Shown: one piece after another, positions 1 to 64,000 of the stretch
Position numbering within the stretch: position 1 is the first letter of the stretch
Layout: the number at the start of each line of letters is the position of its first letter
Source of the DNA: Balneola sp.
Lineage (GTDB): Bacteria; Bacteroidota; Rhodothermia; Balneolales; Balneolaceae
Reading direction: 5' to 3'
Assembly: GCA_002694685.1 (NCBI GenBank)
Contig: NZMW01000012.1
Location: 98,556 to 162,555 of the forward strand
Length of the DNA: 64,000 nt
The notes under the pieces: model-generated
Told to the model about the DNA's origin: nothing
The model's input: the letters and a program-made list of their open reading frames with translations, nothing else
The model's database searches: none
Program-made: the position numbers and the translations under genes

Positions 1-378
1 GCATTTCTGCTTACTGGCTGTGGAAACGCAGGTATGTTTGTGGCCTCTAATAGTACAGAGGTTCAGCTAAAAGAAAGCAACTATACTATTGTGGCTAAAA
101 ATGTGACGGGCACCTCTGAAACAGCGTATTTATTTGGAGCCAGTTATTCATGGGGCGTAGCCACTAATTCTGTAGGCTTAATTCCTCTTGATGGAAATAA
201 AATGTTATATAAAGAAGCTCGTGAATCGCTTTGGGATAACTTCGAGAAACAGGGGGAATCGATAGAAGGGAGAACACTAGCACTTATTAACATTCAATAT
301 GACTCCAACACATCGAACTTTATGGTTTATACAAAAGCATCGGTTTCTATTACCGCTGATATCATCGAGTTTGAATAA
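1..378 (+). CDS. Lipoprotein, probably DUF6567-like, 5'-truncated by the window edge
   Basis: Frame is open from base 1 (AFLLTGCGNAGM...) with an LTGC lipobox upstream of the ATG at 34, so the real start lies outside the window. Family name is from recollection of sequence pattern only. Confidence 0.55.
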   Translation, partial: AFLLTGCGNAGMFVASNSTEVQLKESNYTIVAKNVTGTSETAYLFGASYSWGVATNSVGLIPLDGNKMLYKEARESLWDNFEKQGESIEGRTLALINIQYDSNTSNFMVYTKASVSITADIIEFE

Positions 379-404
379 ATTAAATAGATATAGTGCTATG
401 AATG

Positions 405-440
405 AAAGGTTCCGTTCAATTACGAATGGAACCTTTTTAT
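405..440 (+). terminator. Intrinsic terminator after the first gene
   Basis: Stem AAAGGTTCCGTTC / GAATGGAACCTTT followed by a T run, 27 nt after the stop at 378. Confidence 0.75.
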
Positions 441-530
441 TTATATAAAGTCATTGATTGAATCAATAAAATGCCTGGCTTATCCGCACTCTTCAATCAC
501 TTTTATACCTGTCAGTCTTGTTAACAGAAT

Positions 531-540
531 TAACCGGTTT
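531..540. promoter_or_regulatory. Motif A operator, imperfect (TAACCGGTTT)
   Basis: 9/10 match to TAACCGGTTA, intergenic, 310 nt upstream of the esterase at 850. Confidence 0.4.
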
Positions 541-689
541 TAAAAGGTTCGCATGATCCAAAAAAGGGCAGATTTCAAGCAATTTTTGCGAGTCAATTTC
601 GAGCTTAATTCCGTTGCGACCTTTGTTCAAAGTCCTAAGAGATCATTTCATTGAGAACAGAATTCGTAAGTTTGTTACTTCCGGGAAGC

Positions 690-726
690 AAAAGCTTTCG
701 ATTATTAATCGAAGGCTTTTTATTAT
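690..726. terminator. Terminator-like hairpin upstream of the esterase gene
   Basis: 14-bp stem AAAAGCTTTCGATT-ATT-AATCGAAGGCTTTT with one G-U pair, A/T-rich on both sides. Confidence 0.55.
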
Positions 727-849
727 GGATTTTCGTTAAGCTTCATGCTACTCTTATAGAAGTTTAATTACGTTCTTCTTCTCTTGAGTATCGAGGACAA
801 AAAATGAGAAGAACTATTTAAGTAGCTCCAATAAAATTGAAATTTAAGC

Positions 850-1803
850 ATGACACATAGGTTGTTTAAGTTTGTTTTGACAGTAATGCTCTTTTTTATA
901 GGGCAAAGTTTACTTGCTCAAGATTTTCCACGAGATACTTCATACACTTTACAAAGTGCTTATCAGAAGTATGTAAAAGAGTATCCCAATATTGCACTTG
1001 TAGATCAGCAATTGGAAGATCAGCTGAAAATTCAAAAAAACATAGTCTACAAGAATACAGGTAATCGAAATCTCCATGTCGATGTTTACCACCCCAAAGA
1101 AATAAATGAACTACTGCCCGCTGTTTTGATTGTTCATGGGGGAGGTTGGATCTCTGGAGATAAATCAATGATGAAGCAAATAGCAATGGAGCTCGCTTTT
1201 CAAGGATATGTAGCGGTAGCTGTAGAATATAGGCTGAGTCCAGAAGCACAATATCCGGCAGCAATCTATGATGTGAAGTCAGCACTAAAGTGGATGCGTG
1301 ATCATTCCTCTGACAATCAAATAGATCCCCATAAAATAGCGGTTATGGGGACGTCAGCTGGGGGACAAATAGCAGCTTTAGTAGCAACTACTCAGAACAA
1401 AGGTCGGTTCGAGGATCCTGCTGATAGCACGAACACAGCAGCTAAAGTTCAGGCATTGGTAGATATTGATGGAGTGCTGGCTTTTATTCACCCAGTTTCA
1501 GAAGAAGGGCGGGTTGCTGGACTTTGGCTGGGCGGAACCCAAATAGAAAAACGTGATACATGGATAGACGCTTCTGCTCTTACCCATGTCAATCGGAATA
1601 CTCCTCCCACCCTTTTTATTGGTAGTGCTTATCCACGATTCCTGGCTGGTCAGAAAGAAATGTCTGCGCTACTGGATAAACATAATATATACAATCAATC
1701 ATACAAGCTGGATGCGCCTCATTCTTTCTGGCTTTTTCATCCTTGGTTTGAGCCGACGATGAGTCATGTGGTGAGCTTTTTAAACGATACATTAAAGAGG
1801 TAG
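850..1803 (+). CDS. Secreted alpha/beta-hydrolase esterase (HSL/BD-FAE-like), candidate pectin esterase
   Basis: Signal peptide (LLA-Q), HGGGW oxyanion motif, GTSAGG nucleophile elbow, C-terminal APHSFW His; located at the edge of a pectin locus. Confidence 0.8.
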   Translation: MTHRLFKFVLTVMLFFIGQSLLAQDFPRDTSYTLQSAYQKYVKEYPNIALVDQQLEDQLKIQKNIVYKNTGNRNLHVDVYHPKEINELLPAVLIVHGGGWISGDKSMMKQIAMELAFQGYVAVAVEYRLSPEAQYPAAIYDVKSALKWMRDHSSDNQIDPHKIAVMGTSAGGQIAALVATTQNKGRFEDPADSTNTAAKVQALVDIDGVLAFIHPVSEEGRVAGLWLGGTQIEKRDTWIDASALTHVNRNTPPTLFIGSAYPRFLAGQKEMSALLDKHNIYNQSYKLDAPHSFWLFHPWFEPTMSHVVSFLNDTLKR

Positions 1804-2013
1804 TAACTCTCGAAAAGTGTTAGTGCCTGTTTGATTTGGTAACCAATCTCCATTCTTCTAGAAAAAAAGTTAAAGTAACTACTTTGATAAGGTTTTTAGA
1901 CGCCGACACCATCACCTAAATTCCCTTCTCGCCCGTGCTATTCGATAAGTGTAATTTTAAATAGCCAATATTATCAAAGGTTTATCATCATTATTGAATA
2001 CCAGTTTCATTTG

Positions 2014-2066
2014 TAATCGGTTTTTTTACATTATTAAGTAATCGGTTAAGTAACTTTGATCGGTTT
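2014..2066. promoter_or_regulatory. Cluster of three motif A operators
   Basis: TAATCGGTTT (2014-2023), TAATCGGTTA (2039-2048, in TTAAGTAATCGGTTAAGTAA) and TGATCGGTTT (2057-2066), just upstream of the ATG at 2116. Confidence 0.75.
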
Positions 2067-2115
2067 AAATCATAGTAGAAATAAAAAGTAGTATTTGTAT
2101 CTGTTGGAGAATGAT

Positions 2116-5100
2116 ATGTATAAGGTGAAATTAGTTATTGGGACGTTCTATTTATCGCTGATATTATCTTTGAACGCCGTGGCTCAGGATGCAGCTTCGG
2201 CAACTTGGCCATTAACAGATCCGGATAATGGTGGAACGGGATTAAGTGTAATAACAGCAGGTCAGCTTAATGCTGAAGATGAATTATTTAGTAATACTGA
2301 GACTAACAATTACTCAGGACCAAATTCGAGTCAGCGGATTCGCATCGAAGGGAATGAGTGGCCTGCAAATCAAACCACAGAAATTGAAGGGGTATATGTT
2401 GAATTTAAAACCTCTCCCAAAGAGGGTTCCTCATTGAGGGTGGATTCCGTTTCTTTTGGTATTGCCGGAGTTAGTATCAATACAATGAAAGCGAATGTGT
2501 ACTACTCTACCAATCCTGCTTTTACCGACAAAACTCAAATTCAATACGAAACTGCAGATGAATCTGGAAATAACTATTTGCAGCGCGATAGTCTATTGTA
2601 TGTAACAGCAACTCCAGGAGTTGAAGTGGGATCTGATGAATCATTTTTTATCCGTATTTATCCCTGGGTAGATAACGATCCAAGTATTCGAACTGGCAAA
2701 TATCTTGCTCTGCAGGATGTAATTATTAGTGGAGAAACCCAAAGTATTCCAGTTGAAGCAGTAGTCGAGTGGCCCCTTGATGAAAGTGAGGATGCTGTTA
2801 TATCAGGAGCGCTCACAGCAACCAGTCAGGCTTACAGCGATGCAATGCAGCTATATAATTTTAAAGAAATTACAAAAGCGGATGGCGGAACTGCATTTGC
2901 CTCTACTGTACAGACGAAAAGCCAGAGCTGGATTGGCTCGGATTCCCCGGTTGACAGTCTATATATACAATATTCTGTGGCTCCCAAATTTGGTGCTACT
3001 TTTTATTCTGATGAGTTTGCGATTTCAATGGGTGCATGGTATTCACAAAACCTGAGGGCTACAGTATATTATTCAAAAGATCCCACCTTTCAGGAGAAGA
3101 AGGTACTTATACCAGATACATCACTATTTGTTGACGATGGTGATAATGGTGGAGCAGCTCTGCTGGAAGCAACTTTAGAAGATACAGTAGAGACTAATGA
3201 AGAGCTTTATATAAGAGTGTATCCCTATAACACTGAAAGTGAGGGTTGGGCAAAGTTAGTTGTCATTGACAGTGTTTCAATTTCAGGTTCTACGGTTGGC
3301 GCAACATCAGAACCTCCTTCTGTGGCCACTTATAACGTAGAAAGTATTTCAACAACTTTTGCTTATAGTGGAGGAAATATAACTACGGACGGTGGTTCGG
3401 AAGTCACTTCACGTGGTGTAGTTTGGAGTACCTCGAGTGAACCAACCACACCTGATGAAAGGACAACAGATGGAACGGGGTCTGGAAGTTTTAGCAGTCG
3501 TTTGATAGGACTCAATTCCGGAACAACTTATTTCTTGCGTGCTTATGCAACTAATGAGGCGGGGACTTCATATGGCCGTGAAATTCAATTTACAACCTTA
3601 GATTCTAAATCAGCCCCTGAAGTTACATCAGCTCCGGTTACTGATATCTTAGTGGAGTCAGCAAAAAGTGGGGGAGAAGTGACCTCATGGGGTGGAGACT
3701 CCGTAACAGTACGAGGTATTGTGTGGAATACGGAAGGAGAACCTACCACCGATGATTTTAAAACTGAAGACGGCAGCGGTTTAGGGTCGTTCGTAAGTGG
3801 AATGTACCCTCTTGATCAAGATACCCGCTACTATGTCAGGGCTTATGCAACCAATAGTATTGGTACAGGATATGGAAGGGAAATGATATTCAAAACGCAA
3901 ACACCTCAACCAGATGTGGATAAAGTTGTTGCAAGCGATGGTAGTGGAGACTACACAACTGTCCAAGCCGCGTTTGATGATGTGCCAGATAATTATACAG
4001 GTATATACACCATCTTTGTGAAAAAGGGTGAGTATTATGAAAAACTCGTACTCGAAGAAGGCAAAGTAAATGTGCAACTGATTGGAGAAGACAGAGACGA
4101 CACTATTATTTGGTATGATGACTATGCAAATATTGCTGGAGGTACTAGTCGGTCTTACAGCGTCGCCATTAATGCAGATGATTTTCTGGCAAAAAATATT
4201 ACGTTCCAAAATGTGATTAAGAATGATAAAACAGAACCAAACCAGCAAGCCGTTGCTTTGGTTACCAATGGAGACCGGCAGGCATTCTACAACGTAAATG
4301 TTTTAGGATTCCAGGACACATATTATGCCCGTGGTTCCAATGGAACAGGCCGGGTTTACTTCAAGAATAGTTATATAGAAGGATCGGTTGATTTTATTTT
4401 TGGGAGAAATATTGTGGTCTTTGATAGCTCACAAATTCATATTAACAGGAATGGAGGCACGCTTACAGCCGCTGCAACAGAACCTGAATCAAAGTTTGGG
4501 TTTGTGTTCATCGATAATATCATCTCTGCAGATTCCATAGGCTTTAACGGAGAACCGATTACAAGCTTTCACCTTGGCCGACCATGGCAAGAATCTCCAA
4601 GAACAGTATTCTTGAACACCTACTATCCAGAATCCCTAAATCCAGAAGGGTGGCTATCGTGGAACGTAGAGCCAGGCCTATATGGAGAATACAATTGCTC
4701 AGGACCTGGCTGTGTAAACTTTGAAAGCAGGGTTGATTTTGCCACTCAGTTGTCTGATCAGGAAGCCGCTGAATACACGCTGGAAAATATTTTTTCGAAA
4801 GAAAGTAACCCCAACTTTGGCCGGGACTGGATGCCTACTCCTGAATTAACCGCTGTGAGTGTGAATAGGCCTTCAAAAGATATTCCGGATAATTTCGAAC
4901 TACATCAAAATTATCCCAACCCATTCAACCCTTCCACCAATATTGCATATTCACTTCCTAAATCTACGCATGTGAAAATGAGTGTATATAATATGTTAGG
5001 GAAAAGGGTTGGTACACTGGTTAATCGCAACCAGAAGGCGGGTCAGTACCTTGTTAACTTCGATGCATCTAATCTAGCAAGTGGTGTCTACCTATATCGG

Positions 5101-5151
5101 CTAGAGACTGCAGGCTTTGCTCAAACCAACAAGATGATTTTGATTAAATAA
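2116..5151 (+). CDS. Modular T9SS-secreted pectin methylesterase: two unknown N-terminal repeat domains + two FN3-like repeats + CE8 + T9SS type-A CTD
   Basis: CE8 motifs QAVAL, QDTYY, DFIFG, LGRPW; two 100-aa FN3-like units (GGxxTxxGG...RAYATNxxGTxYG); [13 protein letters not shown]...KMILIK. The ATG at 2116 is preferred over the TTG at 2095 because it gives a normal signal peptide. Confidence 0.9.
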   Translation: MYKVKLVIGTFYLSLILSLNAVAQDAASATWPLTDPDNGGTGLSVITAGQLNAEDELFSNTETNNYSGPNSSQRIRIEGNEWPANQTTEIEGVYVEFKTSPKEGSSLRVDSVSFGIAGVSINTMKANVYYSTNPAFTDKTQIQYETADESGNNYLQRDSLLYVTATPGVEVGSDESFFIRIYPWVDNDPSIRTGKYLALQDVIISGETQSIPVEAVVEWPLDESEDAVISGALTATSQAYSDAMQLYNFKEITKADGGTAFASTVQTKSQSWIGSDSPVDSLYIQYSVAPKFGATFYSDEFAISMGAWYSQNLRATVYYSKDPTFQEKKVLIPDTSLFVDDGDNGGAALLEATLEDTVETNEELYIRVYPYNTESEGWAKLVVIDSVSISGSTVGATSEPPSVATYNVESISTTFAYSGGNITTDGGSEVTSRGVVWSTSSEPTTPDERTTDGTGSGSFSSRLIGLNSGTTYFLRAYATNEAGTSYGREIQFTTLDSKSAPEVTSAPVTDILVESAKSGGEVTSWGGDSVTVRGIVWNTEGEPTTDDFKTEDGSGLGSFVSGMYPLDQDTRYYVRAYATNSIGTGYGREMIFKTQTPQPDVDKVVASDGSGDYTTVQAAFDDVPDNYTGIYTIFVKKGEYYEKLVLEEGKVNVQLIGEDRDDTIIWYDDYANIAGGTSRSYSVAINADDFLAKNITFQNVIKNDKTEPNQQAVALVTNGDRQAFYNVNVLGFQDTYYARGSNGTGRVYFKNSYIEGSVDFIFGRNIVVFDSSQIHINRNGGTLTAAATEPESKFGFVFIDNIISADSIGFNGEPITSFHLGRPWQESPRTVFLNTYYPESLNPEGWLSWNVEPGLYGEYNCSGPGCVNFESRVDFATQLSDQEAAEYTLENIFSKESNPNFGRDWMPTPELTAVSVNRPSKDIPDNFELHQNYPNPFNPSTNIAYSLPKSTHVKMSVYNMLGKRVGTLVNRNQKAGQYLVNFDASNLASGVYLYRLETAGFAQTNKMILIK

Positions 5152-5373
5152 GGCATTGTTCAGAACCCTTAGTTTTAACTGCTCAGATGGCTAGTATACT
5201 CGCTGTTGGAATTGAAAAGGACAACAGAAGTAAGGTTCAAGAAAAAGGTATAAACCCTTCTAGAATTAGGGGGCCAGTCAGCTTGCATAAATCTTTCTTT
5301 GCCTGAATAAAAAATTTGAACCAGAAATGCGCACATAAAGGGGGAGCGGAAGCGGTTTCAATTCATTTTTAAA

Positions 5374-5383
5374 TAACCGGTTA
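5374..5383. promoter_or_regulatory. Motif A operator (perfect palindrome TAACCGGTTA)
   Basis: AAATAACCGGTTAAGTT in the intergenic region upstream of 5824. Confidence 0.75.
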
Positions 5384-5503
5384 AGTTCCCTTATAAGTAA
5401 TTTAAGGCAGGTCTTATTTTCATTAAGATGTTATTAACAAAGAGGTTAATGAATGTGGTTGTAGTGTGTTCATAACTCCTATCTATCAGCGGTAATTAGA
5501 ATC

Positions 5504-5531
5504 TTGACTTTTCCTGAGTTTAGGTTAAATT
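5504..5531 (+). promoter_or_regulatory. Putative sigma70 promoter TTGACT-N16-TAAATT
   Basis: Hexamer spacing, with a motif A site immediately downstream as also seen at 45922-45950 and 49882-49910. Confidence 0.45.
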
Positions 5532-5540
5532 CTAATAGGT

Positions 5541-5559
5541 TACTTAACCGATAACTTAA
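5541..5559. promoter_or_regulatory. Motif A operator (TACTTAACCGATAACTTAA)
   Basis: Nearly identical to the sites at 9489-9507 and 49918-49936, including flanks. Confidence 0.8.
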
Positions 5560-5823
5560 AATAATGCCAGCTGGATTTTAGCTTTGAAATTAGTCGCCGT
5601 TTTTGCATCAACGAATACACTTAAGGTGCGATTTAATATGGGGGGCTAAGCACGAAAAAGTATGATTCAGTAATTCTGAACCATATTTCATGATTTAAAA
5701 TATTCGATATGGAGTCACTTAGGAATAAAGGCTTATCTCACTATTTGAAGTTTATGCGGTATAACAAATGAACAAGTTTATAAAAACATCAAATCTAATA
5801 ATCATAGTAAAACAGGAGTAGTA

Positions 5824-8800
5824 ATGAAACGGACATCTACTATAATTTTAACGACACTTTTGGTAGCGCTTTTTGCGACTACGGGAGTCATGGCACAAGA
5901 GAACGGGGATTTTCGTTCTACTGCTGATGGCGACTGGAGTACAACAGCTACCTGGCAAACTTATAATGGGACCACCTGGGAAGCAGCAACCGCAGCACCA
6001 GATGGATCTGAAAATATAACCATACTTGATGGTGACTCTGTTAATGTTGCTTCGGGCACAGTAACAATTACTGGCCAAGTTACTGTTGAAGGGACGATAG
6101 CACCACCACTAACAGGAGGTGAACTTACTGCAGACGGTGGTACACTGGTATTTGCTGATGGAGGTATGTATCAGCACGACCGAGACGAGGGTGCTATTCC
6201 CGTAGCCACCTGGGAAGCAGGTTCTACAGCCATGTTTACAGGTTTAGTAACAGGTGAACCGGATGAGATGGACCAGAATTTTCACCATGTGGTTTATAAC
6301 AATGCTGCACAGCTAGAAAACATCAGTTTTGGCTGGGATGATTATACTCTTAATGGTGATCTCACTGTACTGAACTCAAACGGCAAACAATTTCGACTTT
6401 CCTCTGCTGGTGATGAAGGAGATCCTGCTCGCAGTATTACAATTATGGGTAATGTGGTTGTAGATGGCGAAAATGCAGAATTTACTTCAACCGGTTCAGG
6501 AGATATATTTAATTATAACATAGAAGTCATGGGTGACATCGAAGTCATCAATGGAGGCTTTTTATCTACAAGCCGGGGTAGTGGTGGAGCTGCTGTTTGG
6601 ACTCTACATGGCGACTTTACCGTTACAGATGCCAGGATTGGTGAATCAAATATTGAAAAGCATGGACAGAAGAGAAGTTTTGTATTTGCAGGAACCAACC
6701 AAACAATTTCTGCTTCTAACGTAGAAACGGAGAGCGAGCTTTATTACGAAATTAATGCTTCCTCTAATGTAACACTAGCAGCAGGCAGCGTATTTCCTAT
6801 TGATTCTCTGACAGTGGATGGAACTTTGTCTCTCGATGGAGAGCTTGAAGCAGGTGGCCCGGTTGTTCTTAACGGAGGAACAATGACTGTATCAGATGGT
6901 GGTACTTATAATCATGCACATGACGCTGGGGAAATCCCAACGGCAACATGGGCTGATGGTTCTACTGTTTTGTTAACAGGTATTGAAACCAACGATCCAG
7001 ACAATGGCGATCAGGATTTCTTTAACTATACCTGGAATAATGCCGGTCAGATTGAAAACATTAATATAGGATGGGACGACTATACCCTAAGAGGTAATAT
7101 GACGGTTCTTAACACAGCCGGAAATCAGTTCCGATTATCCTCAGCTGGTGATGAAGGTGATCCTGCACGCAGTATCACAATTATGGGTGATGTTGTAGTA
7201 GATGGAGAAACATCCGAATTTACAGCAACCGGATCAGGAGATGTATTTGACTATGATGTTAAAGTTATGGGCGATATCTCTATTGTAAACGGCGGTTTCC
7301 TATCTGTTAGCCGTGGTAGTGGTGGTAGAGCCGTATGGACACTGTATGGCGATATGACCATTAATGGTGGTGAAATTGGTGACTCTGATATCGATAAACA
7401 CGGCCAAACCCGTAGTTTTGTTTTTGCAGCAGATACTGCAAGCGATGGAGTTCCGGGACAGACTATTACAGCTAATAATGTGAGCTATGACTCTGAAGTA
7501 TATTTTGAAATAGCAGACTCTTCAGGAGTGCTACTGGCTTCAGGATCTGATTTTGCATACGAAGGTGTATTCACCAACTATGGTGTATTTGATGTAGATG
7601 GTGATGCAACGCTTACATTTACAGGAGAATCTACGTACGACCACGCTAGAGATGGTGGAGACTTTCCAACGGCTACATGGGCTGAAGGCTCAACAGCCTT
7701 GGTAAGTGGCACCGTAATATCTGCTCCTGGAAATGGTAATCAGGACTTTCATAACCTCGTCATTAACGCTCCTGGTAATCTTGAAAACAATGACCTTGGA
7801 ATGAGAGATAACACTGTCGGAGGTAATATTGATGTAATCAGTACGGGTAATGCCCGCTTCTATCTTTCCAATCCTAGTACTTTTGATACACTCAGCATAA
7901 CTATAATGGGTGATATCAATATGGGAGCGGATGCAGATGCGTTCGCATCTAATGGTACAGGTAGTGCATCAGAAATTAACATCCATCATTATGGAAACAT
8001 AACGGTAGATGGAGGTAACTTTTCGATATCTCGTGGTTCAGGCCCGATAGTAAATTGGTACCTTTATGAAGGTGATCTCACTTTAAATGCCGGTGAGACT
8101 CAAACTTCAAATGCCAGGGCTGGCAACGCATTTATCTTTGCAGGTGAAGAGGTAGTCCAACATTTAGATGTGTCTGCTGATTTTGAAATTTCGCATTTGC
8201 CCATTTTAGTTCAGGAAGGTGCATATTTGGATATGGGCAACAGTAATTTGTCCGAAAGTGGTGAACACTTCACCTTAGAAGCGGGAGGCACGCTTGCTAG
8301 TTCTGACTCTGCAGCCTTCTCTTCAGCGGGGGGAGGAAACCTTGAGTTAGGAGGTTCCGGAGATACTATCCTTTCCCTAAGTTCCGAAGCAAATTATGTA
8401 ATCAATGCTACTGAAGCTCAGTGGACAGGTTTTGCCCTTCCGCTACAGGTAGCTTCTTTAACTATTGATAACGAAGCAGGAGTAACTCAATCCAGAGGAG
8501 TAACGATTAATGAATCCCTAAACCTTAATGCAGGTGTGTTTGATAACACAATTGGATTTAATCTAGGTGAAGATGCAGTCGTAAACTTTGATGGTGGTAG
8601 CTTGCTATTTGCGCTAGGTGCTCCAAGAATTGGAACATTTGCACTTACTTCTCCTGAAGATGGTTTTGCATTAGATCTTACAGGTGATGTAACAACCGAA
8701 GTAGAAATAAGTTGGGAAACACCAAGTGGTCCAGATTCAACTACCTATACATGGCATGCTGATACTGTTGGCGGAGATTTCTCTGACCCATTAGTAAGCC

Positions 8801-9285
8801 TTGCTTCGGACGACGAAGGATCTGCTACTACACTGACTCTAACTTATCAGGAAATAGACGATGTTGTAGCTGATTTAGGAGTTGAAGTAGGAAGCAGTAT
8901 CGACCTTATTTGGACAGTAACAGCTCAAGCTGGTGAAACAGTTAAGTTTGCAGATGAATCCTTTGATCTAAGTATCGCACGAAACATTGGTGTTTCAAAC
9001 GAAGCGGAAGATCAATTACCAACTGAATTTGCACTAAGCCAAAACTACCCGAATCCGTTTAACCCTACGACTACCATCAACTACGATGTGCCAGAAGCCG
9101 CAGATGTACAACTACAAGTGTATGACATCACAGGCCGTAAGGTTGCAGAGCTAGTTAACACACGTAAGTCAGCGGGTAGTCACTCAGTTGACTGGAATGC
9201 TGATAACTTCGCAACAGGTATTTATATCTATCGCCTGACTGCAGGAGACTTCTCAGCAGTTCGAAAACTCACACTTATTAAGTAA
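5824..9285 (+). CDS. Large acidic T9SS-secreted repeat protein with a SusE-like domain near the C-terminus and no recognisable catalytic domain
   Basis: Signal peptide (VMA-Q); three ~245-aa internal repeats; SusE-like segment (FALTSPEDG...EISWE...TLTLTYQEID...LIWTVTA); [13 protein letters not shown]...KLTLIK. Confidence 0.8.
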   Translation: MKRTSTIILTTLLVALFATTGVMAQENGDFRSTADGDWSTTATWQTYNGTTWEAATAAPDGSENITILDGDSVNVASGTVTITGQVTVEGTIAPPLTGGELTADGGTLVFADGGMYQHDRDEGAIPVATWEAGSTAMFTGLVTGEPDEMDQNFHHVVYNNAAQLENISFGWDDYTLNGDLTVLNSNGKQFRLSSAGDEGDPARSITIMGNVVVDGENAEFTSTGSGDIFNYNIEVMGDIEVINGGFLSTSRGSGGAAVWTLHGDFTVTDARIGESNIEKHGQKRSFVFAGTNQTISASNVETESELYYEINASSNVTLAAGSVFPIDSLTVDGTLSLDGELEAGGPVVLNGGTMTVSDGGTYNHAHDAGEIPTATWADGSTVLLTGIETNDPDNGDQDFFNYTWNNAGQIENINIGWDDYTLRGNMTVLNTAGNQFRLSSAGDEGDPARSITIMGDVVVDGETSEFTATGSGDVFDYDVKVMGDISIVNGGFLSVSRGSGGRAVWTLYGDMTINGGEIGDSDIDKHGQTRSFVFAADTASDGVPGQTITANNVSYDSEVYFEIADSSGVLLASGSDFAYEGVFTNYGVFDVDGDATLTFTGESTYDHARDGGDFPTATWAEGSTALVSGTVISAPGNGNQDFHNLVINAPGNLENNDLGMRDNTVGGNIDVISTGNARFYLSNPSTFDTLSITIMGDINMGADADAFASNGTGSASEINIHHYGNITVDGGNFSISRGSGPIVNWYLYEGDLTLNAGETQTSNARAGNAFIFAGEEVVQHLDVSADFEISHLPILVQEGAYLDMGNSNLSESGEHFTLEAGGTLASSDSAAFSSAGGGNLELGGSGDTILSLSSEANYVINATEAQWTGFALPLQVASLTIDNEAGVTQSRGVTINESLNLNAGVFDNTIGFNLGEDAVVNFDGGSLLFALGAPRIGTFALTSPEDGFALDLTGDVTTEVEISWETPSGPDSTTYTWHADTVGGDFSDPLVSLASDDEGSATTLTLTYQEIDDVVADLGVEVGSSIDLIWTVTAQAGETVKFADESFDLSIARNIGVSNEAEDQLPTEFALSQNYPNPFNPTTTINYDVPEAADVQLQVYDITGRKVAELVNTRKSAGSHSVDWNADNFATGIYIYRLTAGDFSAVRKLTLIK
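6166..8300 (+). repeat. Internal coding tandem repeat, period 738/729 nt (246/243 aa)
   Basis: Y-x-H-x-x-D-x-G-x-x-P-x-ATW-x-x-GST starts at 6166, 6904 and 7633. FRLSSAGDEGDPARSITIMG is identical at 6391 and 7129. The end coordinate is approximate. Confidence 0.85.
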
Positions 9286-9329
9286 GAGTTAGACACAAAA
9301 TTAGAGCTAAGGAATTAGCTTAAATTTAA

Positions 9330-9389
9330 TACACCATTCTGGTTTCCTTTCCTAAGTGAAAAGGAGCCAGAATGAGTGTATTTTTTTTT
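9330..9389 (+). terminator. Intrinsic terminator after the repeat-protein gene
   Basis: Long stem TACACCATTCTGGTTTCCTTT / AAAGGAGCCAGAATGAGTGTA followed by a T9 run. Confidence 0.85.
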
Positions 9390-9488
9390 GCTTTAATAAT
9401 TTTCCAAGAGAGCGATTAACAGCCTATAATAAATCAAAAGGGCAGGGGATATAAGTTTTTTGCAGGATACTTGTCAAAAATGAGGATT

Positions 9489-9507
9489 TACTTAATCGGT
9501 AACTTAA
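9489..9507. promoter_or_regulatory. Motif A operator upstream of fbp (TACTTAATCGGTAACTTAA)
   Basis: Core TAATCGGTAA at 9493-9502 with the same TACT/CTTAA flanks as 5541 and 49918. Confidence 0.8.
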
Positions 9508-9559
9508 TCCTCCAATTTGTATATATTGAACCTTTCCGAACCAAAAAAATCAGTGTTTT

Positions 9560-10570
9560 ATGAAAGAACTAACCACACTTGAAGAATACATTATTCGAGC
9601 TCAAAACAAATTCCCAGGAGCAACGGGAGAACTATCACAGTTATTGAGAGATATTGGCCTTGCCGCAAAAATTATTTCACGGGAAGTGAATAAGGCAGGG
9701 ATCACTAATATCCTTGGATACGAGAAATCGGAAAATGTACATGGTGAAAGTCAAAAGAAGCTGGACCTTTTTGCCAATGAGCAGCTCATTTCCGCTCTAA
9801 GCCGTTCAAATATTACATGCATGGTTATTTCGGAAGAAAATGAAGGAATTGTACGTCTAAGCGGAGAGTCTGGTAAGTATATTGTGTATATGGATCCGCT
9901 GGATGGTTCTTCTAATATAGATGTAAGTGTATCTATCGGCAGTATTTTTTCGATTTATATGCGACCGGACGGCGATAAAGCGCTTACCGAGGAGGATGCC
10001 CTTCAAACCGGAGAAAAGCAGGTAGCAGCGGGCTATGTTCTATATGGTTCAAGCACTGTAATGGGATACACAACTGGGCTGGGTGTTCGACTATTTACAC
10101 TCGATCCAAGCATTGGTGAATTTATTTTAAGCAGTGAGGATGTGAAAATACCCGAGTATGGAAATATCTATAGTGCTGATGAGGGAAGCTATAACTTCTG
10201 GGAGCTTGGGCTGAAGAAGTACGTGAAACATTGCCAGGTGATTGATCCCAAAACAGATCGTCCTTTTAAAGCCCGGTACATAGGTTGCATGGCAGCAGAT
10301 GTTCACCGGACGCTTTTACAAGGAGGCATCTTTATGTACCCTGATAGCTCGAAGTATCCGAATGGTAAGCTTCGTTTGATGTATGAATGTAATCCCTTGA
10401 GTTTTATCATTGAACAAGCTGGCGGGCTTGCTACGGACGGAAAGAAAAGGATCATGGAAATAAAGCCAAGTTCACTCCACGAATGCACACCTATCTACAT
10501 TGGTTCGCGCAAAAACGTGGAGAAACTGAAGGAGTTTATATCAGAGTCTGATGAAACCCCAGCGGGCTAA
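9560..10570 (+). CDS. fbp: Class 1 fructose-1,6-bisphosphatase
   Basis: NVHGESQKKLD, DPLDGSSNIDVSVSIGSIF, KQVAAGYVLYG, GKLRLMYECNP. Confidence 0.97.
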   Translation: MKELTTLEEYIIRAQNKFPGATGELSQLLRDIGLAAKIISREVNKAGITNILGYEKSENVHGESQKKLDLFANEQLISALSRSNITCMVISEENEGIVRLSGESGKYIVYMDPLDGSSNIDVSVSIGSIFSIYMRPDGDKALTEEDALQTGEKQVAAGYVLYGSSTVMGYTTGLGVRLFTLDPSIGEFILSSEDVKIPEYGNIYSADEGSYNFWELGLKKYVKHCQVIDPKTDRPFKARYIGCMAADVHRTLLQGGIFMYPDSSKYPNGKLRLMYECNPLSFIIEQAGGLATDGKKRIMEIKPSSLHECTPIYIGSRKNVEKLKEFISESDETPAG

Positions 10571-10575
10571 TCATT

Positions 10576-11874
10576 TTAGTTCAAACCAAATAGTTCTGGT
10601 AACCATAAACTGATTTGTGGGAAGTAAGTAATAATCATAAGCGCTACAATCATAGCTATAAAAAGCGGTAGTAGTGGCTTAATGACTTTGACAATGGTTG
10701 TCTTGGCAACTCCAACTCCTACAAACAATATAGTACCAACTGGCGGTGTACAAAGCCCAATCGATAGGTTCAGAATCATAATTATTCCGAAGTGAATCGG
10801 GTCAATCCCCAGGTCTACAACAATGGGGAGGAAAATTGGGGTGAAAATGAGTACGGCCGGAGTCATATCCATGAAGGTTCCTACAAAAAGCAGGATAACG
10901 TTAATCATTAGCAGGATAACTATTTTGTTATCACTGAGTGAAAGTAAAGCCTCTGTCACTGTTTGCGGTATTTCTTCGAACGACATTACCCAAGACATGG
11001 CAATAGAAGTAGCAATCAAAAGCATTACGATAGATGTTGTTTTAACTGCCTCAAGGAACACTTCGGGCAGCTCATCTACTTTTAGTTCTTTATAGATGAA
11101 GCCCAAAACCAACGTATAAATTACGGCGATTGCTGAAGCCTCTGTAGCTGTAAATATTCCGGCAATTATTCCTCCAATCACAATAACTAGTAAAAGTAGT
11201 GACGGAAGTGCTCTAACAAAGCTTTTAGATATTTCAGAAATTGAGGTTCGTTCTCCAACCGGGAAGTTCTTCTTCTTTGCCCAAACGGCGGCAACAACCA
11301 TCAGGGTAAGTCCTGTAAGTATTCCGGGTAAATAACCAGCCAGAAACAGTGCGGCAATAGAAACACCGCCACTAGCCAGTGAATAAATGATCAAAATGTT
11401 GGAAGGAGGAATGAGTAACCCGGTAGTAGAAGAAGTAATGTTTACAGCTGCTCCAAATTCTTTAGTATATCCTTCTTCCTCCATGCGTGGCCCTAAAATA
11501 GAACCAATAGCTGATGCAGCAGCTACGGCAGAACCTGCAATAGCACCAAATAGCATCGCCGCAACCACGTTTACGTGAGCAAGCCCGCCGGGAAGGGATC
11601 CCATCAAGTCTTTAGCTAATTTTATAAGCCGATGAGCCAAGCCTCCTTTGTTAATCAACTGACCCGCCAGTATGAAAAAGGGAATGGCGAGCAAGGTAAA
11701 ACTATCTAAACCCGTACCCATTCGCTGGGCAAGAGTGGTGAAAGCGGGAATGGCGTCAATACCAACGAATAGGGTTAATAATCCAGATAAACCAATACTC
11801 CAGGCGATAGGTACACCAATTCCGAGGAAAACTAAAAAACTAAAAACGAGAATCAATACTTCTGTTAAAACCAT
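10576..11874 (-). CDS. dctM: TRAP transporter large permease
   Basis: LAIPFFILAG, GSAVA, LLIPPSNILIIY, GLCTPPVG; 432-aa polytopic membrane protein. Confidence 0.95.
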   Translation of the reverse strand: MVLTEVLILVFSFLVFLGIGVPIAWSIGLSGLLTLFVGIDAIPAFTTLAQRMGTGLDSFTLLAIPFFILAGQLINKGGLAHRLIKLAKDLMGSLPGGLAHVNVVAAMLFGAIAGSAVAAASAIGSILGPRMEEEGYTKEFGAAVNITSSTTGLLIPPSNILIIYSLASGGVSIAALFLAGYLPGILTGLTLMVVAAVWAKKKNFPVGERTSISEISKSFVRALPSLLLLVIVIGGIIAGIFTATEASAIAVIYTLVLGFIYKELKVDELPEVFLEAVKTTSIVMLLIATSIAMSWVMSFEEIPQTVTEALLSLSDNKIVILLMINVILLFVGTFMDMTPAVLIFTPIFLPIVVDLGIDPIHFGIIMILNLSIGLCTPPVGTILFVGVGVAKTTIVKVIKPLLPLFIAMIVALMIITYFPQISLWLPELFGLN

Positions 11875-11886
11875 AGGTCGCCTTAA

Positions 11887-12417
11887 TTAAGAGGGATTAT
11901 TTTGAGAGGAGAGATCAGTATTCTCAGGATCCGCAGTTTCTGGGGGAGTGAAATCAGGATTTTCAGGATCCATTATTATGATATCACGAATTTTGAAAAA
12001 CACAATCATAGCACCACTAATGGGGATGATGGTGTACACATAGGCTAAAGGAATCTGCATTGCCGCTGATGTTTGTCCCAGCGTATAAGTGATATAGACC
12101 AACCTTGAGCCTCCAATAACCATGGTGGTTAAGGCAAATAAAACAATCAGCAGATTGATGAGTATAGCCAGCCTGTATTTGGAACGGCCTTCCAGGCTGC
12201 TTGGAAATAGGTCAATAGAGAGATGTAGCCTTTTGCCAGAAGTGTATGCTGCACCAAGTGTACCAATCCAGATAAGAAGATATCTAGCCAGCTCATCTGT
12301 GAAGGAACTTGGAGTCGCCAAAACATAGCGTGTTAATACCTGCCAACAGACACTTATTAGCATAAGTGCCATCAGTGTGGCGAGGAAATATTCGAGGTAC
12401 TTGTTGAATTTTTTCAT
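11887..12417 (-). CDS. dctQ: TRAP transporter small permease
   Basis: QVLTRYV...ELARYLLIWIGTLGAAY...HLSID; four TM segments; lies between dctP and dctM. Confidence 0.93.
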   Translation of the reverse strand: MKKFNKYLEYFLATLMALMLISVCWQVLTRYVLATPSSFTDELARYLLIWIGTLGAAYTSGKRLHLSIDLFPSSLEGRSKYRLAILINLLIVLFALTTMVIGGSRLVYITYTLGQTSAAMQIPLAYVYTIIPISGAMIVFFKIRDIIIMDPENPDFTPPETADPENTDLSSQNNPS

Positions 12418-12433
12418 AATAAATTTCGGTCTG

Positions 12434-13426
12434 CTACTGTGCGTCCAGTATTCGCTGGACTAATTGATAAAACTCTGGATCGGATTCTTTGTACTGTTCA
12501 TAAACCGACCTTGTTTGTTCTATAAAAGGTTCTTTATCCGGATAGTTGATTTCAACGCCTGCTTCCCGGGCAATTTCAAGAGCTTCTTCCTCAGCTTTTG
12601 CCCAAATCTCCCGTTGATATACCGCAGAAGAATCTGCTGATTGTTGTACCCATTCCTGTTCTTGCTCGCTTAAATTATTCCACTGGTGTGTGCTCATAAT
12701 GAGTAAGTCAGGGAGCATGGTGTGTTCATCAAGGCTGTAATATTTAGCAACCTCATAATGGCGGGAGGAATAGAACGAAGGAGGATTATTTTCCGCTCCA
12801 TCTACGACACCCTGTTGAAGTGCGGTGTACAATTCACCCCAGGAAATTGGAGTTGGAGAGCCACCCAGCTGGTTTACCATATTCACAGACATCTGGCTTT
12901 CCATAACCCGAATCTTGAGTCCTTCAAGGTCTTCAGGAGTTTCTATGGGCCGATCTTTTGTATAAAAGCTGCGTTGTCCTGCATCGTAATAAGTGAGACC
13001 CCGGAGCCAATATTCTTCACCCGCCAAGAGCAGTTCCTTTCCGATTTCTCCATTTAATACGTTTAGGATATGCTGCTCATCTTTAAAAAGATAAGGGAGG
13101 CTATACACTCGTAATTCTGGTACAAAGTTTTCAAGAGCGGCCGAGGATACTTTGGTCATCCCAATGCTGCCGATTTGCAAAAGCTCAAGAGCTTCTCGCT
13201 CTGAACCCAACTGTTGGCTGGGGAATATACTGATGGTTAGCTGTCCATCTGATTTTTCGTCAACCAGTTCGGCCATACGAACCATCCCAAGGTGAACGGG
13301 GTGAGAAGTACTTAAGGCATGGGCTAACCGAATGGTTTTTTTGCCTTCATCGCTTTCTCCACAACCGGTTAAAGTTACAGAGAGAAAGCAAGCAAGAATT
13401 AGAAATGAAGTTAAAGTCTTACGCAT
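12434..13426 (-). CDS. dctP: TRAP substrate-binding protein (DctP family, lipoprotein), probably uronate-binding
   Basis: Real start inferred at ATG 13426 (MRKTL), overlapping the eda stop; LTGC lipobox; GLKIRVM, WGELYTALQQGVVDGAENN. The ORF-track N-terminal extension is the eda overlap. Confidence 0.93.
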   Translation of the reverse strand: MRKTLTSFLILACFLSVTLTGCGESDEGKKTIRLAHALSTSHPVHLGMVRMAELVDEKSDGQLTISIFPSQQLGSEREALELLQIGSIGMTKVSSAALENFVPELRVYSLPYLFKDEQHILNVLNGEIGKELLLAGEEYWLRGLTYYDAGQRSFYTKDRPIETPEDLEGLKIRVMESQMSVNMVNQLGGSPTPISWGELYTALQQGVVDGAENNPPSFYSSRHYEVAKYYSLDEHTMLPDLLIMSTHQWNNLSEQEQEWVQQSADSSAVYQREIWAKAEEEALEIAREAGVEINYPDKEPFIEQTRSVYEQYKESDPEFYQLVQRILDAQ

Positions 13427-14090
13427 TACGTATGGAGTTGATAAGTTCAAGAGTACTGCTGACATGTTTTTCAAGCCCGCTAAAGTCTTTATTTGACAAA
13501 AACTCTTTGGTAACAAGCTTTGATCCCATCCCAACACAAGTAACACCGGCATTGAACCAGCCTTCTAAGTTTTCTTTAGATGCTGAAACACCGCCAGTAG
13601 GCATAATGCTTGTCCAAGGGCATGGCCCTTTTATAGCTTTCACGAAGCCGGGGCCAAGCTGACTTCCCGGAAAAACTTTAATGATTTCAGCACCAAGTTC
13701 TTCAGCACGGGCAATTTCAGTGAGTGATCCACAACCTGGTGACCATAATAATTTTCGGCGGTTGCAAACAACGGCAATGTCTTCTCTAAGGACGGGTGTA
13801 ACCACGAAATTCGCCCCTAGCTGCATGTATAGTGAAGCAGTTCCGGCGTCAGTTACAGAACCAACACCTAGTATCATTTCGGGGAGCTCTTTTTCCGCAA
13901 ATTTATTGAGCTCACCAAAGACTTCGTGAGCAAAATCACCGCGGTTGGTAAACTCGAGAATGCGTGCTCCTCCTTTGTAACAGGCGGTAAGCACCTTTTT
14001 ACAGGTATCTAAGTCTTTATGATAGAAAAGAGGGACTAATCCTGTTTCTTCCATTACAGATGCTACCTGTATGCGTGTAAATCTTGCCAT
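13419..14090 (-). CDS. eda: KDPG/KHG aldolase
   Basis: ILEFTNR, GVGSV, IIKVFP, IMPTGGV, VGMGSKL; downstream of kdgK-uxuA. Confidence 0.95.
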   Translation of the reverse strand: MARFTRIQVASVMEETGLVPLFYHKDLDTCKKVLTACYKGGARILEFTNRGDFAHEVFGELNKFAEKELPEMILGVGSVTDAGTASLYMQLGANFVVTPVLREDIAVVCNRRKLLWSPGCGSLTEIARAEELGAEIIKVFPGSQLGPGFVKAIKGPCPWTSIMPTGGVSASKENLEGWFNAGVTCVGMGSKLVTKEFLSNKDFSGLEKHVSSTLELINSIRNA

Positions 14091-14208
14091 AAAATTTGGT
14101 CTATATAATTATGAAATCAGTTGTGAATTCTCTATAAGAAATAAGAGATGTCTTATTTAAATACAAATAAAAACGCTTTCAGATTTAAACAAAAATCTTT
14201 TTAAGGAA

Positions 14209-15381
14209 TTAATTTTTCAAGTTAAAGCGTAAGCCCTGTTCTAATCCGCGGAGCTCGCTAAGGCCTTTTAACCTTCCAATGCACGAGTATCCTGGATTTG
14301 TTTCTTTATCAATATCGTCTAACATTTTGTGGCCATGATCTGGGCGCACCGGAATACTGATGCTTTCATCTAGTTTGGGAGATTCAAGGATGGCTTTCAT
14401 TACTCCGGCAATTTCTGAATCTCCTTCCAGGTGATCTGCTTCATAGAAGCTACCATCATTTTCCCTTTGCACACTGCGAAGGTGTAAAAAGTGGATTCGA
14501 TCTGCAAATTCTGCTGCCATAGCAGGGAGGTCATTATCTTCTCGCACTCCATAGGAACCCGTACAAAAGGTAATTCCATTGCAAGGTGAATCTACATCAC
14601 TCAGTAACCGGGCAATATCCTTTTTGGTACTCACTACTCTAGGCAACCCAAGAATAGGGTAAGGCGGGTCATCCGGATGTATACACATCTTTACATTATA
14701 CTCTTCGGCCGTAGGAATTACTTTTTGAAGGAATTGCCGGAGGTTAGCCTCCAAATCCTCCCTACTAATATTTTTGTACTGACGCAGTATTTCTTTGAAT
14801 TCTTCGATAGAATATCCTTCATGGCCACCTGGTAAACCAGCTATGATAGTATCAGTAAGCTGGGTTTTGGCAGATTCACTAATAGAATTGTGAAAGAGCT
14901 CCGCTTTTTGGATATCGGAATCTTTATAGTCTTTCTCAGCACCGGCTCTGCCTAAAATAAAAAGGTCGAATGCAGCAAAAGCTGTTGCATCAAAACGAAG
15001 GGCATAGGCTCCATTTTGGATTGGATAATCAAGGGAAGTCCGGGTCCAGTCAAGAATAGGCATAAAATTATAGCACACCGTTTTGACCTCACAAAGAGAG
15101 AGATTTCGAATGGTCTGCTGATAATTTTGGATGTAACTCACATATTGCCCGCTACGCTTTTTAATGTCTTCATGAACGGGAACACTTTCAACCACAGACC
15201 AACTGAGGCCAGCGGCTTCGATCTCCTTTTTCCGTTTCTGAATTTCATCCACAGACCATACTTCGCCAGCAGGAATATGATGTAGCGCAGATACAATCCC
15301 AGTAGCTCCTGTTTGGCGAATATCCGCCAGAGTAATGGGGTCATCAGGACCGTACCAACGCCATGTGTATTCTAATTTCAT
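14209..15381 (-). CDS. uxuA: Mannonate dehydratase
   Basis: TWRWYGP, WSVVESVPVHEDIK, CYNFMPILDWTRT, HPDDPP, RPDHGH, GYSCIGRLKG. Confidence 0.97.
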   Translation of the reverse strand: MKLEYTWRWYGPDDPITLADIRQTGATGIVSALHHIPAGEVWSVDEIQKRKKEIEAAGLSWSVVESVPVHEDIKKRSGQYVSYIQNYQQTIRNLSLCEVKTVCYNFMPILDWTRTSLDYPIQNGAYALRFDATAFAAFDLFILGRAGAEKDYKDSDIQKAELFHNSISESAKTQLTDTIIAGLPGGHEGYSIEEFKEILRQYKNISREDLEANLRQFLQKVIPTAEEYNVKMCIHPDDPPYPILGLPRVVSTKKDIARLLSDVDSPCNGITFCTGSYGVREDNDLPAMAAEFADRIHFLHLRSVQRENDGSFYEADHLEGDSEIAGVMKAILESPKLDESISIPVRPDHGHKMLDDIDKETNPGYSCIGRLKGLSELRGLEQGLRFNLKN

Positions 15382-15387
15382 ATGTTC

Positions 15388-16425
15388 CTATCTGGAAACA
15401 CGGCCAGATGCATCTCCGCCCATTAGTTTTTCAACTTCATCAACCGTAACCAGGTTAGCATCGCCATAAATAGTATGCTTAAGGCAAGAAGCAGCTACGG
15501 CAAAGTCTAGGGCTTTCTGATCATCATCTTTGTATGTAAGAAGGCCATAAATCAAACCTCCCATAAAAGAATCACCGCCACCTACACGATCTACAATATC
15601 CGTGATCTGATAAGTATTGGTTTCGAGGAATTCATCTCCATTATAAAGAACACCAGACCATGAATTATGGGATGCACTGATAGAACCACGGAGAGTAGTA
15701 ATAATTTTTTTAGCTCGTGGAAAACGTTCTTTCAGTTTTTTACAGACAGAGAGGTAAGCCTGACTATCCATAGAATCACCTTTTGTGATATCCACATTAT
15801 CAGGGTGCAGGCCAAAGTGTTTTTCGGCATCCTCTTCATTCCCAAGGATTACATCACAACCTTCTACGAGATCGGGCATAACTTCTCCGGGCTCTTTGCC
15901 ATAATTCCATAGCTTAGCACGGTAGTTCAAGTCAGTAGAAACGGTTATACCTAAATCATTTGCGGCCTTGATTGCTTCTAAGCAAACATCTGCTGCACCT
16001 TGAGATAGAGCCGGAGTTATACCCGTCCAGTGGAACCATTGCGCACCATCAAAAACTTTCTCCCAATCGATATCGCCTTTTTGAATGGTTGAAATGGCTG
16101 AATGCGCACGGTCATAAACAACTTTACTTCCACGGCTTACAGCTCCTGTTTCAAGGAAATAAATTCCAAGTCGCTCGCCGCCTCTTGCAATATGCTCTGT
16201 GCCTACGTTTCGCTTACGCATTTCCTGAAGCGCACATTCTCCGATGTCATTGTTAGGGAGGCGCGTGACAAAGTCTACAGGAATGCCATAATTGGCCAAA
16301 GAAACGGCTACGTTCGATTCTCCGCCTCCGTAAATAACTTCAAATGAATTAGCTTGTGAAAATCTTAAAAAACCGGGGGGTGATAGTCGGAGCATTATTT
16401 CTCCGAAGGTGACTACTTTTTTCAT
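15388..16425 (-). CDS. kdgK: 2-keto-3-deoxygluconate kinase (PfkB family)
   Basis: VVTFGEIMLRL, GGESNVA, DLNYRAKLW, VDRVGGGDSFMGG. Confidence 0.95.
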   Translation of the reverse strand: MKKVVTFGEIMLRLSPPGFLRFSQANSFEVIYGGGESNVAVSLANYGIPVDFVTRLPNNDIGECALQEMRKRNVGTEHIARGGERLGIYFLETGAVSRGSKVVYDRAHSAISTIQKGDIDWEKVFDGAQWFHWTGITPALSQGAADVCLEAIKAANDLGITVSTDLNYRAKLWNYGKEPGEVMPDLVEGCDVILGNEEDAEKHFGLHPDNVDITKGDSMDSQAYLSVCKKLKERFPRAKKIITTLRGSISASHNSWSGVLYNGDEFLETNTYQITDIVDRVGGGDSFMGGLIYGLLTYKDDDQKALDFAVAASCLKHTIYGDANLVTVDEVEKLMGGDASGRVSR

Positions 16426-16502
16426 AATGAAGGTTAGGTTTATTTGATTTGTGTTCTTTTATAGCTGATAAACAACTGAACATCAGATTCATTAAAAGTA
16501 TT

Positions 16503-16517
16503 GTGCAATCGATTGTT
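16503..16517. promoter_or_regulatory. Motif B operator upstream of kdgK (GTGCAATCGATTGTT)
   Basis: Palindromic core CAATCGATTG, about 80 nt upstream of the kdgK ATG; repeated at 20676 and 20833. Confidence 0.75.
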
Positions 16518-16562
16518 CAAGTAACTAATTAAACAGGATTTTATCAACTTGAAATCACTGTT

Positions 16563-17591
16563 TTAGGTGCTTTTTTTGAGTGATGATTTCCTGATAATAA
16601 GTTCAGGATTCAATACGGTTCTGGAAGGCGTATGTGGGATGTCATTCTCCTGAATACGATCCAAAAATAAGTTTGCCGTGAACTGGCCCATCTTCTTGCT
16701 ATGCTGGTCAACCGTTGTAAGGGCTGGATCAACAATAGAAGTGAAAGACTCATTACTAAAGCCCACAATCGCAATATCTTCAGGTATACGAAGATTATTG
16801 GATTTGAAAACTTCCATGGCGCCCATGGCGGCATAATCACTCGATGAAAAAATAGCATCAGGCATCTGTTCCCAGGATACTATTTCTTCAGCCAGAGATT
16901 TACCGGCTTCTAATTTCAAATCACTATTAAGGATGAATTTTTCTTCAACAGGGAGGTCATGTTTCTTGAGAGCTTCTTCATATCCTCTTTTGCGATCCCG
17001 ATAAATACTTACGTTCTGAGGTCCTGAAAAATGAGTGATACGCGTGCAACCCTGCTCAATAAGATGTTCAGTTGCTTTGAAAGCACCTAAGTAGTCGTCA
17101 ATTACTACCGCATCTACATCAAAAGATTCTTGCATTCTATCAAATAGAATGAGGGGAATTCCCCGGTCGTGCACTTCTTCGTAATGACTGAAATCGGTGG
17201 TTTCCTTTGCATAAGAGGCAAAAATTCCATCTACCTGAGCTTCAAGTAAAGCCTTTATATTTGATTTCTCCTTTTCAAGCGAATCACTGGATTGACAAAT
17301 AATGACGTTATAGTTCGTGTCATTAAGCACATCTTCGATGCCACGAAGAACAGAGGCAAAGAAATTTCGATCAATGGTTGGTATGATTACGCCAATTAAA
17401 TTGCTGGTTCCTCTTCTCAGCGCAGCAGCAATGCTGTTAGGCTGGTAGTTCATCTTTTTAGCCATAGCCACTACCGACTTTTTGGTAGATTCACTAATTC
17501 TGGGATGATCCTTTAGCGCCCTCGAAACCGTTGAAGCTGTGATATCCAGCTCTTTTGCTATGTCATGAATGGTGGTTCTTTTCTGAGCCAT
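16563..17591 (-). CDS. LacI-family transcriptional regulator (KdgR-like by context)
   Basis: TTIHDIAKELDITASTVSRAL HTH, YQPNSIAAAL hinge, periplasmic-binding-like core. ATG 17591 is preferred over GTG 17600. Confidence 0.93.
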   Translation of the reverse strand: MAQKRTTIHDIAKELDITASTVSRALKDHPRISESTKKSVVAMAKKMNYQPNSIAAALRRGTSNLIGVIIPTIDRNFFASVLRGIEDVLNDTNYNVIICQSSDSLEKEKSNIKALLEAQVDGIFASYAKETTDFSHYEEVHDRGIPLILFDRMQESFDVDAVVIDDYLGAFKATEHLIEQGCTRITHFSGPQNVSIYRDRKRGYEEALKKHDLPVEEKFILNSDLKLEAGKSLAEEIVSWEQMPDAIFSSSDYAAMGAMEVFKSNNLRIPEDIAIVGFSNESFTSIVDPALTTVDQHSKKMGQFTANLFLDRIQENDIPHTPSRTVLNPELIIRKSSLKKST

Positions 17592-17663
17592 TAAGTTCAC
17601 ATACTAGAATGAATAATGCTATGGTGGTAATATGATCTGAGAATATTCAACGGATATAAAAAA

Positions 17664-18962
17664 TTATTCTACAGTAATTGGAGATGAAATTTTTTGTACT
17701 TCTTCTTCCATAAAAGATCGGAAGTATTCAGCATCAGCAAAACGCTCGTCACTTAATTCCCATCCTGCTACTACATGATAGCTCAGGCTTTTCTGGTCAA
17801 CCAGCTCAAATAGGTTAAGGTAACTAGTGGTAATTCCTGGACCTGATTCCGGAGCTTCCGTATAACTTAAATAGTGCATAGATGGAAAAATAATACCCAT
17901 TCCTAAGTACCACTCATCGTCGTACGTCTGCTTGTCGTGGGTGTAGAAAGCGCTAAGTGGGTTATCATCTTTATTTAATAGAACAGGCTGTTCATCATTG
18001 TGAATATTTACCACCCCAATAGCTAATGTATCTGCCACATTAGTACTGCTTAAGGAGATATCGTTTCTGTAGCTGTAACTTCCAGCCCAAATCGTTACCG
18101 TATTCTCAAGATTATAGCTGTTCTCACCTGTATCCCAATCTTCATAGTGAATGCTAAAGACTGACCGAACCGGGCCTTCAGTAATTAAATTATATGAAGT
18201 CATGCCTACATTGCTTTGCTCAGCATCCAATCTCACACCGAGCCGAACGGGGTTGTTGTTTTCAATGATGCCAATACCACCCAGTCCTAATGAATTTCCG
18301 ACGGCCAGTATATCACGCCCCCAGGGAAGCATAACATGGTAGTCATCAACCGGCATGTTTTCATCGGAAATGCCTACCGTATCTAATGCCATGGTAGATA
18401 GTGTCTTCCCATACAAATCACGTCCATTTCGTCCGTCGATATATTGACGGAAGCCAACTTTATCATTTTCCCATGCGGGTCCATCCATCTGGAACCGGGT
18501 GAAAAGAGGGACGGGTAATTCTTCTCCGGGAATTGAGAGTGTTTTCAGGGCTTCGATTCCATTGTCGCCAACTACTCCAAAACGCACATTGGTCCGCTGC
18601 GTGAATTCGGGATAATCACCTGGATTCACATATTCTATTGATACCGTTTTTGACTCTCCGGCTGCAATATTTATGGTGAAGGCCAGCTCATCCCATTCAC
18701 CGTCGCCGTCTATGTCATCTACCTGAGCGGGTAAAGGCTGATCTCCCACAACTGGAAGAGGAAGTTGACCTTCGGTGATTTGGATGCCTCCGGTTTTATC
18801 TATAATTGCATCCCGAGAGAGGACGATAGGCTCGTTAGAACGATCAATTTCAGAATTATTGGTTAGCGTGAAATCTTCCTGCATGGCAGTACATGCTGAA
18901 ATTAAAACTGCCGAAGAAAGAATGAATACAGAAGTGATGTATTTTTTGAATCGCATAGTCAT
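17664..18962 (-). CDS. Lipoprotein of unknown function, DUF4861-like
   Basis: ISAC lipobox after ATG 18962 or 18956; AQVDDIDGDGEWDELAF and GPAWENDKVGFRQY...DLYGK motifs. The ORF-track extension overlaps kduD. Confidence 0.7.
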   Translation of the reverse strand: MTMRFKKYITSVFILSSAVLISACTAMQEDFTLTNNSEIDRSNEPIVLSRDAIIDKTGGIQITEGQLPLPVVGDQPLPAQVDDIDGDGEWDELAFTINIAAGESKTVSIEYVNPGDYPEFTQRTNVRFGVVGDNGIEALKTLSIPGEELPVPLFTRFQMDGPAWENDKVGFRQYIDGRNGRDLYGKTLSTMALDTVGISDENMPVDDYHVMLPWGRDILAVGNSLGLGGIGIIENNNPVRLGVRLDAEQSNVGMTSYNLITEGPVRSVFSIHYEDWDTGENSYNLENTVTIWAGSYSYRNDISLSSTNVADTLAIGVVNIHNDEQPVLLNKDDNPLSAFYTHDKQTYDDEWYLGMGIIFPSMHYLSYTEAPESGPGITTSYLNLFELVDQKSLSYHVVAGWELSDERFADAEYFRSFMEEEVQKISSPITVE

Positions 18963-18966
18963 AAAT

Positions 18967-19752
18967 TTATTCGTTAGCAGGTTTTCCAATGGTAGCCAAA
19001 ATACCGCCATCAACATATACGACCTGTCCATTTACAAAATCGCTGGCTTTAGAGGATAGAAATACTGCAGTTCCTGCTAGATCAGAAGGATCTCCCCAAC
19101 GCCCGGCTGGCGTTCTCTGAATAATAAATTCATTAAAAGGATGCCCGTCTTTTCGGATAGGCTCTGTTTGAGAAGTCGCAAAATATCCCGGACCAATTCC
19201 GTTTGTTTGAATATTATGCTTAGCCCATTCAGTAGCCATATTCTTGGTAAGCATTTTTAATCCACCCTTAGCAGCTGCGTAAGCTCCTACGGTATCACGA
19301 CCTAATTCCGTCATCATTGAGCAGATATTAATGATTTTACCTTCTCCACGAGGAATCATGTGTTTTACAACCTGCTTAGCCATGATAAAAGGTCCAACCA
19401 GATCTACATCAATTACCCGGCGGTAATCTTCGACATCCATATCTTCTAAGGGGACTCGTTTTATTATACCCGCATTGTTTACAAGGATATCTATGGGTCC
19501 AATTTCATCCTCAATTTTGTCAACGTGCTCTTTGGCTTTCTTTTCATCGGTTACGTCAAAGATAAAACCATGAACGGTGTAACCCTCTGATCGGTATTCT
19601 TCCAGAGCTTTCTCCATTTTTTCAGGAGTAGTACCATTGATGATTAATTCTGCTCCGGCCTCGGCTAATCCTTTAGCCATAGCCATACCCAAGCCGTGGG
19701 TTGCACCAGTTACAAAAGCTGGTTTTCCGCTTAAATCAAATAGTGAACTCAT
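18967..19752 (-). CDS. kduD: SDR: 2-dehydro-3-deoxy-D-gluconate 5-dehydrogenase (gluconate-5-dehydrogenase-like), KduD by context
   Basis: TGATHGLG, NNAGIIKR, YAAAKGG, GPGYFAT; immediately downstream of kduI. Confidence 0.85.
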   Translation of the reverse strand: MSSLFDLSGKPAFVTGATHGLGMAMAKGLAEAGAELIINGTTPEKMEKALEEYRSEGYTVHGFIFDVTDEKKAKEHVDKIEDEIGPIDILVNNAGIIKRVPLEDMDVEDYRRVIDVDLVGPFIMAKQVVKHMIPRGEGKIINICSMMTELGRDTVGAYAAAKGGLKMLTKNMATEWAKHNIQTNGIGPGYFATSQTEPIRKDGHPFNEFIIQRTPAGRWGDPSDLAGTAVFLSSKASDFVNGQVVYVDGGILATIGKPANE

Positions 19753-19815
19753 GATAGTATTACTAATTAGTTAGATATTGCTTTCAAATGCATTAAGGCG
19801 TTCTTAGTGATCTAC

Positions 19816-20655
19816 TTACTTGAGATCCTGAATTTTTACATGATCCATATCGCCATAATCAAGATTCTCACCATTCATAGCCCAAATAAAAGTATAGTTA
19901 CTTGTTCCAGATCCACAGTGAATAGACCATGGGGGAGAAAGAACGGCTTGATTGTTCTTCATAAAGATATGTCGGGTATTTTGTGGTTCCCCCATAAAGT
20001 GGCAAACAGCATGCTCTTCAGGAACTTCAAAATAAAAATAAGCTTCCATGCGTCGGTCATGAACATGAGCTGGCATGGTGTTCCAAACACTACCGGTCTC
20101 AAGCTGGGTCATTCCCATTTGAAGTTGACAAGTGTCAACAATGCTATTTACGATTAATTTGCGAATTACTCGGTGATTGGCTGTTTCCAGAGACCCAAGC
20201 TCAACAACTTCCGCATCGGCTTGTGATACTTTTTTAGTAGGGAAGGCTTTGTGAGCAGGTGCAGAGTTGAAATAGAAGAGAGGTTGATTTCCATCTTTTT
20301 GGTGAAAAGTGACTTCTTCCTCACCGCGACCAACATATATTGCTTCCTTAAAATCAATTTCATATTCAGTGTCGCCAACTTTAACAATACCCGGCTCACC
20401 TACATTAATTACTCCCAGTTCACGTCGCTCTAGAAAGAAGTTTGCTTTAAGCGGGTCAATGGTTTCCAATTTAAGAGGAGAAGAACCAGGCTTAGCACCA
20501 CCTACAACTTGACGCCCATAAAACGAGTATACCATATTGATCTCACCATCAACGAAAAGATCTTCAATCAGGAAGTCTTCACGAAGGCGATCGGTACCAT
20601 AGTTCTTGACGTCTTCTGGATTTGCAGCGTATCTGACAGAATAATTAACAGACAT
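19816..20655 (-). CDS. kduI: 4-deoxy-L-threo-5-hexosulose-uronate ketol-isomerase
   Basis: FLERRELGVINVG, CQLQMGMT, WNTMPAHVHDRRMEAYFYF, SPPWSIHCGSGT, GENLDYGDMD. Confidence 0.97.
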   Translation of the reverse strand: MSVNYSVRYAANPEDVKNYGTDRLREDFLIEDLFVDGEINMVYSFYGRQVVGGAKPGSSPLKLETIDPLKANFFLERRELGVINVGEPGIVKVGDTEYEIDFKEAIYVGRGEEEVTFHQKDGNQPLFYFNSAPAHKAFPTKKVSQADAEVVELGSLETANHRVIRKLIVNSIVDTCQLQMGMTQLETGSVWNTMPAHVHDRRMEAYFYFEVPEEHAVCHFMGEPQNTRHIFMKNNQAVLSPPWSIHCGSGTSNYTFIWAMNGENLDYGDMDHVKIQDLK

Positions 20656-20675
20656 AATAGTTAGTTTTTAATTTT

Positions 20676-20691
20676 GTGTAATCGATTGCAC
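20676..20691. promoter_or_regulatory. Motif B operator upstream of kduI (GTGTAATCGATTGCAC)
   Basis: Near-perfect 16-bp palindrome about 20 nt upstream of the kduI ATG; TATAAT on the minus strand at 20705-20710. Confidence 0.8.
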
Positions 20692-20832
20692 TGAATATAT
20701 AAAAATTATACCTTTTTACCAGAGACAGAGTTTATTGTTTCTCAACGGTAACTGAATAATTATGCTATCAAACTGTTGCAAAAGCGCTTTTACTTTTTTG
20801 TACAATGAAGTGACTGATTATACTTGAGTAAA

Positions 20833-20846
20833 TGCAATCGATTGAA
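20833..20846. promoter_or_regulatory. Motif B operator upstream of the VOC gene (TGCAATCGATTGAA)
   Basis: Third copy of CAATCGATTG, about 40 nt upstream of ATG 20883. Confidence 0.75.
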
Positions 20847-20882
20847 TTAATTATTCCATGAATACTCAAAAATATTATTTTA

Positions 20883-21278
20883 ATGAAGATTGAGCACTTT
20901 GCTTTTAATGTTGACGATCCTATAAAAATGTGCGATTGGTATGTAGACCATTTAGGATTGACTGTAGTCAGAAAACAAGAAGAAGCTCCTTTTACTGTAT
21001 TTCTGGCTGATAGCAGCGGAAGGGTGATGATTGAAGTCTATAATAATCCACCAGAAGAAGTACCTGATTATAAGAGTATGAATCCTTTGCTACTTCATCT
21101 TGCCTTCGTTTCTGAAAACCCAGCCAAAGATAAGAAGAGGTTAATGGAGGCAGGAGCCACCCTGGTATCTGATGAGATACTTGAAGATGGCTCTCATTTG
21201 GTTATGCTCCGTGACCCTTGGGGTTTTGCGATACAGTTTTGCAAGCGAGCAAAGAATATGATTACTGAAAAAGAGTAA
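20883..21278 (+). CDS. VOC/glyoxalase-fold protein
   Basis: KIEHFAFNV, MIEVY, LHLAF, LRDPWGFAIQF; cytoplasmic, 131 aa. Confidence 0.85.
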   Translation: MKIEHFAFNVDDPIKMCDWYVDHLGLTVVRKQEEAPFTVFLADSSGRVMIEVYNNPPEEVPDYKSMNPLLLHLAFVSENPAKDKKRLMEAGATLVSDEILEDGSHLVMLRDPWGFAIQFCKRAKNMITEKE

Positions 21279-21290
21279 AAATTTTCGTAT

Positions 21291-21305
21291 TTAAGTTACC
21301 GGTTA
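21291..21305. promoter_or_regulatory. Motif A operator upstream of the GH105 operon (TTAAGTTACCGGTTA)
   Basis: Same TTAAGTTACCGGTTAAA string as at 45906-45922. Confidence 0.8.
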
Positions 21306-21374
21306 AAATAACTAGTATTTAGTATATAGAAGCACTGTAGTTTATCACTTAATTAGAATTGTTGGGCATAAAAC

Positions 21375-22553
21375 ATGAAGACTCTCTTATTATCCGTTCT
21401 CACATTATTAACGGCCTGTTCGCCAGTAACCAGTCAGATTATATCTGAAGATCAGAAATGGTCGGAGCGCATGGCGTTATCCATTATGGAAAGAAATCCT
21501 GATCCGGTTTATATGGATTTCAGGGATGAACCAAAGTGGGAGTATACCTTTGGATTAGTATTGAAATCTATTGAAAAAGTATGGAAGGCAACAGGTGATG
21601 ATCAGTATCTGGAATATATTGATGCCTACTACGATTTCATGATTGAGGAAGATGGCACCATCAAAAAATATGATATCAAGAATTTTAATATAGATCGCGT
21701 TGCTCCGGGTAGGGCTTTGTTTGCACTCTATGATGAGACGGGCAAAGAGAAGTACAAAGACGCTATTGAACAGCTTCGGTATCACCTTGAATATCAGCCG
21801 AGAAACCACTTGGGTGGATTTTGGCACAAACACCGCTATCAATGGCAAATGTGGCTGGATGGTGCCTATATGGGAGCTCCGTTCTACGCTGAGTACAATC
21901 AAAGAAATGGGGATTACGAGAGCTATGATGACGTAGCACTTCAGATTAAACTGATGTTTGAATATATGCGGGACCCTGAAACTGGTCTGCTTTATCACGG
22001 CTGGGATCAAAGTAAAACGCAGAGCTGGGCCGATCCTGAAACGGGACTTTCGCCCAATTTCTGGGGACGTGCAATGGGTTGGTATGCAATGGCTATTGTA
22101 GATGTGCTGGACTATTTCCCAAAAAACCACCCTCAGCATGATGATCTGACAATCATCTTGGAAGAGCTAGTTGAAGCACTGGAGAAATATCAGGATGAAG
22201 AGTCTGGAGTGTGGTATCAGGTGGTAGATCAGGGAGACCGTGAAGGCAACTATTTAGAAGCCTCTGCTTCAATAATGTTTACTTATGCCATCAAGAAAGG
22301 AGCAAATGAAGGATATCTGGATGAATCTTACCACGATTTTGCTGAAGTAGCTTTTCAGGGCATTTTGGATGAGTTTATTGAAGTAGATGAGGACGGCCTT
22401 GTCAATATAAATCATGTTTGTGCGGTAGCTGGTTTGGGTGGAGATCCATATCGAGACGGTACCTATGAGTATTATGTGAATGAGAGAATTCAGGTAAACG
22501 ATACCAAAGCCACAGGTCCATTTATAAAATTAAGTCTAGAGATGGATCGATAA
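21375..22553 (+). CDS. GH105 unsaturated (rhamno)galacturonyl hydrolase, lipoprotein
   Basis: LTAC lipobox; NIDRVAPG, GGFWHK, MWLDGAYMG, LLYHGWD, FWGRAMGW, YLEASAS, VCAVAGLGG (YteR-like). Confidence 0.92.
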   Translation: MKTLLLSVLTLLTACSPVTSQIISEDQKWSERMALSIMERNPDPVYMDFRDEPKWEYTFGLVLKSIEKVWKATGDDQYLEYIDAYYDFMIEEDGTIKKYDIKNFNIDRVAPGRALFALYDETGKEKYKDAIEQLRYHLEYQPRNHLGGFWHKHRYQWQMWLDGAYMGAPFYAEYNQRNGDYESYDDVALQIKLMFEYMRDPETGLLYHGWDQSKTQSWADPETGLSPNFWGRAMGWYAMAIVDVLDYFPKNHPQHDDLTIILEELVEALEKYQDEESGVWYQVVDQGDREGNYLEASASIMFTYAIKKGANEGYLDESYHDFAEVAFQGILDEFIEVDEDGLVNINHVCAVAGLGGDPYRDGTYEYYVNERIQVNDTKATGPFIKLSLEMDR

Positions 22554-22572
22554 TCAACCGGAGTTATTTATT

Positions 22573-23940
22573 ATGATGTTGAAACAAGCCTCCTGTATTT
22601 TTCAGACATTTTTAGTTGGGGTCATTTGTTTCTCAACAATTCCTTTGGCCGCACAAACACTCGCATTTCCAGGAGCGGAAGGGTATGGGAAATATACAAC
22701 AGGGGGCCGAGGTGGTGAGGTTATTTACGTTGACAACCTGAATGACTCCGGACCGGGCAGCTTCAGAGCAGCTGTGGAAAAAGAAGGTCCCCGAATCGTT
22801 GTCTTTTCAGTTTCTGGTACTATCAAGTTGGAGTCTCCCATCATCATCTATTCAGGTGACTTGACAATTGCGGGACAAACCGCTCCCGCCGGAGGCATCA
22901 CCATTCGAGACTATACGGTTGAACTGGAAACAAATAATGTAATTGTACGGTTTATGCGGTTTCGGCTCGGGGATATTCATGAATTAGCAGCCGACGCTTT
23001 CAGCGCTACTGAAGTTAAGGATATCATTATCGATCACTGTTCAATGAGCTGGGGTATTGATGAAGTTTCTTCCTTTTATAGAAACCAAAACTTTACGCTG
23101 CAATGGAGCATTATTTCTGAATCACTGAGAGATTCATATCATCCTAAAGGACGGCACGGATATGGAGGTATTTGGGGCGGGCAAAAAGCGACGTTCCACC
23201 ACAATCTGATTGCCCACCATAGCAGCCGAAATCCTCGTTTAGCAGATTCTGATTACGATTCTCGCCCCACTAACCGCCAGGTAGATTTTTATAACAATGT
23301 GATTTACAACTGGGGATTCAACAGTATCTATGGTGGCGAGATGGGTGAGCATAATATCGTGAATAACTACTTTAAAGCGGGGCCCGCTACCGATGATGAT
23401 GTTTCAGATCGTATCGTAAATCCATCAACACCCTATGGTAAGTTTTTTGTGGAAGGAAATATTGTTGAAGGCTTTCCGGAAGTTACCGGGAACAACTGGT
23501 CGGGAGGTGTTCAAGCTAAAAATGCCCAAGAAGCCAAGGCAGTTAATCCGTTCAGTTTTGATTCAGGAATTGCAAAACCAGCTTCTTCTATTCTGGATAA
23601 TTTGTTACCCACAGTGGGAGCTAGCCTGCACAGAGACGTTGTAGATGAACGAATTGTAAGAGAAGTGAAAACAGGAACGGCTACTTACACCGGTTCAGTT
23701 GGAGGGTTAAAAGGAATTATCGATTCGCAAAAAGATGTGGGCGGTTGGCCGGAATTAGAGCAAGGTGAGCCCCAAAAAGATACGGACAAAGATGGTATGC
23801 CTGATATTTGGGAACAACAAAATGGTTTAAATATGAATCAACCATCGGATGCTATTTTATATACCCTCAACGAGGATTACACAAATATTGAAGTGTATTT
23901 GAATGAACGGGTGCAAGATATTATCAACCCAAAAAAATAG
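22573..23940 (+). CDS. PL1 pectate lyase without a CTD (periplasmic by inference)
   Basis: AFPGAEGYG..TTGGRGG, IIDHCSMSWGIDE, HHSSRNPR, YNNVIYNWG, DTDKDGMPD. Confidence 0.92.
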   Translation: MMLKQASCIFQTFLVGVICFSTIPLAAQTLAFPGAEGYGKYTTGGRGGEVIYVDNLNDSGPGSFRAAVEKEGPRIVVFSVSGTIKLESPIIIYSGDLTIAGQTAPAGGITIRDYTVELETNNVIVRFMRFRLGDIHELAADAFSATEVKDIIIDHCSMSWGIDEVSSFYRNQNFTLQWSIISESLRDSYHPKGRHGYGGIWGGQKATFHHNLIAHHSSRNPRLADSDYDSRPTNRQVDFYNNVIYNWGFNSIYGGEMGEHNIVNNYFKAGPATDDDVSDRIVNPSTPYGKFFVEGNIVEGFPEVTGNNWSGGVQAKNAQEAKAVNPFSFDSGIAKPASSILDNLLPTVGASLHRDVVDERIVREVKTGTATYTGSVGGLKGIIDSQKDVGGWPELEQGEPQKDTDKDGMPDIWEQQNGLNMNQPSDAILYTLNEDYTNIEVYLNERVQDIINPKK

Positions 23941-23947
23941 ATTTTCT

Positions 23948-25621
23948 ATGAAAATATTAGGGAGACGAATTCTTTTTTATGTCAGCTGCATCGTTTTTTT
24001 GGGTTACTTTCAAAGCAATCCGGTGTTAGCTCAGAATCAAGAAGTATCAGATGTATGGGTACCCGATAATGGTGATGGAACCTACACTAACCCCATCATT
24101 CATGCAGATTATTCAGACCCCGACGTGGTAAAAGTGGGGGATGATTTTTATATGACTTCCTCTAGCTTCAATGCTGTTCCAGCTCTTCCAATCCTTCACT
24201 CCAAAGATTTAGTGAATTGGGAATTAGTGAATCACGCCGTAAAAGAACTTCCGCCCGTAGAACATTTCAGAACCCCACAGCATGGGAATGGAGTATGGGC
24301 ACCAAGTATTCGCTACCATGACGGAGAATTTTATATTTACTGGGGCGACCCTGATTTCGGAATTTATATGGTGAAAACGGATGACCCTGAAGGGGATTGG
24401 GAAGAGCCTGTTTTAGTTAAGCCCGGTAAAGGGTTGATCGATCCGTCTCCGCTTTGGGATGAGGACGGAAAAGCATACTTGGTCCATGCATTTGCCCGAA
24501 GCCGTTCAGGAATAAATACAGTACTCGTGGTTCAGGAAATGGCAGCTGACGGTACAAAGATGATTGGCAAACCCGTACTGGCTTTTGATGGTCATGAAAA
24601 TGGTAATCGCGTTGTAGAAGGGCCAAAATTCAAGAAGCGGGGCGATTGGTATTACATTTTAGCTCCTGCTGGTGGTGTAACGGAAGGCTGGCAGCTGGCG
24701 TTGCGCTCAAAAAATGTGTTTGGTCCATATGAGCATAAGCGAGTTTTACAGCAAGGAGACACGGAAGTGAATGGCCCACATCAGGGTGGATTGGTAGAAC
24801 TTGATTCGGGAGAATCATGGTTTGTGCACTTTCAGGATAAAGGAGTATATGGACGAATTGTACATCTGAACCCTGTTGAATGGGAAGATGGCTGGCCAAT
24901 GATGGGCGTGGATAGTAATAATGATGGTGTAGGTGTACCTGTTTTAACTCACAAAAAACCGGATGTAGGAAAGAACTATCCCATTCAGTCACCGGCAGAA
25001 TCAGATGAATTTGACACAAAAGAGTTAGGATTACAGTGGCAATGGCATGGGAATCCAGAATCAACCTGGGCGCTGACATCCAACTTTGGGTTCATCCGTT
25101 TGTATGGAAGACCTGTGCCTGAAGGGGCCCGAAATCTTTGGGATGTCCCGAATCTGCTTTTGCAGAAATTCCCGGCGCCTGAATTTACCGCTACAACGAA
25201 ATTAAAATTCACCCCACACATGATTGGCGAAAAATCCGGTTTAGTAGTGATGGGCGAAGATTACAGCTATATAGCTATTGAGCGAGGAGAGAGTGGTTTG
25301 CAAGTTAAGCAGGTAAATACCACCGGAGCCGATGCAGGTGAACCTGAAGAAGTTAACGAAAGTATTGAGGTAGAAACCAATACCGTTTGGTTTCGTGCAG
25401 AAGTTCAGGAAGGTGGGCTTACCACATTTAGCTACAGCACCGATGGGAACATGTTTAAACCATTAGGAAAAGAATTTCAGGCTAAAGAAGGGCGCTGGAT
25501 TGGGGCTAAAGTGGGCATATTTGCCAGTCAACCCCGAGATGGAGATTCTGATGACTATCTGGATTACTCGAGCCAGCACTCAGGCTTTGCTGATGTTGAT
25601 TGGTTTAGAATTTCACAATAA
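23948..25621 (+). CDS. GH43 glycoside hydrolase (beta-xylosidase/arabinofuranosidase type) with C-terminal beta-sandwich
   Basis: NPIIHADYSDPDV, GVWAPSIR, IDPSPLWD, EGPK, GPHQGG, WQW...GAKVGIFA. ATG 23948 follows the PL1 stop. Confidence 0.9.
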   Translation: MKILGRRILFYVSCIVFLGYFQSNPVLAQNQEVSDVWVPDNGDGTYTNPIIHADYSDPDVVKVGDDFYMTSSSFNAVPALPILHSKDLVNWELVNHAVKELPPVEHFRTPQHGNGVWAPSIRYHDGEFYIYWGDPDFGIYMVKTDDPEGDWEEPVLVKPGKGLIDPSPLWDEDGKAYLVHAFARSRSGINTVLVVQEMAADGTKMIGKPVLAFDGHENGNRVVEGPKFKKRGDWYYILAPAGGVTEGWQLALRSKNVFGPYEHKRVLQQGDTEVNGPHQGGLVELDSGESWFVHFQDKGVYGRIVHLNPVEWEDGWPMMGVDSNNDGVGVPVLTHKKPDVGKNYPIQSPAESDEFDTKELGLQWQWHGNPESTWALTSNFGFIRLYGRPVPEGARNLWDVPNLLLQKFPAPEFTATTKLKFTPHMIGEKSGLVVMGEDYSYIAIERGESGLQVKQVNTTGADAGEPEEVNESIEVETNTVWFRAEVQEGGLTTFSYSTDGNMFKPLGKEFQAKEGRWIGAKVGIFASQPRDGDSDDYLDYSSQHSGFADVDWFRISQ

Positions 25622-25631
25622 AAACGAACTT

Positions 25632-26408
25632 ATGAAGAGTATTAAAGTGAATAGAAGGGTTATAACAGGAAGCTTACTAATAGCAGTTTCGGTAATCTTG
25701 GTTACGATGGCCTTCACCCCGAAACAAACTCCAACCATATATTTAGTTGGAGATTCGACAATGTCGGATAAGCGGATTTCTTCTTATCCGGAAACGGGTT
25801 GGGGAATGCCTTTTCAGTATTATTTCACGGATGAAGTTGAAGTTGAAAATCACGCAAGAAACGGCCGTAGTACTCGTACATTTATTGAAGAAGGTCGATG
25901 GGAAACCATCAAAGAAACCCTGAAAGAAGGCGATTTTGTGATGATTCAGTTTGGGCACAATGATGAAGTTCCAACCAAAACAAGATATACTCCTCCAGAG
26001 CAATTTCAGCAGTTTCTTCGCCAGTATATAAGTGAGAGCCGAGCGGTTGATGCACATCCAATTTTATTGACCCCAATCACACGAAGGCAGTTTGATGAAA
26101 ACGGGCAAGTGAAAGAAACGCATGAGCAATATTCTGAATTGATGCGGGAAGTAGCCGAATCAGAAGGAGTACCGTTAATTGATATGGATAGAAAAAGTCA
26201 GGCAATGCTGACTGAGATCGGGGAAGAAAAATCAAAGCTTCTGTTTTTGCAGCTAGAACCGGGACAGAACCCCAACTACCCTGATGGAGTTACGGACAAT
26301 ACCCATTTCAGTGAAACCGGCGCCCGCATGATGGCTGAACTGGTACTTAAAGGTTTAGAAGAACTGGACCATGAACTGGCCAAATATATTGTTGAAGGCG
26401 AGGATTAA
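25632..26408 (+). CDS. CE12 SGNH rhamnogalacturonan/pectin acetylesterase
   Basis: LVGDSTM, GWG, NHARNGRSTRTF, QFGHND, DNTHF. ATG 25632 follows the GH43 stop. Confidence 0.92.
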   Translation: MKSIKVNRRVITGSLLIAVSVILVTMAFTPKQTPTIYLVGDSTMSDKRISSYPETGWGMPFQYYFTDEVEVENHARNGRSTRTFIEEGRWETIKETLKEGDFVMIQFGHNDEVPTKTRYTPPEQFQQFLRQYISESRAVDAHPILLTPITRRQFDENGQVKETHEQYSELMREVAESEGVPLIDMDRKSQAMLTEIGEEKSKLLFLQLEPGQNPNYPDGVTDNTHFSETGARMMAELVLKGLEELDHELAKYIVEGED

Positions 26409-26490
26409 TGATAATCAGTGGGGAATACGTTTTTAAAGTGAATTAATTCGGAAAACAATATTGGAGTCTAAACTGATGAAGGTTAAAAGA

Positions 26491-27462
26491 ATGAGTAATA
26501 GGACAACAAGCTTTCTCCTGACTTTGATATCGGTTTTTTTATTCACTGAGGTATTTGCACAAGGGTATGAAACCGAGTTTATAGTTTCTCAAGACGGAAG
26601 TGGTGACTACACTAGTATACAGGCAGCCATTGACGGTGCTAAATCATATCCATACGAGCGCATCACAATCTATGTAAGGGATGGGGTGTATAAAGAAAAG
26701 GTGAAGGTGCACGCCTGGAATACCAAGCTTTCCATAATCGGGGAAAGTAAAGAGAATACAATTATTACTTTTTCCGATTATTTTGATAGTGTTGACCGGG
26801 GCAGAAATAGCACCTTTCATACCTACACTTTTTTGGTTGATGCGAATGATTTTCATGCTGAGAACCTCACCATAGAAAATAGTGCAGGAGAAGTGGGTCA
26901 GGCAGTAGCGCTACATGTGGAAGGTGACCGGGTTTCTTTTGAAAACTGCAACCTGCTGGGAAATCAGGACACCGTGTATTTAGCAGGTGAGGGGAATCGT
27001 AATTATTTCAGAAATTGCTATATAGAAGGCACTACTGACTTTATTTTTGGTGGAGCAACCGCTTATTTTGAAGACTCCGAAATTTACAGTAAATCAAACT
27101 CCTACATCACCGCAGCCTCCACGCCAGAAAATCAGGAATACGGATTTGTATTTCAGAATTGCAGCCTAACTGCTGCCGAAGGTATAGATGAAGTTTACTT
27201 AGGACGCCCATGGAGAAATTTTGCACAAACAGTATTTCTGAATACCCGGATGGGTTCTCACATCCTCCCTGAGGGCTGGGATAATTGGGGTAAGGCAGAA
27301 GCAGAATCAAGTGCTTTTTATGGGGAATTTAGTACCAAAGGACCCGGTGCTAATTCAGGCAAAAGAGTAGATTGGAGTCATCAGCTTACTAAAAAACAGG
27401 CTGAAAATTACACCAAAGAGCGAGTTTTTGGAAATTGGGATCCTGAAATCGAGAGTCAATAA
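26491..27462 (+). CDS. CE8 pectin methylesterase, single domain with signal peptide
   Basis: DGSGDYTSIQAAID, GQAVAL, GNQDTVY, GTTDFIFG, YLGRPW. The start could also be ATG 26476. Confidence 0.93.
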   Translation: MSNRTTSFLLTLISVFLFTEVFAQGYETEFIVSQDGSGDYTSIQAAIDGAKSYPYERITIYVRDGVYKEKVKVHAWNTKLSIIGESKENTIITFSDYFDSVDRGRNSTFHTYTFLVDANDFHAENLTIENSAGEVGQAVALHVEGDRVSFENCNLLGNQDTVYLAGEGNRNYFRNCYIEGTTDFIFGGATAYFEDSEIYSKSNSYITAASTPENQEYGFVFQNCSLTAAEGIDEVYLGRPWRNFAQTVFLNTRMGSHILPEGWDNWGKAEAESSAFYGEFSTKGPGANSGKRVDWSHQLTKKQAENYTKERVFGNWDPEIESQ

Positions 27463-27480
27463 ATAACCAGGGACTGAGCT

Positions 27481-29019
27481 GTGGATTATCATCAAAATGT
27501 CGATCAAAATTCAGTCAGAAAAGTTAAGAATGCCATAGACCAGCTGGAAGGTTTTAGCTTATATGAATCTTCAGTTCATAAAGATGGAAATGACTTCCTG
27601 GCTTTAGTGAGGAAGGGGATAGAAAAGTATTTATTGGTAGTATCAGAGGAAAAAGGCTTTTCAGAATCAGGGTTTCAAGGAGAAGAAGTGAAGGCAGGTT
27701 CGTTTTATGTGTTGAAGTGTGAGCTATCACCTGAAAATGCTGTTGTTCTCCGTTCTAAATTTAATTTTACAAATGCTCAGTTAATTGGAAAGAAAAACTC
27801 ATATGGATTTGGCGATCGACTTGGTAACGCAGGTCCGGCGCACCTGAAAGCTGTTAAAGGAACCGGCTTCATGCCAGTGATGGCGCAGCAATCCATTCGG
27901 GAGCTCGAGCGTACTAAAAGAACTGCACAGGAAGTAATGGATGCGGCATCATGGGCGGTATTCCAAGAGGGTTTCCATGAAGGATTTGGAGCAGATGCCG
28001 ATCACCTGAAAACAACTAAAGATATTGACCGGATGGTAGAAGCCGGTTTCACCATGTTTACCATCGATCCTAGTGATTTTGTGGTAAATGAAGTGAAGAC
28101 TATGGATGAGAATGAGCTGAAATCCATGTACAAAAAATTACCATGGAATGACTTAAAGGATGAACCTAAGGCTTTCCTTAATCGCCTCACTGATACTAAG
28201 GTCGAATTAGAAACAGGCTTGCAAATTTCTGCTTCAGAGACAGAGATTCTAAAGGCAATGGTGAAATATGGCAGAGTTATTACTCACACCAGGATGATGG
28301 CCGAATATATAGCTGAAACCTATCCGGATCATCCCGTGGAACTTGAACTTTCGGTAGATGAAACTGATGCTCCAACTACACTTTTCGAGCATTATTTAGT
28401 GGCCTCTGAACTAGATCGGTTGGGTGTTGAACTGGTGAGTTTGGCCCCCAGATTCTGCGGGGATTTTGAAAAGGGCATCGACTTTAAAGGCAACATAGAG
28501 CAATTCAAAGATGAGTATGTAGAACACCTTGCCATCGCCGAGCAATTTGGCGGATATAAGTTAAGCGTTCATTCTGGTAGCGATAAGTTTACCGTTTATG
28601 AGGCTATTGGGGCACTCGATATGGGAGCAGTTCACGTTAAAACAGCGGGGACCAGTTATTTGGAAGCATTACGAACCATAGCCGAAAGTGAACCCCATTT
28701 ATTCAGGGAAATCATGGCATTTTCTTTAAAGAGATTTGATGAAGATAAAAAGACGTATCACATATCAGCTGAACCTGCGAAAATTAAAGATCCCTTTGAG
28801 GCAAATGAAGAGGAGTTGACAGGGTATTTGGACGATAATCACGCACGGCAGGTTTTACATGTCGCGTATGGCTCTATTCTCTCAGAGGATTTTGTGGAAG
28901 CTCAAGACTACAAAAAACGGCTAATTACAGCCTTGGAGAAGAACGAAGAATTGCACTATGCAAACCTTAAAGCACACTTTGATAAACACTTACGTCCGTT
29001 TGAGAAAGTTGAGAATTAG
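27481..29019 (+). CDS. uxaE: Tagaturonate/fructuronate epimerase (UxaE family)
   Basis: GFGDRLG, MAQQSIRELERT, FGADADHLKT, ELELSVDE, LAPRFCGDFEKGID, SVHSGSDKF, HVKTAGTSYLEALR. Confidence 0.9.
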   Translation: MDYHQNVDQNSVRKVKNAIDQLEGFSLYESSVHKDGNDFLALVRKGIEKYLLVVSEEKGFSESGFQGEEVKAGSFYVLKCELSPENAVVLRSKFNFTNAQLIGKKNSYGFGDRLGNAGPAHLKAVKGTGFMPVMAQQSIRELERTKRTAQEVMDAASWAVFQEGFHEGFGADADHLKTTKDIDRMVEAGFTMFTIDPSDFVVNEVKTMDENELKSMYKKLPWNDLKDEPKAFLNRLTDTKVELETGLQISASETEILKAMVKYGRVITHTRMMAEYIAETYPDHPVELELSVDETDAPTTLFEHYLVASELDRLGVELVSLAPRFCGDFEKGIDFKGNIEQFKDEYVEHLAIAEQFGGYKLSVHSGSDKFTVYEAIGALDMGAVHVKTAGTSYLEALRTIAESEPHLFREIMAFSLKRFDEDKKTYHISAEPAKIKDPFEANEEELTGYLDDNHARQVLHVAYGSILSEDFVEAQDYKKRLITALEKNEELHYANLKAHFDKHLRPFEKVEN

Positions 29020-29094
29020 CAGCTGTATTTTTTTCAATCATTATCAATTTAGAGTTGATTATTCAGAGAATATCTCGTTATTTGATAGGCAGTT

Positions 29095-29104
29095 TAACCG
29101 GTTA
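29095..29104. promoter_or_regulatory. Motif A operator upstream of TBDR1 (perfect TAACCGGTTA)
   Basis: TTTAACCGGTTAAGTAA, about 165 nt upstream of the start. Confidence 0.8.
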
Positions 29105-29269
29105 AGTAAGAAGCAGTTTTATATAGAAAACTGAGCTTAGCTTTAGAGACAAAAAGGCGGAATACTTGAAGCAGCTTATAACTGATATTTATTAGGAGAG
29201 AATAGCGGGATAAACTGGAAGCGCTTTGACGATTTTAGCCGATAAGTTTATAAAAAGAAATTGGATGTC

Positions 29270-31897
29270 ATGATCAATAAATGGGAAGAATTTTTATCTG
29301 GAAGTTGTACACTAGCTTTTACGAAAAGCCGTGTTGATTCAGTGCCGGCTTTGAATGGAGTGTCTTTTCTATTGATAGCTTTACTTACGTTTATTCCAGG
29401 AATAGTCAATGCTCAGGAAGCCACTGATGCTGACAGTGTTGAAGTGCAGCTCGAAGCCCCAATCTCATATTCCGAGAACGCAGATTTTTCCAGTAGCCTT
29501 AATTTTTCAGAATTTGCCGCTTTTGGAGATATCTCTTTAGAAGAAGCACTAATCCGAATTCCCGGAGTTCAGGCTTCAAGAGATGGAGAAATTAATTTCA
29601 GGGGAGTAGGTTATAACTCATATGGAGTCGCTTTTAATGGGTTACGCCTTGCAAACACAGGTTTAGGTACACGGAATATTGATCCCGGAAATATTTCAAT
29701 GGACGTTATTCAAAGTGTAGAAGTGACTAAAGTGTTAGATCCTTCAATGAGTGCAGATGCTTTTGCAGGATTAATTAATCTCAACACAAATCGTGTTATT
29801 CCCGCTGGGAAAAAGCGCACGCTTAGCGCTTTAGTTGGAGGAGAAGCGAATACTAAGTACAACAGCAGAACCGGTCCGGGTAGCAGGGCATGGATACATT
29901 ATGCAGAAAGTTTTTCGGATGAAATCGCTGTTTCGGTAAGTCTTGGTTACCATCAGGCTATAAGATCTGTTGAAGAGTTACAAATCGACTTCGGTACGGA
30001 AAATTTTGGTAATGGAGCGGTAGATGTATTTGACCGTGTATCTCCGTCAGTTAATATTACAGAAAATGGAAGGTTCACTTCTTCTGCAGATGTGTATTTC
30101 ACTCCCGATGAAGTGAATTCCTACTTTTTTAAAGGATATTTTAATAGTAATGATCAGGTTTACACCACCCATCAAGACAGCTGGATTACAGGTGGCGACT
30201 GGATTGACCAGTCTACAACCGGGGCTCAGGGAGAATTAGGCTCCTTTTCTCATGAGGCAGGAATGTCAGCATTGAATACTTCACAGTTCGCTTTCCAGGC
30301 GGGGGGAGAACATGAAATGGATTCCTACACGCTGAGTTATAATGCCGGCTGGACTCAGGGCCGAGCAGATAACAGGGATTACCTTTTTCCATTTCAAATT
30401 GATGAGCTTAACTATGCGTTGGATCTAAGCGATGAGAATCGACCCAGATTTGAATTTACTAATCGTGAAGTCCAGATTTTAGATGATGGTACTGTTGACC
30501 GTCAATTTATGATAGGACAAGATTTTGACCGGATTGTTGAAGAACATGTAAATAATGAAATTGCTGTTCGAGCCGATTTAGAGTTTCCAATTTCTTCCGG
30601 CGCGTTAAAAGCAGGTTTGAGTTCACGATGGTCTTCGAAAGAGGGTGAGTACGATGAGAACCGGTTTGAGTATAACCGAACCCTACGAATGATCAGCTTT
30701 AATATGCTTCGTGAGCCAAACAGAAATATTGATGTAATCAATGATGCTTACAATATTCCATGGTTTGTAAATACTGAGAATGCCAGAGCATTTTTTGAAA
30801 GTCAGCGGCCTCTTTTTACCGGTGATGATAACTATGCGGCTTATCAGTCAGAAATACGGAACTACACAACAGATGAACAAATTTATGCTGGTTATGCAAT
30901 GGCCGATATGGAATTTGCTGGTTTGGAAGTCAAAGCTGGTGCACGGGTCGAATATGCTATTACTGACCTTGTTGGTAATTCCGTTTCCTTTAATGAAGAC
31001 GGCGATGTCCAACCTGTTACGGAGCAAAGCGAAAGCGAAAGTGCATTACACCTATTTCCCAATCTGCAAATCAACTATGGGCTTACAGAGCAGAACAACA
31101 TTAAAGCCGCTTATTCTAGAACCATAGATCGCCCCGATTACTTCCCGCAATCCCCGTTTACCCGCATTGATAATCAAGACTCAACTACTTTTAGTGGAGA
31201 TCATACGCTGGAAGCTATTACCTCCGAAAACTTTGACTTAATGTTCGAGCAAAGGATTGGAAATAGTGGATTCATCACGGTAGGAGGTTTCTATAAATTA
31301 ATAAACAACTTTATTGAACAGCGGGAAGTTGTGGGTCAGCCAAACACACAGTACGATGGCTATCAGCGCGTTCTTTATGTGAATAGTGATGAAACCGGAA
31401 CAGTGTACGGAGTAGAGCTTTCGGTTGATCAACGGCTGAACTTTCTATCAGGCTTCCTACGTAATATGGGAGTGTATGCAAACTACACATGGTCTCAATC
31501 CAGCTACAGGTCAGTAGCAAGTCGTGATAAACAAGCATTTACAGGGCATAGTCCTCATGTGCTGAATGGTGCCTTGAATTATACATTAGATCGATTCAAA
31601 GCACAGGTATCCTATCATTGGAGTTCAGAGGCACTTACAAGGGTTGCATCCGGACAACAATTGGCTCCAGAGATTGCTCAGAGCAACGTTTACTTAGATC
31701 AATATGAAGACGGCTATGAAGAGCTTTCCTTAACAGCGAGTTATAAATTGTCTTCTCGATTCAGTGTATGGACAAATATGAACCATCTGATGAGCTCGCC
31801 GGAGATTGAGTACCTCAGAAACAGGAGTGCTTATCCAACAAGCACATACATTCGCAGCGGTTTTGATTTAAGGGTGGGGGTAAGGTTTGATATATAA
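29270..31897 (+). CDS. TonB-dependent receptor 1 (non-SusC type, no N-terminal carboxypeptidase-regulatory-like domain)
   Basis: Plug signature RIPGV...FRG...NG.R...IQSVEVTKVLDPSMSADAFAGLINL; alternating beta-strands; C-terminal strand RVGVRFDI. The start is uncertain (TTG 29261 or ATG 29270). Confidence 0.88.
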   Translation: MINKWEEFLSGSCTLAFTKSRVDSVPALNGVSFLLIALLTFIPGIVNAQEATDADSVEVQLEAPISYSENADFSSSLNFSEFAAFGDISLEEALIRIPGVQASRDGEINFRGVGYNSYGVAFNGLRLANTGLGTRNIDPGNISMDVIQSVEVTKVLDPSMSADAFAGLINLNTNRVIPAGKKRTLSALVGGEANTKYNSRTGPGSRAWIHYAESFSDEIAVSVSLGYHQAIRSVEELQIDFGTENFGNGAVDVFDRVSPSVNITENGRFTSSADVYFTPDEVNSYFFKGYFNSNDQVYTTHQDSWITGGDWIDQSTTGAQGELGSFSHEAGMSALNTSQFAFQAGGEHEMDSYTLSYNAGWTQGRADNRDYLFPFQIDELNYALDLSDENRPRFEFTNREVQILDDGTVDRQFMIGQDFDRIVEEHVNNEIAVRADLEFPISSGALKAGLSSRWSSKEGEYDENRFEYNRTLRMISFNMLREPNRNIDVINDAYNIPWFVNTENARAFFESQRPLFTGDDNYAAYQSEIRNYTTDEQIYAGYAMADMEFAGLEVKAGARVEYAITDLVGNSVSFNEDGDVQPVTEQSESESALHLFPNLQINYGLTEQNNIKAAYSRTIDRPDYFPQSPFTRIDNQDSTTFSGDHTLEAITSENFDLMFEQRIGNSGFITVGGFYKLINNFIEQREVVGQPNTQYDGYQRVLYVNSDETGTVYGVELSVDQRLNFLSGFLRNMGVYANYTWSQSSYRSVASRDKQAFTGHSPHVLNGALNYTLDRFKAQVSYHWSSEALTRVASGQQLAPEIAQSNVYLDQYEDGYEELSLTASYKLSSRFSVWTNMNHLMSSPEIEYLRNRSAYPTSTYIRSGFDLRVGVRFDI

Positions 31898-31937
31898 AAT
31901 TAACGACATAGACCCGGCTAAAATCAGAAAGATCAAT

Positions 31938-34502
31938 ATGAAAAATCGTTTTCTAAATACTATGGTTGAAGCAAGAAGCAATTACATCTCAGGCCTATTC
32001 ATGGTTTTGACCATAATTTTTGGGATAACCAGCATGCAATCCGCTACAGCCCAAAATGTAACGAATAGTGAAGACCAAATATTTACGGACTCACTTAGCA
32101 ATGTTGAGGTACAGGATTTTGGCGACTATACTATTGAGAATGCATTTGCTCGCTTTCCGGGTGTTCATGTGAACCGGGATGGGTCAATTAGTTTACGAGG
32201 AACAGGTTACGGGAATTATTACATGCTCATTAACGGTCAGCGGTTGTCTTCTACTGGTCGAAATACACGTGTAGCTAATGCAGGAGCTATTTCTGTTGAC
32301 TTAATTGAAGAAATCCAATGGGTTAAAGTACTTACACCTGATATGGATGCGGACGGGTTGGCAGGAGCTATTCACCTTAAAACATTTTCCCCTTTGAGAG
32401 ACCGAACGGTGATGTCGGGAAGTATTGGTGGAGGATTGAATCCTACATATAGCAAAGAAACCGGAGCCACAGGAAGAAGTTGGTTACGCTATTCAGGGCC
32501 CGTAAGCGATCAGCTGAGTTTATCCATTGGTGCAAATTATCAAAGAGATCAGCGGGCATGGGAATCTCTGGAGATGGGGTATGGAACTACCGATTTAGGT
32601 TCAGGTCCGATTGATGTTATTGACCGGCTTTCTCCAGGCTTTCAAAGTGAGGGCGTAAATCGTTTTGCCGGGAATTTTCAGCTAGGCTATTATCCATCTG
32701 AATCTTCAAACTATTACTTCAATGGTTTTGTAAACCTGAATCAGTTGAAGATGTCTGATCACAAGTATAGTTGGTTAGCCAATGGAGACTGGGCAGATGC
32801 TAATACTACTGGCGGAAGTCAGTCCGATTTTGGCTATGATTTAAATTATGAAGAGCGAAATACTGCTCAATTTACTTTCCAGGCAGGCGGTGAAAACACC
32901 TTTGATTCATTTATTTTTGATTATCAGGTGGGGTTGTCTCAAAGTATTATAGACCGAACAGAGAACCTCTATCCTTTTTTAGAAACCGGTGTTGAATATT
33001 CTATTGATGCCTCTGATCCGTTCCGCCCAACGGCTTCCCCTATGGAAGGTAAACCAGTTCCAGCGGATATGGATCTCGAGGAGATGAACTATATTATTGA
33101 CGACTATCGAGATAAAGAATTAAGCAGTAGGGTAAATGTTGAAATCCCTATTAGTGTGGGTTCTGTGAAAGCTGGTGCGAGTGCACTATTTAAAGAGCAA
33201 GATGCTAATGAAAGAGGTGCATTTAGCGAATATCATTATCAGTTTCAGGGATTCTTAAACCTGGAAGGCTTTGAAGAAGGAAACCTGAATCGTCTAAGCG
33301 TTTTTGATAATACGTACGATCTGGACCGACTGGTTGATCCCGAGCAGGCTAATTCCTTTTTCCAATCAAGTATTCCAAATATGCGATTGGATGACCGGGC
33401 ATATTACCGGGATTCAGAAATCTACAACTACTTTAGTGATGAGAATATTTATGCTGGTTACGCTATGGCGAACCTCGACTTTGATCCAATCACACTTATC
33501 ATAGGTGCGAGGGTTGAACATACCTCATCATCTTATGAGGGAAGGGTTGTAGAGTATAACAGATTCTCTCAGTTTGAAGAGGTAGCTGATACTTCAGCCA
33601 GTAACAGCTTTATGAATGTATTCCCCAATGCCCAGGTTAACTATCAGTTAAGTGAACAGATTAACCTGAAAGCTGCTTACTCTAAAACCATCTCAAGACC
33701 TCAATTGAATTTGTTGGCTCCATTCGAGTTAAGCACACCAGAAGACACTTCTTTATTTGCGGGTAACCCAAACTTAGATCCCGTAATGTCTGACAATATC
33801 GATTTAATGTTTGATTATATGTTTGATAACGGTGGATCCTTTTCAATAGCGGGTTTCTATAAAACCATGTCAGGATTTATTGAATCTGTTGATTCTGAAA
33901 TCCAGATCAATGAAGGAGAGTATCAATATTTTGAACCCCTATTTCAGGACGGCCAAACACAGATTGCTGGCACAAGAACCACCTATCAAAACTCTGATAA
34001 TTCAGCCGATGTATATGGGGTAGAGGTAGCGATACAAAAACAGTTATCCTTTTTACCAGGGCTGCTAAAGAATTTTGGAACCTATGCAAACTATACTTGG
34101 TCTGATTCAAAGTTTGAAAACTCAAGAGGTGACGAAACAGCTATTCCAGGACAAAGTCCGCATGTTGTAAACGCAGCTCTTAATTATCACCAAAATCGGT
34201 TTTTTGCTCAACTTTCCTTTCAATGGTCAGATGAAATGTTAAGCAGCCTTGAAAGTGAAACTCAACTTGCACCAGCTATTGGAGGTGGTCAGGTTTACTT
34301 GGATCGATATCAAGATGGTTTTCAAGAATTATCAGCTACTGCAAAATTTGATGTATCTGATAAAGTTGAAATATGGACAAATATCTACAATCTGTTAAAT
34401 AAAGAACGGGTTGAATACGCTTTCAGTCGGGATAACTACCCAACTAGCATTTACAAGAGAAATGGAATCGAATTTAATGTCGGTGTTCGCGTTAGACTAT
34501 AG
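31938..34502 (+). CDS. TonB-dependent receptor 2 (paralog of TBDR1, short N-terminus)
   Basis: RFPGV...LRG...INGQR...VKVLTPDMDADGLAGAIHL; GNPNLDP, YANYTWSDS; ATG 31938 lies after the TBDR1 stop. Confidence 0.88.
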   Translation: MKNRFLNTMVEARSNYISGLFMVLTIIFGITSMQSATAQNVTNSEDQIFTDSLSNVEVQDFGDYTIENAFARFPGVHVNRDGSISLRGTGYGNYYMLINGQRLSSTGRNTRVANAGAISVDLIEEIQWVKVLTPDMDADGLAGAIHLKTFSPLRDRTVMSGSIGGGLNPTYSKETGATGRSWLRYSGPVSDQLSLSIGANYQRDQRAWESLEMGYGTTDLGSGPIDVIDRLSPGFQSEGVNRFAGNFQLGYYPSESSNYYFNGFVNLNQLKMSDHKYSWLANGDWADANTTGGSQSDFGYDLNYEERNTAQFTFQAGGENTFDSFIFDYQVGLSQSIIDRTENLYPFLETGVEYSIDASDPFRPTASPMEGKPVPADMDLEEMNYIIDDYRDKELSSRVNVEIPISVGSVKAGASALFKEQDANERGAFSEYHYQFQGFLNLEGFEEGNLNRLSVFDNTYDLDRLVDPEQANSFFQSSIPNMRLDDRAYYRDSEIYNYFSDENIYAGYAMANLDFDPITLIIGARVEHTSSSYEGRVVEYNRFSQFEEVADTSASNSFMNVFPNAQVNYQLSEQINLKAAYSKTISRPQLNLLAPFELSTPEDTSLFAGNPNLDPVMSDNIDLMFDYMFDNGGSFSIAGFYKTMSGFIESVDSEIQINEGEYQYFEPLFQDGQTQIAGTRTTYQNSDNSADVYGVEVAIQKQLSFLPGLLKNFGTYANYTWSDSKFENSRGDETAIPGQSPHVVNAALNYHQNRFFAQLSFQWSDEMLSSLESETQLAPAIGGGQVYLDRYQDGFQELSATAKFDVSDKVEIWTNIYNLLNKERVEYAFSRDNYPTSIYKRNGIEFNVGVRVRL

Positions 34503-34545
34503 CAATTAATATATCCCAATTACTCACTCTACTATTTATAAAATT

Positions 34546-36570
34546 ATGAAGTACCAGAATATCAATATTTTTCAGCCTTTGCTTAAGAAGGCCTTTTATG
34601 GGTTTATGACACTGGCCTTGAGCATGTTTTTTATGGCTGATGGTGTCAGCCAGCAGTTGGCCTTTCCAGGAGCCGAAGGGTTTGGGAAATACACTTCTGG
34701 AGGCCGTGGCGGCGAAGTTTATACTGTTACAAATCTCGATGATTCTGGTGAAGGAAGCCTTCGCCGTGGCGTTGAAATGGAAGGAGCTCGTACTATAGTA
34801 TTTGCTCTTTCCGGGACGATTGAACTTCGTACAGATTTGACTATCCGAAATGATTCTATTTCAATTTTTGGGCAAACAGCACCAGGGGATGGAATTGCCA
34901 TAAGTGGCCGTTCAACTGTAATTAGTGCGGATAATGTGATTATTCAGTACGTACGTTTCCGCCCAGGTGATATAGGAACAGGTGATCTTGATGGTTTAGA
35001 TGCATTGTGGGGAAGACAAAACTCCGATATTATTATTGATCATGTGTCGATGAGTTGGTCGATAGATGAGGTAGGTAGTTTCTATGACAACACGAACTTT
35101 ACGCTACAGTGGAGCATACTTAGTGAGAGTATGTACAATTCGGTTCACTCCAAAGACGAGCATGGCTATGGCGGTATTTGGGGCGGAGCAGGTGCAACGT
35201 TTCATCATAATTTGCTAGCTCACCACACGAGCAGAAATCCACGATTTAACGGAGCTAGATATACCACAAGTCCTGAGACAGAAATAGTAGACTACCGCAA
35301 CAACGTAATCTATAATTGGGGCTTCAATAGTGCCTACGGCGGCGAAGATGGTAACCATAATATGGTGGCGAATTATTACAAGGCAGGACCAGCAACAGAT
35401 GATACAGATCGAATTTTAGATGCTGATGCCAATGACGGTTCTGAATGGTATATAGAAGACAATTACGTAGAAGGCTATCCTGATATTACTGCTGATAACT
35501 GGGACGGAGGCGTTCAAAATATTACAGAGTTAGAAGAAGACTTAATCAGAGCTATCGAACCTTTTGAAGCTCCGGCTTTAGAATCATTTGAAACAGCTGA
35601 AGAAGCATATCTTAGTGTACTTGAATTTGCAGGTGCAACTCTACCGAGAAGAGATACTGTAGATGCACGTATTGTTCATGAAACCAGGACTGGAACGGCT
35701 ACCTATGGCGGCGGTTCCTATGATGGTGGGGGAGATAATGGAATTATTGATAGTCAGGAAGACGTAGGAGGATGGCCTGAATTATTATCTGCATCCGTAC
35801 GGATTGATACGGATGGTGATGGCATTCCCGATGATTGGGAAAATGAAAATGGACTAGATCCAGATGATGCTGAAGACGGTAAATCAATTGCCGGAAATGG
35901 GTATTCTCATCTTGAAAATTATGTTCACAGCATTCAAACTCAGGGCGAATTTACTCCAGCCCCGGGAACACTTGCTCTGGTATCTCCAGTTGGGAAATCC
36001 AGTGTTTCAGTTCAGCCTGAATTTATTTGGGAATCTGCGGTACTAGCTGAAAGCTACGAGTTAGAAATTCGAAACGGAACAAGCAGCTCTGCTGATATCA
36101 TTTATAAAACGACTGTTCCAGATACCATGTATTTATTCCCTGCCGATACACAACTTGCGGGTGAAGAAACCTATTTCTGGAGAGTTAGAGGAAAGAATGG
36201 AACAGGAACAGGGCTGTGGACTGGGTATGAATTTTTCGTGACTGAGATGGTAACATCTACAGAAAACGGAACTGATGAACCTAATGACTTCACTCTATCA
36301 CAAAATTATCCAAACCCGTTCAACCCAACCACCAACATAAGCTATGGTCTGCCTCAAGCAGCAAAAGTTGAAATCAAAGTATATGATATGGCTGGGCGTG
36401 AAGTGGCTGAATTAGTGAATAGAAATCAGTCTGCTGGACGACATACTGTTCAGTTTGATGCTAGTTCATTGGCTTCAGGAGTGTATGTATATAGGTTGAC
36501 CGCCGTTTCAGGTCAGGCAGCAGGAAACATTATGTACACCCTAACTCGAAAAATGGCATTAATTAAATAA
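34546..36570 (+). CDS. T9SS-secreted PL1 pectate lyase + FN3-like domain + CTD
   Basis: AFPGAEGFGKYTSGGRGG, IIDHVSMSWSIDE, HHTSRNPR, DTDGDGIPD; YFWRVRGKN; [10 protein letters not shown]...KMALIK. Confidence 0.92.
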   Translation: MKYQNINIFQPLLKKAFYGFMTLALSMFFMADGVSQQLAFPGAEGFGKYTSGGRGGEVYTVTNLDDSGEGSLRRGVEMEGARTIVFALSGTIELRTDLTIRNDSISIFGQTAPGDGIAISGRSTVISADNVIIQYVRFRPGDIGTGDLDGLDALWGRQNSDIIIDHVSMSWSIDEVGSFYDNTNFTLQWSILSESMYNSVHSKDEHGYGGIWGGAGATFHHNLLAHHTSRNPRFNGARYTTSPETEIVDYRNNVIYNWGFNSAYGGEDGNHNMVANYYKAGPATDDTDRILDADANDGSEWYIEDNYVEGYPDITADNWDGGVQNITELEEDLIRAIEPFEAPALESFETAEEAYLSVLEFAGATLPRRDTVDARIVHETRTGTATYGGGSYDGGGDNGIIDSQEDVGGWPELLSASVRIDTDGDGIPDDWENENGLDPDDAEDGKSIAGNGYSHLENYVHSIQTQGEFTPAPGTLALVSPVGKSSVSVQPEFIWESAVLAESYELEIRNGTSSSADIIYKTTVPDTMYLFPADTQLAGEETYFWRVRGKNGTGTGLWTGYEFFVTEMVTSTENGTDEPNDFTLSQNYPNPFNPTTNISYGLPQAAKVEIKVYDMAGREVAELVNRNQSAGRHTVQFDASSLASGVYVYRLTAVSGQAAGNIMYTLTRKMALIK

Positions 36571-36670
36571 GAATGCCCCTTCAAAGTATTTAAAAGACTG
36601 TTTTCAAGGTCTTTTAGATGAAATAATTTTGATTCTTAAGACAGAAAATTGTTAATTATAGTAACAAATT

Positions 36671-36680
36671 TAACCGGTTA
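36671..36680. promoter_or_regulatory. Motif A operator upstream of TBDR3 (perfect TAACCGGTTA)
   Basis: TTTAACCGGTTAAGTT, preceded by a TAAAAGAC/GTCTTTTA hairpin at 36591-36616. Confidence 0.8.
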
Positions 36681-36694
36681 AGTTGTTGGATTAT

Positions 36695-39688
36695 ATGCGC
36701 ATTAAATCAAGTGTTATAGAGAGTTTAGAGACATTGTTTCATTTAAAAGAAGCTGAAAGCGCTTCGAACGTATTAAGGCTAAAAGTTAACTGGATTCAAT
36801 TCTCTATTGTTTTACTTGTAATGGTTGTATCGCCAATGATTGCCTTGGCTCAAACAGGAATCATCAGGGGAGAAGTTAAAGATGCCGAAAATGGCGAGGC
36901 TTTAATTGGTGCAAATGTTGTAGTTCAAGGAACTAGTATAGGTGCCTCTACTGATATCGATGGAAGGTATATCGTACGAGGAGTACCAGCAGGTGCACAA
37001 ACTATTCTTTTCAGATATTTAGGTTTTGAGTCTAAAGAAGTAGAGGTAACCGTTGAAGAGGGAGAAACGCTTGAGTTAAATATGGAGCTTTCCAGTACTA
37101 CTATCCAGGGAGCAGAAATTCAGGTTACAGCTCGCCAAAGAGGCCAATCAAGAGCGCTTAGTGAGCAAAGAAAATCAAAGAATATTAAAAACGTAATATC
37201 AGCTGAGCAGATTGAAACCTTTGCTGATAACACAGTAACTGGTGCCCTTTCAAGAATCGCAGGTATGGGCCATGGTGGAACCAATATACGTGGTGTGGGT
37301 GCAGGTTCAGCAAACGTTACCATGAACGGTCAGCGTATGGGTGCTACCGGAGGAGACCGAAGTGTTGATTTGAGTACAATTTCTGCTGATATGGTTCAGA
37401 ATCTCGAGGTAATTAAAGTAATTACTCCTGATATGGAAGCGGATGCCCTTGCTGGGGTTATCAATATTAGTACACGCCGGCCAGTAGGTGGGGAACGTGA
37501 CATGAATATCAGACTTGGCGGTGGTTTTCAAGATCGATACATCCGTCATGCCGGAACCCAGCAAAGAGCCTCTATTAATTATGGTGACAGCCCAACTGAT
37601 AATTACTCATTTGGAGTGAATTTTAGCTACCAGAAAGATCCATCAGCGAGTGAACTTTTTAGAACTGAATGGGCAAGCAGAACTTTTGAAAGTACAGCTC
37701 CAGAAGTAGTAGATATCTTATCTGATGTACAAAATGAGTTTAATTATACTATTCCTGAAAGAATTGGCTCCGGTTTACAGTTTACGTTCCAGCCTACAAA
37801 TGAGAGTACTTATCATATTGAAGGTATTTTCAATATTCAGAATCAGTCACAGTATCGATATGGGGTTAATTATGAGCCCAGAATGGCTAACTACTCCGAG
37901 CCTACCTACACCGGAAACCCGAATGGAGCCAACGATCCAGATGCTGAAAACCAGGGCAGTATAAGTTACAACCCACGTTTAGATGAGTCCACGATCCATC
38001 AATATACCGTTCAGGCTGGTGGTCGTCATCGCTTAGATAATATGGACATTGAGTACAAGCTTGGTTGGGGACACGGAAGATTTAGTGAAGATGAGTATCG
38101 GATGAGTTTTCAGACAGGTTCAGACCATGAATTTATTTTTAATACTGATAACCGGTGGAAACCGACTGTAGAGGTTGCTCCATGGAGTCGGTTTCCTGGT
38201 TATCCTCCTGCAACCGAAATGGATTTTCAGGATATGGATCATCGCGTTAACAGTAATGTTGATAATGATTTTGAAGGGACTTTCGATATTGAAATTCCAT
38301 ACTCTAACGGTTCATTCAAAACGGGTTTAAATGCTTCTTTAACCTATAAGCGCGGTATTGGAGAGCGGTTGCTTAGGAACTACAGCTCAAATCTTGATAT
38401 CTCAAAGTTTCAGCAAATTGAGAATGCGAACTGGAGTATTTTCAATCGCTCAGGACGTACCTACGAAATCCCTTGGTTGATCGATCTGGATCAGGCAAAA
38501 GAATTTTATATAACACAAACACCTCGTTTCCAAACTGATCTTGATGAGTGGGCATTAAGTACTGAAACATCGAAGTACAATGCCAATGAAAATACCTACG
38601 CCACCTACTTAATGGCAGATTTTCAAATCGATTGGTTCACCGTTTTAGGGGGGCTTCGTCTCGAATACACGGATAATAGTTACACAGGGCGGGAAAGTGA
38701 AATTAGCAGCTCAGGAGTGTTTCAAGGCGCTACTGATATTACAGAGACGAACAGCTATTTCAATCTCTTTCCAAATTTGCAGACCGTTTTTTCCATTAAC
38801 AATTTTACTAATCTAAGGTTTGCATATTCCCGATCTATTGGACGTCCAAACTTTGGTCAGCTTAATCCCTATGTACAGCGAAATTTTGCTACACGAACTA
38901 TACAGCGAGGGAATCCTGATCTAAGTCCAATGCTCTCTAATAACTTTGATGTACTTTTTGAGCACTATTTCCTCAATGTTGGGCAGTTTACGGTAGGTCT
39001 CTTTTATAAGGATATGAAAGACTTTGTTTTCTCCTCTAATCAAGTTGTGGATTACTCTGCTGACAATAATGATGAAGGACTAACCGGGCGATGGAACGTC
39101 AATAGCTTTCAAAACGGTGAACAGGCTACTGTTTATGGAGCCGAGTTTACCTGGCAGCAGAACCTGGAGTTTTTACCAGGAATTCTTGGCAATCTGGGTA
39201 CCTACGTAAATTACTCCTATTCGCAGTCTATTGCAGATGTTGGCCGAACAGTGAATGAAAGATATACCCACGGCTTAGCTGAATTATTTGAGTTTGTTGG
39301 AGGAAATGTAGATCCCGATTACAAATATATAACTCCTCTGGAAGGACAGCGTCCACACATCGTTAATGCGGGTCTCGATTTTACCAAAGGCGATTTCTTT
39401 ACTCAAATTACGTATCAGTGGTCGGCTGCGGCTATTTCTTCCTATGGTAGTAATGACCAAACTCTCGTTTCTGTCGGGAATGTTTACTACGATCAATTTA
39501 ATGGAGCAACAAAGGATTTATCTTTCACAGCCAGGTATTGGTTATCGGAAAATTTTCAAGTCTGGTTTGACGCATCGAACATCCTGAATAACCTGGAGCG
39601 AGACTACTATTACGAACCTGATTTATACCCTTACACATCTGAATTGAATGGAAGGGAAATTACACTCGGGTTGCGTTACCGACTTTAA
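36695..39688 (+). CDS. TonB-dependent receptor 3 with N-terminal CarboxypepD_reg-like domain
   Basis: GIIRGEVKDAENGEALIGANV...FRYLGF; EIQVTA (TonB-box-like); IKVITPDMEADALAGVINI; GNPDLSP; C-terminal TLGLRYRL. The start is uncertain (36683, 36695 or further downstream). Confidence 0.9.
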   Translation: MRIKSSVIESLETLFHLKEAESASNVLRLKVNWIQFSIVLLVMVVSPMIALAQTGIIRGEVKDAENGEALIGANVVVQGTSIGASTDIDGRYIVRGVPAGAQTILFRYLGFESKEVEVTVEEGETLELNMELSSTTIQGAEIQVTARQRGQSRALSEQRKSKNIKNVISAEQIETFADNTVTGALSRIAGMGHGGTNIRGVGAGSANVTMNGQRMGATGGDRSVDLSTISADMVQNLEVIKVITPDMEADALAGVINISTRRPVGGERDMNIRLGGGFQDRYIRHAGTQQRASINYGDSPTDNYSFGVNFSYQKDPSASELFRTEWASRTFESTAPEVVDILSDVQNEFNYTIPERIGSGLQFTFQPTNESTYHIEGIFNIQNQSQYRYGVNYEPRMANYSEPTYTGNPNGANDPDAENQGSISYNPRLDESTIHQYTVQAGGRHRLDNMDIEYKLGWGHGRFSEDEYRMSFQTGSDHEFIFNTDNRWKPTVEVAPWSRFPGYPPATEMDFQDMDHRVNSNVDNDFEGTFDIEIPYSNGSFKTGLNASLTYKRGIGERLLRNYSSNLDISKFQQIENANWSIFNRSGRTYEIPWLIDLDQAKEFYITQTPRFQTDLDEWALSTETSKYNANENTYATYLMADFQIDWFTVLGGLRLEYTDNSYTGRESEISSSGVFQGATDITETNSYFNLFPNLQTVFSINNFTNLRFAYSRSIGRPNFGQLNPYVQRNFATRTIQRGNPDLSPMLSNNFDVLFEHYFLNVGQFTVGLFYKDMKDFVFSSNQVVDYSADNNDEGLTGRWNVNSFQNGEQATVYGAEFTWQQNLEFLPGILGNLGTYVNYSYSQSIADVGRTVNERYTHGLAELFEFVGGNVDPDYKYITPLEGQRPHIVNAGLDFTKGDFFTQITYQWSAAAISSYGSNDQTLVSVGNVYYDQFNGATKDLSFTARYWLSENFQVWFDASNILNNLERDYYYEPDLYPYTSELNGREITLGLRYRL

Positions 39689-39841
39689 TAATGAATTTAA
39701 AGCAATAAATAATCTCCAATCATACAATGATCAGCACCATATGTATGGGTCGGAGTTTATCAATCTAAGAACAACAACTCTAAAGCGAGTATTATGCAAA
39801 CATTCGATACTAAGACAAAAATAAAAGGTAGGGGAGATGTT

Positions 39842-42088
39842 ATGTTTAATCTTTTCCGTTTAAAATTATGCAAAGCTTTTAGTGGCATCTTTTTAGCAGT
39901 AATGATGACAACATTCATGGCCGTAGATTCATTTGCCCAGCCAGGTGAAGGCTATGTTATCAACGAAGATGATTCACTGGCTCTTGTAGCTTATTATGAG
40001 TCAACAAATGGTGATCAATGGATTGATAACTCTGGTTGGCTCACTGATGCCCCCGTTTACTCTTGGGTTGGTATTGAAGAGGTAGCCAACGTAGCTGGCG
40101 ATGGAGAGCCTGCTGACTGGCGTGTAACAGTGATTGATATGCCTAGAAATAACATGACGGTTCCTGGTCCACTTCCAGCGGACTTGGCAGATCTTGAATT
40201 TCTTGAAGATTTTAAGGCAGATGTGAATTTACACATTGGAGGATTACCACCAGAATTAGCTACTCTTGACAGACTTCAGTTCTTATTGGTGCGAACCAAC
40301 CTATTCACTGGAACAGTTGATTGGGATGTGTTTTCTCAAATGGAGTCTATGCAGCAATTCCGAATTCGTCAGAACTACTTTTCTGGCCCTTTACCTCAAA
40401 CTTTAGGTGGTAATGGTTCTTGGCCCGCACTTACTCGTCTATATGTAGATGACAATCGTTTTACTGGACAAATTCCTGAAGTTCATTCAGAATTGACCAC
40501 ATTAAATCGTGTTTATTTCCATAATAACAGGCTAACCGGACCGATTCCAGATTGGTCAAGTCTTGAAGGTATGGAGTATTACCGTATTGCGAACAATGAT
40601 CTTGAGCCAGGACCGATTCCAGAATGGATATTTGACTCTTGGGGTGAAACACTGATTCGTTTCCAAATTCAAAATACCAACCGAACAGGTTCTCTTTCTC
40701 CGAAACTTGCCCAAATGGAAGCACTTGAGCAATTTATTATTGGGGGCCAGGGAGACACTATTGGTGAGGGCGAAACAACGGACGATATACCGGATCTATC
40801 AGTGATGCCTAGCCTGAGAAGAATTAACTTCTATGGCGGTGGATGGACAGGTGGACTTCCTACATGGGTTGGTGATGTTGCTAATCTTGAAGACGTCCAC
40901 TTCGCAAATATGAATATTACAGGTACTATCCCAGCTGAATGGGCAAATGCCGATTTAATTAATATTCACCTTGAAGACCTTAACATTGAAGGCGGACTAC
41001 CAGCAGCATTTTCTGTTGTGAATAGTATCCAATCTATCGTACTCATCGACAATCCAAACATGACAGTAGGTGAAATTCCTGATTGGATCGGTGGAAGCAT
41101 TGGAAACGTAACTGAGCTAGTACTTGAAGATGTTGGTGTAACAGGGGATATCTCTAACAATAACCTGATTAACCTTCAACTTGAATCCTTGAATCTGAGT
41201 GATAATCCTGAATTAACAGGATCTTTACCAAGCTGGTTTGAAACTAAAAATTGGAGCTTACTTGAACTTTCCAGAACTGGAATTGGGATCAGTTCAATAC
41301 CATCATGGTTAGGAGACCAGGATAATCTTTCTTACTTAGGTTTAGGAGGATTAGGACTTGAAGGCGAAATACCATCATTTTTCGGTGAAGGTTTGATTGC
41401 TGTAAATCTAACCACTTTAGCACTTGATGATAACAACCTTACAGGAAGTATCCCTGCTTCTTTAGGAAATACAATTCAGCTTGATTCCCTTAACCTATCA
41501 AACAATCAGCTATCGGGCGACATACCTGCCTCACTTGCTGATGCAGGACGAGTAACTGATGACCTGAGCGTTCTAGGTGCTCTGCAGCTTTCAGGGAATG
41601 CAGACCTCTCCGGAGAGCTGCCAATTGGATTGACAGATGCTACTTTCATGAGAGTTCTAGAGTACGATGGAACTAATATCTGTGAGCCAAGTGACGGAGC
41701 TTTTGAAACATGGATTGATGGAATTCCAGATTTTGCAGCTGAAAGCTATCCAATAGCCTATTATTCAGTATCAAGAACAAACGTCTCATGTGGAACGGTT
41801 TCTGTAGAAAATGATGGAACCCCGAATAAGTTCCAGTTACAACAGAACTATCCGAATCCATTTAACCCAACTACAAGCATTAAATACGAGATTCCTGAAG
41901 CAGCAACTGTTTCGCTTACCGTTTACAACATGCTTGGACAAGTAGTAGCTACTCTGGTTAATGACTTTAAAGCTGCAGGTAATTATGAAGTGAATTTTGA
42001 TGCTTCAAACTTTGCAAGTGGAAGTTATATCTACCGGCTTGAAGCTGGAGATAGAGTCTCTACTCAACAGATGATGCTGATTAAATAG
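39842..42088 (+). CDS. T9SS-secreted leucine-rich-repeat protein
   Basis: N-cap [15 protein letters not shown]....GW; plant-like LRR units LxLxxNxLxGxIPxxL; C-cap NICEP...W; [13 protein letters not shown]...MMLIK. The start may be 39794. Confidence 0.88.
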
Positions 42089-42143
42089 AACTTTAGTCAT
42101 GATGTTGTTGAGCTTTAATCATCTCAGCAATTCTAAAAAGATC

Positions 42144-42180
42144 ACCCGTATAGTTCGAAAAAGCTATACGGGTTTTTTTT
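42144..42180 (+). terminator. Intrinsic terminator after the LRR gene
   Basis: ACCCGTATAG / CTATACGGGT stem followed by a T run. Confidence 0.9.
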
Positions 42181-42223
42181 AGTAACACATATTATTTTAA
42201 TAATAAAAATCACACATCTTCTC

Positions 42224-43138
42224 ATGAAATTAGATTATCGGTTTTATTTACTACTACCCGTTATTGTTACTTTAGTTCTTTCTGGAGTCTTCACTGGTGG
42301 TCACCTGGTATCATGGGGTGGGGATAGAAGTGAACAGGTTTCTAAAACTCCATCTGGAGAAGACTTTATAGATATTTCAGCCGGATACTTGCATAGCGTT
42401 GCCCTAAAAAAAGATGGAAGCATTTATGCTTGGGGATCAGACGGTGATGGTCAAGTTTCAAAAGCTCCAAAAACTAAAAATTTCACAGATGTAGCAGCCG
42501 GAAGCAATCATAGCGTTGCTTTGACTGAAGAAGGCACCGTTGTTAGCTGGGGATGGGATTATTCGATAAATGAAGAATATGCAAGGGGTACCATACCCAA
42601 AAGAAATGGATTTGTAGCAGTTTCAGCAGGCGGTAACCATAGCCTTGCCTTACATGAAGATGGAAGTATACATGCATGGGGATGGAATACAAATGGCTTA
42701 ATAAGTGATACTCCTGAAGGAAATGATTTTGTGGCTATTTCTGCAGGTACCTACCACAACTTAGCTCTTAAGGGTGACGGAACGGTAGTAGCTTGGGGAG
42801 ACGACATGTTTGGTTCAGTTGATGATACGCCAACGGATAAAAATTATACCGCAATTTCAGCAGGAGCCCGTCATAGCCTTGCACTCAGAAAAGATGGAAG
42901 CATTGCGGCATGGGGCTGGGACCTAAAAAAAGAAGTAAGTTCAACACCAACCGAAAACGGTTTTACATCTATTTCAGCGGGTTATTCCCATAGCATAGCA
43001 CTTAAAGAGGATGGTTCATTAGTAGCCTGGGGGTGGGAGCGAAACGATGAGGGACAAATCAGCGAGCTACCAGAGGGTAATGGATTTACTCGAATTTCTG
43101 CCAGTGACTTTCATAACCTGGCGATACGCTCTAATTAA
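42224..43138 (+). CDS. RCC1/BLIP-II-like seven-repeat beta-propeller with hydrophobic N-terminus
   Basis: Seven ~39-aa units G(S/T)xxAWG...F..ISAG..HS.AL..D making up the whole mature protein. Confidence 0.9.
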   Translation: MKLDYRFYLLLPVIVTLVLSGVFTGGHLVSWGGDRSEQVSKTPSGEDFIDISAGYLHSVALKKDGSIYAWGSDGDGQVSKAPKTKNFTDVAAGSNHSVALTEEGTVVSWGWDYSINEEYARGTIPKRNGFVAVSAGGNHSLALHEDGSIHAWGWNTNGLISDTPEGNDFVAISAGTYHNLALKGDGTVVAWGDDMFGSVDDTPTDKNYTAISAGARHSLALRKDGSIAAWGWDLKKEVSSTPTENGFTSISAGYSHSIALKEDGSLVAWGWERNDEGQISELPEGNGFTRISASDFHNLAIRSN

Positions 43139-43149
43139 AACCTTAAACT

Positions 43150-44088
43150 TTGCCTGATGTGAAAGCGACCAGACTACTTCTAACTATACTATTTACCACA
43201 GGTATTTCTCTTCATTCTGGTTCTCTTCAAGCTCAACAATCCGTTTCACTTTGGCCTGAAGATGAACTTCCAAACTCAAAAGGATTATCTATTCAGGATA
43301 GTGTGAAGAACGACCGCATATATCTCAATAAATATCCGGAGATGTATAGCTTTCATCCCGCAAAAGAAGAAAATAGTGGAGCGGCCGTTTTGATTTTTCC
43401 CAGTGGAGGCTACCATCATTTAACGTATGATCTAGGCGGCTTTCAGCTGGCTAAGTGGTTCAATACGCTCGGTGTCCACAGCTTTGTGGTTAACTACCGG
43501 TTACCTCTTTCACCCGACCTGGTTAAGCGAGAAATTGCTCCTTTACAAGATGCTCAAAGAGCAATGCGATTAGTACGTTCAATGGCCGAAGAGCTTGGAA
43601 TCGATCCTGACAAAATTGGAGTGATGGGGACCTCAGCTGGAGGTCATCTGGCATCCACTATCGGTACCTTTCATGAAGATGTTTCCGCTTTTGGTGACTC
43701 ACTCGATCAATATTCTTACCGGCCAGATTTTATGGTGATGATTTCTCCGGTAATTACATTTGGTGAGTATGCGCATGAGGGGAGTAGGATGAACCTTTTG
43801 GGCGAAAACCCGTCACCCCAACTCATAAACAAATATTCAACAGAGCTGCAGGTTGATAAGGATACACCACCGGCTTTTCTGGGACACGCCGCAAATGATG
43901 AATCGGTTCACCCGATGAACAGCATCATTTTTTACGAAGCGTTGCTACAGCACGGGAATACGGCTTCCAGCCTGCATATCTTTCCGCAAGGAGGACACAG
44001 CATTGGGCTTGTAGGAAACCCCGGTTCAACACAAATGTGGTCGGATTTATGTGAGGCATGGCTTAAGGAATCGGGTTTTATAGAGTGA
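43150..44088 (+). CDS. Secreted alpha/beta-hydrolase esterase (BD-FAE/xylan-esterase-like)
   Basis: IFPSGGY, GTSAGG, HAANDESV (Asp), GGHSIG (His); TTG start, signal ends LQA-Q. Confidence 0.85.
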   Translation: MPDVKATRLLLTILFTTGISLHSGSLQAQQSVSLWPEDELPNSKGLSIQDSVKNDRIYLNKYPEMYSFHPAKEENSGAAVLIFPSGGYHHLTYDLGGFQLAKWFNTLGVHSFVVNYRLPLSPDLVKREIAPLQDAQRAMRLVRSMAEELGIDPDKIGVMGTSAGGHLASTIGTFHEDVSAFGDSLDQYSYRPDFMVMISPVITFGEYAHEGSRMNLLGENPSPQLINKYSTELQVDKDTPPAFLGHAANDESVHPMNSIIFYEALLQHGNTASSLHIFPQGGHSIGLVGNPGSTQMWSDLCEAWLKESGFIE

Positions 44089-44118
44089 AATTGTATTCAT
44101 TCAGAATTCAAATCACAC

Positions 44119-44154
44119 AAAAAAGCCTCAGGCACATTTAAGCACCTGAGGCTT
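44119..44154 (-). terminator. Terminator between the convergent esterase and GH28 genes (T run on minus strand)
   Basis: AAGCCTCAGG / CCTGAGGCTT stem preceded by an A run on the + strand. Confidence 0.8.
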
Positions 44155-44175
44155 GGATCTACTATGGGAAACAGT

Positions 44176-45765
44176 TTACCAGGCCTGAACCTCTGGCGAT
44201 TCTTTAACGATATCTTTCGTTAAGCCATCCTTAAATTCAATTTGATTATTAGGGAAGTCATCTGTGAAAATTGCTCCGGTATGACGTCCTTGAAGAGTAA
44301 AAGGCTTTCCTGAAACTCCATCATTTAGAGTCAGGTTATTAAGGAATATTTCATATACATCTTCAGCAATCATCGCTTGCTCTTCAGAGTTAATGGTTAC
44401 ATTCGTCATCTTCAGTCCCTTAACACGCGTTATTCGAGCTCCTTTTTCAGAATTAATGACGTTGATGTTTTCGAGGTGAATATTTTCGAGCCATTTTTCT
44501 GGAAGACCTACAAGTTCAATCGCAGTTGGTACACCGTCAATTTCCACATCTTTAATATGGACGTTTCTCATTAGAGGAGAAGGACCTGTAACTCCAGGGC
44601 CTGTATAAAACGTATTAAAGTTTATAGCCTGATACGTGATATTTCGCATCTTTATATTTTCGATGAAGATGTTTTCGACGACATTACCACGTCCACGTTC
44701 GGTTTTAAATCGAATGCCTCGGTCACTTCCATCAAAAAGGGCATTGTGGACATAAACATTTCGGATTCCTCCCGATGTTTCACTTCCAAATACAACGCCT
44801 CCACTTCCTGTGCGAACTCTTCGGGCTTCAAAATTTCTAACTACTACGTTTTGTGTAGGAATGTTGATTTCCAATGCCTCTTCATTGAGCCCGGATTTGA
44901 GCACAACGGCATCATCGCCCGTTTCAAAATGATTATACTCAACAAGTACATCCTGTGAGGAATCAAGAACTACACCATCCCCATTTGGAGCTTTAAGACT
45001 ATTGATATTTACTCCACGAATAATAATTCGCTTGCTATAGATCATATGCAAATTCCACATAGGAGAGTCAAGCATTGAGATATCTTCAATTAAAATATCC
45101 TCGGACTCCCAAAAAACAACAAAACTGGGACGCATACCTTCCATTCCTGAACCCTTTCCAAAGTCTCGCCTGGATAAAGGTACTTTTGAGGCCGCAGCTC
45201 GGGGTGGAGTACCATGCTCTTCATACCATTCCCACCAGTGATCAGCCTGAGCATTTAGAAGCCCTGTTCCCGTGATCGATACGTTCTTCACTTTGTATGC
45301 ATAGATCATAGGAGAGTAGTTGTAGGCTTCTACACCTTCATGGCGCTGCCTTACAACCGGCAAATAATCTTCTTTATCAGTACTGAATAATACTTCTGAC
45401 CCTTCAGCTAAGTGAAGATCCATATTACTTTTAAGGTGAATAGGACCTGTAAGCCATTTTCCCTTTGGAATGAGAATTTGCCCGCCACCAGCTTCCGCTG
45501 CAGCCTCAACAGCCCGATGGATGGCATCCGTATTTTTGAAGTCTGAAGATTCATCCATAGTCTGAGCGCCATAATCCCGAATGTCAAATACCTGATCAGG
45601 TATTTCCGGGCGCTCCAATTCAGCCATTTCGAAAGGTGCATCCATTGGCGCAATATTCTCAGGTTTTTCTCCCATCTGAGCAAAGGCCGTTGCTGGAAAT
45701 ATAATGAGAAGTAAAAGTATAGATACTTTTGTTAAAGCTTCTTTTAATGCGTGGGTATAACTCAT
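44176..45765 (-). CDS. GH28 (exo-)polygalacturonase-like enzyme
   Basis: LTGPIHLKSN..LHL..G, PNGDG, TGDDAVVLKSG, GGVVFGSE, RGIRFKT; signal peptide; ATG 45765 preferred. Confidence 0.9.
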   Translation of the reverse strand: MSYTHALKEALTKVSILLLLIIFPATAFAQMGEKPENIAPMDAPFEMAELERPEIPDQVFDIRDYGAQTMDESSDFKNTDAIHRAVEAAAEAGGGQILIPKGKWLTGPIHLKSNMDLHLAEGSEVLFSTDKEDYLPVVRQRHEGVEAYNYSPMIYAYKVKNVSITGTGLLNAQADHWWEWYEEHGTPPRAAASKVPLSRRDFGKGSGMEGMRPSFVVFWESEDILIEDISMLDSPMWNLHMIYSKRIIIRGVNINSLKAPNGDGVVLDSSQDVLVEYNHFETGDDAVVLKSGLNEEALEINIPTQNVVVRNFEARRVRTGSGGVVFGSETSGGIRNVYVHNALFDGSDRGIRFKTERGRGNVVENIFIENIKMRNITYQAINFNTFYTGPGVTGPSPLMRNVHIKDVEIDGVPTAIELVGLPEKWLENIHLENINVINSEKGARITRVKGLKMTNVTINSEEQAMIAEDVYEIFLNNLTLNDGVSGKPFTLQGRHTGAIFTDDFPNNQIEFKDGLTKDIVKESPEVQAW

Positions 45766-45910
45766 AGTAAATACGTTGGGCATGGTTAGGACTTTTAGGT
45801 TAAATGGTTTTGGACTTCAGGTAATGTCTTCATCAAGTATCCAAGAGCCATTTTTGGTTGAAGAAATATCAGATTATAAGACTGGATTAATCATTTAAAC
45901 CAATTTTAAG

Positions 45911-45950
45911 TTACCGGTTAAATTATATATATTAAAAAGCGGTTTTGCAA
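45911..45950 (-). promoter_or_regulatory. sigma70 promoter TTGCAA-N17-TATAAT for GH28 with a motif A operator over the start site
   Basis: Minus strand reads TTGCAA(45950-45945)-17 nt-TATAAT(45927-45922)-T-TAACCGGTAA(45920-45911). Confidence 0.85.
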
Positions 45951-46269
45951 CCGTTGGAGTCAAAAAGTGGATGTTAATCAAATACTGAAAGTGGGGTGCT
46001 AAATCCATTGCTTCAGGATTAAGGTTTACATTTACTTTCGGAGCTGCTTCAACACTTGCTGTAATTTAAGGATGATAAGAAATGAGGTCAGATCATTAAT
46101 AACGAACAGCTGTTTAAGTATTATGCGTTATTGTCAGATCTCAAAAGTTATTTTAAAGGAATCCCATACCAGCTTAACGAATACAAAATAATCCCTTTTC
46201 AATTACTTACCTTCAGTTGGTTTTTTATAGCCGAATTGAATGATCATTTTAAAATAGATAAAGATAATA

Positions 46270-47052
46270 ATGAACTATATAGAAAAGCTTTTCTCACTCA
46301 AAGGTAAGGTAGCAGTTGTTGTTGGGGGAAGTGGAGAACTAGGGGGAGAAATGTCATTCGCCCTTTCCCAGGCAGGGGCCAAAGTTGCAGTATCGTATGC
46401 CGGCAATAAGGAAGGAGCTACCGAACAAATTTCCCGTATTGAAAGCGCTGGTGGAACAGCAATGGCATGTCAGATAAATGCCATTAGCGAGGACTCAATA
46501 AAGTCAGCTATTTCGAAAGTGATTGATGAATGGGGGCACATAGATATTTTAGTGAATGCTCCGGGAGTTAATTCCACTACGCCTATTATGGATATCACCG
46601 AAGAAGAATGGAATAAAATACTTGATATTAATTTGAAAGGCGCATTTCTGACGAGTCGTATTGTAGGTGAACATATGATTGAGAGGGGTGAGGGGGGAAG
46701 TATCATTAATATCTCTTCTGCATCTTCAGATATCCCTCTTTCTAAGGTATTTACATATAGCATTTCGAAAGCTGGAATGAATAATATGACTCGCTTCTTA
46801 GCTCGCGAATGGGCCCCGCATGATATCAGGGTTAATGCTATTATCCCCGGATTCTTCCCAGCAGAACAAAACAGGGAAATTCTTACGGAAGAACGAACGG
46901 AGTCTATATTTGGTCACACTCCTATGGACCGATTTGGTGAAGCAGAAGAACTTTCGGGAGCCGTGGTATGGCTGGCTTCAAAAAATGCTTCCTCTTTTGT
47001 GACCGGGTCTATGGTGACCGTTGATGGAGGCTTCACCGCAACAACAATCTAA
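46270..47052 (+). CDS. uxuB: SDR-type D-mannonate oxidoreductase (fructuronate reductase)
   Basis: GGSGELG, YSISK, IPGFFPAEQNR motif typical of SDR mannonate reductases; directly upstream of uxaC. Confidence 0.75.
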   Translation: MNYIEKLFSLKGKVAVVVGGSGELGGEMSFALSQAGAKVAVSYAGNKEGATEQISRIESAGGTAMACQINAISEDSIKSAISKVIDEWGHIDILVNAPGVNSTTPIMDITEEEWNKILDINLKGAFLTSRIVGEHMIERGEGGSIINISSASSDIPLSKVFTYSISKAGMNNMTRFLAREWAPHDIRVNAIIPGFFPAEQNREILTEERTESIFGHTPMDRFGEAEELSGAVVWLASKNASSFVTGSMVTVDGGFTATTI

Positions 47053-47152
47053 AATCAGTAATAGAATCTGCGTCACTATTCGTGTGATAGTGGCTCATAA
47101 ATATTTAAAAAAAATTCGAGACGTCTAAAGTAGCTTAAAAACAAACTGACCT

Positions 47153-48571
47153 ATGAAAAAACCATTTATACATCAGGATTTTTTACTTCAATCGGAAGCA
47201 GCAAAAAAGCTCTATCATAACTATTCTGCTGATCAGCCTATTATTGATTATCACTGCCATTTACCACCTCAGGAAATAGCAGAGAATAAGAACTTTGAAA
47301 ATATCACAAAGATCTGGCTCGATGGTGACCATTATAAGTGGAGAGCAATGCGTACCTGTGGGGTAGATGAGAAGTTTATTACCGGTTCCGCATCCGATAA
47401 AGAGAAGTTTTTGAAGTGGGCTGAAACCGTTCCTAAAACATTGAAAAATCCCTTGTACCACTGGACTCATATGGAACTCAAGAATCCGTTTGGTATTACT
47501 GAACAATTGTTAGACGGAGATTCTGCTGAGAAAATTTGGGATAAATGTAATGAAATGCTTCAGTCTCCAGAATTTTCTACCCGTGGGTTACTTAAGCAAA
47601 ATAATGTGAAGGTTGTAGCAACAACGGATGATCCAACGGATAAATTAGAATTTCATACTCAGTTAAGAGATGAGGGTGAAGATGCCTTTAAAATGGTTCC
47701 TACTTTCCGGCCTGATCGGGGAATGGAAATTGAAAATGGAAAGGAATGGCTGAGCTGGGTTGAAAAACTGTCAGATGTGACCGGAGTAAGTATTTCGAGC
47801 TTCGATGATTTTCTGGAAGCTCTTCAGCAACGTCATGACTTCTTTGATGAAATGGGATGCCGTGCTTCCGATCATGGTACCGACAGACCTTATTCTGATG
47901 ACTTTACCGACAAAGAAATTGCTTCGATTTTCGAGAAGGTATTGGGAGGAGAGTCACCAACAGAAGAAGAAACTCGAAAATTTAAATCTGCCTTTTTGTA
48001 TCACTGCGGTGTGATGGATGCGAAGAAAGGATGGGTCTATCAACTTCATGTTGGAGCCATCCGGAATAATAATTCCCGGATGATGAAAGAATTAGGCCGC
48101 GACACCGGATTTGATTCTATTGGTGATTTTGATCTTGCACAACCTTTAGCACATCTTTTAAACAGGTTGGATTCTGAAGATCAACTTCCTAAAGTGATAC
48201 TGTACAATAGCAATCCCAGAGATAATGAATTAATGTCGACTATGATTGGAAATTTCCAGGATGGTTCGGTAGCTGGAAAATTGCAGCATGGTCCGCCATG
48301 GTGGTTTCTCGACCAAAAGGATGGAATTGAAGCTCACATCGAGTCACTGTCAAATATGGGAGTTTTGAGTCAGCTTATTGGGATGACTACAGACTCCAGA
48401 AGCTTTCTTTCGTTTCCTCGACATGAATATTACCGGCGAGTTTTATGCAATGTGCTTGGTGATGATATTGAGAAAGGCTTATTGCCGTCCAACTTTGACT
48501 TAGTTGGAAATATGGCGAAGGATATCAGTTTTAAAAATGCTAATACTTTCTTTGGTTTTAAGGCAACCTAG
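47153..48571 (+). CDS. uxaC: Uronate isomerase
   Basis: PIIDYHCHL, GDHYKWRAMR, NPLYHWTHMEL, TTDDPTD, PTFRPD, WWFLDQ, TDSRSFLSFPRHEYYRR. Confidence 0.98.
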   Translation: MKKPFIHQDFLLQSEAAKKLYHNYSADQPIIDYHCHLPPQEIAENKNFENITKIWLDGDHYKWRAMRTCGVDEKFITGSASDKEKFLKWAETVPKTLKNPLYHWTHMELKNPFGITEQLLDGDSAEKIWDKCNEMLQSPEFSTRGLLKQNNVKVVATTDDPTDKLEFHTQLRDEGEDAFKMVPTFRPDRGMEIENGKEWLSWVEKLSDVTGVSISSFDDFLEALQQRHDFFDEMGCRASDHGTDRPYSDDFTDKEIASIFEKVLGGESPTEEETRKFKSAFLYHCGVMDAKKGWVYQLHVGAIRNNNSRMMKELGRDTGFDSIGDFDLAQPLAHLLNRLDSEDQLPKVILYNSNPRDNELMSTMIGNFQDGSVAGKLQHGPPWWFLDQKDGIEAHIESLSNMGVLSQLIGMTTDSRSFLSFPRHEYYRRVLCNVLGDDIEKGLLPSNFDLVGNMAKDISFKNANTFFGFKAT

Positions 48572-48764
48572 AAGTATAGTCTTAGTCAATTTGAATTAGA
48601 GGTGTAACTTATAGTAGAAGTCAAGTGTGAAGTTGGCTTATCATATAAATTACAGCGGGTTATGAATGTTTTGAATTTATTAAATTTGTACCATAACCAG
48701 ATAGTATAAATGTATCGAGCTTCTTTATGTGGGTATATATTAGCTCAGAACTAAATCCTATGAA

Positions 48765-49754
48765 ATGAAAAATGTTACTCTGCAGGATATTGCCGATGAA
48801 TTAAATCTGACGAAAGTCAGTATCTCTAAGGCTCTTCGTGACCATCCTGATATATCCGAAGGAACACGGATAAAAGTCAAAGAGATGGCTAAGAAGATGA
48901 AGTATCGGCCAAATTTGGTTGCCCGTTCTTTGACGTCCTCAAAATCGAAAACTATAGGGTTAATCATCCCAAAAATAGCCCATTACTTTTTCGCTTCAGT
49001 AGTTGAATCCATTTACAAAACAGCTTTTGATCATGGCTATGAGGTAATTATTGGTGTTTCTTTGGAGGATGAGAAACTGGAGAAAATTCATATTGAAACT
49101 ATGTTACAGATGAGGGTAGATGGCTTGCTTATATCCACGACCGAGCAGACCAAAGATCTAGAACGATTTGAGGTGGTTAAAGATATGGGTATTAATCTGG
49201 TATTCTTTGATCGGGGATTTAATGATTCAGGCTTTAGCTATATAAAAGCCGAAGATAGAAACAGTGCACGGCAGGGAGTTACCTATTTAATAGAACAGGG
49301 TTGCACTAATATTGCTCACTTATCAGGTTTTGATTCTGTAGATATTGGTCGAAATCGTAGATTAGGCTATGAAGATGCTATGAAGGAAGCAGGTATAGAG
49401 ATTAACCCTGACGCTATTATTGAAGGAGGATATAACGAAGAGGCTGGCTACAATAGCTTCAAGAGATTAGTCGAATCTAGCGGAGTGCCGGAAGCCGTGT
49501 TTACTGTAACCTATCCAGTGGGTTTGGGAGCATTAAAATACATGAATGAGCATGACATTGATCCTAAAACAGTAAAAATTCTAAGCTTTGGCAAAAGTGA
49601 TTTTAATAAATATCTGACTTCACCTTTTACCTGTATTGATCAGCCTACAAAATCGTTAGGTAGACGCGCAGTGAAGCAGTTACTTTCTGAGATAAATGAG
49701 GAAGGGACAAGTACCCCCGTTTTGACCGAATTAGCTTGCAAGATATCTATTTAA
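48765..49754 (+). CDS. LacI-family transcriptional regulator (ExuR/UxaR-like by context)
   Basis: VTLQDIADELNLTKVSISKAL HTH, YRPNLVARSL hinge; lies between uxaC and uxaB. Confidence 0.93.
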   Translation: MKNVTLQDIADELNLTKVSISKALRDHPDISEGTRIKVKEMAKKMKYRPNLVARSLTSSKSKTIGLIIPKIAHYFFASVVESIYKTAFDHGYEVIIGVSLEDEKLEKIHIETMLQMRVDGLLISTTEQTKDLERFEVVKDMGINLVFFDRGFNDSGFSYIKAEDRNSARQGVTYLIEQGCTNIAHLSGFDSVDIGRNRRLGYEDAMKEAGIEINPDAIIEGGYNEEAGYNSFKRLVESSGVPEAVFTVTYPVGLGALKYMNEHDIDPKTVKILSFGKSDFNKYLTSPFTCIDQPTKSLGRRAVKQLLSEINEEGTSTPVLTELACKISI

Positions 49755-49881
49755 GAATGACGGCAAATAACGGGTATATAGTGCTATTTTTATGCTAATC
49801 AGCCGATACCACCAAATTAGTTAGTACAATTTCAGAAAATTTTACTTAACAACTTAAATCGGCTTTATTTGCACTTTTTGA

Positions 49882-49936
49882 TTGAATTAGACCTGCTTTT
49901 CCTTTACAATACGCATCTACTTAACCGATTACTTAA
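49882..49936 (+). promoter_or_regulatory. sigma70 promoter TTGAAT-N17-TACAAT for uxaB-uxaA with a motif A operator at the start site
   Basis: TTGAAT 49882-49887, TACAAT 49905-49910, TACTTAACCGATTACTTAA 49918-49936. Confidence 0.82.
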
Positions 49937-49959
49937 AAGAGTAAAAATACCCAGTATTT

Positions 49960-51375
49960 ATGAAAAGCCTCAGCAGAGATAAGAGTGAAATCGAAAAGCC
50001 TCTAAAAGTAATTCAGTTTGGTGAGGGGAACTTTTTGAGGGCCTTCATTGACTGGATGATTGACATCTTTAATAAGGAAACAGACTACAATGGTGGAGTT
50101 GCAATTGTTCAACCCATAGAACACGGTATGGTCAGTGTTTTGAAAGAACAAGATGGACTATATCATCATCTGAGACAGGGAATTGAGGGGGATCAAACGA
50201 TTGATGAAATTCGCAAAATTGAATGTATAACCTCTGCAGTCAATCCTTTTGAGGAGCAGGATGCTTTCTTTAATCTTGCCGAACAGCCTGAGGTAGATTT
50301 AATTGTTTCAAACACCACAGAAGCAGGGATTGAATTTAAAGAAAGCGACAAACCTGGTGATAATGAACTGGCGGTGACCTTCCCAGGAAAGTTAACGCAG
50401 TTGCTTAAGCACCGCTTTGATCATTTTGGAGGCTCAGCTGACAAAGCCGTTTCGGTTTTACCCTGCGAGCTTATTGAAAGTAACGGTGATAACCTCAAGC
50501 AATGTATACTAAAATACATTGAACTTTGGGATTTGAGTGATGAGTTTAAAAGCTGGATAACCGAGCATACCAACTTTGCTAATACATTGGTTGACCGGAT
50601 TGTGCCTGGTTATCCAAAAGATGAAATTGAAGAAATTAAAGAACGCATTGGATACGATGATAACCTGGTTGTTAAATCAGAAGCTTTCCACCTTTTTGTA
50701 GTTCAGGCTCCAAAGTCTTTACAAGATATCTTTCCAGCAGAGAAAGCAGGGTTGAATGTGAAATTTGTGGATGATATCACTCCATACCGAACTCAGAAAG
50801 TAAGGATCTTGAATGGGGCCCATACATCTATGGTTCAAATAGGGCTCCTTTCAGGATTGGAGACGGTTGCAGAAGCCATTGATCATGAGGTAGTTGGAGA
50901 AGTTATGCAGGAAATTATGTTTGAAGAAATTGTCCCAACTATCCAAATCCCTGGGGGAGATCCCAAAGAGTTTGCCAAGGAAATAAAAGGGCGATTTAAG
51001 AATCCGTTTATTCGGCATGAGCTCATTGATATTTCACTCAACTCAGTTTCAAAGTATAAGGTAAGAGTGTTGCCTACAGTGCTGGATTATCTCAAAATAA
51101 AAGGGGAGCTGCCAAAGCGACTGGTTTTCGCTCTTGCTTGCTTGATAAAACTCTACAAAGAAAGACATGATCAGCTTCGGGATGATGCAGAATTCCTTCA
51201 ATTTTTTAGTGAGCGTCAGGACCTCTCAGAAGAAGAGTTGGTAGAAGAAGTACTCAGCAAAGAGTCGATGTGGGATCAGGATTTGACGGAGGTAGATGGT
51301 ATGAGAGATTTAGTTCTCAAGTATTATACATCTATCAATTCTACAGAAATGTTAAAAGCGATACAAAATATTTAA
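49960..51375 (+). CDS. uxaB: Tagaturonate reductase (altronate oxidoreductase)
   Basis: VIQFGEGNFLRAFIDW, SNTTEAGI, TFPGKLT, PCELI, TLVDRIVPG, KVRILNGAHT, RFKNPFI.H.L.DISLNS.SK. Confidence 0.95.
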   Translation: MKSLSRDKSEIEKPLKVIQFGEGNFLRAFIDWMIDIFNKETDYNGGVAIVQPIEHGMVSVLKEQDGLYHHLRQGIEGDQTIDEIRKIECITSAVNPFEEQDAFFNLAEQPEVDLIVSNTTEAGIEFKESDKPGDNELAVTFPGKLTQLLKHRFDHFGGSADKAVSVLPCELIESNGDNLKQCILKYIELWDLSDEFKSWITEHTNFANTLVDRIVPGYPKDEIEEIKERIGYDDNLVVKSEAFHLFVVQAPKSLQDIFPAEKAGLNVKFVDDITPYRTQKVRILNGAHTSMVQIGLLSGLETVAEAIDHEVVGEVMQEIMFEEIVPTIQIPGGDPKEFAKEIKGRFKNPFIRHELIDISLNSVSKYKVRVLPTVLDYLKIKGELPKRLVFALACLIKLYKERHDQLRDDAEFLQFFSERQDLSEEELVEEVLSKESMWDQDLTEVDGMRDLVLKYYTSINSTEMLKAIQNI

Positions 51376-51377
51376 GA

Positions 51378-53027
51378 ATGACGGAAGCAATCACAATTCA
51401 CCAAAAAGATGATGTAGCAGTAGCTTTAACTGAGATCCCTGGTGGAACTAAGGTGACGGTGAATGGTCAGGAAGTTACGGTGAAGGAGTACATCAAGTCG
51501 AAACATAAGTTCGCCTTGAAAGACTTTGACAAGGGTGATGAAATTCACATGTACAATGTCACAGTTGGAGTAGCTCAGGAGGCAATAAAGACTGGTGAAG
51601 CGATTACTACGGAAAACCTGACCCACAAATCAGACACGTTCAGCATAGAAAACCGAGAGAAAGCAAGTTGGTCTAAGCCGGATGTATCTAAATGGAAAGA
51701 TGTTACTTTTGATGGCTACCATCGTGAAGATGGACAGGTTGGAACGGCTAATTACTGGTTGGTTTTTCCACTCGTTTTTTGTGAAAACCGGAATATTGAA
51801 ACTATCAAAAAGGCTTTTAACAAAGCTCTTGGGTTCGAAAAAGAGGACCCTTATGTAGGGATGGTAAACACGTTGGTGGAGCGCTATGAGAATAACAACC
51901 TCAACGGTGGTGCTATTGAATTTGAAGTTTCAGAGTCGCCCCAACCAACGAAAAAGCGAGTTTTCGATAACATAGATGGAATTCGTTTTTTAACTCATCA
52001 GGGAGGTTGTGGAGGCATTCGTCAGGACTCTGAAACACTATGCCGCCTTCTTTCCGGATATATTAACAACCCTAATGTGGCAGGAGCTACGGTGCTAAGT
52101 TTGGGTTGCCAGAATGCCCAGATCAGTATGTTTAGGGATGCGCTAAAAGCTGTGAATCCCGACCTCAAGAAACCGGTCGTTATTCTTGACCAACAAGCAA
52201 CGGGAACCGAAAAAGATCTGATTACAAATTCTATTTCGAAAACCTTTATGGAGTTGGTTAAAGCCAATCAGATTGAACGTAAACCGGCTCCATTAAGTAA
52301 GCTTACCATTGGGCTGGAATGTGGTGGATCTGATGGATTTTCAGGGATATCAGCCAACCCAGCGATTGGATATACCAGTGATTTATTGGTTGCCCTAGGT
52401 GGTAAGGCTATTCTTAGCGAATTTCCCGAGTTGTGTGGCGTAGAACAGGAATTGATAAACCGGATGGACAAAGACGAGCATGCCGAGAAATTTGTTGACA
52501 TTATGCGCAGATATGAGCAGTCAGCCATAGACTCAGGCTCTGGTTTTGATATGAATCCTTCCCCCGGAAATATTAAAGACGGGTTGATTACGGACGCGAT
52601 GAAATCAGCTGGTGCAGCTAAGAAAGGAGGGACTTCTCCCGTGATGGACGTGCTTGATTATACAGAGTACGCAACCAAACCCGGACTGAATTTACTTTGC
52701 ACGCCCGGCAATGATGTAGAATCTACAACCGGACTTGCAGGTTCAGGGGCAAACGTTATTCTATTCACAACCGGACTAGGAACCCCTACAGGAAACCCGA
52801 TTGCACCCGTCCTAAAGCTTTCTTCTAACTCTCACCTGGCAGAAAAAATGCCTGATATTATTGATATAGATACGGGTCAGGTGATTACGGGGGATAAGAC
52901 CATTGAGGAAATGGGAGAGCAGATTCTGGATCACATCATAGAAACGGCAAGCGGTCGCAAACCTGCCAAATCTATGGAATTGGAACAGTATGACTTCATT
53001 CCTTGGAAGCGAGGTATTTCGCTTTAA
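51378..53027 (+). CDS. uxaA: Altronate dehydratase (SAF + UxaA domains)
   Basis: HQKDDVAVAL, HKFAL, GTANYW, HQGGCG, LSLGCQ, GLECGGSDGFSGISANP, FTTGLGTPTG. ATG 51378 follows the uxaB stop. Confidence 0.95.
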   Translation: MTEAITIHQKDDVAVALTEIPGGTKVTVNGQEVTVKEYIKSKHKFALKDFDKGDEIHMYNVTVGVAQEAIKTGEAITTENLTHKSDTFSIENREKASWSKPDVSKWKDVTFDGYHREDGQVGTANYWLVFPLVFCENRNIETIKKAFNKALGFEKEDPYVGMVNTLVERYENNNLNGGAIEFEVSESPQPTKKRVFDNIDGIRFLTHQGGCGGIRQDSETLCRLLSGYINNPNVAGATVLSLGCQNAQISMFRDALKAVNPDLKKPVVILDQQATGTEKDLITNSISKTFMELVKANQIERKPAPLSKLTIGLECGGSDGFSGISANPAIGYTSDLLVALGGKAILSEFPELCGVEQELINRMDKDEHAEKFVDIMRRYEQSAIDSGSGFDMNPSPGNIKDGLITDAMKSAGAAKKGGTSPVMDVLDYTEYATKPGLNLLCTPGNDVESTTGLAGSGANVILFTTGLGTPTGNPIAPVLKLSSNSHLAEKMPDIIDIDTGQVITGDKTIEEMGEQILDHIIETASGRKPAKSMELEQYDFIPWKRGISL

Positions 53028-53265
53028 CTCTGAAAGCGGAAACGATTTTAAATATTTTAAGAGATTGGAATAGGAGGTTAAGAATCCTTTCAGGCTCTTC
53101 TTAAAGTGCTCACTGTAGTTTTTCATAAAATAATTTGAAGAGAGGTATACTCCAGCCTTCACCTCAGCCAGTATAACAGTTGCCCCATTTTATCGAATTA
53201 CCTAAAAGGTGTGCATAATTATGTTTGGTATTTTAGTAGAGCTTAGATATTAGTATTATACAAAC

Positions 53266-53721
53266 GTGAAATTTTCAGCCACATACCGTGTAATTGCTTC
53301 ATTTCTCAGTTTAAGCATCCTTGTCGGGATTGCTGTACCTGTGGGACTCCATGCAAAATCGATGGAAGAATGCGATTCAATGGAGGTTAAGCACACTGAC
53401 CATCAAATGCCTATAACCATGATGGCGGGACATGACGACTGCCCCATGGAAGATCAGCATCAGGACCAATCTGCAGCTGAATCAGTAATGGACGCGGGAA
53501 TGCATGATTTTGGTTTTGCCTGTGCTTGCAGTATCGATCAGGCACCGCTAAAAACGGAATCGCAGGTATTTCAAAAAAGTAAATTACCTGTTCTTAATCT
53601 GACTGCGATAATTTCTGAAGCTCACATAAATCAACCAGAATCCGATAACCACGCTATTCTTATTTCGGATTCCTATTCACAACCTCCCATCTTTTTAGCC
53701 AACGAGTCCTTTCTGATTTAG
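53266..53721 (+). CDS. His/Met/Cys-rich exported protein ending in a PP motif, upstream of cusA
   Basis: GTG start, hydrophobic N-terminus, HTDHQM, HDDC, ACAC, C-terminal SQPPIFL...FLI. Resembles small proteins that precede metal-efflux operons (inference). Confidence 0.55.
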   Translation: MKFSATYRVIASFLSLSILVGIAVPVGLHAKSMEECDSMEVKHTDHQMPITMMAGHDDCPMEDQHQDQSAAESVMDAGMHDFGFACACSIDQAPLKTESQVFQKSKLPVLNLTAIISEAHINQPESDNHAILISDSYSQPPIFLANESFLI

Positions 53722-53876
53722 GGATCGGTATATCTTTTCTCCACTAAAGTCATTCCTGTAACGTCAGGAACCTTGATTCTTGTACTATCTATTTTAAAAA
53801 ATAGGCTTCAAGGTCTCAGATATCTATCGAGAGATGACTGCTTTTTTAATTGTACCGATTCATCAATAATAAACTC

Positions 53877-56800
53877 ATGCTAAATAAAACCATCCGGTTT
53901 TTCCTGGAAAATAAGCTTGTTGCTGTACTATTCTTGCTAGTCTTAGTAGGCTGGGGACTTGCAGTAGCTCCCTTTAATTGGAATCTTGACTTTCTTCCTC
54001 GGGATCGTGTTCCTGTGGATGCTATTCCCAACCTTGGGGAGAACCAACAGATCGTTTACACTGACTGGGAAGGACAATCACCTCAAGATATAGAAGACCA
54101 GGTTACCTATCCTTTGACCACTCAGTTACTGACTGTGCCTGGTATCAAAACCGTTCGAAGTAATTCCATGACCGGTCTTTCCATCATTTACATCATTTTC
54201 GAAGAGGATGTGGATTATTATTGGAGTCGCTCCCGTATCCTTGAAAAACTAAACTCGCTTCCTGCCGGCACTATCCCTCAAACTGCAAAGCCCGCCCTTG
54301 GTCCTGATGCTACCGGATTAGGACAGATATTTTGGTACACGCTGGAAGGCAGGGATCAAAGTGGAGAGCCAGCAGGTGGATGGGACCCCCAGGAGTTACG
54401 GTCTATACAAGACTTTTATGTGAAATACGGGCTATCAGGAGCTCAAGGTGTGGCAGAAGTCGCCTCCATTGGAGGGTATGTAAAAGAGTACCAGATCGAC
54501 ATCGACCCAAACAAACTAAAAACGTATGGGGTTACTCTACCTGAAGTGATTGATGCGGTTCGGAAAACCAATGCTGAGACCGGTGCCCGAACTATTGAAA
54601 TGAATAACGTGGAATACCTGGTTCGGGGAATTGGGTACATAGAAAACCTGGAAGATTTGGAATCTGCTGTGGTTAAAGTAGTGGATAATACGCCCATTCG
54701 AATTCAGGACGTTGCCTTCGTAAGTATGGGGCCGGCTCCACGAAGAGGTGTGTTGGATAAGGCTGGAGCAGAAGCCGTTGGTGGAGTAGTCGTAGCCCGG
54801 CAAGGTGCAAATCCCCAGCAGGTAATTGATAATATAAAAGCACAGATCAAAGAGATTTCTGCCGGCCTGCCTGTAAAAACCCTTGAAGACGGAACCGAAT
54901 CTCAAGTCACCATTGTACCATTTTATGATCGCTCTACGCTGATCTCTGAAACCTTGGGGACGCTCGAAGAAGCCCTCACGCTTCAAATACTGATTACCAT
55001 TATCGTGATCGTTATAATGGTACTGAATCTGCGAACTTCGGTGCTAATTTCTGCAATGCTCCCCATCGCTGTACTCATGACCTTCATTGCTATGAAGTAT
55101 TTTGGGGTGGATGCTAACATTGTGGCCCTTTCCGGGATCGCTATTGCCATTGGTACCATTGTGGATATGGGAGTCATTCTTTCTGAGAATATGCTCCGGC
55201 ATTTGGAAGAAATGGAGGAAGATGAATCACTTCTGGAAGTTATATACAATGCTACTGTAGAAGTAGCCGGGGCTGTATTGACGGCCATAACTACCACCAT
55301 TGTGAGTTTTCTCCCGGTCTTTACGATGATCGCTGCCGAAGGGAAACTATTCAAACCACTGGCTTACACTAAAACCTTCGCGCTGATTGCTTCCATCATC
55401 ATTACAATCACACTTATCCCACCATTTGCCCATTGGTTCTTCGGGCTGAAGATCAATAATAAGAAATTAAAACTTAGTTGGAACGGTTTGCTGGTGATCG
55501 GAGGATTCATTGCCATGTTGACTGTTTCAGGCTGGGGTGGTCTGTTGATCATGGGCTTCGGACTCATCAATGGCGTGGGATTCTTTTTAGGCGAAGAATA
55601 TCACAAACGAATTCCAATTCTCAACAACGTACTTTCTGTAGTGGTAGTAACCTGGCTACTTACGGAATACTGGCTTCCTTTTGGGCCATCGGTCTCTTTT
55701 GCAGGTAATTTGTTTTTTATCGTTTTAGTGATCGCCCTTATTCTTGCCACCTTCTGGCTCATCATCAAATATTATCAACCCATTATTAGTTGGTGCCTGG
55801 ATCATAAAAAGATTTTTCTAACCCTTCCATCCTTTTTCGTGATTTTTGGGGTGGTAATTTGGCTGGGCTTTGCAACTACCTTTGGGTTTGTAGCCAAAAG
55901 CTTTAATACGGTCGGGGTTGATATAAGCGAAACATCCGTTTGGACTTCAGCGTCCGAAGCTTTTCCAGGACTGGGTGAAGAATTTATGCCTGCCCTGGAT
56001 GAAGGAGCTTTCCTTTTGATGCCTACTACGATGCCTCACGCCGGTGTAGAAGAGGCAGAAGACGTGATGCGTAAAATTGACCTGTCTGTTAACTCCATAC
56101 CGGAAGTTGAAATGGTCGTTGGAAAAATGGGCCGGGCTGAATCAGCTTTGGACCCGGCACCTATCTCCATGTTCGAAAATGTGATTCAATATAAATCGGA
56201 ATACAAAACGGATGAAAATGGCCGGCGGATGCGATTCGAGGTCAATGATTCAGGGGAGTTTGTAAGAGATGAAGATGGAGAACTGATCCCGGATGAAAAC
56301 GGTGAGTATTATCGCCAGTGGCGCGATCATATTCACTCCCCGGATGATATCTGGGATGAAATTGTAGCTGTCGCACGGATTCCCGGAACTACCTCGGCAC
56401 CAAAACTTCAACCCATTGAAACACGATTGGTGATGCTACAATCTGGCATGAGAGCCCCTATGGGGGTCAAAGTAAAGGGAAGTGATCTTCAAGAAATTGA
56501 AAATTTTGGTTTACAATTAGAAGATGTCCTGAAGAATGCTGAAGGCGTAAAAGCTTCATCGGTATTTGCGGAACGTATTGTTGGTAAACCCTATTTGGAA
56601 GTTCATTGGAACCGGGAACAGTTAGCCCGCTACGGGTTATCCGTTCAAGACGTGCAGCAATTTATGTCGATGGGTGTGGGTGGGATGGCAGTCTCAACCT
56701 CCGTTGAAGGGCGCGAGCGATACCCCATTCGTGTTCGTTTTGCACGTGAGTTAAGAGATAACCCTGAGGCTTTAAATGAACTTTTGGTTCCCACCAAAAC

Positions 56801-57635
56801 GGGTGTTCAAGTACCTCTTTCACAACTGGCTGAGATCAAATACCACCAAGGACCACAAGCCATCAAAAGCGAAGATACGTTCCTGGTGGGTTATGTAATC
56901 TTCGATAAGTTAGATGGCTTTGCTGAAATTGAAGTGGTAGAAAATGCCAGACGTGCTATTGAAGAAAGTGTGAACTCCGGTAACATAGCGGTTCCCGCAG
57001 GTATCAATTTTGAATTCGCGGGCAACTATGAGAATCAGGTCCGAGCTGAGAAACGGCTAAGCGTTATTCTGCCTATTGCGCTGGTCATTATCTTCCTGAT
57101 CATGTATTTCCAATTTCGGTCTGTGGCTACTACATCCATGATCTTCAGTAGCATTTTTGTGGCTTGGGCGGGGGGATTCCTGCTCGTCTGGCTTTACGGT
57201 CAAGGATGGTTTCTGAATTTTGATCTGTTTGGTCAAAATCTTCGGGATCTGTTTCAAATGGGAACCGTGAACTTAAGTGTGGCCGTTTGGGTAGGTTTCA
57301 TCGCCTTATTTGGAATTGCAGCTGACGGAGGCGTAGTGATGGCAACCTATCTCGACCAATTGTTCGATCGCAAGAAGCCGAAGACATCGGCCGAATTACG
57401 AGAAGTAGTGATAGAGGCAAGTACACGCAGAATTCGCCCGACACTCATGACGACAGCCACCACCATCCTTGCTTTGTTACCCGTCCTAACATCCACAGGC
57501 CGAGGCTCGGATATTATGGTGCCTATGGCAATCCCGAGTGTAGGTGGCATGTTCCTGCAAATCATCACATTACTGGTTATACCGGTCCTTTATTACATGT
57601 GGAAAGAATTTAAAATGAAAAAAGAATTGTCATGA
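53877..57635 (+). CDS. cusA: CusA/CzcA-family heavy-metal RND permease
   Basis: VDAIPNLGENQQIVYTDW.G.SP..IEDQVTYPLTT, LGPDATGLG, GIAIAIGT.VD, FMPALDEG, RIRPTLMT, PMAIP.VGG; ATG 53877 preferred. Confidence 0.95.
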   Translation: MLNKTIRFFLENKLVAVLFLLVLVGWGLAVAPFNWNLDFLPRDRVPVDAIPNLGENQQIVYTDWEGQSPQDIEDQVTYPLTTQLLTVPGIKTVRSNSMTGLSIIYIIFEEDVDYYWSRSRILEKLNSLPAGTIPQTAKPALGPDATGLGQIFWYTLEGRDQSGEPAGGWDPQELRSIQDFYVKYGLSGAQGVAEVASIGGYVKEYQIDIDPNKLKTYGVTLPEVIDAVRKTNAETGARTIEMNNVEYLVRGIGYIENLEDLESAVVKVVDNTPIRIQDVAFVSMGPAPRRGVLDKAGAEAVGGVVVARQGANPQQVIDNIKAQIKEISAGLPVKTLEDGTESQVTIVPFYDRSTLISETLGTLEEALTLQILITIIVIVIMVLNLRTSVLISAMLPIAVLMTFIAMKYFGVDANIVALSGIAIAIGTIVDMGVILSENMLRHLEEMEEDESLLEVIYNATVEVAGAVLTAITTTIVSFLPVFTMIAAEGKLFKPLAYTKTFALIASIIITITLIPPFAHWFFGLKINNKKLKLSWNGLLVIGGFIAMLTVSGWGGLLIMGFGLINGVGFFLGEEYHKRIPILNNVLSVVVVTWLLTEYWLPFGPSVSFAGNLFFIVLVIALILATFWLIIKYYQPIISWCLDHKKIFLTLPSFFVIFGVVIWLGFATTFGFVAKSFNTVGVDISETSVWTSASEAFPGLGEEFMPALDEGAFLLMPTTMPHAGVEEAEDVMRKIDLSVNSIPEVEMVVGKMGRAESALDPAPISMFENVIQYKSEYKTDENGRRMRFEVNDSGEFVRDEDGELIPDENGEYYRQWRDHIHSPDDIWDEIVAVARIPGTTSAPKLQPIETRLVMLQSGMRAPMGVKVKGSDLQEIENFGLQLEDVLKNAEGVKASSVFAERIVGKPYLEVHWNREQLARYGLSVQDVQQFMSMGVGGMAVSTSVEGRERYPIRVRFARELRDNPEALNELLVPTKTGVQVPLSQLAEIKYHQGPQAIKSEDTFLVGYVIFDKLDGFAEIEVVENARRAIEESVNSGNIAVPAGINFEFAGNYENQVRAEKRLSVILPIALVIIFLIMYFQFRSVATTSMIFSSIFVAWAGGFLLVWLYGQGWFLNFDLFGQNLRDLFQMGTVNLSVAVWVGFIALFGIAADGGVVMATYLDQLFDRKKPKTSAELREVVIEASTRRIRPTLMTTATTILALLPVLTSTGRGSDIMVPMAIPSVGGMFLQIITLLVIPVLYYMWKEFKMKKELS

Positions 57636-58981
57636 AAGAAGAAAATCGATTAAGGAACATTGAATATCCAATATTGAGCAGGATGGGAAGAAAGTCTTCA
57701 GCACTCTTTGCGAAACATCTGCACGCTCTGCTATTAATTGTATTACTTGGCATAATTGCACTGCCTTTTACCGTGCAAGCTCAAACTATTGCAGAATACC
57801 AACAACAAGCAGCTAAGAATAATCCCGAGTTGAAGGCTGAATATCAGCACTATCTATCAGCTCTTGAAGAAAGTCCTATTGTTGGTACTTTGCCCGATCC
57901 GGAAGTTGCTTTTGCCTATTTCATCAGTCCGATTGAAACCAGATTGGGACCACAAAAAGCAAGGATTTCACTAACCCAAATGTTTCCCTGGTTTGGGAGC
58001 CTCTCAGATAAACGATCAATATCGGAAGCGCAGGCTAAAGCGCAATACGAAGTATTTCAGGAGACCCGAAATCGACTGTTTTATCAAACCGAGAAAGCAC
58101 TTATTGAACTTTATGAGTTGGACCAAAGCTTGGAGATTGCCAACGAAAACCTCGACATCCTAAACTCATTAGTGGAGATAAGTTTGAGCCGATATGAAAC
58201 AGATCAGGCTTCGCAGGTGGATGTGTTACGGGCACAAATCGAACAGGAAGACCTGAAGACGCAAATTGCTTTGCTTGAAGACAATCGGAATGTGTTAATT
58301 CAAAAAGTGAATGAGCTTTTGAATGCTGAGCAAGAACAGGTGATCACCTTGCCGGATACGTTAATTCCTGAAATGAGTATAGAAAGCGAGCCGGAACTAC
58401 TGAATAAATTGGTTCAACAAAACCCGGCATTAAATCGCCTTAAATATCAGGAGGACTCCGCCCGCGAAATGAAAATGCTGGCAGTAAAAGACGGGAAACC
58501 ATCCTTTGGCGTAGGCCTGGATTATATCTTCACCGAAGAACGCTCAGATGTACCAACGCTAGCTGATAATGGTAAAGATGCCATCATGGCCAGAGCCAGT
58601 TTCAAAATTCCCCTGTTCCGAAATAAATACAATGCCAAGGTTCAACAAGCAGAGCTGAATATTCAATCAGTACAGTCGCAAATAACAGACAAAGAGAACA
58701 AGCTGGAAACAGATTTATCCTCTTCGCTGAGGGACTATTATGATGCGCGGCGGCGGTTTGACTTGTATGACCAGAAGCAGATTCAACGGGTTAATCAGGC
58801 ACTGAGCATTATGACACAGAACTATTCAACCGACAGTTCCAATTTTGAAGAAATTCTACGGATGCAGCGCAAGCTTTTGGGTTATCAACTTAGCCGTATT
58901 CAGGCTTTGGTAGATATGCAGGTTTCATCGGCTTTCATCGATTACCTGACGGGCAAGCACAACATTAATCTAAATAAATAG
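57632..58981 (+). CDS. cusC: TolC/CusC-family outer-membrane factor
   Basis: NNPELKA, LPDPE, QMFPWFG, IPLFR; ATGA overlap with the cusA stop. Confidence 0.88.
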   Translation: MKEENRLRNIEYPILSRMGRKSSALFAKHLHALLLIVLLGIIALPFTVQAQTIAEYQQQAAKNNPELKAEYQHYLSALEESPIVGTLPDPEVAFAYFISPIETRLGPQKARISLTQMFPWFGSLSDKRSISEAQAKAQYEVFQETRNRLFYQTEKALIELYELDQSLEIANENLDILNSLVEISLSRYETDQASQVDVLRAQIEQEDLKTQIALLEDNRNVLIQKVNELLNAEQEQVITLPDTLIPEMSIESEPELLNKLVQQNPALNRLKYQEDSAREMKMLAVKDGKPSFGVGLDYIFTEERSDVPTLADNGKDAIMARASFKIPLFRNKYNAKVQQAELNIQSVQSQITDKENKLETDLSSSLRDYYDARRRFDLYDQKQIQRVNQALSIMTQNYSTDSSNFEEILRMQRKLLGYQLSRIQALVDMQVSSAFIDYLTGKHNINLNK

Positions 58982-59054
58982 ACGTGTGATTTGAGCCATG
59001 AATAGTAAGAAAAACTAATCACTACTCTAATCTCACAACTCAATACTTACAACT

Positions 59055-60770
59055 ATGAAAACAAAAAACATACTTATTTACTCTGGACTTATACTGGGTG
59101 GACTCTTACTCGGCTACCTATTTTTCGGAGGGACTTCGGAACCACAAACACTTGAAGAGCATATATCAGAAACCCACACTGATGAGGAAGGCAATGTGGT
59201 TTATACGTGCAGTATGCACCCTCAGATAAGAGAAAGCGAGCCAGGAAATTGTCCAATTTGTGGAATGGAGTTAATTCCGGCTAATGATCTTGATGACAAT
59301 AACTCAGAATCGCTCAACCCGAATGCTGTTACATTTTCAAAAGCCGCACTTGCGCTTGCTGAGGTTGAAACCACTCCGGTTAGAAAAGGAGTCCCAGTGG
59401 TTGAAACCCGGTTACCTGGCAAAGTGGCTGTAAATCAGAACTTGGTATCGAATGTGACGGCTCACTTCCCCGGTCGTGTTCGGGAGTTATATGTAGATTA
59501 TACCGGTGATTACGTTCGTAAAGGGCAAAAACTGGTTTCTATTTATTCTTCGGAGTTAATTACGGCACAGAGTGAACTTTTGGAAACAGCCCGATTCAAA
59601 GAACAAAACCCTCGATTATATGAGTCTGCCCGGCGAAAGCTATTGCTTTGGGAATTTCCGGAAGAGACCATAAACCAGATTGAACAATCAGGAGAAGTGA
59701 TGGAAGAGTTAGACTTTTTCTCACCAGTATCTGGCTATGTATCAGAGATCAATATCTCTCGGGAAGACCATATTCAGGAAGGTTCAATGCTATACCGGAT
59801 CGCAAAGCTTTCTGAGGTATGGATTGAATTTGAGGCGTATGAATCGTCAGTCAATAATTTAAAAATCGGAGATAAAATTGATTTTACGGTGAGCTCCATT
59901 CCTGGGCACACTTATACCGGCGAAGTCAGCTTTATCCAGCCTTTTTTAAATGATAAATCCCGAACAGTAGAAATACGTATTACTGTTGATAATCCAAGAA
60001 AAGAGATGAAACCCGGCATGTTTGCTGAAGGAGTTATTTCTTCTCAATCAGGCCAAAAACAGCAACTTCTTGTCCCCCGAAGTGCCGTGCTATGGACCGG
60101 AGAAAGGTCCATTGTGTTTATGGATGTTTCCACAGCTGAAACTCCTGCTTTTGAAGCAAGGGAAGTTGTATTAGGCAAAAGGGCTGGTAACGAATATGTA
60201 ATCGAATCTGGACTGGAAGTTGGTGAGCGTGTGGTATCAAACGGCACATTTAAAGTGGACGCTGCCGCCCAGCTTAGCGATAAACTCAGTATGATGAATA
60301 GAGAACCGGGCTCAGGAGCAAATCGCGGGGCACATGATCACGGTGCTATGGACATGAATAACGGTGAAATGAATATGGACGACGGCGATATGAATGAATC
60401 CACTATGGATACAACTGAAGATCATTCAAATCATGAAATGGATAAAAGCCTTGAGGCATTAGTACCCCAGTACTTGAAACTTCGGGAAGCACTGTCCAAA
60501 GATGATTTTGAAACGGCTAAAGAACATGTCCGAGTGTTCTCAACGGATACATTCAGTGATATTGAAGAGCTCAGAGCCGAGTTCAAATCCATTTCAGAAA
60601 TGCTTATTTCACGAATTGAAGAAGAAGGATATGAAGGAGCACTGTTCAAGCAATATTGCCCTATGTACGGTGGTGGAAGCACCTGGATAAGTGACAAAAA
60701 AGATATTGAAAACCCTTTTTATGGCACTCAAATGCACAACTGTGGAGAAACCGTTGAGCAGATGAATTAA
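59055..60770 (+). CDS. cusB: CusB-like membrane fusion protein with N-terminal metal-binding domain and C-terminal DUF3347-like segment
   Basis: YTCSMHPQI...GNCPICGMEL; MKPGMFA; His/Met-rich linker; QYCPM...W.S....ENPFYG..M..CG. Confidence 0.9.
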   Translation: MKTKNILIYSGLILGGLLLGYLFFGGTSEPQTLEEHISETHTDEEGNVVYTCSMHPQIRESEPGNCPICGMELIPANDLDDNNSESLNPNAVTFSKAALALAEVETTPVRKGVPVVETRLPGKVAVNQNLVSNVTAHFPGRVRELYVDYTGDYVRKGQKLVSIYSSELITAQSELLETARFKEQNPRLYESARRKLLLWEFPEETINQIEQSGEVMEELDFFSPVSGYVSEINISREDHIQEGSMLYRIAKLSEVWIEFEAYESSVNNLKIGDKIDFTVSSIPGHTYTGEVSFIQPFLNDKSRTVEIRITVDNPRKEMKPGMFAEGVISSQSGQKQQLLVPRSAVLWTGERSIVFMDVSTAETPAFEAREVVLGKRAGNEYVIESGLEVGERVVSNGTFKVDAAAQLSDKLSMMNREPGSGANRGAHDHGAMDMNNGEMNMDDGDMNESTMDTTEDHSNHEMDKSLEALVPQYLKLREALSKDDFETAKEHVRVFSTDTFSDIEELRAEFKSISEMLISRIEEEGYEGALFKQYCPMYGGGSTWISDKKDIENPFYGTQMHNCGETVEQMN

Positions 60771-60795
60771 TGTATAAATCAAAAACGGAGGTATT

Positions 60796-61137
60796 ATGAA
60801 ATTAGTAAAAGCATACATACGCCCCATGCTGCTTGAAGAAGTATATAAAGCGCTACGTTCTGAAGGTCATTGTTGCATAACAGTATTCAGAGGAGAAGGA
60901 GCAGGTCAATATACCGATCCTGACCATGCACATGGCTCGTTGCAATTCCCGGCGATGCACTCCAAAGTTGTGAAAATAGAAATAGCAGCGGTAGACGAAG
61001 ATGTCAATTCTATTATTGAGATCATTCAACAAACTGCTTCAACAGGTTCGCGCGGAGATGGAATTATATTTGTCATGCCTATTGAGAATATGATTAGGAT
61101 CAGGGATGGTGAGGGAGGATCTAAAGTAATAGAATAA
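60796..61137 (+). CDS. PII (GlnB)-like protein in a metal-efflux operon
   Basis: MKLVKAYIRP, GEG, KIEIA, TG..GDG.IFV.P.EN.IRIRDGE.G. Confidence 0.88.
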   Translation: MKLVKAYIRPMLLEEVYKALRSEGHCCITVFRGEGAGQYTDPDHAHGSLQFPAMHSKVVKIEIAAVDEDVNSIIEIIQQTASTGSRGDGIIFVMPIENMIRIRDGEGGSKVIE

Positions 61138-61243
61138 TAGGCTTACACTAAATAAACGGTAAGTATTAATCATCATTGAATAAGCTAACCTCTTAGATAG
61201 TTGATATTTTAAGTAAAGCAAACATTAACAAAACCATAAGATT

Positions 61244-61720
61244 ATGAAAAAGATGAAATCAATCGCACTGTTACTGGCAATAAGTTTAGGTCTAACCGTA
61301 ACCGCTGTGGCCCAGCAACAAAATATAGAGCAGAAAAAGCAGCAAATGATGACCATTATGCAGGACTCATCTATGCAATCCATGATGATGGATCACATGA
61401 TGAATAATCCTGAAATGCGAGCCAAGATGATGCAGAGAATGATGAAATCACAAAAGATGGATCATTCCAAAATGATGGAAAACATGAACTCCATGATGAA
61501 CAATCCTGAAATGAAAGAACACATGAAAAAGCATATGGAAATGATGCAATCTATGATGGATGGAGATATGGATCACGCTAAAATGATGAATATGATGGAT
61601 AACTCATCTATGATGAACATGCATATGATGTGTATGCAAATGATGCAGGGAGGCATGATGGATTCGGGAATGAAAATGAAATCAGATTCTACCGATAATA
61701 AAGGTATGAACCATCATTAG
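61244..61720 (+). CDS. Secreted extremely Met-rich protein, putative Cu/Ag sponge
   Basis: Signal peptide (AVA-Q); 47 of 158 residues Met and 8 His by manual count; repeated MMNNPEM and MDHxKMM. Confidence 0.75.
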   Translation: MKKMKSIALLLAISLGLTVTAVAQQQNIEQKKQQMMTIMQDSSMQSMMMDHMMNNPEMRAKMMQRMMKSQKMDHSKMMENMNSMMNNPEMKEHMKKHMEMMQSMMDGDMDHAKMMNMMDNSSMMNMHMMCMQMMQGGMMDSGMKMKSDSTDNKGMNHH

Positions 61721-61784
61721 TAAAATTAAATGGGGATGCACTTCAAAGTCATCCCCGAATTCTAAAACTATAAATGATAGCATT

Positions 61785-61997
61785 ATGCATGATTTTCAAT
61801 TTTTTGGAGGTGGCTGGATGATGTTTTTCTGGTGGTTCTTACTCATTGCCTTGGTCATTGTCTTAGTAAGGCCGTTATTCAAGACAAATCAACAAGAATC
61901 TGATAAAGAAACTCCCCTTGAGATCCTTAAGCGAAGGTATGCAGATGGAGAAATTGATCAAGAAGAATTCGAGAAGAGGAAAAAGGATCTGATGTGA
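61785..61997 (+). CDS. SHOCT-domain small membrane protein
   Basis: GGGWMMFFWW TM segment; PLEILKRRYADGEIDQEEFEKRK. Confidence 0.85.
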   Translation: MHDFQFFGGGWMMFFWWFLLIALVIVLVRPLFKTNQQESDKETPLEILKRRYADGEIDQEEFEKRKKDLM

Positions 61998-62036
61998 TCA
62001 AGTATTTAAAAATACAATCATTATAGTTTCAAAATT

Positions 62037-63503
62037 ATGAAAAGAAAACAATTTTTACGCAGAGTAGGTCTTGGAACTGGTGCATTAGCCCTATCACCTT
62101 GGTTAACATCCTGCCTAACTTTTTCTGACGATGAGTTGCAGGGTTCTTTTAGAAACAGATTGCCTTTTCCGGGTCAAATAACAGATCCTTCGTTTAATTT
62201 ATCTGCCTCTTCTGCAGAAATAGAGATGCCAGAATCGTTAAGTCTGGCTGCTTTTCAATTTAATAATTCAGTTCCCGGTCCAACAATTCGCCATGTAAAG
62301 GGGCAGGAACTTAACATCCAGTTTACTAATAATATAGGTCAGGAAAGCATTATTCACTGGCATGGACTCATTGTTCCCCCCGAAATGGATGGACATCCCA
62401 AAGATGCAATATCAGGAGGAGCCTATGATTATGAATTCAGCCTGAATCAAAGAGCCGGCACCTATTGGTATCACCCGCATCCTCACAGAATAACAGGAGA
62501 GCAGGTTTACCGCGGGTTAGCAGGTTTTTTTATTATTGAGGATGACGAAGAAAAAGCGCTCAACTTACCCAGTGGTAACTACGAGATACCGCTCGTTATT
62601 CAGGATCGGAGAGTAAGTGACTCTGGGCAGATCATTTATAACCCGTCTATGCCCGAACGGATGATGACTGGGTTTTTGGGAGATACAATCTTAGTTAACG
62701 GAGCGCCATCTCCTTACCATGAAGTTGAGCCAGGTGTGTATCGCTTAAGAGTATTAAATGGCTCAAATGCCCGGATTTATAATGTAGCGTTTCAAGATGA
62801 TCTTTCCTTTATGGTCATCGGCACCGATGGAGGCCTTCTGCCGGAAGCTATTGAGACGAATGAATTATTAATGGCCCCCGGGGAAAGAGCAGACATACTG
62901 GTAGACTTCTCTGGAGTGAAGAAAAATAGTATTCACCTTATCAGTAAACCATTTGATGTGCCTTCCGGCGGCGGTATGATGGGAATGCAAAACATGATGG
63001 GGAGCTCCGGACCAGAGCAAGGCACCAGTTTTGATCTTATGGAATTCAGGATCGATGGAGAATCTAAGCAAGAATCGATGGGCCTTCCCGGTCAGCTGTC
63101 TGAATCGACCTTTCCTGAAGCTTCATCTGCTGATCGCACCCGCTCCATTCGGTTGGACATGCAAATGATGAACGGCCATACCATTAATGGGCGTCAGTTT
63201 GAGATGGAGCGAGTCGATGAACGTGTAGAGCAAGGAAGTACTGAAATTTGGGAGTTTATCAATAACTCAAACGTACCTCACCCCATGCACGTGCATGCCA
63301 TTCAGTTTAAAGTTCTTGATAGAAGCGGAAGTAGAGGATTAACGCCTACCGAAACAGGTTGGAAGGACACGGTACTTGTTATGCCCGGTGAGACTGTTAG
63401 GGTTATCATGAATTTCAATGCGCCAAAAGGCCTGTACGTTTTTCACTGCCATAACCTGGAGCACGAAGACAACGGCATGATGGCTAACCTGGAGATTATA
63501 TAA
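62037..63503 (+). CDS. Multicopper oxidase (CueO-like), Tat-type lipoprotein signal
   Basis: HWHG, WYHPH, HPMHVH, HCHNLEHED.GMM copper motifs; MKRKQFL...LTSC leader; Met-rich insert. Confidence 0.93.
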   Translation: MKRKQFLRRVGLGTGALALSPWLTSCLTFSDDELQGSFRNRLPFPGQITDPSFNLSASSAEIEMPESLSLAAFQFNNSVPGPTIRHVKGQELNIQFTNNIGQESIIHWHGLIVPPEMDGHPKDAISGGAYDYEFSLNQRAGTYWYHPHPHRITGEQVYRGLAGFFIIEDDEEKALNLPSGNYEIPLVIQDRRVSDSGQIIYNPSMPERMMTGFLGDTILVNGAPSPYHEVEPGVYRLRVLNGSNARIYNVAFQDDLSFMVIGTDGGLLPEAIETNELLMAPGERADILVDFSGVKKNSIHLISKPFDVPSGGGMMGMQNMMGSSGPEQGTSFDLMEFRIDGESKQESMGLPGQLSESTFPEASSADRTRSIRLDMQMMNGHTINGRQFEMERVDERVEQGSTEIWEFINNSNVPHPMHVHAIQFKVLDRSGSRGLTPTETGWKDTVLVMPGETVRVIMNFNAPKGLYVFHCHNLEHEDNGMMANLEII

Positions 63504-63563
63504 CCTTTTGGACACAACAATTAATTTCTGAACTCAATTATTTAAAACTTTGACTAACTAATT

Positions 63564-64000
63564 ATGGAATCTTTACTAACTCCTGAATGGGCTCCCAACA
63601 TTCACCCACTGATCGTTCATTTTCCTATTGCGCTATTAGTGACGGCTGCATTGGCTAATTTTGTATCTCTTTTTTTTCAAGAAAAATGGTGGGATGAAAC
63701 AAAGAATACCATCCTTTATGTAGCAGGAGCACTTTTCGCCGGTGTCACCTATTACAGTGGTACATTAGCTGCAGATAGCGTCTTTTTACCTACAGAAGCT
63801 CAATCTGTTTTAAGCGAGCACGCCGACTGGGCGGAGTATCTACTTTGGTTCTTTGTTATTTACACTCTATTGAGAATCGCCTTTCACTGGTTTGATCTTT
63901 TTGAAAAGAAGAGCTTTAAGATCATTGCATTCATTACAGTGCTACCGGGATTATTTATGGTATATGAAACGGCTGAGTATGGCGGTAAAATGGTATATGG
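63564..64000 (+). CDS. DUF2231-like membrane protein, 3'-truncated (not in the ORF track)
   Basis: Manual translation from ATG 63564: MESLLTPEWAPNIHPLIVHFPIALL...EHADWAE...TAEYGGKMVY; HP..VHFPIAL is the typical motif. Confidence 0.8.
   Translation, partial: MESLLTPEWAPNIHPLIVHFPIALLVTAALANFVSLFFQEKWWDETKNTILYVAGALFAGVTYYSGTLAADSVFLPTEAQSVLSEHADWAEYLLWFFVIYTLLRIAFHWFDLFEKKSFKIIAFITVLPGLFMVYETAEYGGKMVY

Follow-up and report, generated by a model that had tools for sequence, protein, structure and literature searches.

Does a single LacI-type repressor govern the whole of a ~50-kb pectin locus in the 64,000-nucleotide stretch of Balneola sp. DNA analysed here (the window), as the original prediction proposed from twelve copies of the sequence TAAYCGRTWA? 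Nine of these copies match the sequence exactly on one or both strands (2039, 5374, 5545, 9493, 21296, 29095, 36671, 45911 and 49922), whereas those at 531 and 2014 carry one mismatch each and that at 2057 fails even with one mismatch. As claimed, all nine exact sites lie between ORFs; the site at 36671 touches the first TTG of an ORF that more probably starts at the in-frame ATG at 36695. The extended flanks said to be shared by several copies are also present (TTACT-core-CTTAA at 5540, 9488 and 49917, and in reverse orientation at 2034), and the core extends to a 20-bp palindrome with CG at its centre, TTACTTAACCGGTTAAGTAA, hereafter motif A. The copies at 531, 2014 and 2057 were rejected as operators on their scores (Table 1), to be compared with 20.9-26.3 bits on a 20-bp PWM for the nine sites. 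As none of these three is a credible operator, the supported regulon does not extend to the esterase at 850.

Motif A is real. TAAYCGRTWA has 14 strand matches in the window against 1.19 expected from shuffles, and 14 or more were reached in 0 of 100 shuffles; the 3.95-Mb genome contains 70 distinct matches to this 10-mer, 9 of them within the window. The intergenic density of this 10-mer is 1.27/kb in the locus versus 0.024/kb elsewhere in the genome, a 53-fold excess (Poisson P = 2.7e-13), which rules out that the motif is as frequent in unrelated intergenic DNA. The sites used to train the PWM were those of the window itself, a limitation mitigated by the sites found in relatives and by leave-one-out scoring, each 20-mer being scored with a model from the other eight sites. 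Scored in this way over the 3.95-Mb genome, eight of the nine sites are beaten by no other position and the ninth by one. The top candidates outside the locus reach at most 16.9 bits and all lie within unrelated coding ORFs.

Table 1. Predicted operators, promoters, regulators and target units, with the rejected copies (positions in the window).
Feature	Position	Strand	Details
Operator A1, TTAAGTAATCGGTTAAGTAA	2034..2053		41 nt before ORF start of T9SS pectinesterase (2095); 26.3 bits, leave-one-out 25.4; no genome position elsewhere as high
Operator A2, TTAAATAACCGGTTAAGTTC	5369..5388		distal site upstream of 5824 gene; 21.8 bits, leave-one-out 17.1
Operator A3, TTACTTAACCGATAACTTAA	5540..5559		proximal site upstream of 5824 gene; 24.6 bits
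Operator A4, TTACTTAATCGGTAACTTAA	9488..9507		52 nt before fbp (9560); 24.6 bits
Operator A5, TTAAGTTACCGGTTAAAATA	21291..21310		64 nt before GH88 operon (21375-29019); 20.9 bits
Operator A6, CAGTTTAACCGGTTAAGTAA	29090..29109		151 nt before TBDR1 (29261); 22.4 bits
Operator A7, AAATTTAACCGGTTAAGTTG	36666..36685		just before TBDR3 (probable ATG at 36695); 21.3 bits
Operator A8, TTAAGTTACCGGTTAAATTA	45906..45925		divergent region, GH28 (-) / SDR-uxaC-lacI-2 (+); 24.6 bits
Operator A9, CTACTTAACCGATTACTTAA	49917..49936		23 nt before uxaB (49960), 162 nt after lacI-2 stop; 24.8 bits
Motif B operator, TGTAATCGATTGCA	20677..20690		21 nt before kduI (start 20655, minus strand)
Listed copy 531, TAACCGGTTT	531..540		one mismatch; 20-mer 6.1 bits; unsupported as operator
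Listed copies 2014 and 2057	2014..2066		flank A1; 8.0 and -4.6 bits; unsupported as full operators
Candidate GH28 promoter, TTGCAA-17-TATAAT	45922..45950	-	consensus scan 10/12 matches; -10 box overlaps A8
Candidate uxaB promoter, TTGAAT-17-TACAAT	49882..49910	+	consensus scan 9/12; ends 6 nt before A9
lacI-2, LacI-family regulator, 329 aa	48765..49754	+	PF00356 HTH and Peripla_BP domains; proposed motif A binder
lacI-1, second LacI-family regulator	16563..17600	-	inside kduI-to-TRAP operon; outside regulon A
T9SS-secreted pectinesterase (CE8)	2095..5151	+	Pfam Pectinesterase, Por_Secre_tail; A1 upstream
1153-aa T9SS protein with SusE-like domain, function unknown	5824..9285	+	Pfam SusE, Por_Secre_tail; A2, A3
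Class I fructose-1,6-bisphosphatase (fbp)	9560..10570	+	Pfam FBPase; A4
Inferred operon GH88, PelZ-like lyase, GH43, GDSL esterase, pectinesterase, UxaE	21375..29019	+	A5
Inferred operon TBDR1, TBDR2, T9SS PelZ-like protein	29261..36570	+	A6
Inferred operon TBDR3, LRR-T9SS protein, RCC1-repeat protein, esterase	36683..44088	+	A7
GH28 polygalacturonase	44176..45783	-	A8 overlaps candidate -10 box
Inferred operon SDR (mannonate-oxidoreductase-like), uxaC, lacI-2	46270..49754	+	A8 344 nt upstream
Operon uxaB (tagaturonate reductase), uxaA (altronate dehydratase)	49960..53027	+	A9; Pfam

From these sites we infer a regulon of ~27 genes in nine transcription units, served by eight intergenic regions; co-transcription from GH88 to UxaE is deduced solely from orientation and spacing. 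The uxaB operon matches the NCBIfam family NF002969 with 591 bits (cut-off 359 bits), and the FBPase has a second copy elsewhere in the genome, at C3:556723. The presence of A8 upstream of the SDR-uxaC-lacI-2 operon would imply autoregulation of lacI-2, and in congeners the SDR gene has its own second motif A site just before it. Of the ten distances measured from the end of a site to the start codon of its gene, four (435, 264, 344 and 151 nt) are longer than is usual for LacI sites.

The placement of the sites is widely retained in three congeners (G094, G134 and G085), where they occur upstream of the GH28, SDR-uxaC, TBDR1, TBDR3 and 5824 orthologues despite rearrangements, two of the assignments crossing junctions between sequence pieces. 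In these genomes fbp either follows a site directly or stands behind the 5824 orthologue; the site immediately before it in G134 scores 27 bits. For example, A6 is kept before TBDR1 in all three genomes and A7 before TBDR3 in G134 and G085, with a 27-bit site at the corresponding position in G094, whose TBDR3 orthologue presumably lies beyond the end of the sequence piece. A3 has counterparts upstream of the 5824 orthologue in G094 and G134, and in G085 a site is found in the adjoining sequence piece across a presumed junction; the A2/A3 pair, 171 bp apart centre to centre, is spaced by 169 bp in G094. Among the three, the GH88 site (A5) is kept in G134 and G085, as it is in G118, and the uxaB site (A9) in G094, with the same placement in G152. 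Membership of the function-unknown 5824 gene in the regulon is thus supported in the three congeners examined, and the earlier assignment of this gene and of the LRR gene to the motif A targets is borne out computationally.

The original prediction also placed a sigma-70 -10 box directly before two of the sites. A TATAAT does overlap A8 (45922-45927, minus strand) and a TACAAT stops 6 nt before 49917, but only the candidate GH28 promoter is backed by conservation: in an alignment of the GH28 upstream regions of eight genomes, the only conserved block consists of TTGCAA-17-TATAAT and the adjoining A8, and the flanks diverge. The uxaB candidate is conserved among close relatives only, which is weak evidence for a promoter. 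Sigma-70-like matches in the promoter region showed no excess (22 versus 23.5 in shuffles), and TATAAT and TTGACA were not enriched upstream of genes genome-wide, so the sigma-70 consensus may not be the promoter type of this lineage.

Several lines of evidence point to LacI-2 as the protein that reads motif A. Its alignment to CcpA and PurR spans the full length and includes the hinge Leu, and its orthologues keep the recognition helix, LTKVS(I/V)SKALR, apart from L/I and T/S swaps in the first two residues. Among lacI-2 orthologue loci from several Balneolaceae genera (20 kb each), 17 of 20 contain sites of at least 17 bits, with 33 sites in 395 kb; one of the three loci without such a site is near a contig end. 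No site of at least 17 bits was found in 65 kb of loci with LacI-1 only or in 80 kb of flanks. The genes next to lacI-2 are different in distant genera (GFO/IDH/MocA oxidoreductases, 3-keto-disaccharide hydrolase, SusC/D and FG-GAP proteins), yet a motif A site still directly precedes the oxidoreductase-lacI-2 operon. Moreover, genomes of the genus with LacI-2 have on average 5.1 pattern hits versus 1.5 in those without (Mann-Whitney P = 0.0009), and a reversed-pattern control showed no difference between the two groups.

LacI-1, encoded in the same locus, is very unlikely to bind motif A, alone or interchangeably with LacI-2. Within the genus the two proteins occur in the identical nine genomes, so that only other genera can tell them apart. 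Motifs A and B have an AAnCGnTT core in common, a motif B site stands before the GH88 operon of G094 where others have A, the kdu operon of G118 contains a weak A-like site, and in G039 a 25-bit motif A site lies between two kdgK genes although no LacI-2 orthologue was detected. However, the window's B site reaches only 6.7 bits on the motif A model, and the recognition helices differ, KVS(I/V)SK versus ASTVSR, each being kept within its own group; the hinge, which LacI-2 orthologues conserve, differs as well. In G171, LacI-2 and motif A occur although a LacI-1 orthologue is absent, whereas the LacI-1-only genomes G077, G095 and G018 keep motif B and lack motif A over 20 kb. Motif B always accompanies lacI-1 orthologues, and motif A never does so alone. 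Because LacI-1 loci conserve motif B before the kduI-to-TRAP operon (in most of those examined, including the three without LacI-2) and LacI-2 loci conserve motif A, the 50-kb locus is, as far as its sequence tells, two nested LacI regulons rather than one. The proposed locus-wide regulon therefore holds for the nine units marked by motif A but not for the central block (10576-20655, kduI to TRAP, with LacI-1), which is preceded by motif B.

A transcription factor encoded elsewhere, with lacI-2 associated to its sites only through shared sugar-acid loci, is an unlikely reader of motif A. LacI-2 binding is a prediction, and the site in G039 would fit such a factor; but the motif follows lacI-2 into loci whose genes are unrelated to the pectin genes, and in distant relatives it lies immediately upstream of the lacI-2-containing operons. 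Its form argues in the same direction: LacI-family sites are, as a rule, palindromes of even length, 16-22 nt, with CG at the centre (PMC4052901). It is hardly credible that the copies represent a short dispersed repeat, or AT-rich palindromes clustered by chance, with no regulatory role: they are AT-rich like intergenic DNA, and the near-identical 20-mers at four sites could reflect duplication, but only the 20 bp are shared, with unrelated flanks, at a density far above that of other intergenic DNA, and the sites are kept at orthologous genes across genera where the surrounding sequence has fully diverged. Motif A is thus very probably the operator of LacI-2, controlling nine transcription units. 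The predicted binding of the LacI at 48765 to this CG-centred palindrome gains support from near-uniqueness in the genome, conservation at orthologous genes, co-occurrence with lacI-2, exclusion of lacI-1 and the recognition residues, and the targets proposed for a single repressor (secreted enzymes, TBDRs, GH28, uxaBA and fbp) agree with every computational test run.

With LacI-2 as the repressor, a dimer would read both half-sites through its helix-turn-helix, with the hinge helices at the central CpG. Without inducer it would repress the nine units from the eight intergenic regions, that is, the secreted (T9SS) pectinesterase and pectate-lyase-like proteins and three TonB-dependent receptors with their T9SS, LRR and RCC1 partners, and in addition GH28, GH88-to-UxaE, SDR-uxaC-lacI-2, uxaB-uxaA, the locus-dedicated FBPase and the 1153-aa T9SS protein. 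At GH28, the operator over the -10 box would exclude RNA polymerase; at uxaB, it would cover roughly the transcription start; where a site lies far upstream or near the start codon, the repressor may act by occlusion or as a roadblock. The inducer is assumed to be a cytoplasmic pectin-breakdown product, galacturonate or tagaturonate being the best guess. The KDG branch (kduI, kduD, kdgK, uxuA, kdgA and the TRAP transporter) would be under the separate repressor LacI-1 through motif B. What we infer (that LacI-2 binds, that it represses and does not activate, its inducer, and where the operons begin and end) would amount to a switch of the ordinary sugar type, in a little-studied lineage.

Among solved structures, the best matches of LacI-2 are CcpA and PurR (E = 2.6e-37 and 3e-35, full length; repressor-DNA complexes such as 1rzr, 1zvv and 1bdh), which have in common with it the HTH, a hinge helix with Leu, a two-lobe effector domain and palindromic operators with central CG. 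They differ as global or purine regulators with other effectors, sequence identity is limited and the recognition-helix residues are not the same; in NCBIfam, LacI-2 reached no equivalog cut-off. Secreted pectinases, uptake and hexuronate/KDG catabolism are coordinated by KdgR (IclR family) in Dickeya and Pectobacterium and by ExuR/UxuR (GntR family) in E. coli, repressors whose release is triggered by pectin-derived intermediates. They have the circuit logic alone in common with LacI-2, the protein families and operators being different. LacI-type repressors in Proteobacteria, for example SuxR of the Xanthomonas sucrose CUT locus, directly govern outer-membrane TonB-dependent uptake together with catabolic genes. 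SuxR, which is listed in PMC4052901, differs from LacI-2 in substrate, phylum and operator sequence.

The closest parallel in role may be Bacteroides, where regulons of the LacI-family proteins UxaR, KdgR, UxuR and UxmR have been predicted (Ravcheev et al. 2013, PMC3878776; 2014, PMC4052901) in studies outside which the Balneolaceae fell. There, too, control of the KDG branch and of galacturonate/glucuronate catabolism is divided among several paralogous LacI-family repressors; their even palindromic operators have CG at the centre, and their local regulons were deduced by comparative genomics. By analogy, LacI-2 with motif A would play a role like that of UxaR and LacI-1 with motif B one like that of KdgR, following the same logic as the Bacteroides split. 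However, control of the PULs of Bacteroides, its pectin machinery outside the cell and in the outer membrane, was assigned to hybrid two-component systems, and the LacI regulators there cover mainly cytoplasmic monosaccharide steps, whereas in the Balneolaceae locus motif A is also found before T9SS-secreted enzymes, three TonB-dependent receptors and an FBPase.

The window corresponds to C9:98556-162555 in a genome of 3.95 Mb (17 contigs, 41% G+C) whose nearest named relatives are Gracilimonas MAGs of the family Balneolaceae. Annotation with Pfam and NCBIfam outlines a pectin and hexuronate locus that spans positions ~850 to 53027, and no SusD gene is present within the window.

Gene content of the pectin and hexuronate locus and its downstream border (window positions)
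Feature	Position	Strand
Esterase	850	
T9SS pectinesterase	2095	
1153-aa T9SS protein with SusE-like domain (5824 gene)	5824	
Class I FBPase (fbp)	9560-10570	
dctMQP, kdgA, uxuA, kdgK, LacI-1 (16563-17600), DUF4861, kduD, kduI	10576-20655	minus
Glyoxalase-fold gene	20883	
GH88, PelZ-like lyase, GH43, GDSL esterase, pectinesterase, UxaE	21375-29019	
Two TBDRs and T9SS PelZ-like protein	29261-36570	
Third TBDR, LRR-T9SS protein, RCC1-repeat protein, esterase	36683-44088	
GH28	44176-45783	minus
SDR, uxaC, LacI-2 (48765-49754)	46270-49754	
uxaB and uxaA	49960-53027	
Cus-type efflux system	beyond 53027	

The sequence TAAYCGRTWA (motif A) occurs at nine distinct places in the window (2039, 5374, 5545, 9493, 21296, 29095, 36671, 45911 and 49922), all of them intergenic (9/9), and gives 14 strand matches against 1.19 expected, a count reached by no shuffle. 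Aligned, the nine sites form a longer palindrome of 20 bp, TTAmkTwAyCGrTwAmkTAA, and the extended flanks that had been described for several copies are present. The original prediction listed twelve copies, of which these nine are exact matches; those at 531 and 2014 have one mismatch, the one at 2057 fits worse, and all three were dropped as operators on their PWM scores (6.1, 8.0 and -4.6 bits, respectively). The 10-mer has 70 distinct matches genome-wide, with a density of 1.27 per kb in the intergenic DNA of the locus versus 0.024 per kb for intergenic DNA elsewhere in the genome (Poisson P = 2.7e-13), and is thus clearly commoner here than in unrelated intergenic regions. In leave-one-out PWM scoring, eight of the nine sites outscored every other position of the genome, and the ninth (5369) was matched by one outside position. 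The next-best positions reach at most 16.9 bits and all lie within unrelated coding ORFs, which argues for a predicted regulon that is confined to this locus. Candidate members elsewhere (C12:23627, C14:100923, C9:82529, C1:598835 and C1:296198) were rejected, as they fall within such ORFs.

Operators of the LacI family usually have an even length of 16-22 nt, palindromic symmetry and CG at the centre (PMC4052901), and the 20-nt motif A conforms to this. Positions T6, A8, C10/G11, T13 and A15 are invariant among 45 distinct sites of relatives (consensus TTACTTAACCGGTTAAGTAA). Sites of this family mostly lie at -140 to -30 from the start codon, in the upstream regions of their targets; all nine motif A sites are upstream, around half of the site-gene pairs within that interval and the others at 161-445 nt, measured from the site centre. 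Four operators (2034-2053, 5540-5559, 9488-9507 and 49917-49936) are non-palindromic at positions 4-5 and 16-17 and form a direct repeat, ACTTAA...ACTTAA or TTAAGT...TTAAGT, with a period of 12. In seven of the nine sites, a half of the TTACTTAACC type is paired with one of the TTAAGTwAyC type; the symmetric sites are the two ahead of TBDRs. Two sites lie 171 bp apart (5369-5559) in the 670-bp intergenic region ahead of the 5824 gene, and an equivalent pair, 169 bp apart, precedes its orthologue in the congener G094 (L073:13320-13508). In addition, CTGGAAGCGCTTTG at 29215-29228, ~40 nt before the start codon of TBDR1, is kept in G094 while its surroundings diverge, and may be a further regulatory element, situated downstream of the motif A site at 29095.

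By its domains, LacI-2 is a predicted transcription factor of the LacI/GalR family. It harbors an N-terminal LacI-type HTH (PF00356, residues 5-50, 30.3 bits against a cut-off of 27 bits) that aligns to the HTH of CcpA, followed by a C-terminal effector domain with matches to Peripla_BP_1, Peripla_BP_3 and Peripla_BP_4. The alignment of the protein with CcpA and PurR is full-length and includes the hinge Leu, which we take to insert at the central CpG as in the structures of LacI, PurR and CcpA; the hinge YRPNLVARSLTS, aligned with YRPNAVARGLAS of CcpA, is near-invariant among orthologues, with rare substitutions only. LacI-2 has 329 aa, fewer than the 360 aa of E. coli LacI, which carries a tetramerisation helix at its C-terminal end. 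Neither LacI-2 nor LacI-1, the second LacI-family protein of the locus, reaches an NCBIfam equivalog cut-off. The recognition helix of LacI-2, LTKVS(I/V)SKALR, varies among orthologues only by L/I and T/S at its first two residues, and that of LacI-1 reads TASTVSRAL; the hinge helices are YRPNLVARSL and YQPNSIAAAL, respectively. Both helices differ between the two groups and are conserved inside each.

Either protein could have been the partner of motif A, and comparison across the family points to LacI-2. Its orthologues (at least 55% identity and E <=1e-115, with paralogues at most 40% identical) were found in ~41 of the 201 Balneolaceae genomes sampled, and LacI-1 orthologues in 41 genomes, the two sets being partly different. 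Scans of 20 kb around the LacI-2 orthologue in 20 genomes from several genera identified at least one site of >=17 bits in 17 loci, and of >=15.5 bits in 19, for a total of 33 motif A sites in 395 kb; three of the 20 loci lack strong sites. None was found in 65 kb around LacI-1 of genomes devoid of LacI-2, nor in 80 kb of flanking DNA beyond the pectin locus. One genome (G171) has LacI-2 and two strong sites and no LacI-1 orthologue, and three others (G077, G095 and G018) have LacI-1 and no motif A. The assignment of the motif to the LacI at 48765 is supported, with sites in 17/20 orthologue loci versus 0 in control loci. Within the genus, matches to the 20-mer pattern are more numerous in genomes with LacI-2 than in those without (mean 5.1 vs 1.5, P = 0.0009), with no such difference for a reversed-pattern control, but this count cannot separate LacI-1 from LacI-2 because both genes co-occur there. 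A family-wide count of TTANNTWAYCGRTWANNTAA with one mismatch, informative within the genus and too noisy across genera, was replaced by the locus-level scans. Motif A is co-localised and co-inherited with lacI-2, and sites directly upstream of lacI-2 operons in distant genera imply autoregulation.

In distant genera, the neighbors of LacI-2 are GFO/IDH/MocA oxidoreductases, a 3-keto-disaccharide hydrolase, SusC/SusD and FG-GAP/ASPIC proteins, and a motif A site still precedes the oxidoreductase-lacI-2 operon. What stays with motif A across these genomic contexts is the regulator gene rather than the pectin genes. In six such loci (L047, L049, L051, L053, L054 and L058), orthologues of 55-63% identity lie co-oriented behind the oxidoreductase and 3-keto-disaccharide hydrolase genes, with SusC/SusD and FG-GAP/ASPIC genes adjoining and motif A again upstream. 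There, repressor and operator seem to have been recruited together to a different, possibly oxidative, sugar pathway. An isolated 25-bit site, TTAAGTTATCGGTTAAGTAA, lies between two kdgK genes in another relative (G039:C14, L063) where no LacI-2 orthologue was found (best match 36% identity); it is either a relic, or the gene falls in an assembly gap. That the core by itself lacks specificity is illustrated by Vibrio rumoiensis, where two GTTACCGGTAAC palindromes (L008:3519-3563) lie ~5 kb away from a remote LacI homologue (23% identity) and represent a LacI operator that resembles motif A in its core but is unrelated to it.

The locus had been proposed to form a single, locus-wide regulon. 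The motif A regulon holds, but its reach was overstated, since a second operator and the LacI-1 regulon are nested inside it. Motif B, TGTAATCGATTGCA, another CG-centred palindrome unlike motif A, lies at 20677-20690, 21 nt before kduI, and further copies (TGyAATCGATTrCA) precede kdgK (16504-16517) and the glyoxalase-fold gene (20833-20846). Ahead of the kduI-to-LacI-1 operon it is conserved in most fetched LacI-1 loci, including those without LacI-2. This separate operator, together with the differing, group-conserved helices, argues for two nested LacI regulons, as predicted from the sequences. GH88 has a motif A site in the window genome, G134, G085 and G118, whereas in G094 (L072) GH88 and kduI are divergent and have a common motif B site, in place of the motif A site at 21291-21310 of the window. 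This suggests a rewiring in which the GH88 operon appears to have moved between the two regulons.

The predicted targets are largely conserved in three congeners (G094, G134 and G085; LacI-2 identity 76-84%), where motif A lies upstream of the GH28, SDR-uxaC, TBDR1, TBDR3 and 5824 orthologues despite rearrangements; two of these assignments, for TBDR3 (G094) and the 5824 orthologue (G085), cross a junction between fetched pieces. A site is also present at uxaB in G094 and G152, and the fetched stretches of G134 and G085 contain no uxaB orthologue. For fbp, a 27-bit site lies directly upstream in G134, and in G094 and G085 the gene follows the 5824 orthologue in the same orientation. In congeners, GH28 and the SDR gene are separated by a gene for a periplasmic PL2 pectate lyase (PF06917; L001:5712-7463), and a second operator lies just before SDR. 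The window genome lacks this lyase, no remnant of it having been found (corresponding interval 45926-46269), and a single operator is left for SDR-uxaC-lacI-2, 344 nt upstream. Two class I FBPases are encoded in the genome, which has no GlpX; the locus copy has its own motif A operator, and the other lies at C3:556723-557286. The former looks like a gluconeogenic paralogue dedicated to the pectin regulon, which would make sense because galacturonate enters metabolism as pyruvate and glyceraldehyde-3-phosphate.

Promoter statements concern two loci only, GH28 and uxaB. An alignment of eight genomes over the 170 nt upstream of the GH28 start codon reveals as conserved only TTGCAA-17 nt-TATAAT and the operator, which overlaps the -10 hexamer; this arrangement fits a mechanism in which bound LacI-2 would occlude RNA polymerase. 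At uxaB, TTGAAT-17-TACAAT ends 6 nt before the operator and is conserved in close relatives only. The -10 box originally noted beside both sites is supported for GH28 and tentative for uxaB. Other sites are found either 151-435 nt ahead of the start codon or very near it. Genome-wide, regions upstream of genes show no enrichment of TATAAT or TTGACA and a mild one of the Bacteroidetes-type TAnnTTTG (210 vs 144 in shuffles), and matches to a sigma-70 consensus between 44000 and 53500 are no more frequent than in shuffles. We infer repression by LacI-2 as well as the operon boundaries, and our best guess for the releasing inducer would be galacturonate or tagaturonate.

From these computational results comes a map of regulation across the 50-kb pectin and hexuronate locus that is open to testing; in it, predicted cross-species regulon membership ties three uncharacterised proteins, the 1153-aa SusE-like T9SS, LRR-T9SS and RCC1-repeat proteins, to pectin use. 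The regulon as predicted also indicates that, in this branch of the FCB group, secreted enzymes and outer-membrane uptake can be governed by a LacI repressor. The operator-repressor pair is compact, well defined and, by prediction, orthogonal to motif B, and could serve as a genetic part. Conceptually, the motif A regulon is the expected kind of local sugar regulon. Polysaccharide loci of Bacteroidota are typically regulated by hybrid two-component systems, SusR or ECF-sigma factors. Tentatively, and with a little less than an even chance in our estimation, a LacI-type repressor may be the master switch of the whole T9SS-reliant pectin system in Balneolaceae, a second LacI regulon, that of the KDG branch, being nested with it. 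Operons such as GH88 would then swap operators from one species to another, and in other genera this repressor-operator pair would have been transferred to unrelated oxidoreductase/SusCD loci. If so, the switched system would comprise secreted enzymes, three TBDRs, a dedicated gluconeogenic FBPase and the uncharacterised LRR, RCC1 and SusE-like T9SS proteins. The parts of the literature on Gracilimonas and pectin, and on LacI and galacturonate in Bacteroidetes, that were available to us describe no such regulon in Balneolaceae or Gracilimonas. Six orthologous LacI-family groups, among them ExuR, KdgR, UxaR and UxuR, are known for glucuronate and galacturonate (PMC4052901). In Bacteroides, the LacI-family regulators UxaR, KdgR, UxuR and UxmR are predicted for cytoplasmic uronate catabolism, and pectin PULs are assigned to hybrid two-component systems (PMC3878776). 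LacI-2 may be likened to the Bacteroides UxaR group (BT0824) as a functional analogy only. The Bacteroides uronate regulons follow the same logic as the Balneolaceae case, but the predicted motif A regulon, unlike them, also takes in secreted enzymes, TBDRs and an FBPase.

Follow-up and report, generated by a model that had tools for sequence, protein, structure and literature searches.

Two protein families are known to open the rings of sugar acids. KdgF is a small cupin metalloprotein (structures from Yersinia, 5FPX/5FPZ; Halomonas, 5FQ0; and Bacteroides eggerthii, 7ZYB/7ZYC) that is encoded beside kduI, GH105, and lyase genes and speeds a step that is also spontaneous. The B. eggerthii enzyme (BeKdgF) opens the ring in a base-catalysed, mutarotation-like reaction, using a His3-Gln metal site, the base Asp102, and Arg108 (PMC11381880). 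YhcH/NanQ (DUF386; YhcH/YjgK/YiaL) is a metalloprotein of another fold; it acts on sialic acid (a 2-keto acid), which it makes available in open form to the enzyme that follows, and its deletion has a weak phenotype (PMC8141875). In most cluster types, kdgF occurs in under half of the strains with a kduI/dhuI cluster, which has been interpreted as dependence on rings that open spontaneously (PMC12838403).

The gene described here lies in a window of 64,000 nt of a Balneola sp. genome (G000; 3.95 Mb, Balneolaceae, 99.7% complete), on contig C9; its closest named relative, judged by the VOC protein sequence, is a Balneolaceae MAG. The window carries a large pectin and hexuronate locus, whose minus-strand genes encode a TRAP transporter, eda, uxuA, kdgK, a LacI regulator, a DUF4861 protein, kduD, and kduI. 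The plus strand carries, in order, the VOC gene, GH105, PL1, GH43, CE12, CE8, and uxaE, and farther along the window are TonB receptors, GH28, uxuB, uxaC, a second LacI, uxaB, and uxaA. Ten genes were covered by a profile scan, and the other names come from sequence reading and local BLAST. The genes closest to the argument are:

20883..21278, plus strand: VOC-fold gene, 131 aa, cytoplasmic, unnamed subfamily (PF00903; model pLDDT 92.8)
19816..20655, minus strand: kduI, divergent neighbour of the VOC gene (NF002091, 423 bits, cut-off 250)
18967..19752, minus strand: kduD/dhuD-type reductase (NF005488, 443 bits, cut-off 369)
21375..22553, plus strand: GH105/GH88-family unsaturated uronyl hydrolase, next after the VOC gene (PF07470, E 1.5e-109)
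16563..17600, minus strand: LacI-family regulator, putative binder of motif B (profile match; third motif B site at 16504)

The original prediction described a 131-aa cytoplasmic VOC protein encoded divergently from kduI, and both points hold: the gene starts 227 bp from kduI on the opposite strand, its product matches PF00903 (E 7e-13, 49.4 bits, cut-off 20.6), the N-terminus MKIEH is kept among homologues, and a search of the 131-aa protein for a signal peptide found none. GH105 follows on the same strand after a 96-bp gap in which no terminator was found. A search of plasmids for homologues of the VOC protein also returned none.

The predicted structure is a confident two-module VOC domain (paired beta-alpha-beta-beta-beta modules). 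Structure searches recovered generic VOC matches only, at 17-23% identity (best Z 15.1 to 1SS4, and 14.2 to 1F9Z), and the best Foldseek match was E. coli glyoxalase I; PDB sequence matches to designed armadillo repeats were artefacts. The homodimer model scored 0.93, versus 0.35 for the best control (pLDDT 94; runs agreeing on at least 98% of contacts), and passed a mark that 20 of 30 solved homodimers and 1 of 23 monomers also passed. In this model, strand 1 pairs with the partner's strand 72-76 as in a textbook VOC dimer, and resemblance to structures already solved may therefore account for the pass. Judged from its sequence, the protein is a member of the VOC superfamily and is not glyoxalase I, methylmalonyl-CoA epimerase, or KdgF by descent. 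Since its fold is VOC and not cupin (KdgF has an HxHxxxQ...H site and an Asp/Phe/Arg motif), it could only be an analogue of KdgF.

The predicted active site was traced through 121 close and 161 distant domains:

20895..20897, plus strand: His5 codon, predicted metal ligand 1 (100% of close and distant domains)
21033..21035, plus strand: Glu51 codon, predicted ligand and candidate general base (100% close, 99% distant)
21096..21098, plus strand: His72 codon, predicted metal ligand 3 (100% close, 99% distant)
21234..21236, plus strand: Gln118 codon, fourth ligand position (100% close, 98% distant)
21246..21248, plus strand: Arg122 codon, candidate carboxylate-binding residue that could also be structural (100% close, 98% distant)

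Together with Glu4 and Trp19, these residues are 98-100% conserved in close and distant members. A His, a Glu, and a His had been predicted at metal-ligand-like positions, and they align with the ligands of E. coli glyoxalase I (His5 with His5, Glu51 with Glu56, and His72 with His74). The fourth position, which the prediction did not mention, is Gln118 (aligned with Glu122), and all four canonical VOC metal-ligand strand positions are filled, giving a predicted metal site.

The same residues bear on a second suggestion made for this gene, detoxification of methylglyoxal. The protein shares its fold, a modelled dimer with intersubunit sites, and three of the four ligands with glyoxalase I (E. 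coli GloA, 1F9Z) and the SMU1112c/YaeR family (3L7T, 2P25), and the genome of the window encodes mgsA and bshC, while none of eight other VOC proteins scanned in it passes a glyoxalase I cut-off. Glyoxalase I, however, works with two Glu bases (Glu56 and Glu122 in E. coli), the second of which is replaced by Gln family-wide, and a Glu-to-Gln change at this second catalytic Glu cripples the human enzyme. In place of the glutathione-binding Arg9, every close member has Asn and most distant ones have Asn or Gln, although Asn60 is retained as Asn55. The curated glyoxalase models score far under their cut-offs (TIGR00068, 19.2 bits versus 120; NF050075, 18.4 versus 140), the top match to a GSH-synthetase domain in the genome is RimK, some family members are secreted, and the gene follows uronate genes instead of general sugar catabolism. 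A glyoxalase I-type role against methylglyoxal or reactive dicarbonyls derived from uronates, possibly using bacillithiol, is thus disfavoured and in our view very unlikely, despite the top structural match. Methylmalonyl-CoA epimerase offers another comparison, as a cofactor-free VOC metalloenzyme with acid-base chemistry of the kind predicted here; its ligand set in Propionibacterium is His/Gln/His/Glu. The corresponding model (TIGR03081) did not match the VOC protein, and a separate true orthologue of this epimerase is encoded on contig C4 of the same genome (140 bits, cut-off 115).

Close homologues number about 1,500, share 54-70% identity across Balneolaceae, Cytophagales, Cellvibrionaceae, Verrucomicrobiota, and Acidobacteriota, and bear only generic names where named at all ("VOC family", "glyoxalase"). 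Sixteen distant members have signal-peptide-like N-termini. Tandem VOC forms exist, as do fusions to AGE-family sugar epimerase, Gfo/Idh/MocA, and phosphatase-like domains and large LamG/CARDB proteins. A literature search found no paper that ties a glyoxalase/VOC gene to KdgF, KduI, or uronates, or that describes the VOC subfamily. The protein defines an unnamed, conserved, and unstudied subfamily tied to uronate catabolism.

Among the secreted or lipoprotein members, P0123, P0126, P0127, P0135, P0142, P0167, P0169, P0171, and P0183 keep the His/Glu/His/Gln site, and some of them are tandem. The secreted proteins P0271, P0272, and P0274 (L192:10001-14800) reach up to 1599 aa and combine LamG, an unannotated centre, CARDB, and two C-terminal VOC domains. 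An apparent fusion of VOC with BNR_4 (P0273, 983 aa) was rejected, because read-through into the secreted gene that follows seems to explain it.

Three motif B sites, which are LacI-type palindromes, are found in the window (16504, 20677, and 20833), giving 5 strand-matches versus 0.5 expected, a number as high as which was seen in 0 of 100 shuffles. Two of them and a further palindrome lie between kduI and the VOC gene:

20677..20690, no strand: motif B palindrome, 22 nt upstream of kduI (motif scan; relatives)
20780..20791, no strand: second perfect 12-bp LacI-type palindrome (AAAAGCGCTTTT), between the motif B sites (pattern scan)
20833..20846, no strand: motif B palindrome, 50 nt upstream of the VOC start (motif scan; relatives)

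In each of the 17 intergenic regions that were examined, the kduI-proximal site lies 20-30 nt ahead of kduI, and the VOC-proximal site has the same spacing in seven relatives (G085, G118, G126, G134, G172, G195, and G038). The palindrome is conserved upstream across genomes, marking a LacI regulon of the KDG branch with putative repressor sites, and from its position the LacI encoded at 16563..17600 likely binds motif B. The VOC gene had been credited with its own motif B site; the site is present, but it is not the gene's own. The VOC gene heads the run GH105-PL1-GH43-CE12-CE8-uxaE, and relatives without a VOC gene there still have motif B: G118 retains the second copy though its VOC gene is elsewhere, and G094 and G152, which have lost the VOC gene, carry motif B just before GH105. 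The 20833 site is therefore probably an operator of the whole divergent operon. Motif B also precedes uxuB in G077 and G095. In another lineage (L247 and L248), two motif B sites lie ahead of a VOC-yiaK-Gfo operon, which independently supports the VOC gene as a regulon member. The AAAAGCGCTTTT pattern, picked after being seen, gives 9 matches versus 1.6 expected; similar sites occur at 14169 and 45935 in the window and in five relatives (G134, G195, G094, G152, and L193), and the palindrome is possibly a site for the other (second) LacI. A sigma-70 promoter scan gave chance-level results only.

The main idea of the original prediction was a strict, non-homologous KdgF acting upstream of KduI on the 4,5-unsaturated monouronate only. 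It had noted that the window lacks a KdgF-type cupin, and this is confirmed: an HMM of 13 KdgF sequences, with a seed validated against PDB 5FPX/5FQ0/7ZYB, reached at best 31.7 bits on the six-frame genome, versus 183-214 for members. A co-induced kdgF elsewhere in the genome had been named beforehand as one part of a refutation, and no such gene was found by this whole-genome search, and ten Cupin_2 matches inspected one by one were all rejected as KdgF. DUF386/YhcH (PF04074) was not found in this genome either; it is present in 3 of 47 genomes and is rare in VOC carriers and non-carriers alike. A distant family of KdgF-like cupins (L089 type; 55 bits, about 30% identity) is frequent in several genera of Balneolaceae, lies outside uronate clusters in both loci viewed (L089:1426-1785 and L096:1402-1761), and was left out of the kdgF counts.

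Across 200 Balneolaceae genomes, we found the VOC gene in 33, kduI in 25 (17 shared), and uxaC in 74 (30 shared). The VOC gene is enriched with kduI (17/25 versus 16/175), and uxaC is present in 30 of the 33 carriers versus 44 of 167 non-carriers; in the three carriers that lack uxaC, either kduI is present or kduD or a PL10-like gene lies next to the VOC gene. A GH105 orthologue occurs in 7 of the 33. True kdgF is found in two of the 200 genomes, neither of which has kduI or the VOC gene, so its absence from carriers weighs little. Both the genome of the window and all but one (G309) of the 42 other carrier genomes searched lack kdgF. The 181 Cytophagales genomes contain the VOC gene in 5, kduI in 46, and kdgF in 24, and only G309 has both kdgF, in an alginate locus, and a VOC gene, a distant copy beside an L-fucose dehydrogenase gene. 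The anti-correlation with kdgF proposed as a check did not emerge in Cytophagales (1/4 versus 21/42, p=0.61, not significant), and genomes with kduI but neither kdgF nor the VOC gene number 8 in Balneolaceae and 21 in Cytophagales.

A restriction to the KduI substrate agrees with the enrichment, with PL10-like, PL1, and PL8/heparinase neighbours, and with the place of the VOC gene between kduI and GH105; kdgF adjoins the same two genes in several Cytophagales pectin loci. It conflicts with the 16 of 33 Balneolaceae carriers that lack kduI. In the genus g12, kduI is absent from all 27 genomes, and searches for kduI, kduD, and PL10 in the five carriers found none of them, yet the VOC gene is kept under purifying selection (dN/dS 0.04-0.14) with all key residues intact, and four of the five carriers have GH28 at most two genes away and CE8, CE12, uxaE, or uxuB nearby. 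No KduI orthologue or PL1 homologue was found in G087, G157, G026, G027, and G058 (97-100% complete; the PL1 search had no positive control). DhuI was judged by the lengths of RpiB proteins, as the PF12408 profile gave no match even in control genomes, and G087, G157, G026, G139, and G058 each encode one protein of RpiB length and none of DhuI length. Eight of the 16 kduI-less carriers encode heparinase II/III-domain proteins, so unsaturated uronate stays conceivable there. An accessory role in uronate metabolism, a genome without kdgF, and the position between kduI and GH105 are the parts of the prediction that survive; the strict form is not supported, given the kduI-less carriers, g12, and the non-significant Cytophagales comparison, and is improbable.

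In the window's own genus, G094 and G152 have lost the VOC gene and G126 carries a broken copy, with kduI and kduD still present, which indicates that the gene is dispensable. Decay touches other parts of the locus as well: the break in G126 is visible at L061:2337-2944, and GH105 is fragmented in G195 (L055) and G152 (L058).

Gene neighbourhoods show a strong link of the VOC family to uronates. Counting non-redundant loci with enough flank, 37 of 77 have uronate genes within 4 kb, against a background of 2% of the ORFs in the genome of the window, itself rich in pectin genes (a looser count of 40/77 is inflated by generic TRAP genes and exposed to T9SS-tail matches). The 17 other VOC loci of this genome have no uronate neighbour, apart from one match to the PL1b reference that we ascribe to a T9SS tail. 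Eighteen of the 37 loci belong to the lyase/KduI route, 12 to the hydrolase/UxaC route, 6 to both, and 1 is shared; in a tree of the family, these contexts are interleaved, with no subfamily per route (the tree, with few columns and 25 open branches, is used for this interleaving only). Of the named genes directly beside the VOC gene, kduI (8), CE12 (7), uxaC (6), and yiaK-like genes (5) occur most often. Adhaeribacter has a glucuronoxylan operon GH67-GH10-GH115-VOC-uxaC with no lyase in the locus, Pontibacter and Rufibacter carry the VOC gene in pectin operons, one locus has PL8/heparinase genes, and others have the order GH28-uxaA-VOC-kdgK-fructuronate reductase. The link is not tied to the KdgF step in particular, because 16 of 33 carriers lack kduI, neither kduI nor kduD was found in the g12 carriers, and the VOC gene lies beside GH28, GH115, uxaC, or yiaK; in this it differs from KdgF, as the family persists without KduI/KduD and beside genes of the UxaC route.

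The other 40 of the 77 loci have no uronate neighbour recognised by the limited reference set. That about half of the loci fall here, together with frequent esterase neighbours (CE12 seven times; CE8, AXE1, and other hydrolases), GH115 nearby in several lineages, and GH67 in two, would fit another role in plant-polysaccharide use: a modified uronate (4-O-methyl-glucuronate or methyl- or acetyl-esterified galacturonate) or a uronolactone as substrate, or binding of a by-product without catalysis. None of these neighbours dominates, and the invariant four-ligand site points to catalysis over plain binding; we consider such a role doubtful.

In some loci, yiaK follows the VOC gene (388 bits with the YiaK model, cut-off 316): the order VOC-yiaK-Gfo/Idh/MocA-TRAP recurs in L239, L240, L247, and L248, and VOC-yiaK is also found in G100 and L232. 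E. coli has the DUF386 gene yiaL, a member of the YhcH/NanQ family, after yiaK. VOC proteins usually bind a keto group and a neighbouring hydroxyl, and in G028 and G036 the VOC gene adjoins kduD without kduI. These observations would suit an enzyme that acts one step later, opening hemiketal rings of keto acids (tagaturonate, fructuronate, 3-deoxy-2,5-hexodiulosonate, KDG, or 2,3-diketo-L-gulonate), as YhcH/NanQ does with sialic acid, or isomerising them via an enediolate, and so supplying UxuB, UxaB, KduD, or YiaK. Against this, yiaK adjoins a minority of loci only, and secreted members and glycosidase-rich surroundings are better suited to a hydrolysis product. We regard the keto-acid role as unlikely, though by no means negligible.

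The yiaK loci have features of their own. VOC, yiaK (3-dehydro-L-gulonate 2-dehydrogenase), and Gfo/Idh/MocA genes lie next to uxaA and TRAP genes in L239:1170-3611, L240, L247:8001-10460, L248, L252, and L184:5929-7470, and this cluster may route 2,3-diketo-L-gulonate from ascorbate breakdown into the hexuronate pathway. The genus g38 has another recurrent cluster (L156:2356-9129, L144, L146, and L180), in which a VOC gene, a 148-aa cupin, Gfo/Idh/MocA, a GH88-like gene, an SDR, and a transporter follow uxaC or kduI; this cupin is not KdgF and had no NCBIfam match. In a pectin locus type (L223:3081-11277, L224, L225, and L227), transhydrogenase-like genes (pnt, read from sequence) are located between uxaA and the VOC gene.

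Partners of the VOC gene span both routes, so its substrate should have a feature common to both. KduI and UxaC each isomerise the open-chain aldehyde of a uronate. We therefore tentatively favour, as somewhat less than an even bet, a uronate anomerase that feeds this aldehyde to UxaC and KduI and for which the job of KdgF is one case; we infer metal binding, chemistry, and substrate from context and the active-site pattern, and the dimer is modelled. The overlap of KduI and UxaC in vivo has been shown (PMC3578941). The protein would be a metal-dependent, homodimeric ring-opening enzyme for hexuronate monomers, holding a divalent metal between His5/Glu51 of one subunit and His72/Gln118 of the other. 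The metal would bind neighbouring oxygens of the cyclic uronate, and Glu51, as the single base, would take the anomeric proton so that the ring opens. The open-chain aldehyde of galacturonate or glucuronate would then pass to UxaC, whereas the open form of the 4,5-unsaturated monomer would tautomerise before passing to KduI. As the step is also spontaneous, such a gene would help and yet be dispensable.

The active site of BeKdgF offers a parallel, since the His/Gln metal site, the one acidic residue, and the Arg of KdgF (PMC11381880) have counterparts in the His2-Gln set, one Glu, and invariant Arg of the VOC family, and by this analogy the protein may work like KdgF or YhcH/NanQ. The secreted forms and those fused to epimerase or Gfo domains or to large LamG proteins suit a cofactor-free activity on small sugars. 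We know of no VOC protein that is a demonstrated sugar anomerase. Other points against the anomerase are the generic fold matches, the 40 loci without a uronate neighbour, and the absence of the VOC gene from 44 of the 74 Balneolaceae genomes with uxaC. In uxaC-positive genomes, the gene occurs more often where kduI is present (16/23) than where it is absent (14/51), which leans towards the unsaturated route, though kin are not independent; and the recurring VOC-yiaK-Gfo operon is left unexplained by this model. For the family as a whole, it seems possible, and we say so with slightly greater reserve, that it is a VOC-fold sugar-acid anomerase of saturated and unsaturated hexuronates, a third independent solution after the cupin KdgF and the DUF386 protein YhcH, with cytoplasmic, secreted, tandem, and fused forms in Balneolaceae, Cytophagales, Verrucomicrobiota, Gammaproteobacteria, and Acidobacteriota.

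If so, a second unrelated enzyme would revise the view of spontaneous opening for some lineages, the VOC superfamily would gain a new reaction, a ring-opening step ahead of UxaC that is unannotated today would be recognised, and about 1,500 proteins now called "VOC family" or "glyoxalase" would gain a function name. The step concerned is accessory to a pathway that is already well known, and growth would probably be affected only modestly, as with YhcH (PMC8141875).

Two further features were seen alongside. Contigs C10 and C15 of the window's genome (L008 and L009) have near-identical gene sets, which suggests a duplicated or doubly assembled segment. A DUF4861 lipoprotein-like gene (17664-19031 in the window) comes after kduI-kduD in this locus and in those of many relatives, and is also found near kduI in Opitutaceae (L045), making it a second unexplained partner of the KduI route.

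Follow-up and report, generated by a model that had tools for sequence, protein, structure and literature searches.

A plant-type LRR protein with a type IX secretion tail is a candidate partner of non-SusC TonB-dependent receptors in a Balneolales pectin locus

Introduction

Spotting SusC/SusD pairs is the basis of PUL prediction and of a large part of glycan ecology in the sea and the gut. Surface partners are also familiar from the TonB-dependent transporters BtuB–BtuG and HmuR–HmuY, which have surface accessory lipoproteins. Flavobacterium johnsoniae ChiA is a T9SS-secreted CAZyme of a PUL, and loci of this kind use SusC/SusD; BspA-type LRR proteins of Tannerella and Prevotella are T9SS cargo and adhesins. 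The CUT loci of Xanthomonas are said to have been described by Blanvillain et al. 2007, and pectin loci with TBDRs in marine Gammaproteobacteria reportedly by Hehemann et al. 2017.

Here we analyse a 64,000-nucleotide stretch of DNA (the window) from a marine Gracilimonas (Balneolales; genome 3.95 Mb) that holds a pectin/hexuronate regulon of ~52 kb. At its centre lie TonB-dependent receptors (TBDRs) that are not of SusC type, followed by genes whose products end in a type IX secretion (T9SS) C-terminal sorting domain (CTD), one of them an LRR protein. We propose, with a probability of about 0.6, that this part of the locus would be the outer-membrane capture and import portion of a LacI-operator pectin regulon and that the LRR protein would be a dedicated transporter accessory.

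Results

We delimited two units in the 29.1–42.2 kb part of the window, each preceded by a perfect copy of the palindrome TTAACCGGTTAA: TBDR1–TBDR2–PL1 pectate lyase with a T9SS tail, and TBDR3–LRR protein with a T9SS tail–terminator (Table 1). The regulon co-locates the gene classes of a CUT-type system, namely three TBDRs, the enzyme classes PL1, CE8, GH28, GH43 and GH88/105, a TRAP transporter DctPQM and two LacI regulators. The perfect palindrome occurs only twice in the genome, both times in this locus, and is kept at the same place before TBDR3 in three related genomes (loci L040, L041 and L042). With up to two mismatches, 11 sites fall in the window against 2.76 expected, a number reached by none of 100 shuffles, and one such operator variant at 5373 is linked to the gene for a 1153-aa SusE-like protein. 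We presume that the palindrome is a LacI-family operator. The ORFs and domains agree with those that the sequence-only reading had described. It had marked both units by this motif, correctly except for coordinates one base off, and had placed a hairpin before the second operator, which exists and is weak; its terminator at 42144 was borne out as a strong one. This terminator divides the LRR gene from the RCC1 gene, and the 105-nt gap between TBDR3 and the LRR gene contains none.

Table 1. Positions of genes and regulatory elements in the window
Feature	Position	Strand	Basis or remark
CE8 pectin methylesterase carrying a T9SS CTD; another of the regulon's secreted enzymes	2095..5151	+	operator variant at 2038
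1153-aa repeat protein, SusE-like domain and T9SS CTD	5824..9285	+	SusE PF14292 E 6e-12; Por_Secre_tail
TRAP transporter DctMQP, inner-membrane uronate uptake	10576..13552	-	domain assignment
LacI-family regulator 1	16563..17600	-	domain assignment
Operator 1, perfect 12-bp palindrome TTAACCGGTTAA	29094-29105	.	~155 nt upstream of TBDR1
TBDR1, short, 878 aa, without CarboxypepD_reg extension	29261..31897	+	Plug and TonB_dep_Rec_b-barrel
TBDR2, short, 871 aa, overlaps TBDR1 end	31887..34502	+	domains, TIGR01782 score
PL1-type pectate lyase, middle Ig-like region, T9SS type A CTD	34546..36570	+	Por_Secre_tail residues 588-657
Weak hairpin in the gap between PL1 and operator 2	36581..36632	+	dG -16.8 kcal/mol, z -1.77
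Operator 2, perfect 12-bp palindrome TTAACCGGTTAA	36670-36681	.	14 nt before TBDR3 ATG
TBDR3, long, 997 aa, SusC-like CarboxypepD_reg N-terminal extension; TIGR01782-type plug and barrel	36695..39688	+	domain scan
LRR-CTD protein, 764 aa: signal peptide, N-cap, ~20 plant-specific-type LRRs, C-cap, T9SS type A CTD	39794..42088	+	
Intrinsic terminator 3′ of the LRR gene	42144-42173	+	12-bp stem, 5 G-C pairs, T-run
RCC1-repeat beta-propeller, 304 aa, N-terminal signal or anchor, no lipobox	42224..43138	+	RCC1_2 E 3.1e-60
GH28 polygalacturonase	44176..45783	-	conserved module neighbour in pectin-type loci
LacI-family regulator 2	48765..49754	+	domain assignment

Profile scores place the three receptors apart from SusC. 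Against the TIGR01782 (TonB-Xanth-Caul) cut-off of 310 bits, TBDR2 and TBDR3 pass with 336.4 and 367.5 bits and TBDR1 falls below with 271.7. The SusC/RagA model TIGR04056, with a cut-off of 368.25 bits, left TBDR1 and TBDR2 unmatched and gave TBDR3 39.7 bits over its N-terminus only; in a whole-genome scan with the same model the window locus reached 55 bits, against 782 and 475–533 bits for the genome's two real SusC genes. A CarboxypepD_reg extension (PF13715, E 1.7e-22, residues 61–148) is present in TBDR3 and absent from TBDR1 and TBDR2, and the plug motif on which the sequence-only reading had relied was recovered in all three receptors. Translation probably starts at ATG 29270 in TBDR1 and ATG 31938 in TBDR2; the TBDR3 reading frame begins at 36683, with its ATG at 36695. 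By these models TBDR1–3 are classed as TIGR01782-type receptors and not as SusC, in agreement with the earlier description of them as non-SusC.

The same description had called the receptors Caulobacter/Xanthomonas-type and proteobacterial in flavour, a label that belongs to the HMM family name and does not hold for receptors native to the phylum. Their nearest relatives are all from Balneolales (51–87% identity), followed by Calditrichota at 28%, and 60 of 201 phylum genomes encode TIGR01782-like receptors, which form deep native clades in the phylum tree, which was built from a fast alignment with FastTree and carries SH-like support values only. Gammaproteobacterial matches have 25–38% identity and lie outside pectin loci; on these matches and the phylum-wide native clades we rejected the idea that the receptors arose in Proteobacteria. 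A version of the hybrid envisaged by the sequence-only reading, in which a CUT-type pectin system was recently acquired from Proteobacteria by horizontal transfer and joined to local T9SS tails, is very improbable: the best HMM and a TRAP-plus-TBDR layout that resembles that of marine gammaproteobacterial pectin loci speak for it, and the identities, the native clades and a GC content that stays flat over the locus speak against it.

The claim that no SusD is encoded in the ~52 kb locus held. Pfam scans of the interval 850–53027, which took in every ORF of 150 aa or longer, gave no match to the SusD families PF07980, PF12741, PF12771 and PF14322, and the genome has only two SusD genes, on other contigs (C10 and C4). 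Whole-genome SusD and operator searches found no SusD visibly co-regulated with the locus. The broader idea of a lineage that builds PULs without SusC/SusD failed, as the genome has two SusC/D pairs and 57 of the 61 family genomes sampled encode SusD.

We next considered the secreted products. The Por_Secre_tail domain reaches the C-terminus in PL1, the LRR protein, CE8 and the 1153-aa protein, and the genome encodes the T9SS sortase PorU (1088.8 bits, contig C13), so that these proteins have both the extreme C-terminal sorting domain and the sortase expected of T9SS type A cargo. Genome-wide there are 65 sorting-domain matches, and 64 ORFs carry the domain C-terminally. No PorV-like barrel gene was found beside the receptor/CTD pair among window ORFs, nor in sampled neighbours of the beta-helix pairs described below. 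The 1153-aa SusE-like protein, a homologue of which adjoins the module in locus L124, is a candidate surface glycan binder. A canonical type A tail on the LRR protein and PorU in the genome mean that an export route already exists, which weighs against a long Oar-like TBDR3 working outward and helping the LRR protein to be exported or inserted at the surface, the part that Oar plays for PopC in Myxococcus (PMC6434023). The CarboxypepD_reg extension is shared with Oar-type TBDTs, and strict pairing of the receptor with one secreted protein would fit this mode of action; the loci are nevertheless catabolic and under a substrate regulator, and we regard an outward TBDR3 as the least probable of the readings considered.

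In the sequence-only reading, T9SS proteins occupied the place of SusD after each receptor. For unit 1 this part of the claim fell away: PL1 matches the pectate lyase of PDB 9buj over residues 34–321 (E 3.4e-74), and the PelZ model covers residues 35–260 with a partial match of 124 bits, below its equivalog cut-off. On this sequence evidence the gene after TBDR2 is assigned as a genuine pectate lyase, an enzyme and not a SusD/SGBP surrogate, so a downstream CTD gene can be merely the secreted enzyme of its locus. What stood is the arrangement itself, since a CTD gene after a non-SusC receptor recurs phylum-wide. Any mechanistic replacement of SusD by a T9SS cargo here is something that we infer.

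The LRR protein is of a different nature. Its 24-residue repeats follow the pattern LxxLxLxxNxLxGxIP behind an N-cap, the features of the plant-specific LRR class. Among PDB sequences the best match is GSO1 (E 2.4e-64), followed among others by FLS2 (E 7.5e-59) and PGIP (E 4e-18), and nearly every listed match is to an LRR protein from plants, in most cases a receptor ectodomain. A Foldseek search with the AF2 model (pLDDT 87.5) returned plant LRR receptors for all of the best 50 matches listed (E ~1e-23). Positions on the concave face are the most variable class family-wide (entropy 2.07 versus 1.61) and are conserved inside the pectin subfamily (0.77 versus 0.89).

Linkage of this protein to a receptor is strict. 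The family is confined to Balneolales, and a genome search with the LRR body only, used because the full-length query drew sorting-domain matches, showed a scattered distribution there, with members in 11 of the order's 121 genomes. All 17 assessable homologues (35–91% identity) adjoin a TBDR3-type receptor, although TBDRs make up <1% of genes; they include homologues at 69, 55, 54, 40, 36, 36 and 35% identity and 10 further ones that came out of 120 genomes of the order sampled without bias. The sequence-only reading had staked its proposal on conservation of this adjacency, which persists down to 35% identity. The loci usually also hold TBDR1/2-type barrels, and many are non-pectin: contexts comprise pectin, ECF-sigma/FecR and a sulfatase/heparinase/BNR locus. 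The LRR family is thus not pectin-specific, which makes a PGIP-like, pectin-specific role unlikely, and we discarded that candidate on the homologues in ECF/FecR and sulfatase/heparinase loci. Distance matrices of the LRR proteins and their adjacent receptors correlate with a Mantel r of 0.97, a value reached in 0 of 2,000 permutations, and paralogous subfamilies of the two match each other; this r is not proof of contact because linked genes, inherited together, co-diverge anyway.

At closer range, the block TBDR1–TBDR2–PL1–TBDR3–LRR–RCC1 is kept in Balneola sp. EAC52 and Gracilimonas mengyeensis DSM 21985, and a closer Gracilimonas sp. MAG keeps it through the LRR gene, with no RCC1-sized ORF after it. 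Across these three genomes LRR protein and TBDR3 are equally conserved (74–87% and 69–87% identity). RCC1 homologues lie 3′ of the LRR gene in loci L041, L042, L122–L125 and L130, and 3′ of a TBDR1-type gene in locus G017, so that the RCC1 propeller is often the module's third member.

These data bear on a simpler explanation, by which the T9SS cargo would be the enzymes and adhesins of the regulon and the LRR protein a free-standing plant or algal wall adhesin, or a PGIP-like binder, brought beside the receptor by operon neighbourhood. The lyase after TBDR2, the precedent of T9SS-tailed LRR adhesins such as BspA of Tannerella, the PGIP match and the lack of the LRR family in most Balneolales count in favour of this explanation. 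It does not account well for 17 of 17 assessable members beside TBDR3-type receptors, including at loci without pectin genes, for co-divergence with the receptor by paralogous subfamily, or for the result that no LRR paralogue was found elsewhere in this genome, and we consider it unlikely. A sensor function, in which the LRR protein would report substrate through the receptor to a regulator instead of helping uptake, is more improbable again. Two distant members in ECF-sigma/FecR/TBDR cassettes (L125 and L129) and the plant receptor ectodomains that make up its best structural relatives point that way; the window and other pectin-type loci nonetheless have LacI regulators and palindromic operators with no ECF sigma and no FecR, and the N-terminal extension of TBDR3 is CarboxypepD_reg and not an STN signalling domain.

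The LRR protein has a counterpart on a wider phylogenetic scale. In a sister receptor clade across the phylum, a beta-helix T9SS protein is encoded directly downstream in 46 of 50 cases, with the partners forming one family and their receptors one clade. In this genome, where one receptor (C1:420693-423542) is followed by its beta-helix partner gene at C1:423546-425147, a CTD gene directly follows five of six TIGR01782-type receptors and none of 19 other TBDRs, against a background of 1.9%; downstream CTD genes accompany 13 of 24 TIGR01782-type receptors in the family and ~33 of 39 across the phylum. Two sister-family receptors of the same clade (L082 and L083) are without a CTD partner, which together with the patchiness of the LRR family indicates that a partner is not obligatory for the receptor type. 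The beta-helix body has no NCBIfam model, and matches of the family profile to PDB sequences are confined to the tail. A search for related loci with the beta-helix alignment drew on the NYPNPFNP tail motif only. PL1 was rejected as a divergent beta-helix partner, as hhalign aligns its sorting domain only. The LRR linkage and the beta-helix pairs across the phylum identify, at the level of gene order, a transporter with a T9SS cargo partner gene as a recurrent design. In the literature searched, which missed most subscription journals, neither the TBDR–LRR nor the TBDR–CTD pairing is described.

Discussion

The arrangement suggests how the LRR protein could act as a transporter accessory. Pectin, here homogalacturonan, would be de-esterified and cleaved at or near the surface by the T9SS-tailed CE8 esterase and PL1 lyase, and the oligogalacturonides would enter through the short TBDR1 and TBDR2 and the long TBDR3 without SusD. 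Periplasmic GH28, GH105/88, PL1-like and esterase enzymes would complete breakdown, with monomers passing via TRAP to a predicted KduI/KduD, UxaC, KdgK/Eda pathway. Once exported by the T9SS and probably anchored by PorU, the LRR protein would most likely sit at the surface beside the barrels, where its concave face may capture substrate or dock transporter or enzymes in a role analogous to that of SusD/SGBPs. Its surface anchoring, physical association and ligand are predictions, and its physical coupling to the barrel is one that we infer from genomics only; as such the LRR protein seems to be a type of partner for transporters that has not been described before.

A bolder extension, possible although we hold it to be doubtful, is that T9SS-anchored SusD-equivalents (LRR in Balneolales, lyase-like beta-helix phylum-wide) might constitute a second, undescribed FCB class of TonB-dependent glycan importer. 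In the LRR version a subfamily-specific concave face would capture glycan, the solenoid would be stably bound in the outer membrane to one long barrel and to one or two short ones, and RCC1 would be periplasmic. If LRR or beta-helix partners do work with the barrel, they would represent a new outer-membrane nutrient-capture architecture, would give type IX secretion a further role in the cell, and would be the first case of bacteria using plant-type LRRs to assist a transporter. The cultured type strain G. mengyeensis DSM 21985 has the same block and makes these proposals directly testable. Loci of this kind, with non-SusC transporters and T9SS cargo as conserved neighbours, escape SusD-based searches, and Bacteroidia relatives run full glycan regulons via non-SusC transporters.

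Compared with SusC/SusD (RagA/RagB), the locus appears to share a TonB-dependent glycan importer gene that adjoins a dedicated partner gene, pairs whose duplicated copies diverge together towards different substrates, and a CarboxypepD_reg N-terminal extension on TBDR3. It differs in barrels that fail the SusC model, in a T9SS-exported partner that is a solenoid of LRRs here and a beta-helix in the sister clade, as against the TPR-like lipoprotein SusD, and in the co-occurrence of two barrel kinds; a lid function is at most putative here. As in Xanthomonas CUT and marine gammaproteobacterial pectin loci, TIGR01782-type receptors are combined with CAZymes, a transporter of the inner membrane, which in this locus is TRAP, and a LacI-type regulator and no SusD, but the Gracilimonas locus adds T9SS-tailed secreted parts, an RCC1 propeller and an LRR protein as its proposed dedicated accessory, and its receptors come from clades native to the FCB lineage. 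The LRR protein resembles BtuG and HmuY by analogy, as a putative surface, non-enzymatic, ligand-capturing protein encoded beside a barrel, yet it is a T9SS cargo of LRR fold and they are lipoproteins of other folds. With BspA it shares an LRR protein bearing a T9SS C-terminal domain and, by prediction, surface display, whereas BspA is an adhesin of another LRR class with no known receptor linkage and the present family has plant-specific 24-residue repeats and is strictly linked to TBDRs. The same LRR subclass takes in the ectodomains of plant LRR receptors and PGIP, the latter acting in a pectin context; unlike plant LRR receptors, the bacterial protein has a T9SS tail and neither kinase nor transmembrane segment. 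Finally, PL1 and CE8 with their CTD tails are, like ChiA, probably secreted enzymes serving an uptake locus, in contrast to ChiA-type loci in which SusC/SusD is still used.

Results

The window corresponds to C9:98556-162555 of its genome. The genome that carries the window (3.95 Mb, 99.7% complete) has Gracilimonas and Balneola (Balneolales) as its nearest public relatives, and a single large pectin/hexuronate regulon spans ~850 to 53027 of the window. The sequence-only reading had described two operator-marked units here, with TonB-dependent receptors (TBDRs) other than SusC and no SusD, and these observations were confirmed. The palindrome TTAACCGGTTAA heads both TBDR1-TBDR2-PL1 and TBDR3-LRR (leucine-rich repeat), has no other perfect copy in a whole-genome search, and keeps its position in three related genomes; looser copies lie upstream of most other locus operons (11 sites observed versus 2.76 expected). 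Downstream of the LRR gene lies a strong terminator, and the hairpin 3′ of PL1 is weak.

TBDR1, TBDR2 and TBDR3 alike possess a plug and barrel, and all score far below the SusC model. TBDR2 and TBDR3 pass the cut-off of TIGR01782, the TonB-Xanth-Caul receptor model, with TBDR1 slightly under, and TBDR3 alone of the three carries a CarboxypepD_reg extension, a feature of SusC proteins too. The locus itself has no gene for a member of the SusD family. Two canonical SusC/SusD pairs occur on other contigs of the genome, with no operator-like sites found near them, and a sample of 61 family genomes contained SusD in 57, with copy numbers running from 0 to at least 31; the lineage therefore has the SusC/D solution and leaves it unused at the pectin locus. 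TIGR01782-like receptors are common across the phylum (60/201 genomes), and gammaproteobacterial matches are distant and of unrelated context. Short TBDR1/2-type barrels without N-terminal extension recur in other loci, and some in distant loci, travelling with a TBDR3-type receptor, may be plug-degenerate because their precomputed Pfam hits give OMP_b-brl_3 only, with Plug unlisted.

The LRR protein is a secreted protein of 764 aa without a paralogue in its own genome. Its confident AF2 model (pLDDT 87.5) comprises an N-terminal cap, ~20 plant-specific 24-residue-type repeats, a C-terminal cap and a beta-sandwich type IX secretion (T9SS) tail, and its best matches by both sequence and fold are plant LRR receptor ectodomains. 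Balneola sp. EAC52 and G. mengyeensis DSM 21985 both keep the block TBDR1-TBDR2-PL1-TBDR3-LRR-RCC1; a more closely related Gracilimonas MAG retains it up to and including LRR, with an RCC1-sized ORF absent thereafter. Across these three, LRR identity is 74-87%, a conservation at least equal to that of TBDR3. The RCC1 propeller, which has a signal anchor, comes next in eight loci and also lies directly 3′ of a TBDR1-type gene in another genome. To our knowledge, RCC1 propellers are not a known component of glycan uptake loci.

Searches with the LRR body recovered a graded family of same-sized, T9SS-tailed proteins (91% to ~33% identity), every organism-named member coming from Balneolales. We inspected eight contexts chosen on assembly-fragment size alone and all usable matches from 120 further genomes sampled evenly within the order, and found the LRR gene beside a TBDR3-type receptor in 17 of 17 assessable loci (860-1470 bits to TBDR3), usually with TBDR1/2-type barrels also present. 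Gene order differs (TBDR3-LRR-RCC1 versus LRR-short barrel-TBDR3-short barrel), as does content: pectin-type loci carry GH28, PL, UxaC and LacI, and non-pectin loci carry ECF sigma/FecR or sialidase-like, heparinase II/III and sulfatase genes, which ties the family to the transporter and not to pectin. LRR distances track those of adjacent receptors (r = 0.97; 0/2000 permutations as high), and LRR and receptor subfamilies match among paralogous copies in one genome. Concave-face positions, assigned by repeat register, vary more than any other class over the family as a whole and are conserved better than remaining positions within the pectin subfamily; together these two features are what a specificity surface would be expected to show.

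These genomic data establish linkage, co-divergence and context independence of LRR and receptor, and the most likely reading makes the LRR protein an accessory dedicated to one particular set of transporters. We place lower odds on its being a free adhesin or a signalling sensor, and on the receptor acting in export, as for Oar/PopC (PMC6434023). Surface anchoring of the LRR accessory is possible, since the genome has PorU. The locus contains no gene for a PorV-like barrel.

A parallel arrangement occurs elsewhere. In this genome a T9SS-tailed gene lies directly 3′ of 5/6 TIGR01782-type receptors versus 0/19 other TBDRs, T9SS-tailed genes being 1.9% of all genes, and none of the three partners encoded outside the window has a Pfam domain of catalytic type. 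Such adjacency holds for 13/24 receptors in 40 family genomes and about 33/39 in 200 phylum genomes. One right-handed beta-helix family, with CBM35 in some members, covers nearly all partners; its fold, from a model of only moderate confidence (pLDDT 64.9, TM ~0.38), appears most similar to those of PL6, PL31 and PL3 lyases and of phage tailspikes. Receptors with this partner form one clade (partner in 46/50 members), and the pairs lie in loci directed at various glycans (GH130 with symporter and epimerase; CE8; MFS transporters). TBDR1-3 form a separate, neighbouring clade; their partners, PL1 and LRR, fall outside the beta-helix family.

Within the regulon, all clearly extracellular components bear T9SS tails, not lipoboxes; lipobox-like signal peptides occur only on GH88/105 and DUF4861. 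UxaE (tagaturonate epimerase), UxuA, UxaB-like dehydrogenase and UxaA together give two tagaturonate-to-KDG routes in one locus. Counted from its first ATG, the DctP ORF shares 134 nt with the KDPG-aldolase gene; the true start is probably further downstream, because the Pfam match begins only at residue 77.

Features in window coordinates, or by contig of the same genome (C) or locus in another genome (L)
Feature	Position	Detail
Palindrome TTAACCGGTTAA	29094	upstream of TBDR1
Palindrome TTAACCGGTTAA	36670	14 nt upstream of probable TBDR3 start codon
CE8 esterase	2095	secreted, T9SS tail
PL1 lyase	34546	secreted, T9SS tail
1153-aa repeat protein	5824-9285	three internal repeats; SusE-like domain (PF14292); T9SS tail in place of lipobox; own operator variant at 5373; in Balneolales bacterium ANBcel1 (L124), homologue (606 bits) directly adjoins TBDR-LRR module
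Second PL1-like protein	22573	periplasmic-type; PDB 9buj, E 1.4e-84
Periplasmic-type enzymes		GH28, GH88/105, GH43, second CE8, esterases
GH88/105	21375-22553	
DUF4861	17664-19031	
TRAP transporter		
DctP/KDPG aldolase	12434-14090	
Cytoplasmic enzymes		KduI, KduD, UxaC, UxaE, UxaB-like, UxaA, UxuA, KdgK, Eda
UxaE, UxuA, UxaB-like, UxaA	27481-29019, 46270-53027, 14209-15381	
LacI regulators		n=2
Short barrels	29261-34502; L127, L133-L139	
RCC1-repeat beta-propeller	42224-43138; L041, L042, L122-L125, L130	N-terminal signal anchor
RCC1-repeat beta-propeller	L037 (G017:C232)	3′ of TBDR1-type gene
Copper/silver resistance island	53850-63503	directly after regulon; CusA-type RND pump, outer-membrane factor, CusB-like adaptor (heavy-metal-binding domain), multicopper oxidase
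Beta-helix pairs	C1:420693-425147, C2:13319-20776; L066-L121	conserved across phylum; TIGR01782-like TBDR (~940-1080 aa), then uncurated beta-helix protein with T9SS tail
Third receptor-partner type	C10:125906-131727; L080, L081	970-aa T9SS-tailed partner, two near-identical ~430-aa halves, no Pfam match

Discussion

The reading that fits this region best is a module for capturing and importing pectin independently of SusD, with the PL1 encoded 3′ of TBDR2 as its surface depolymerase. The earlier interpretation is supported in part and can be sharpened: it stands as to a SusD-less module and T9SS partner linkage, including conserved TBDR-LRR adjacency; a SusD-free lineage does not survive the SusD counts, and the receptor distribution makes its proteobacterial hybrid unnecessary. 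We found no description of TBDR-LRR or receptor-beta-helix pairing in the searchable literature, and a type strain in culture makes the pectin module open to experiment. Systems that pair a TonB-dependent importer with a surface accessory in a CUT/PUL-like locus are of a known kind, and the pectin module here is a variant of it.
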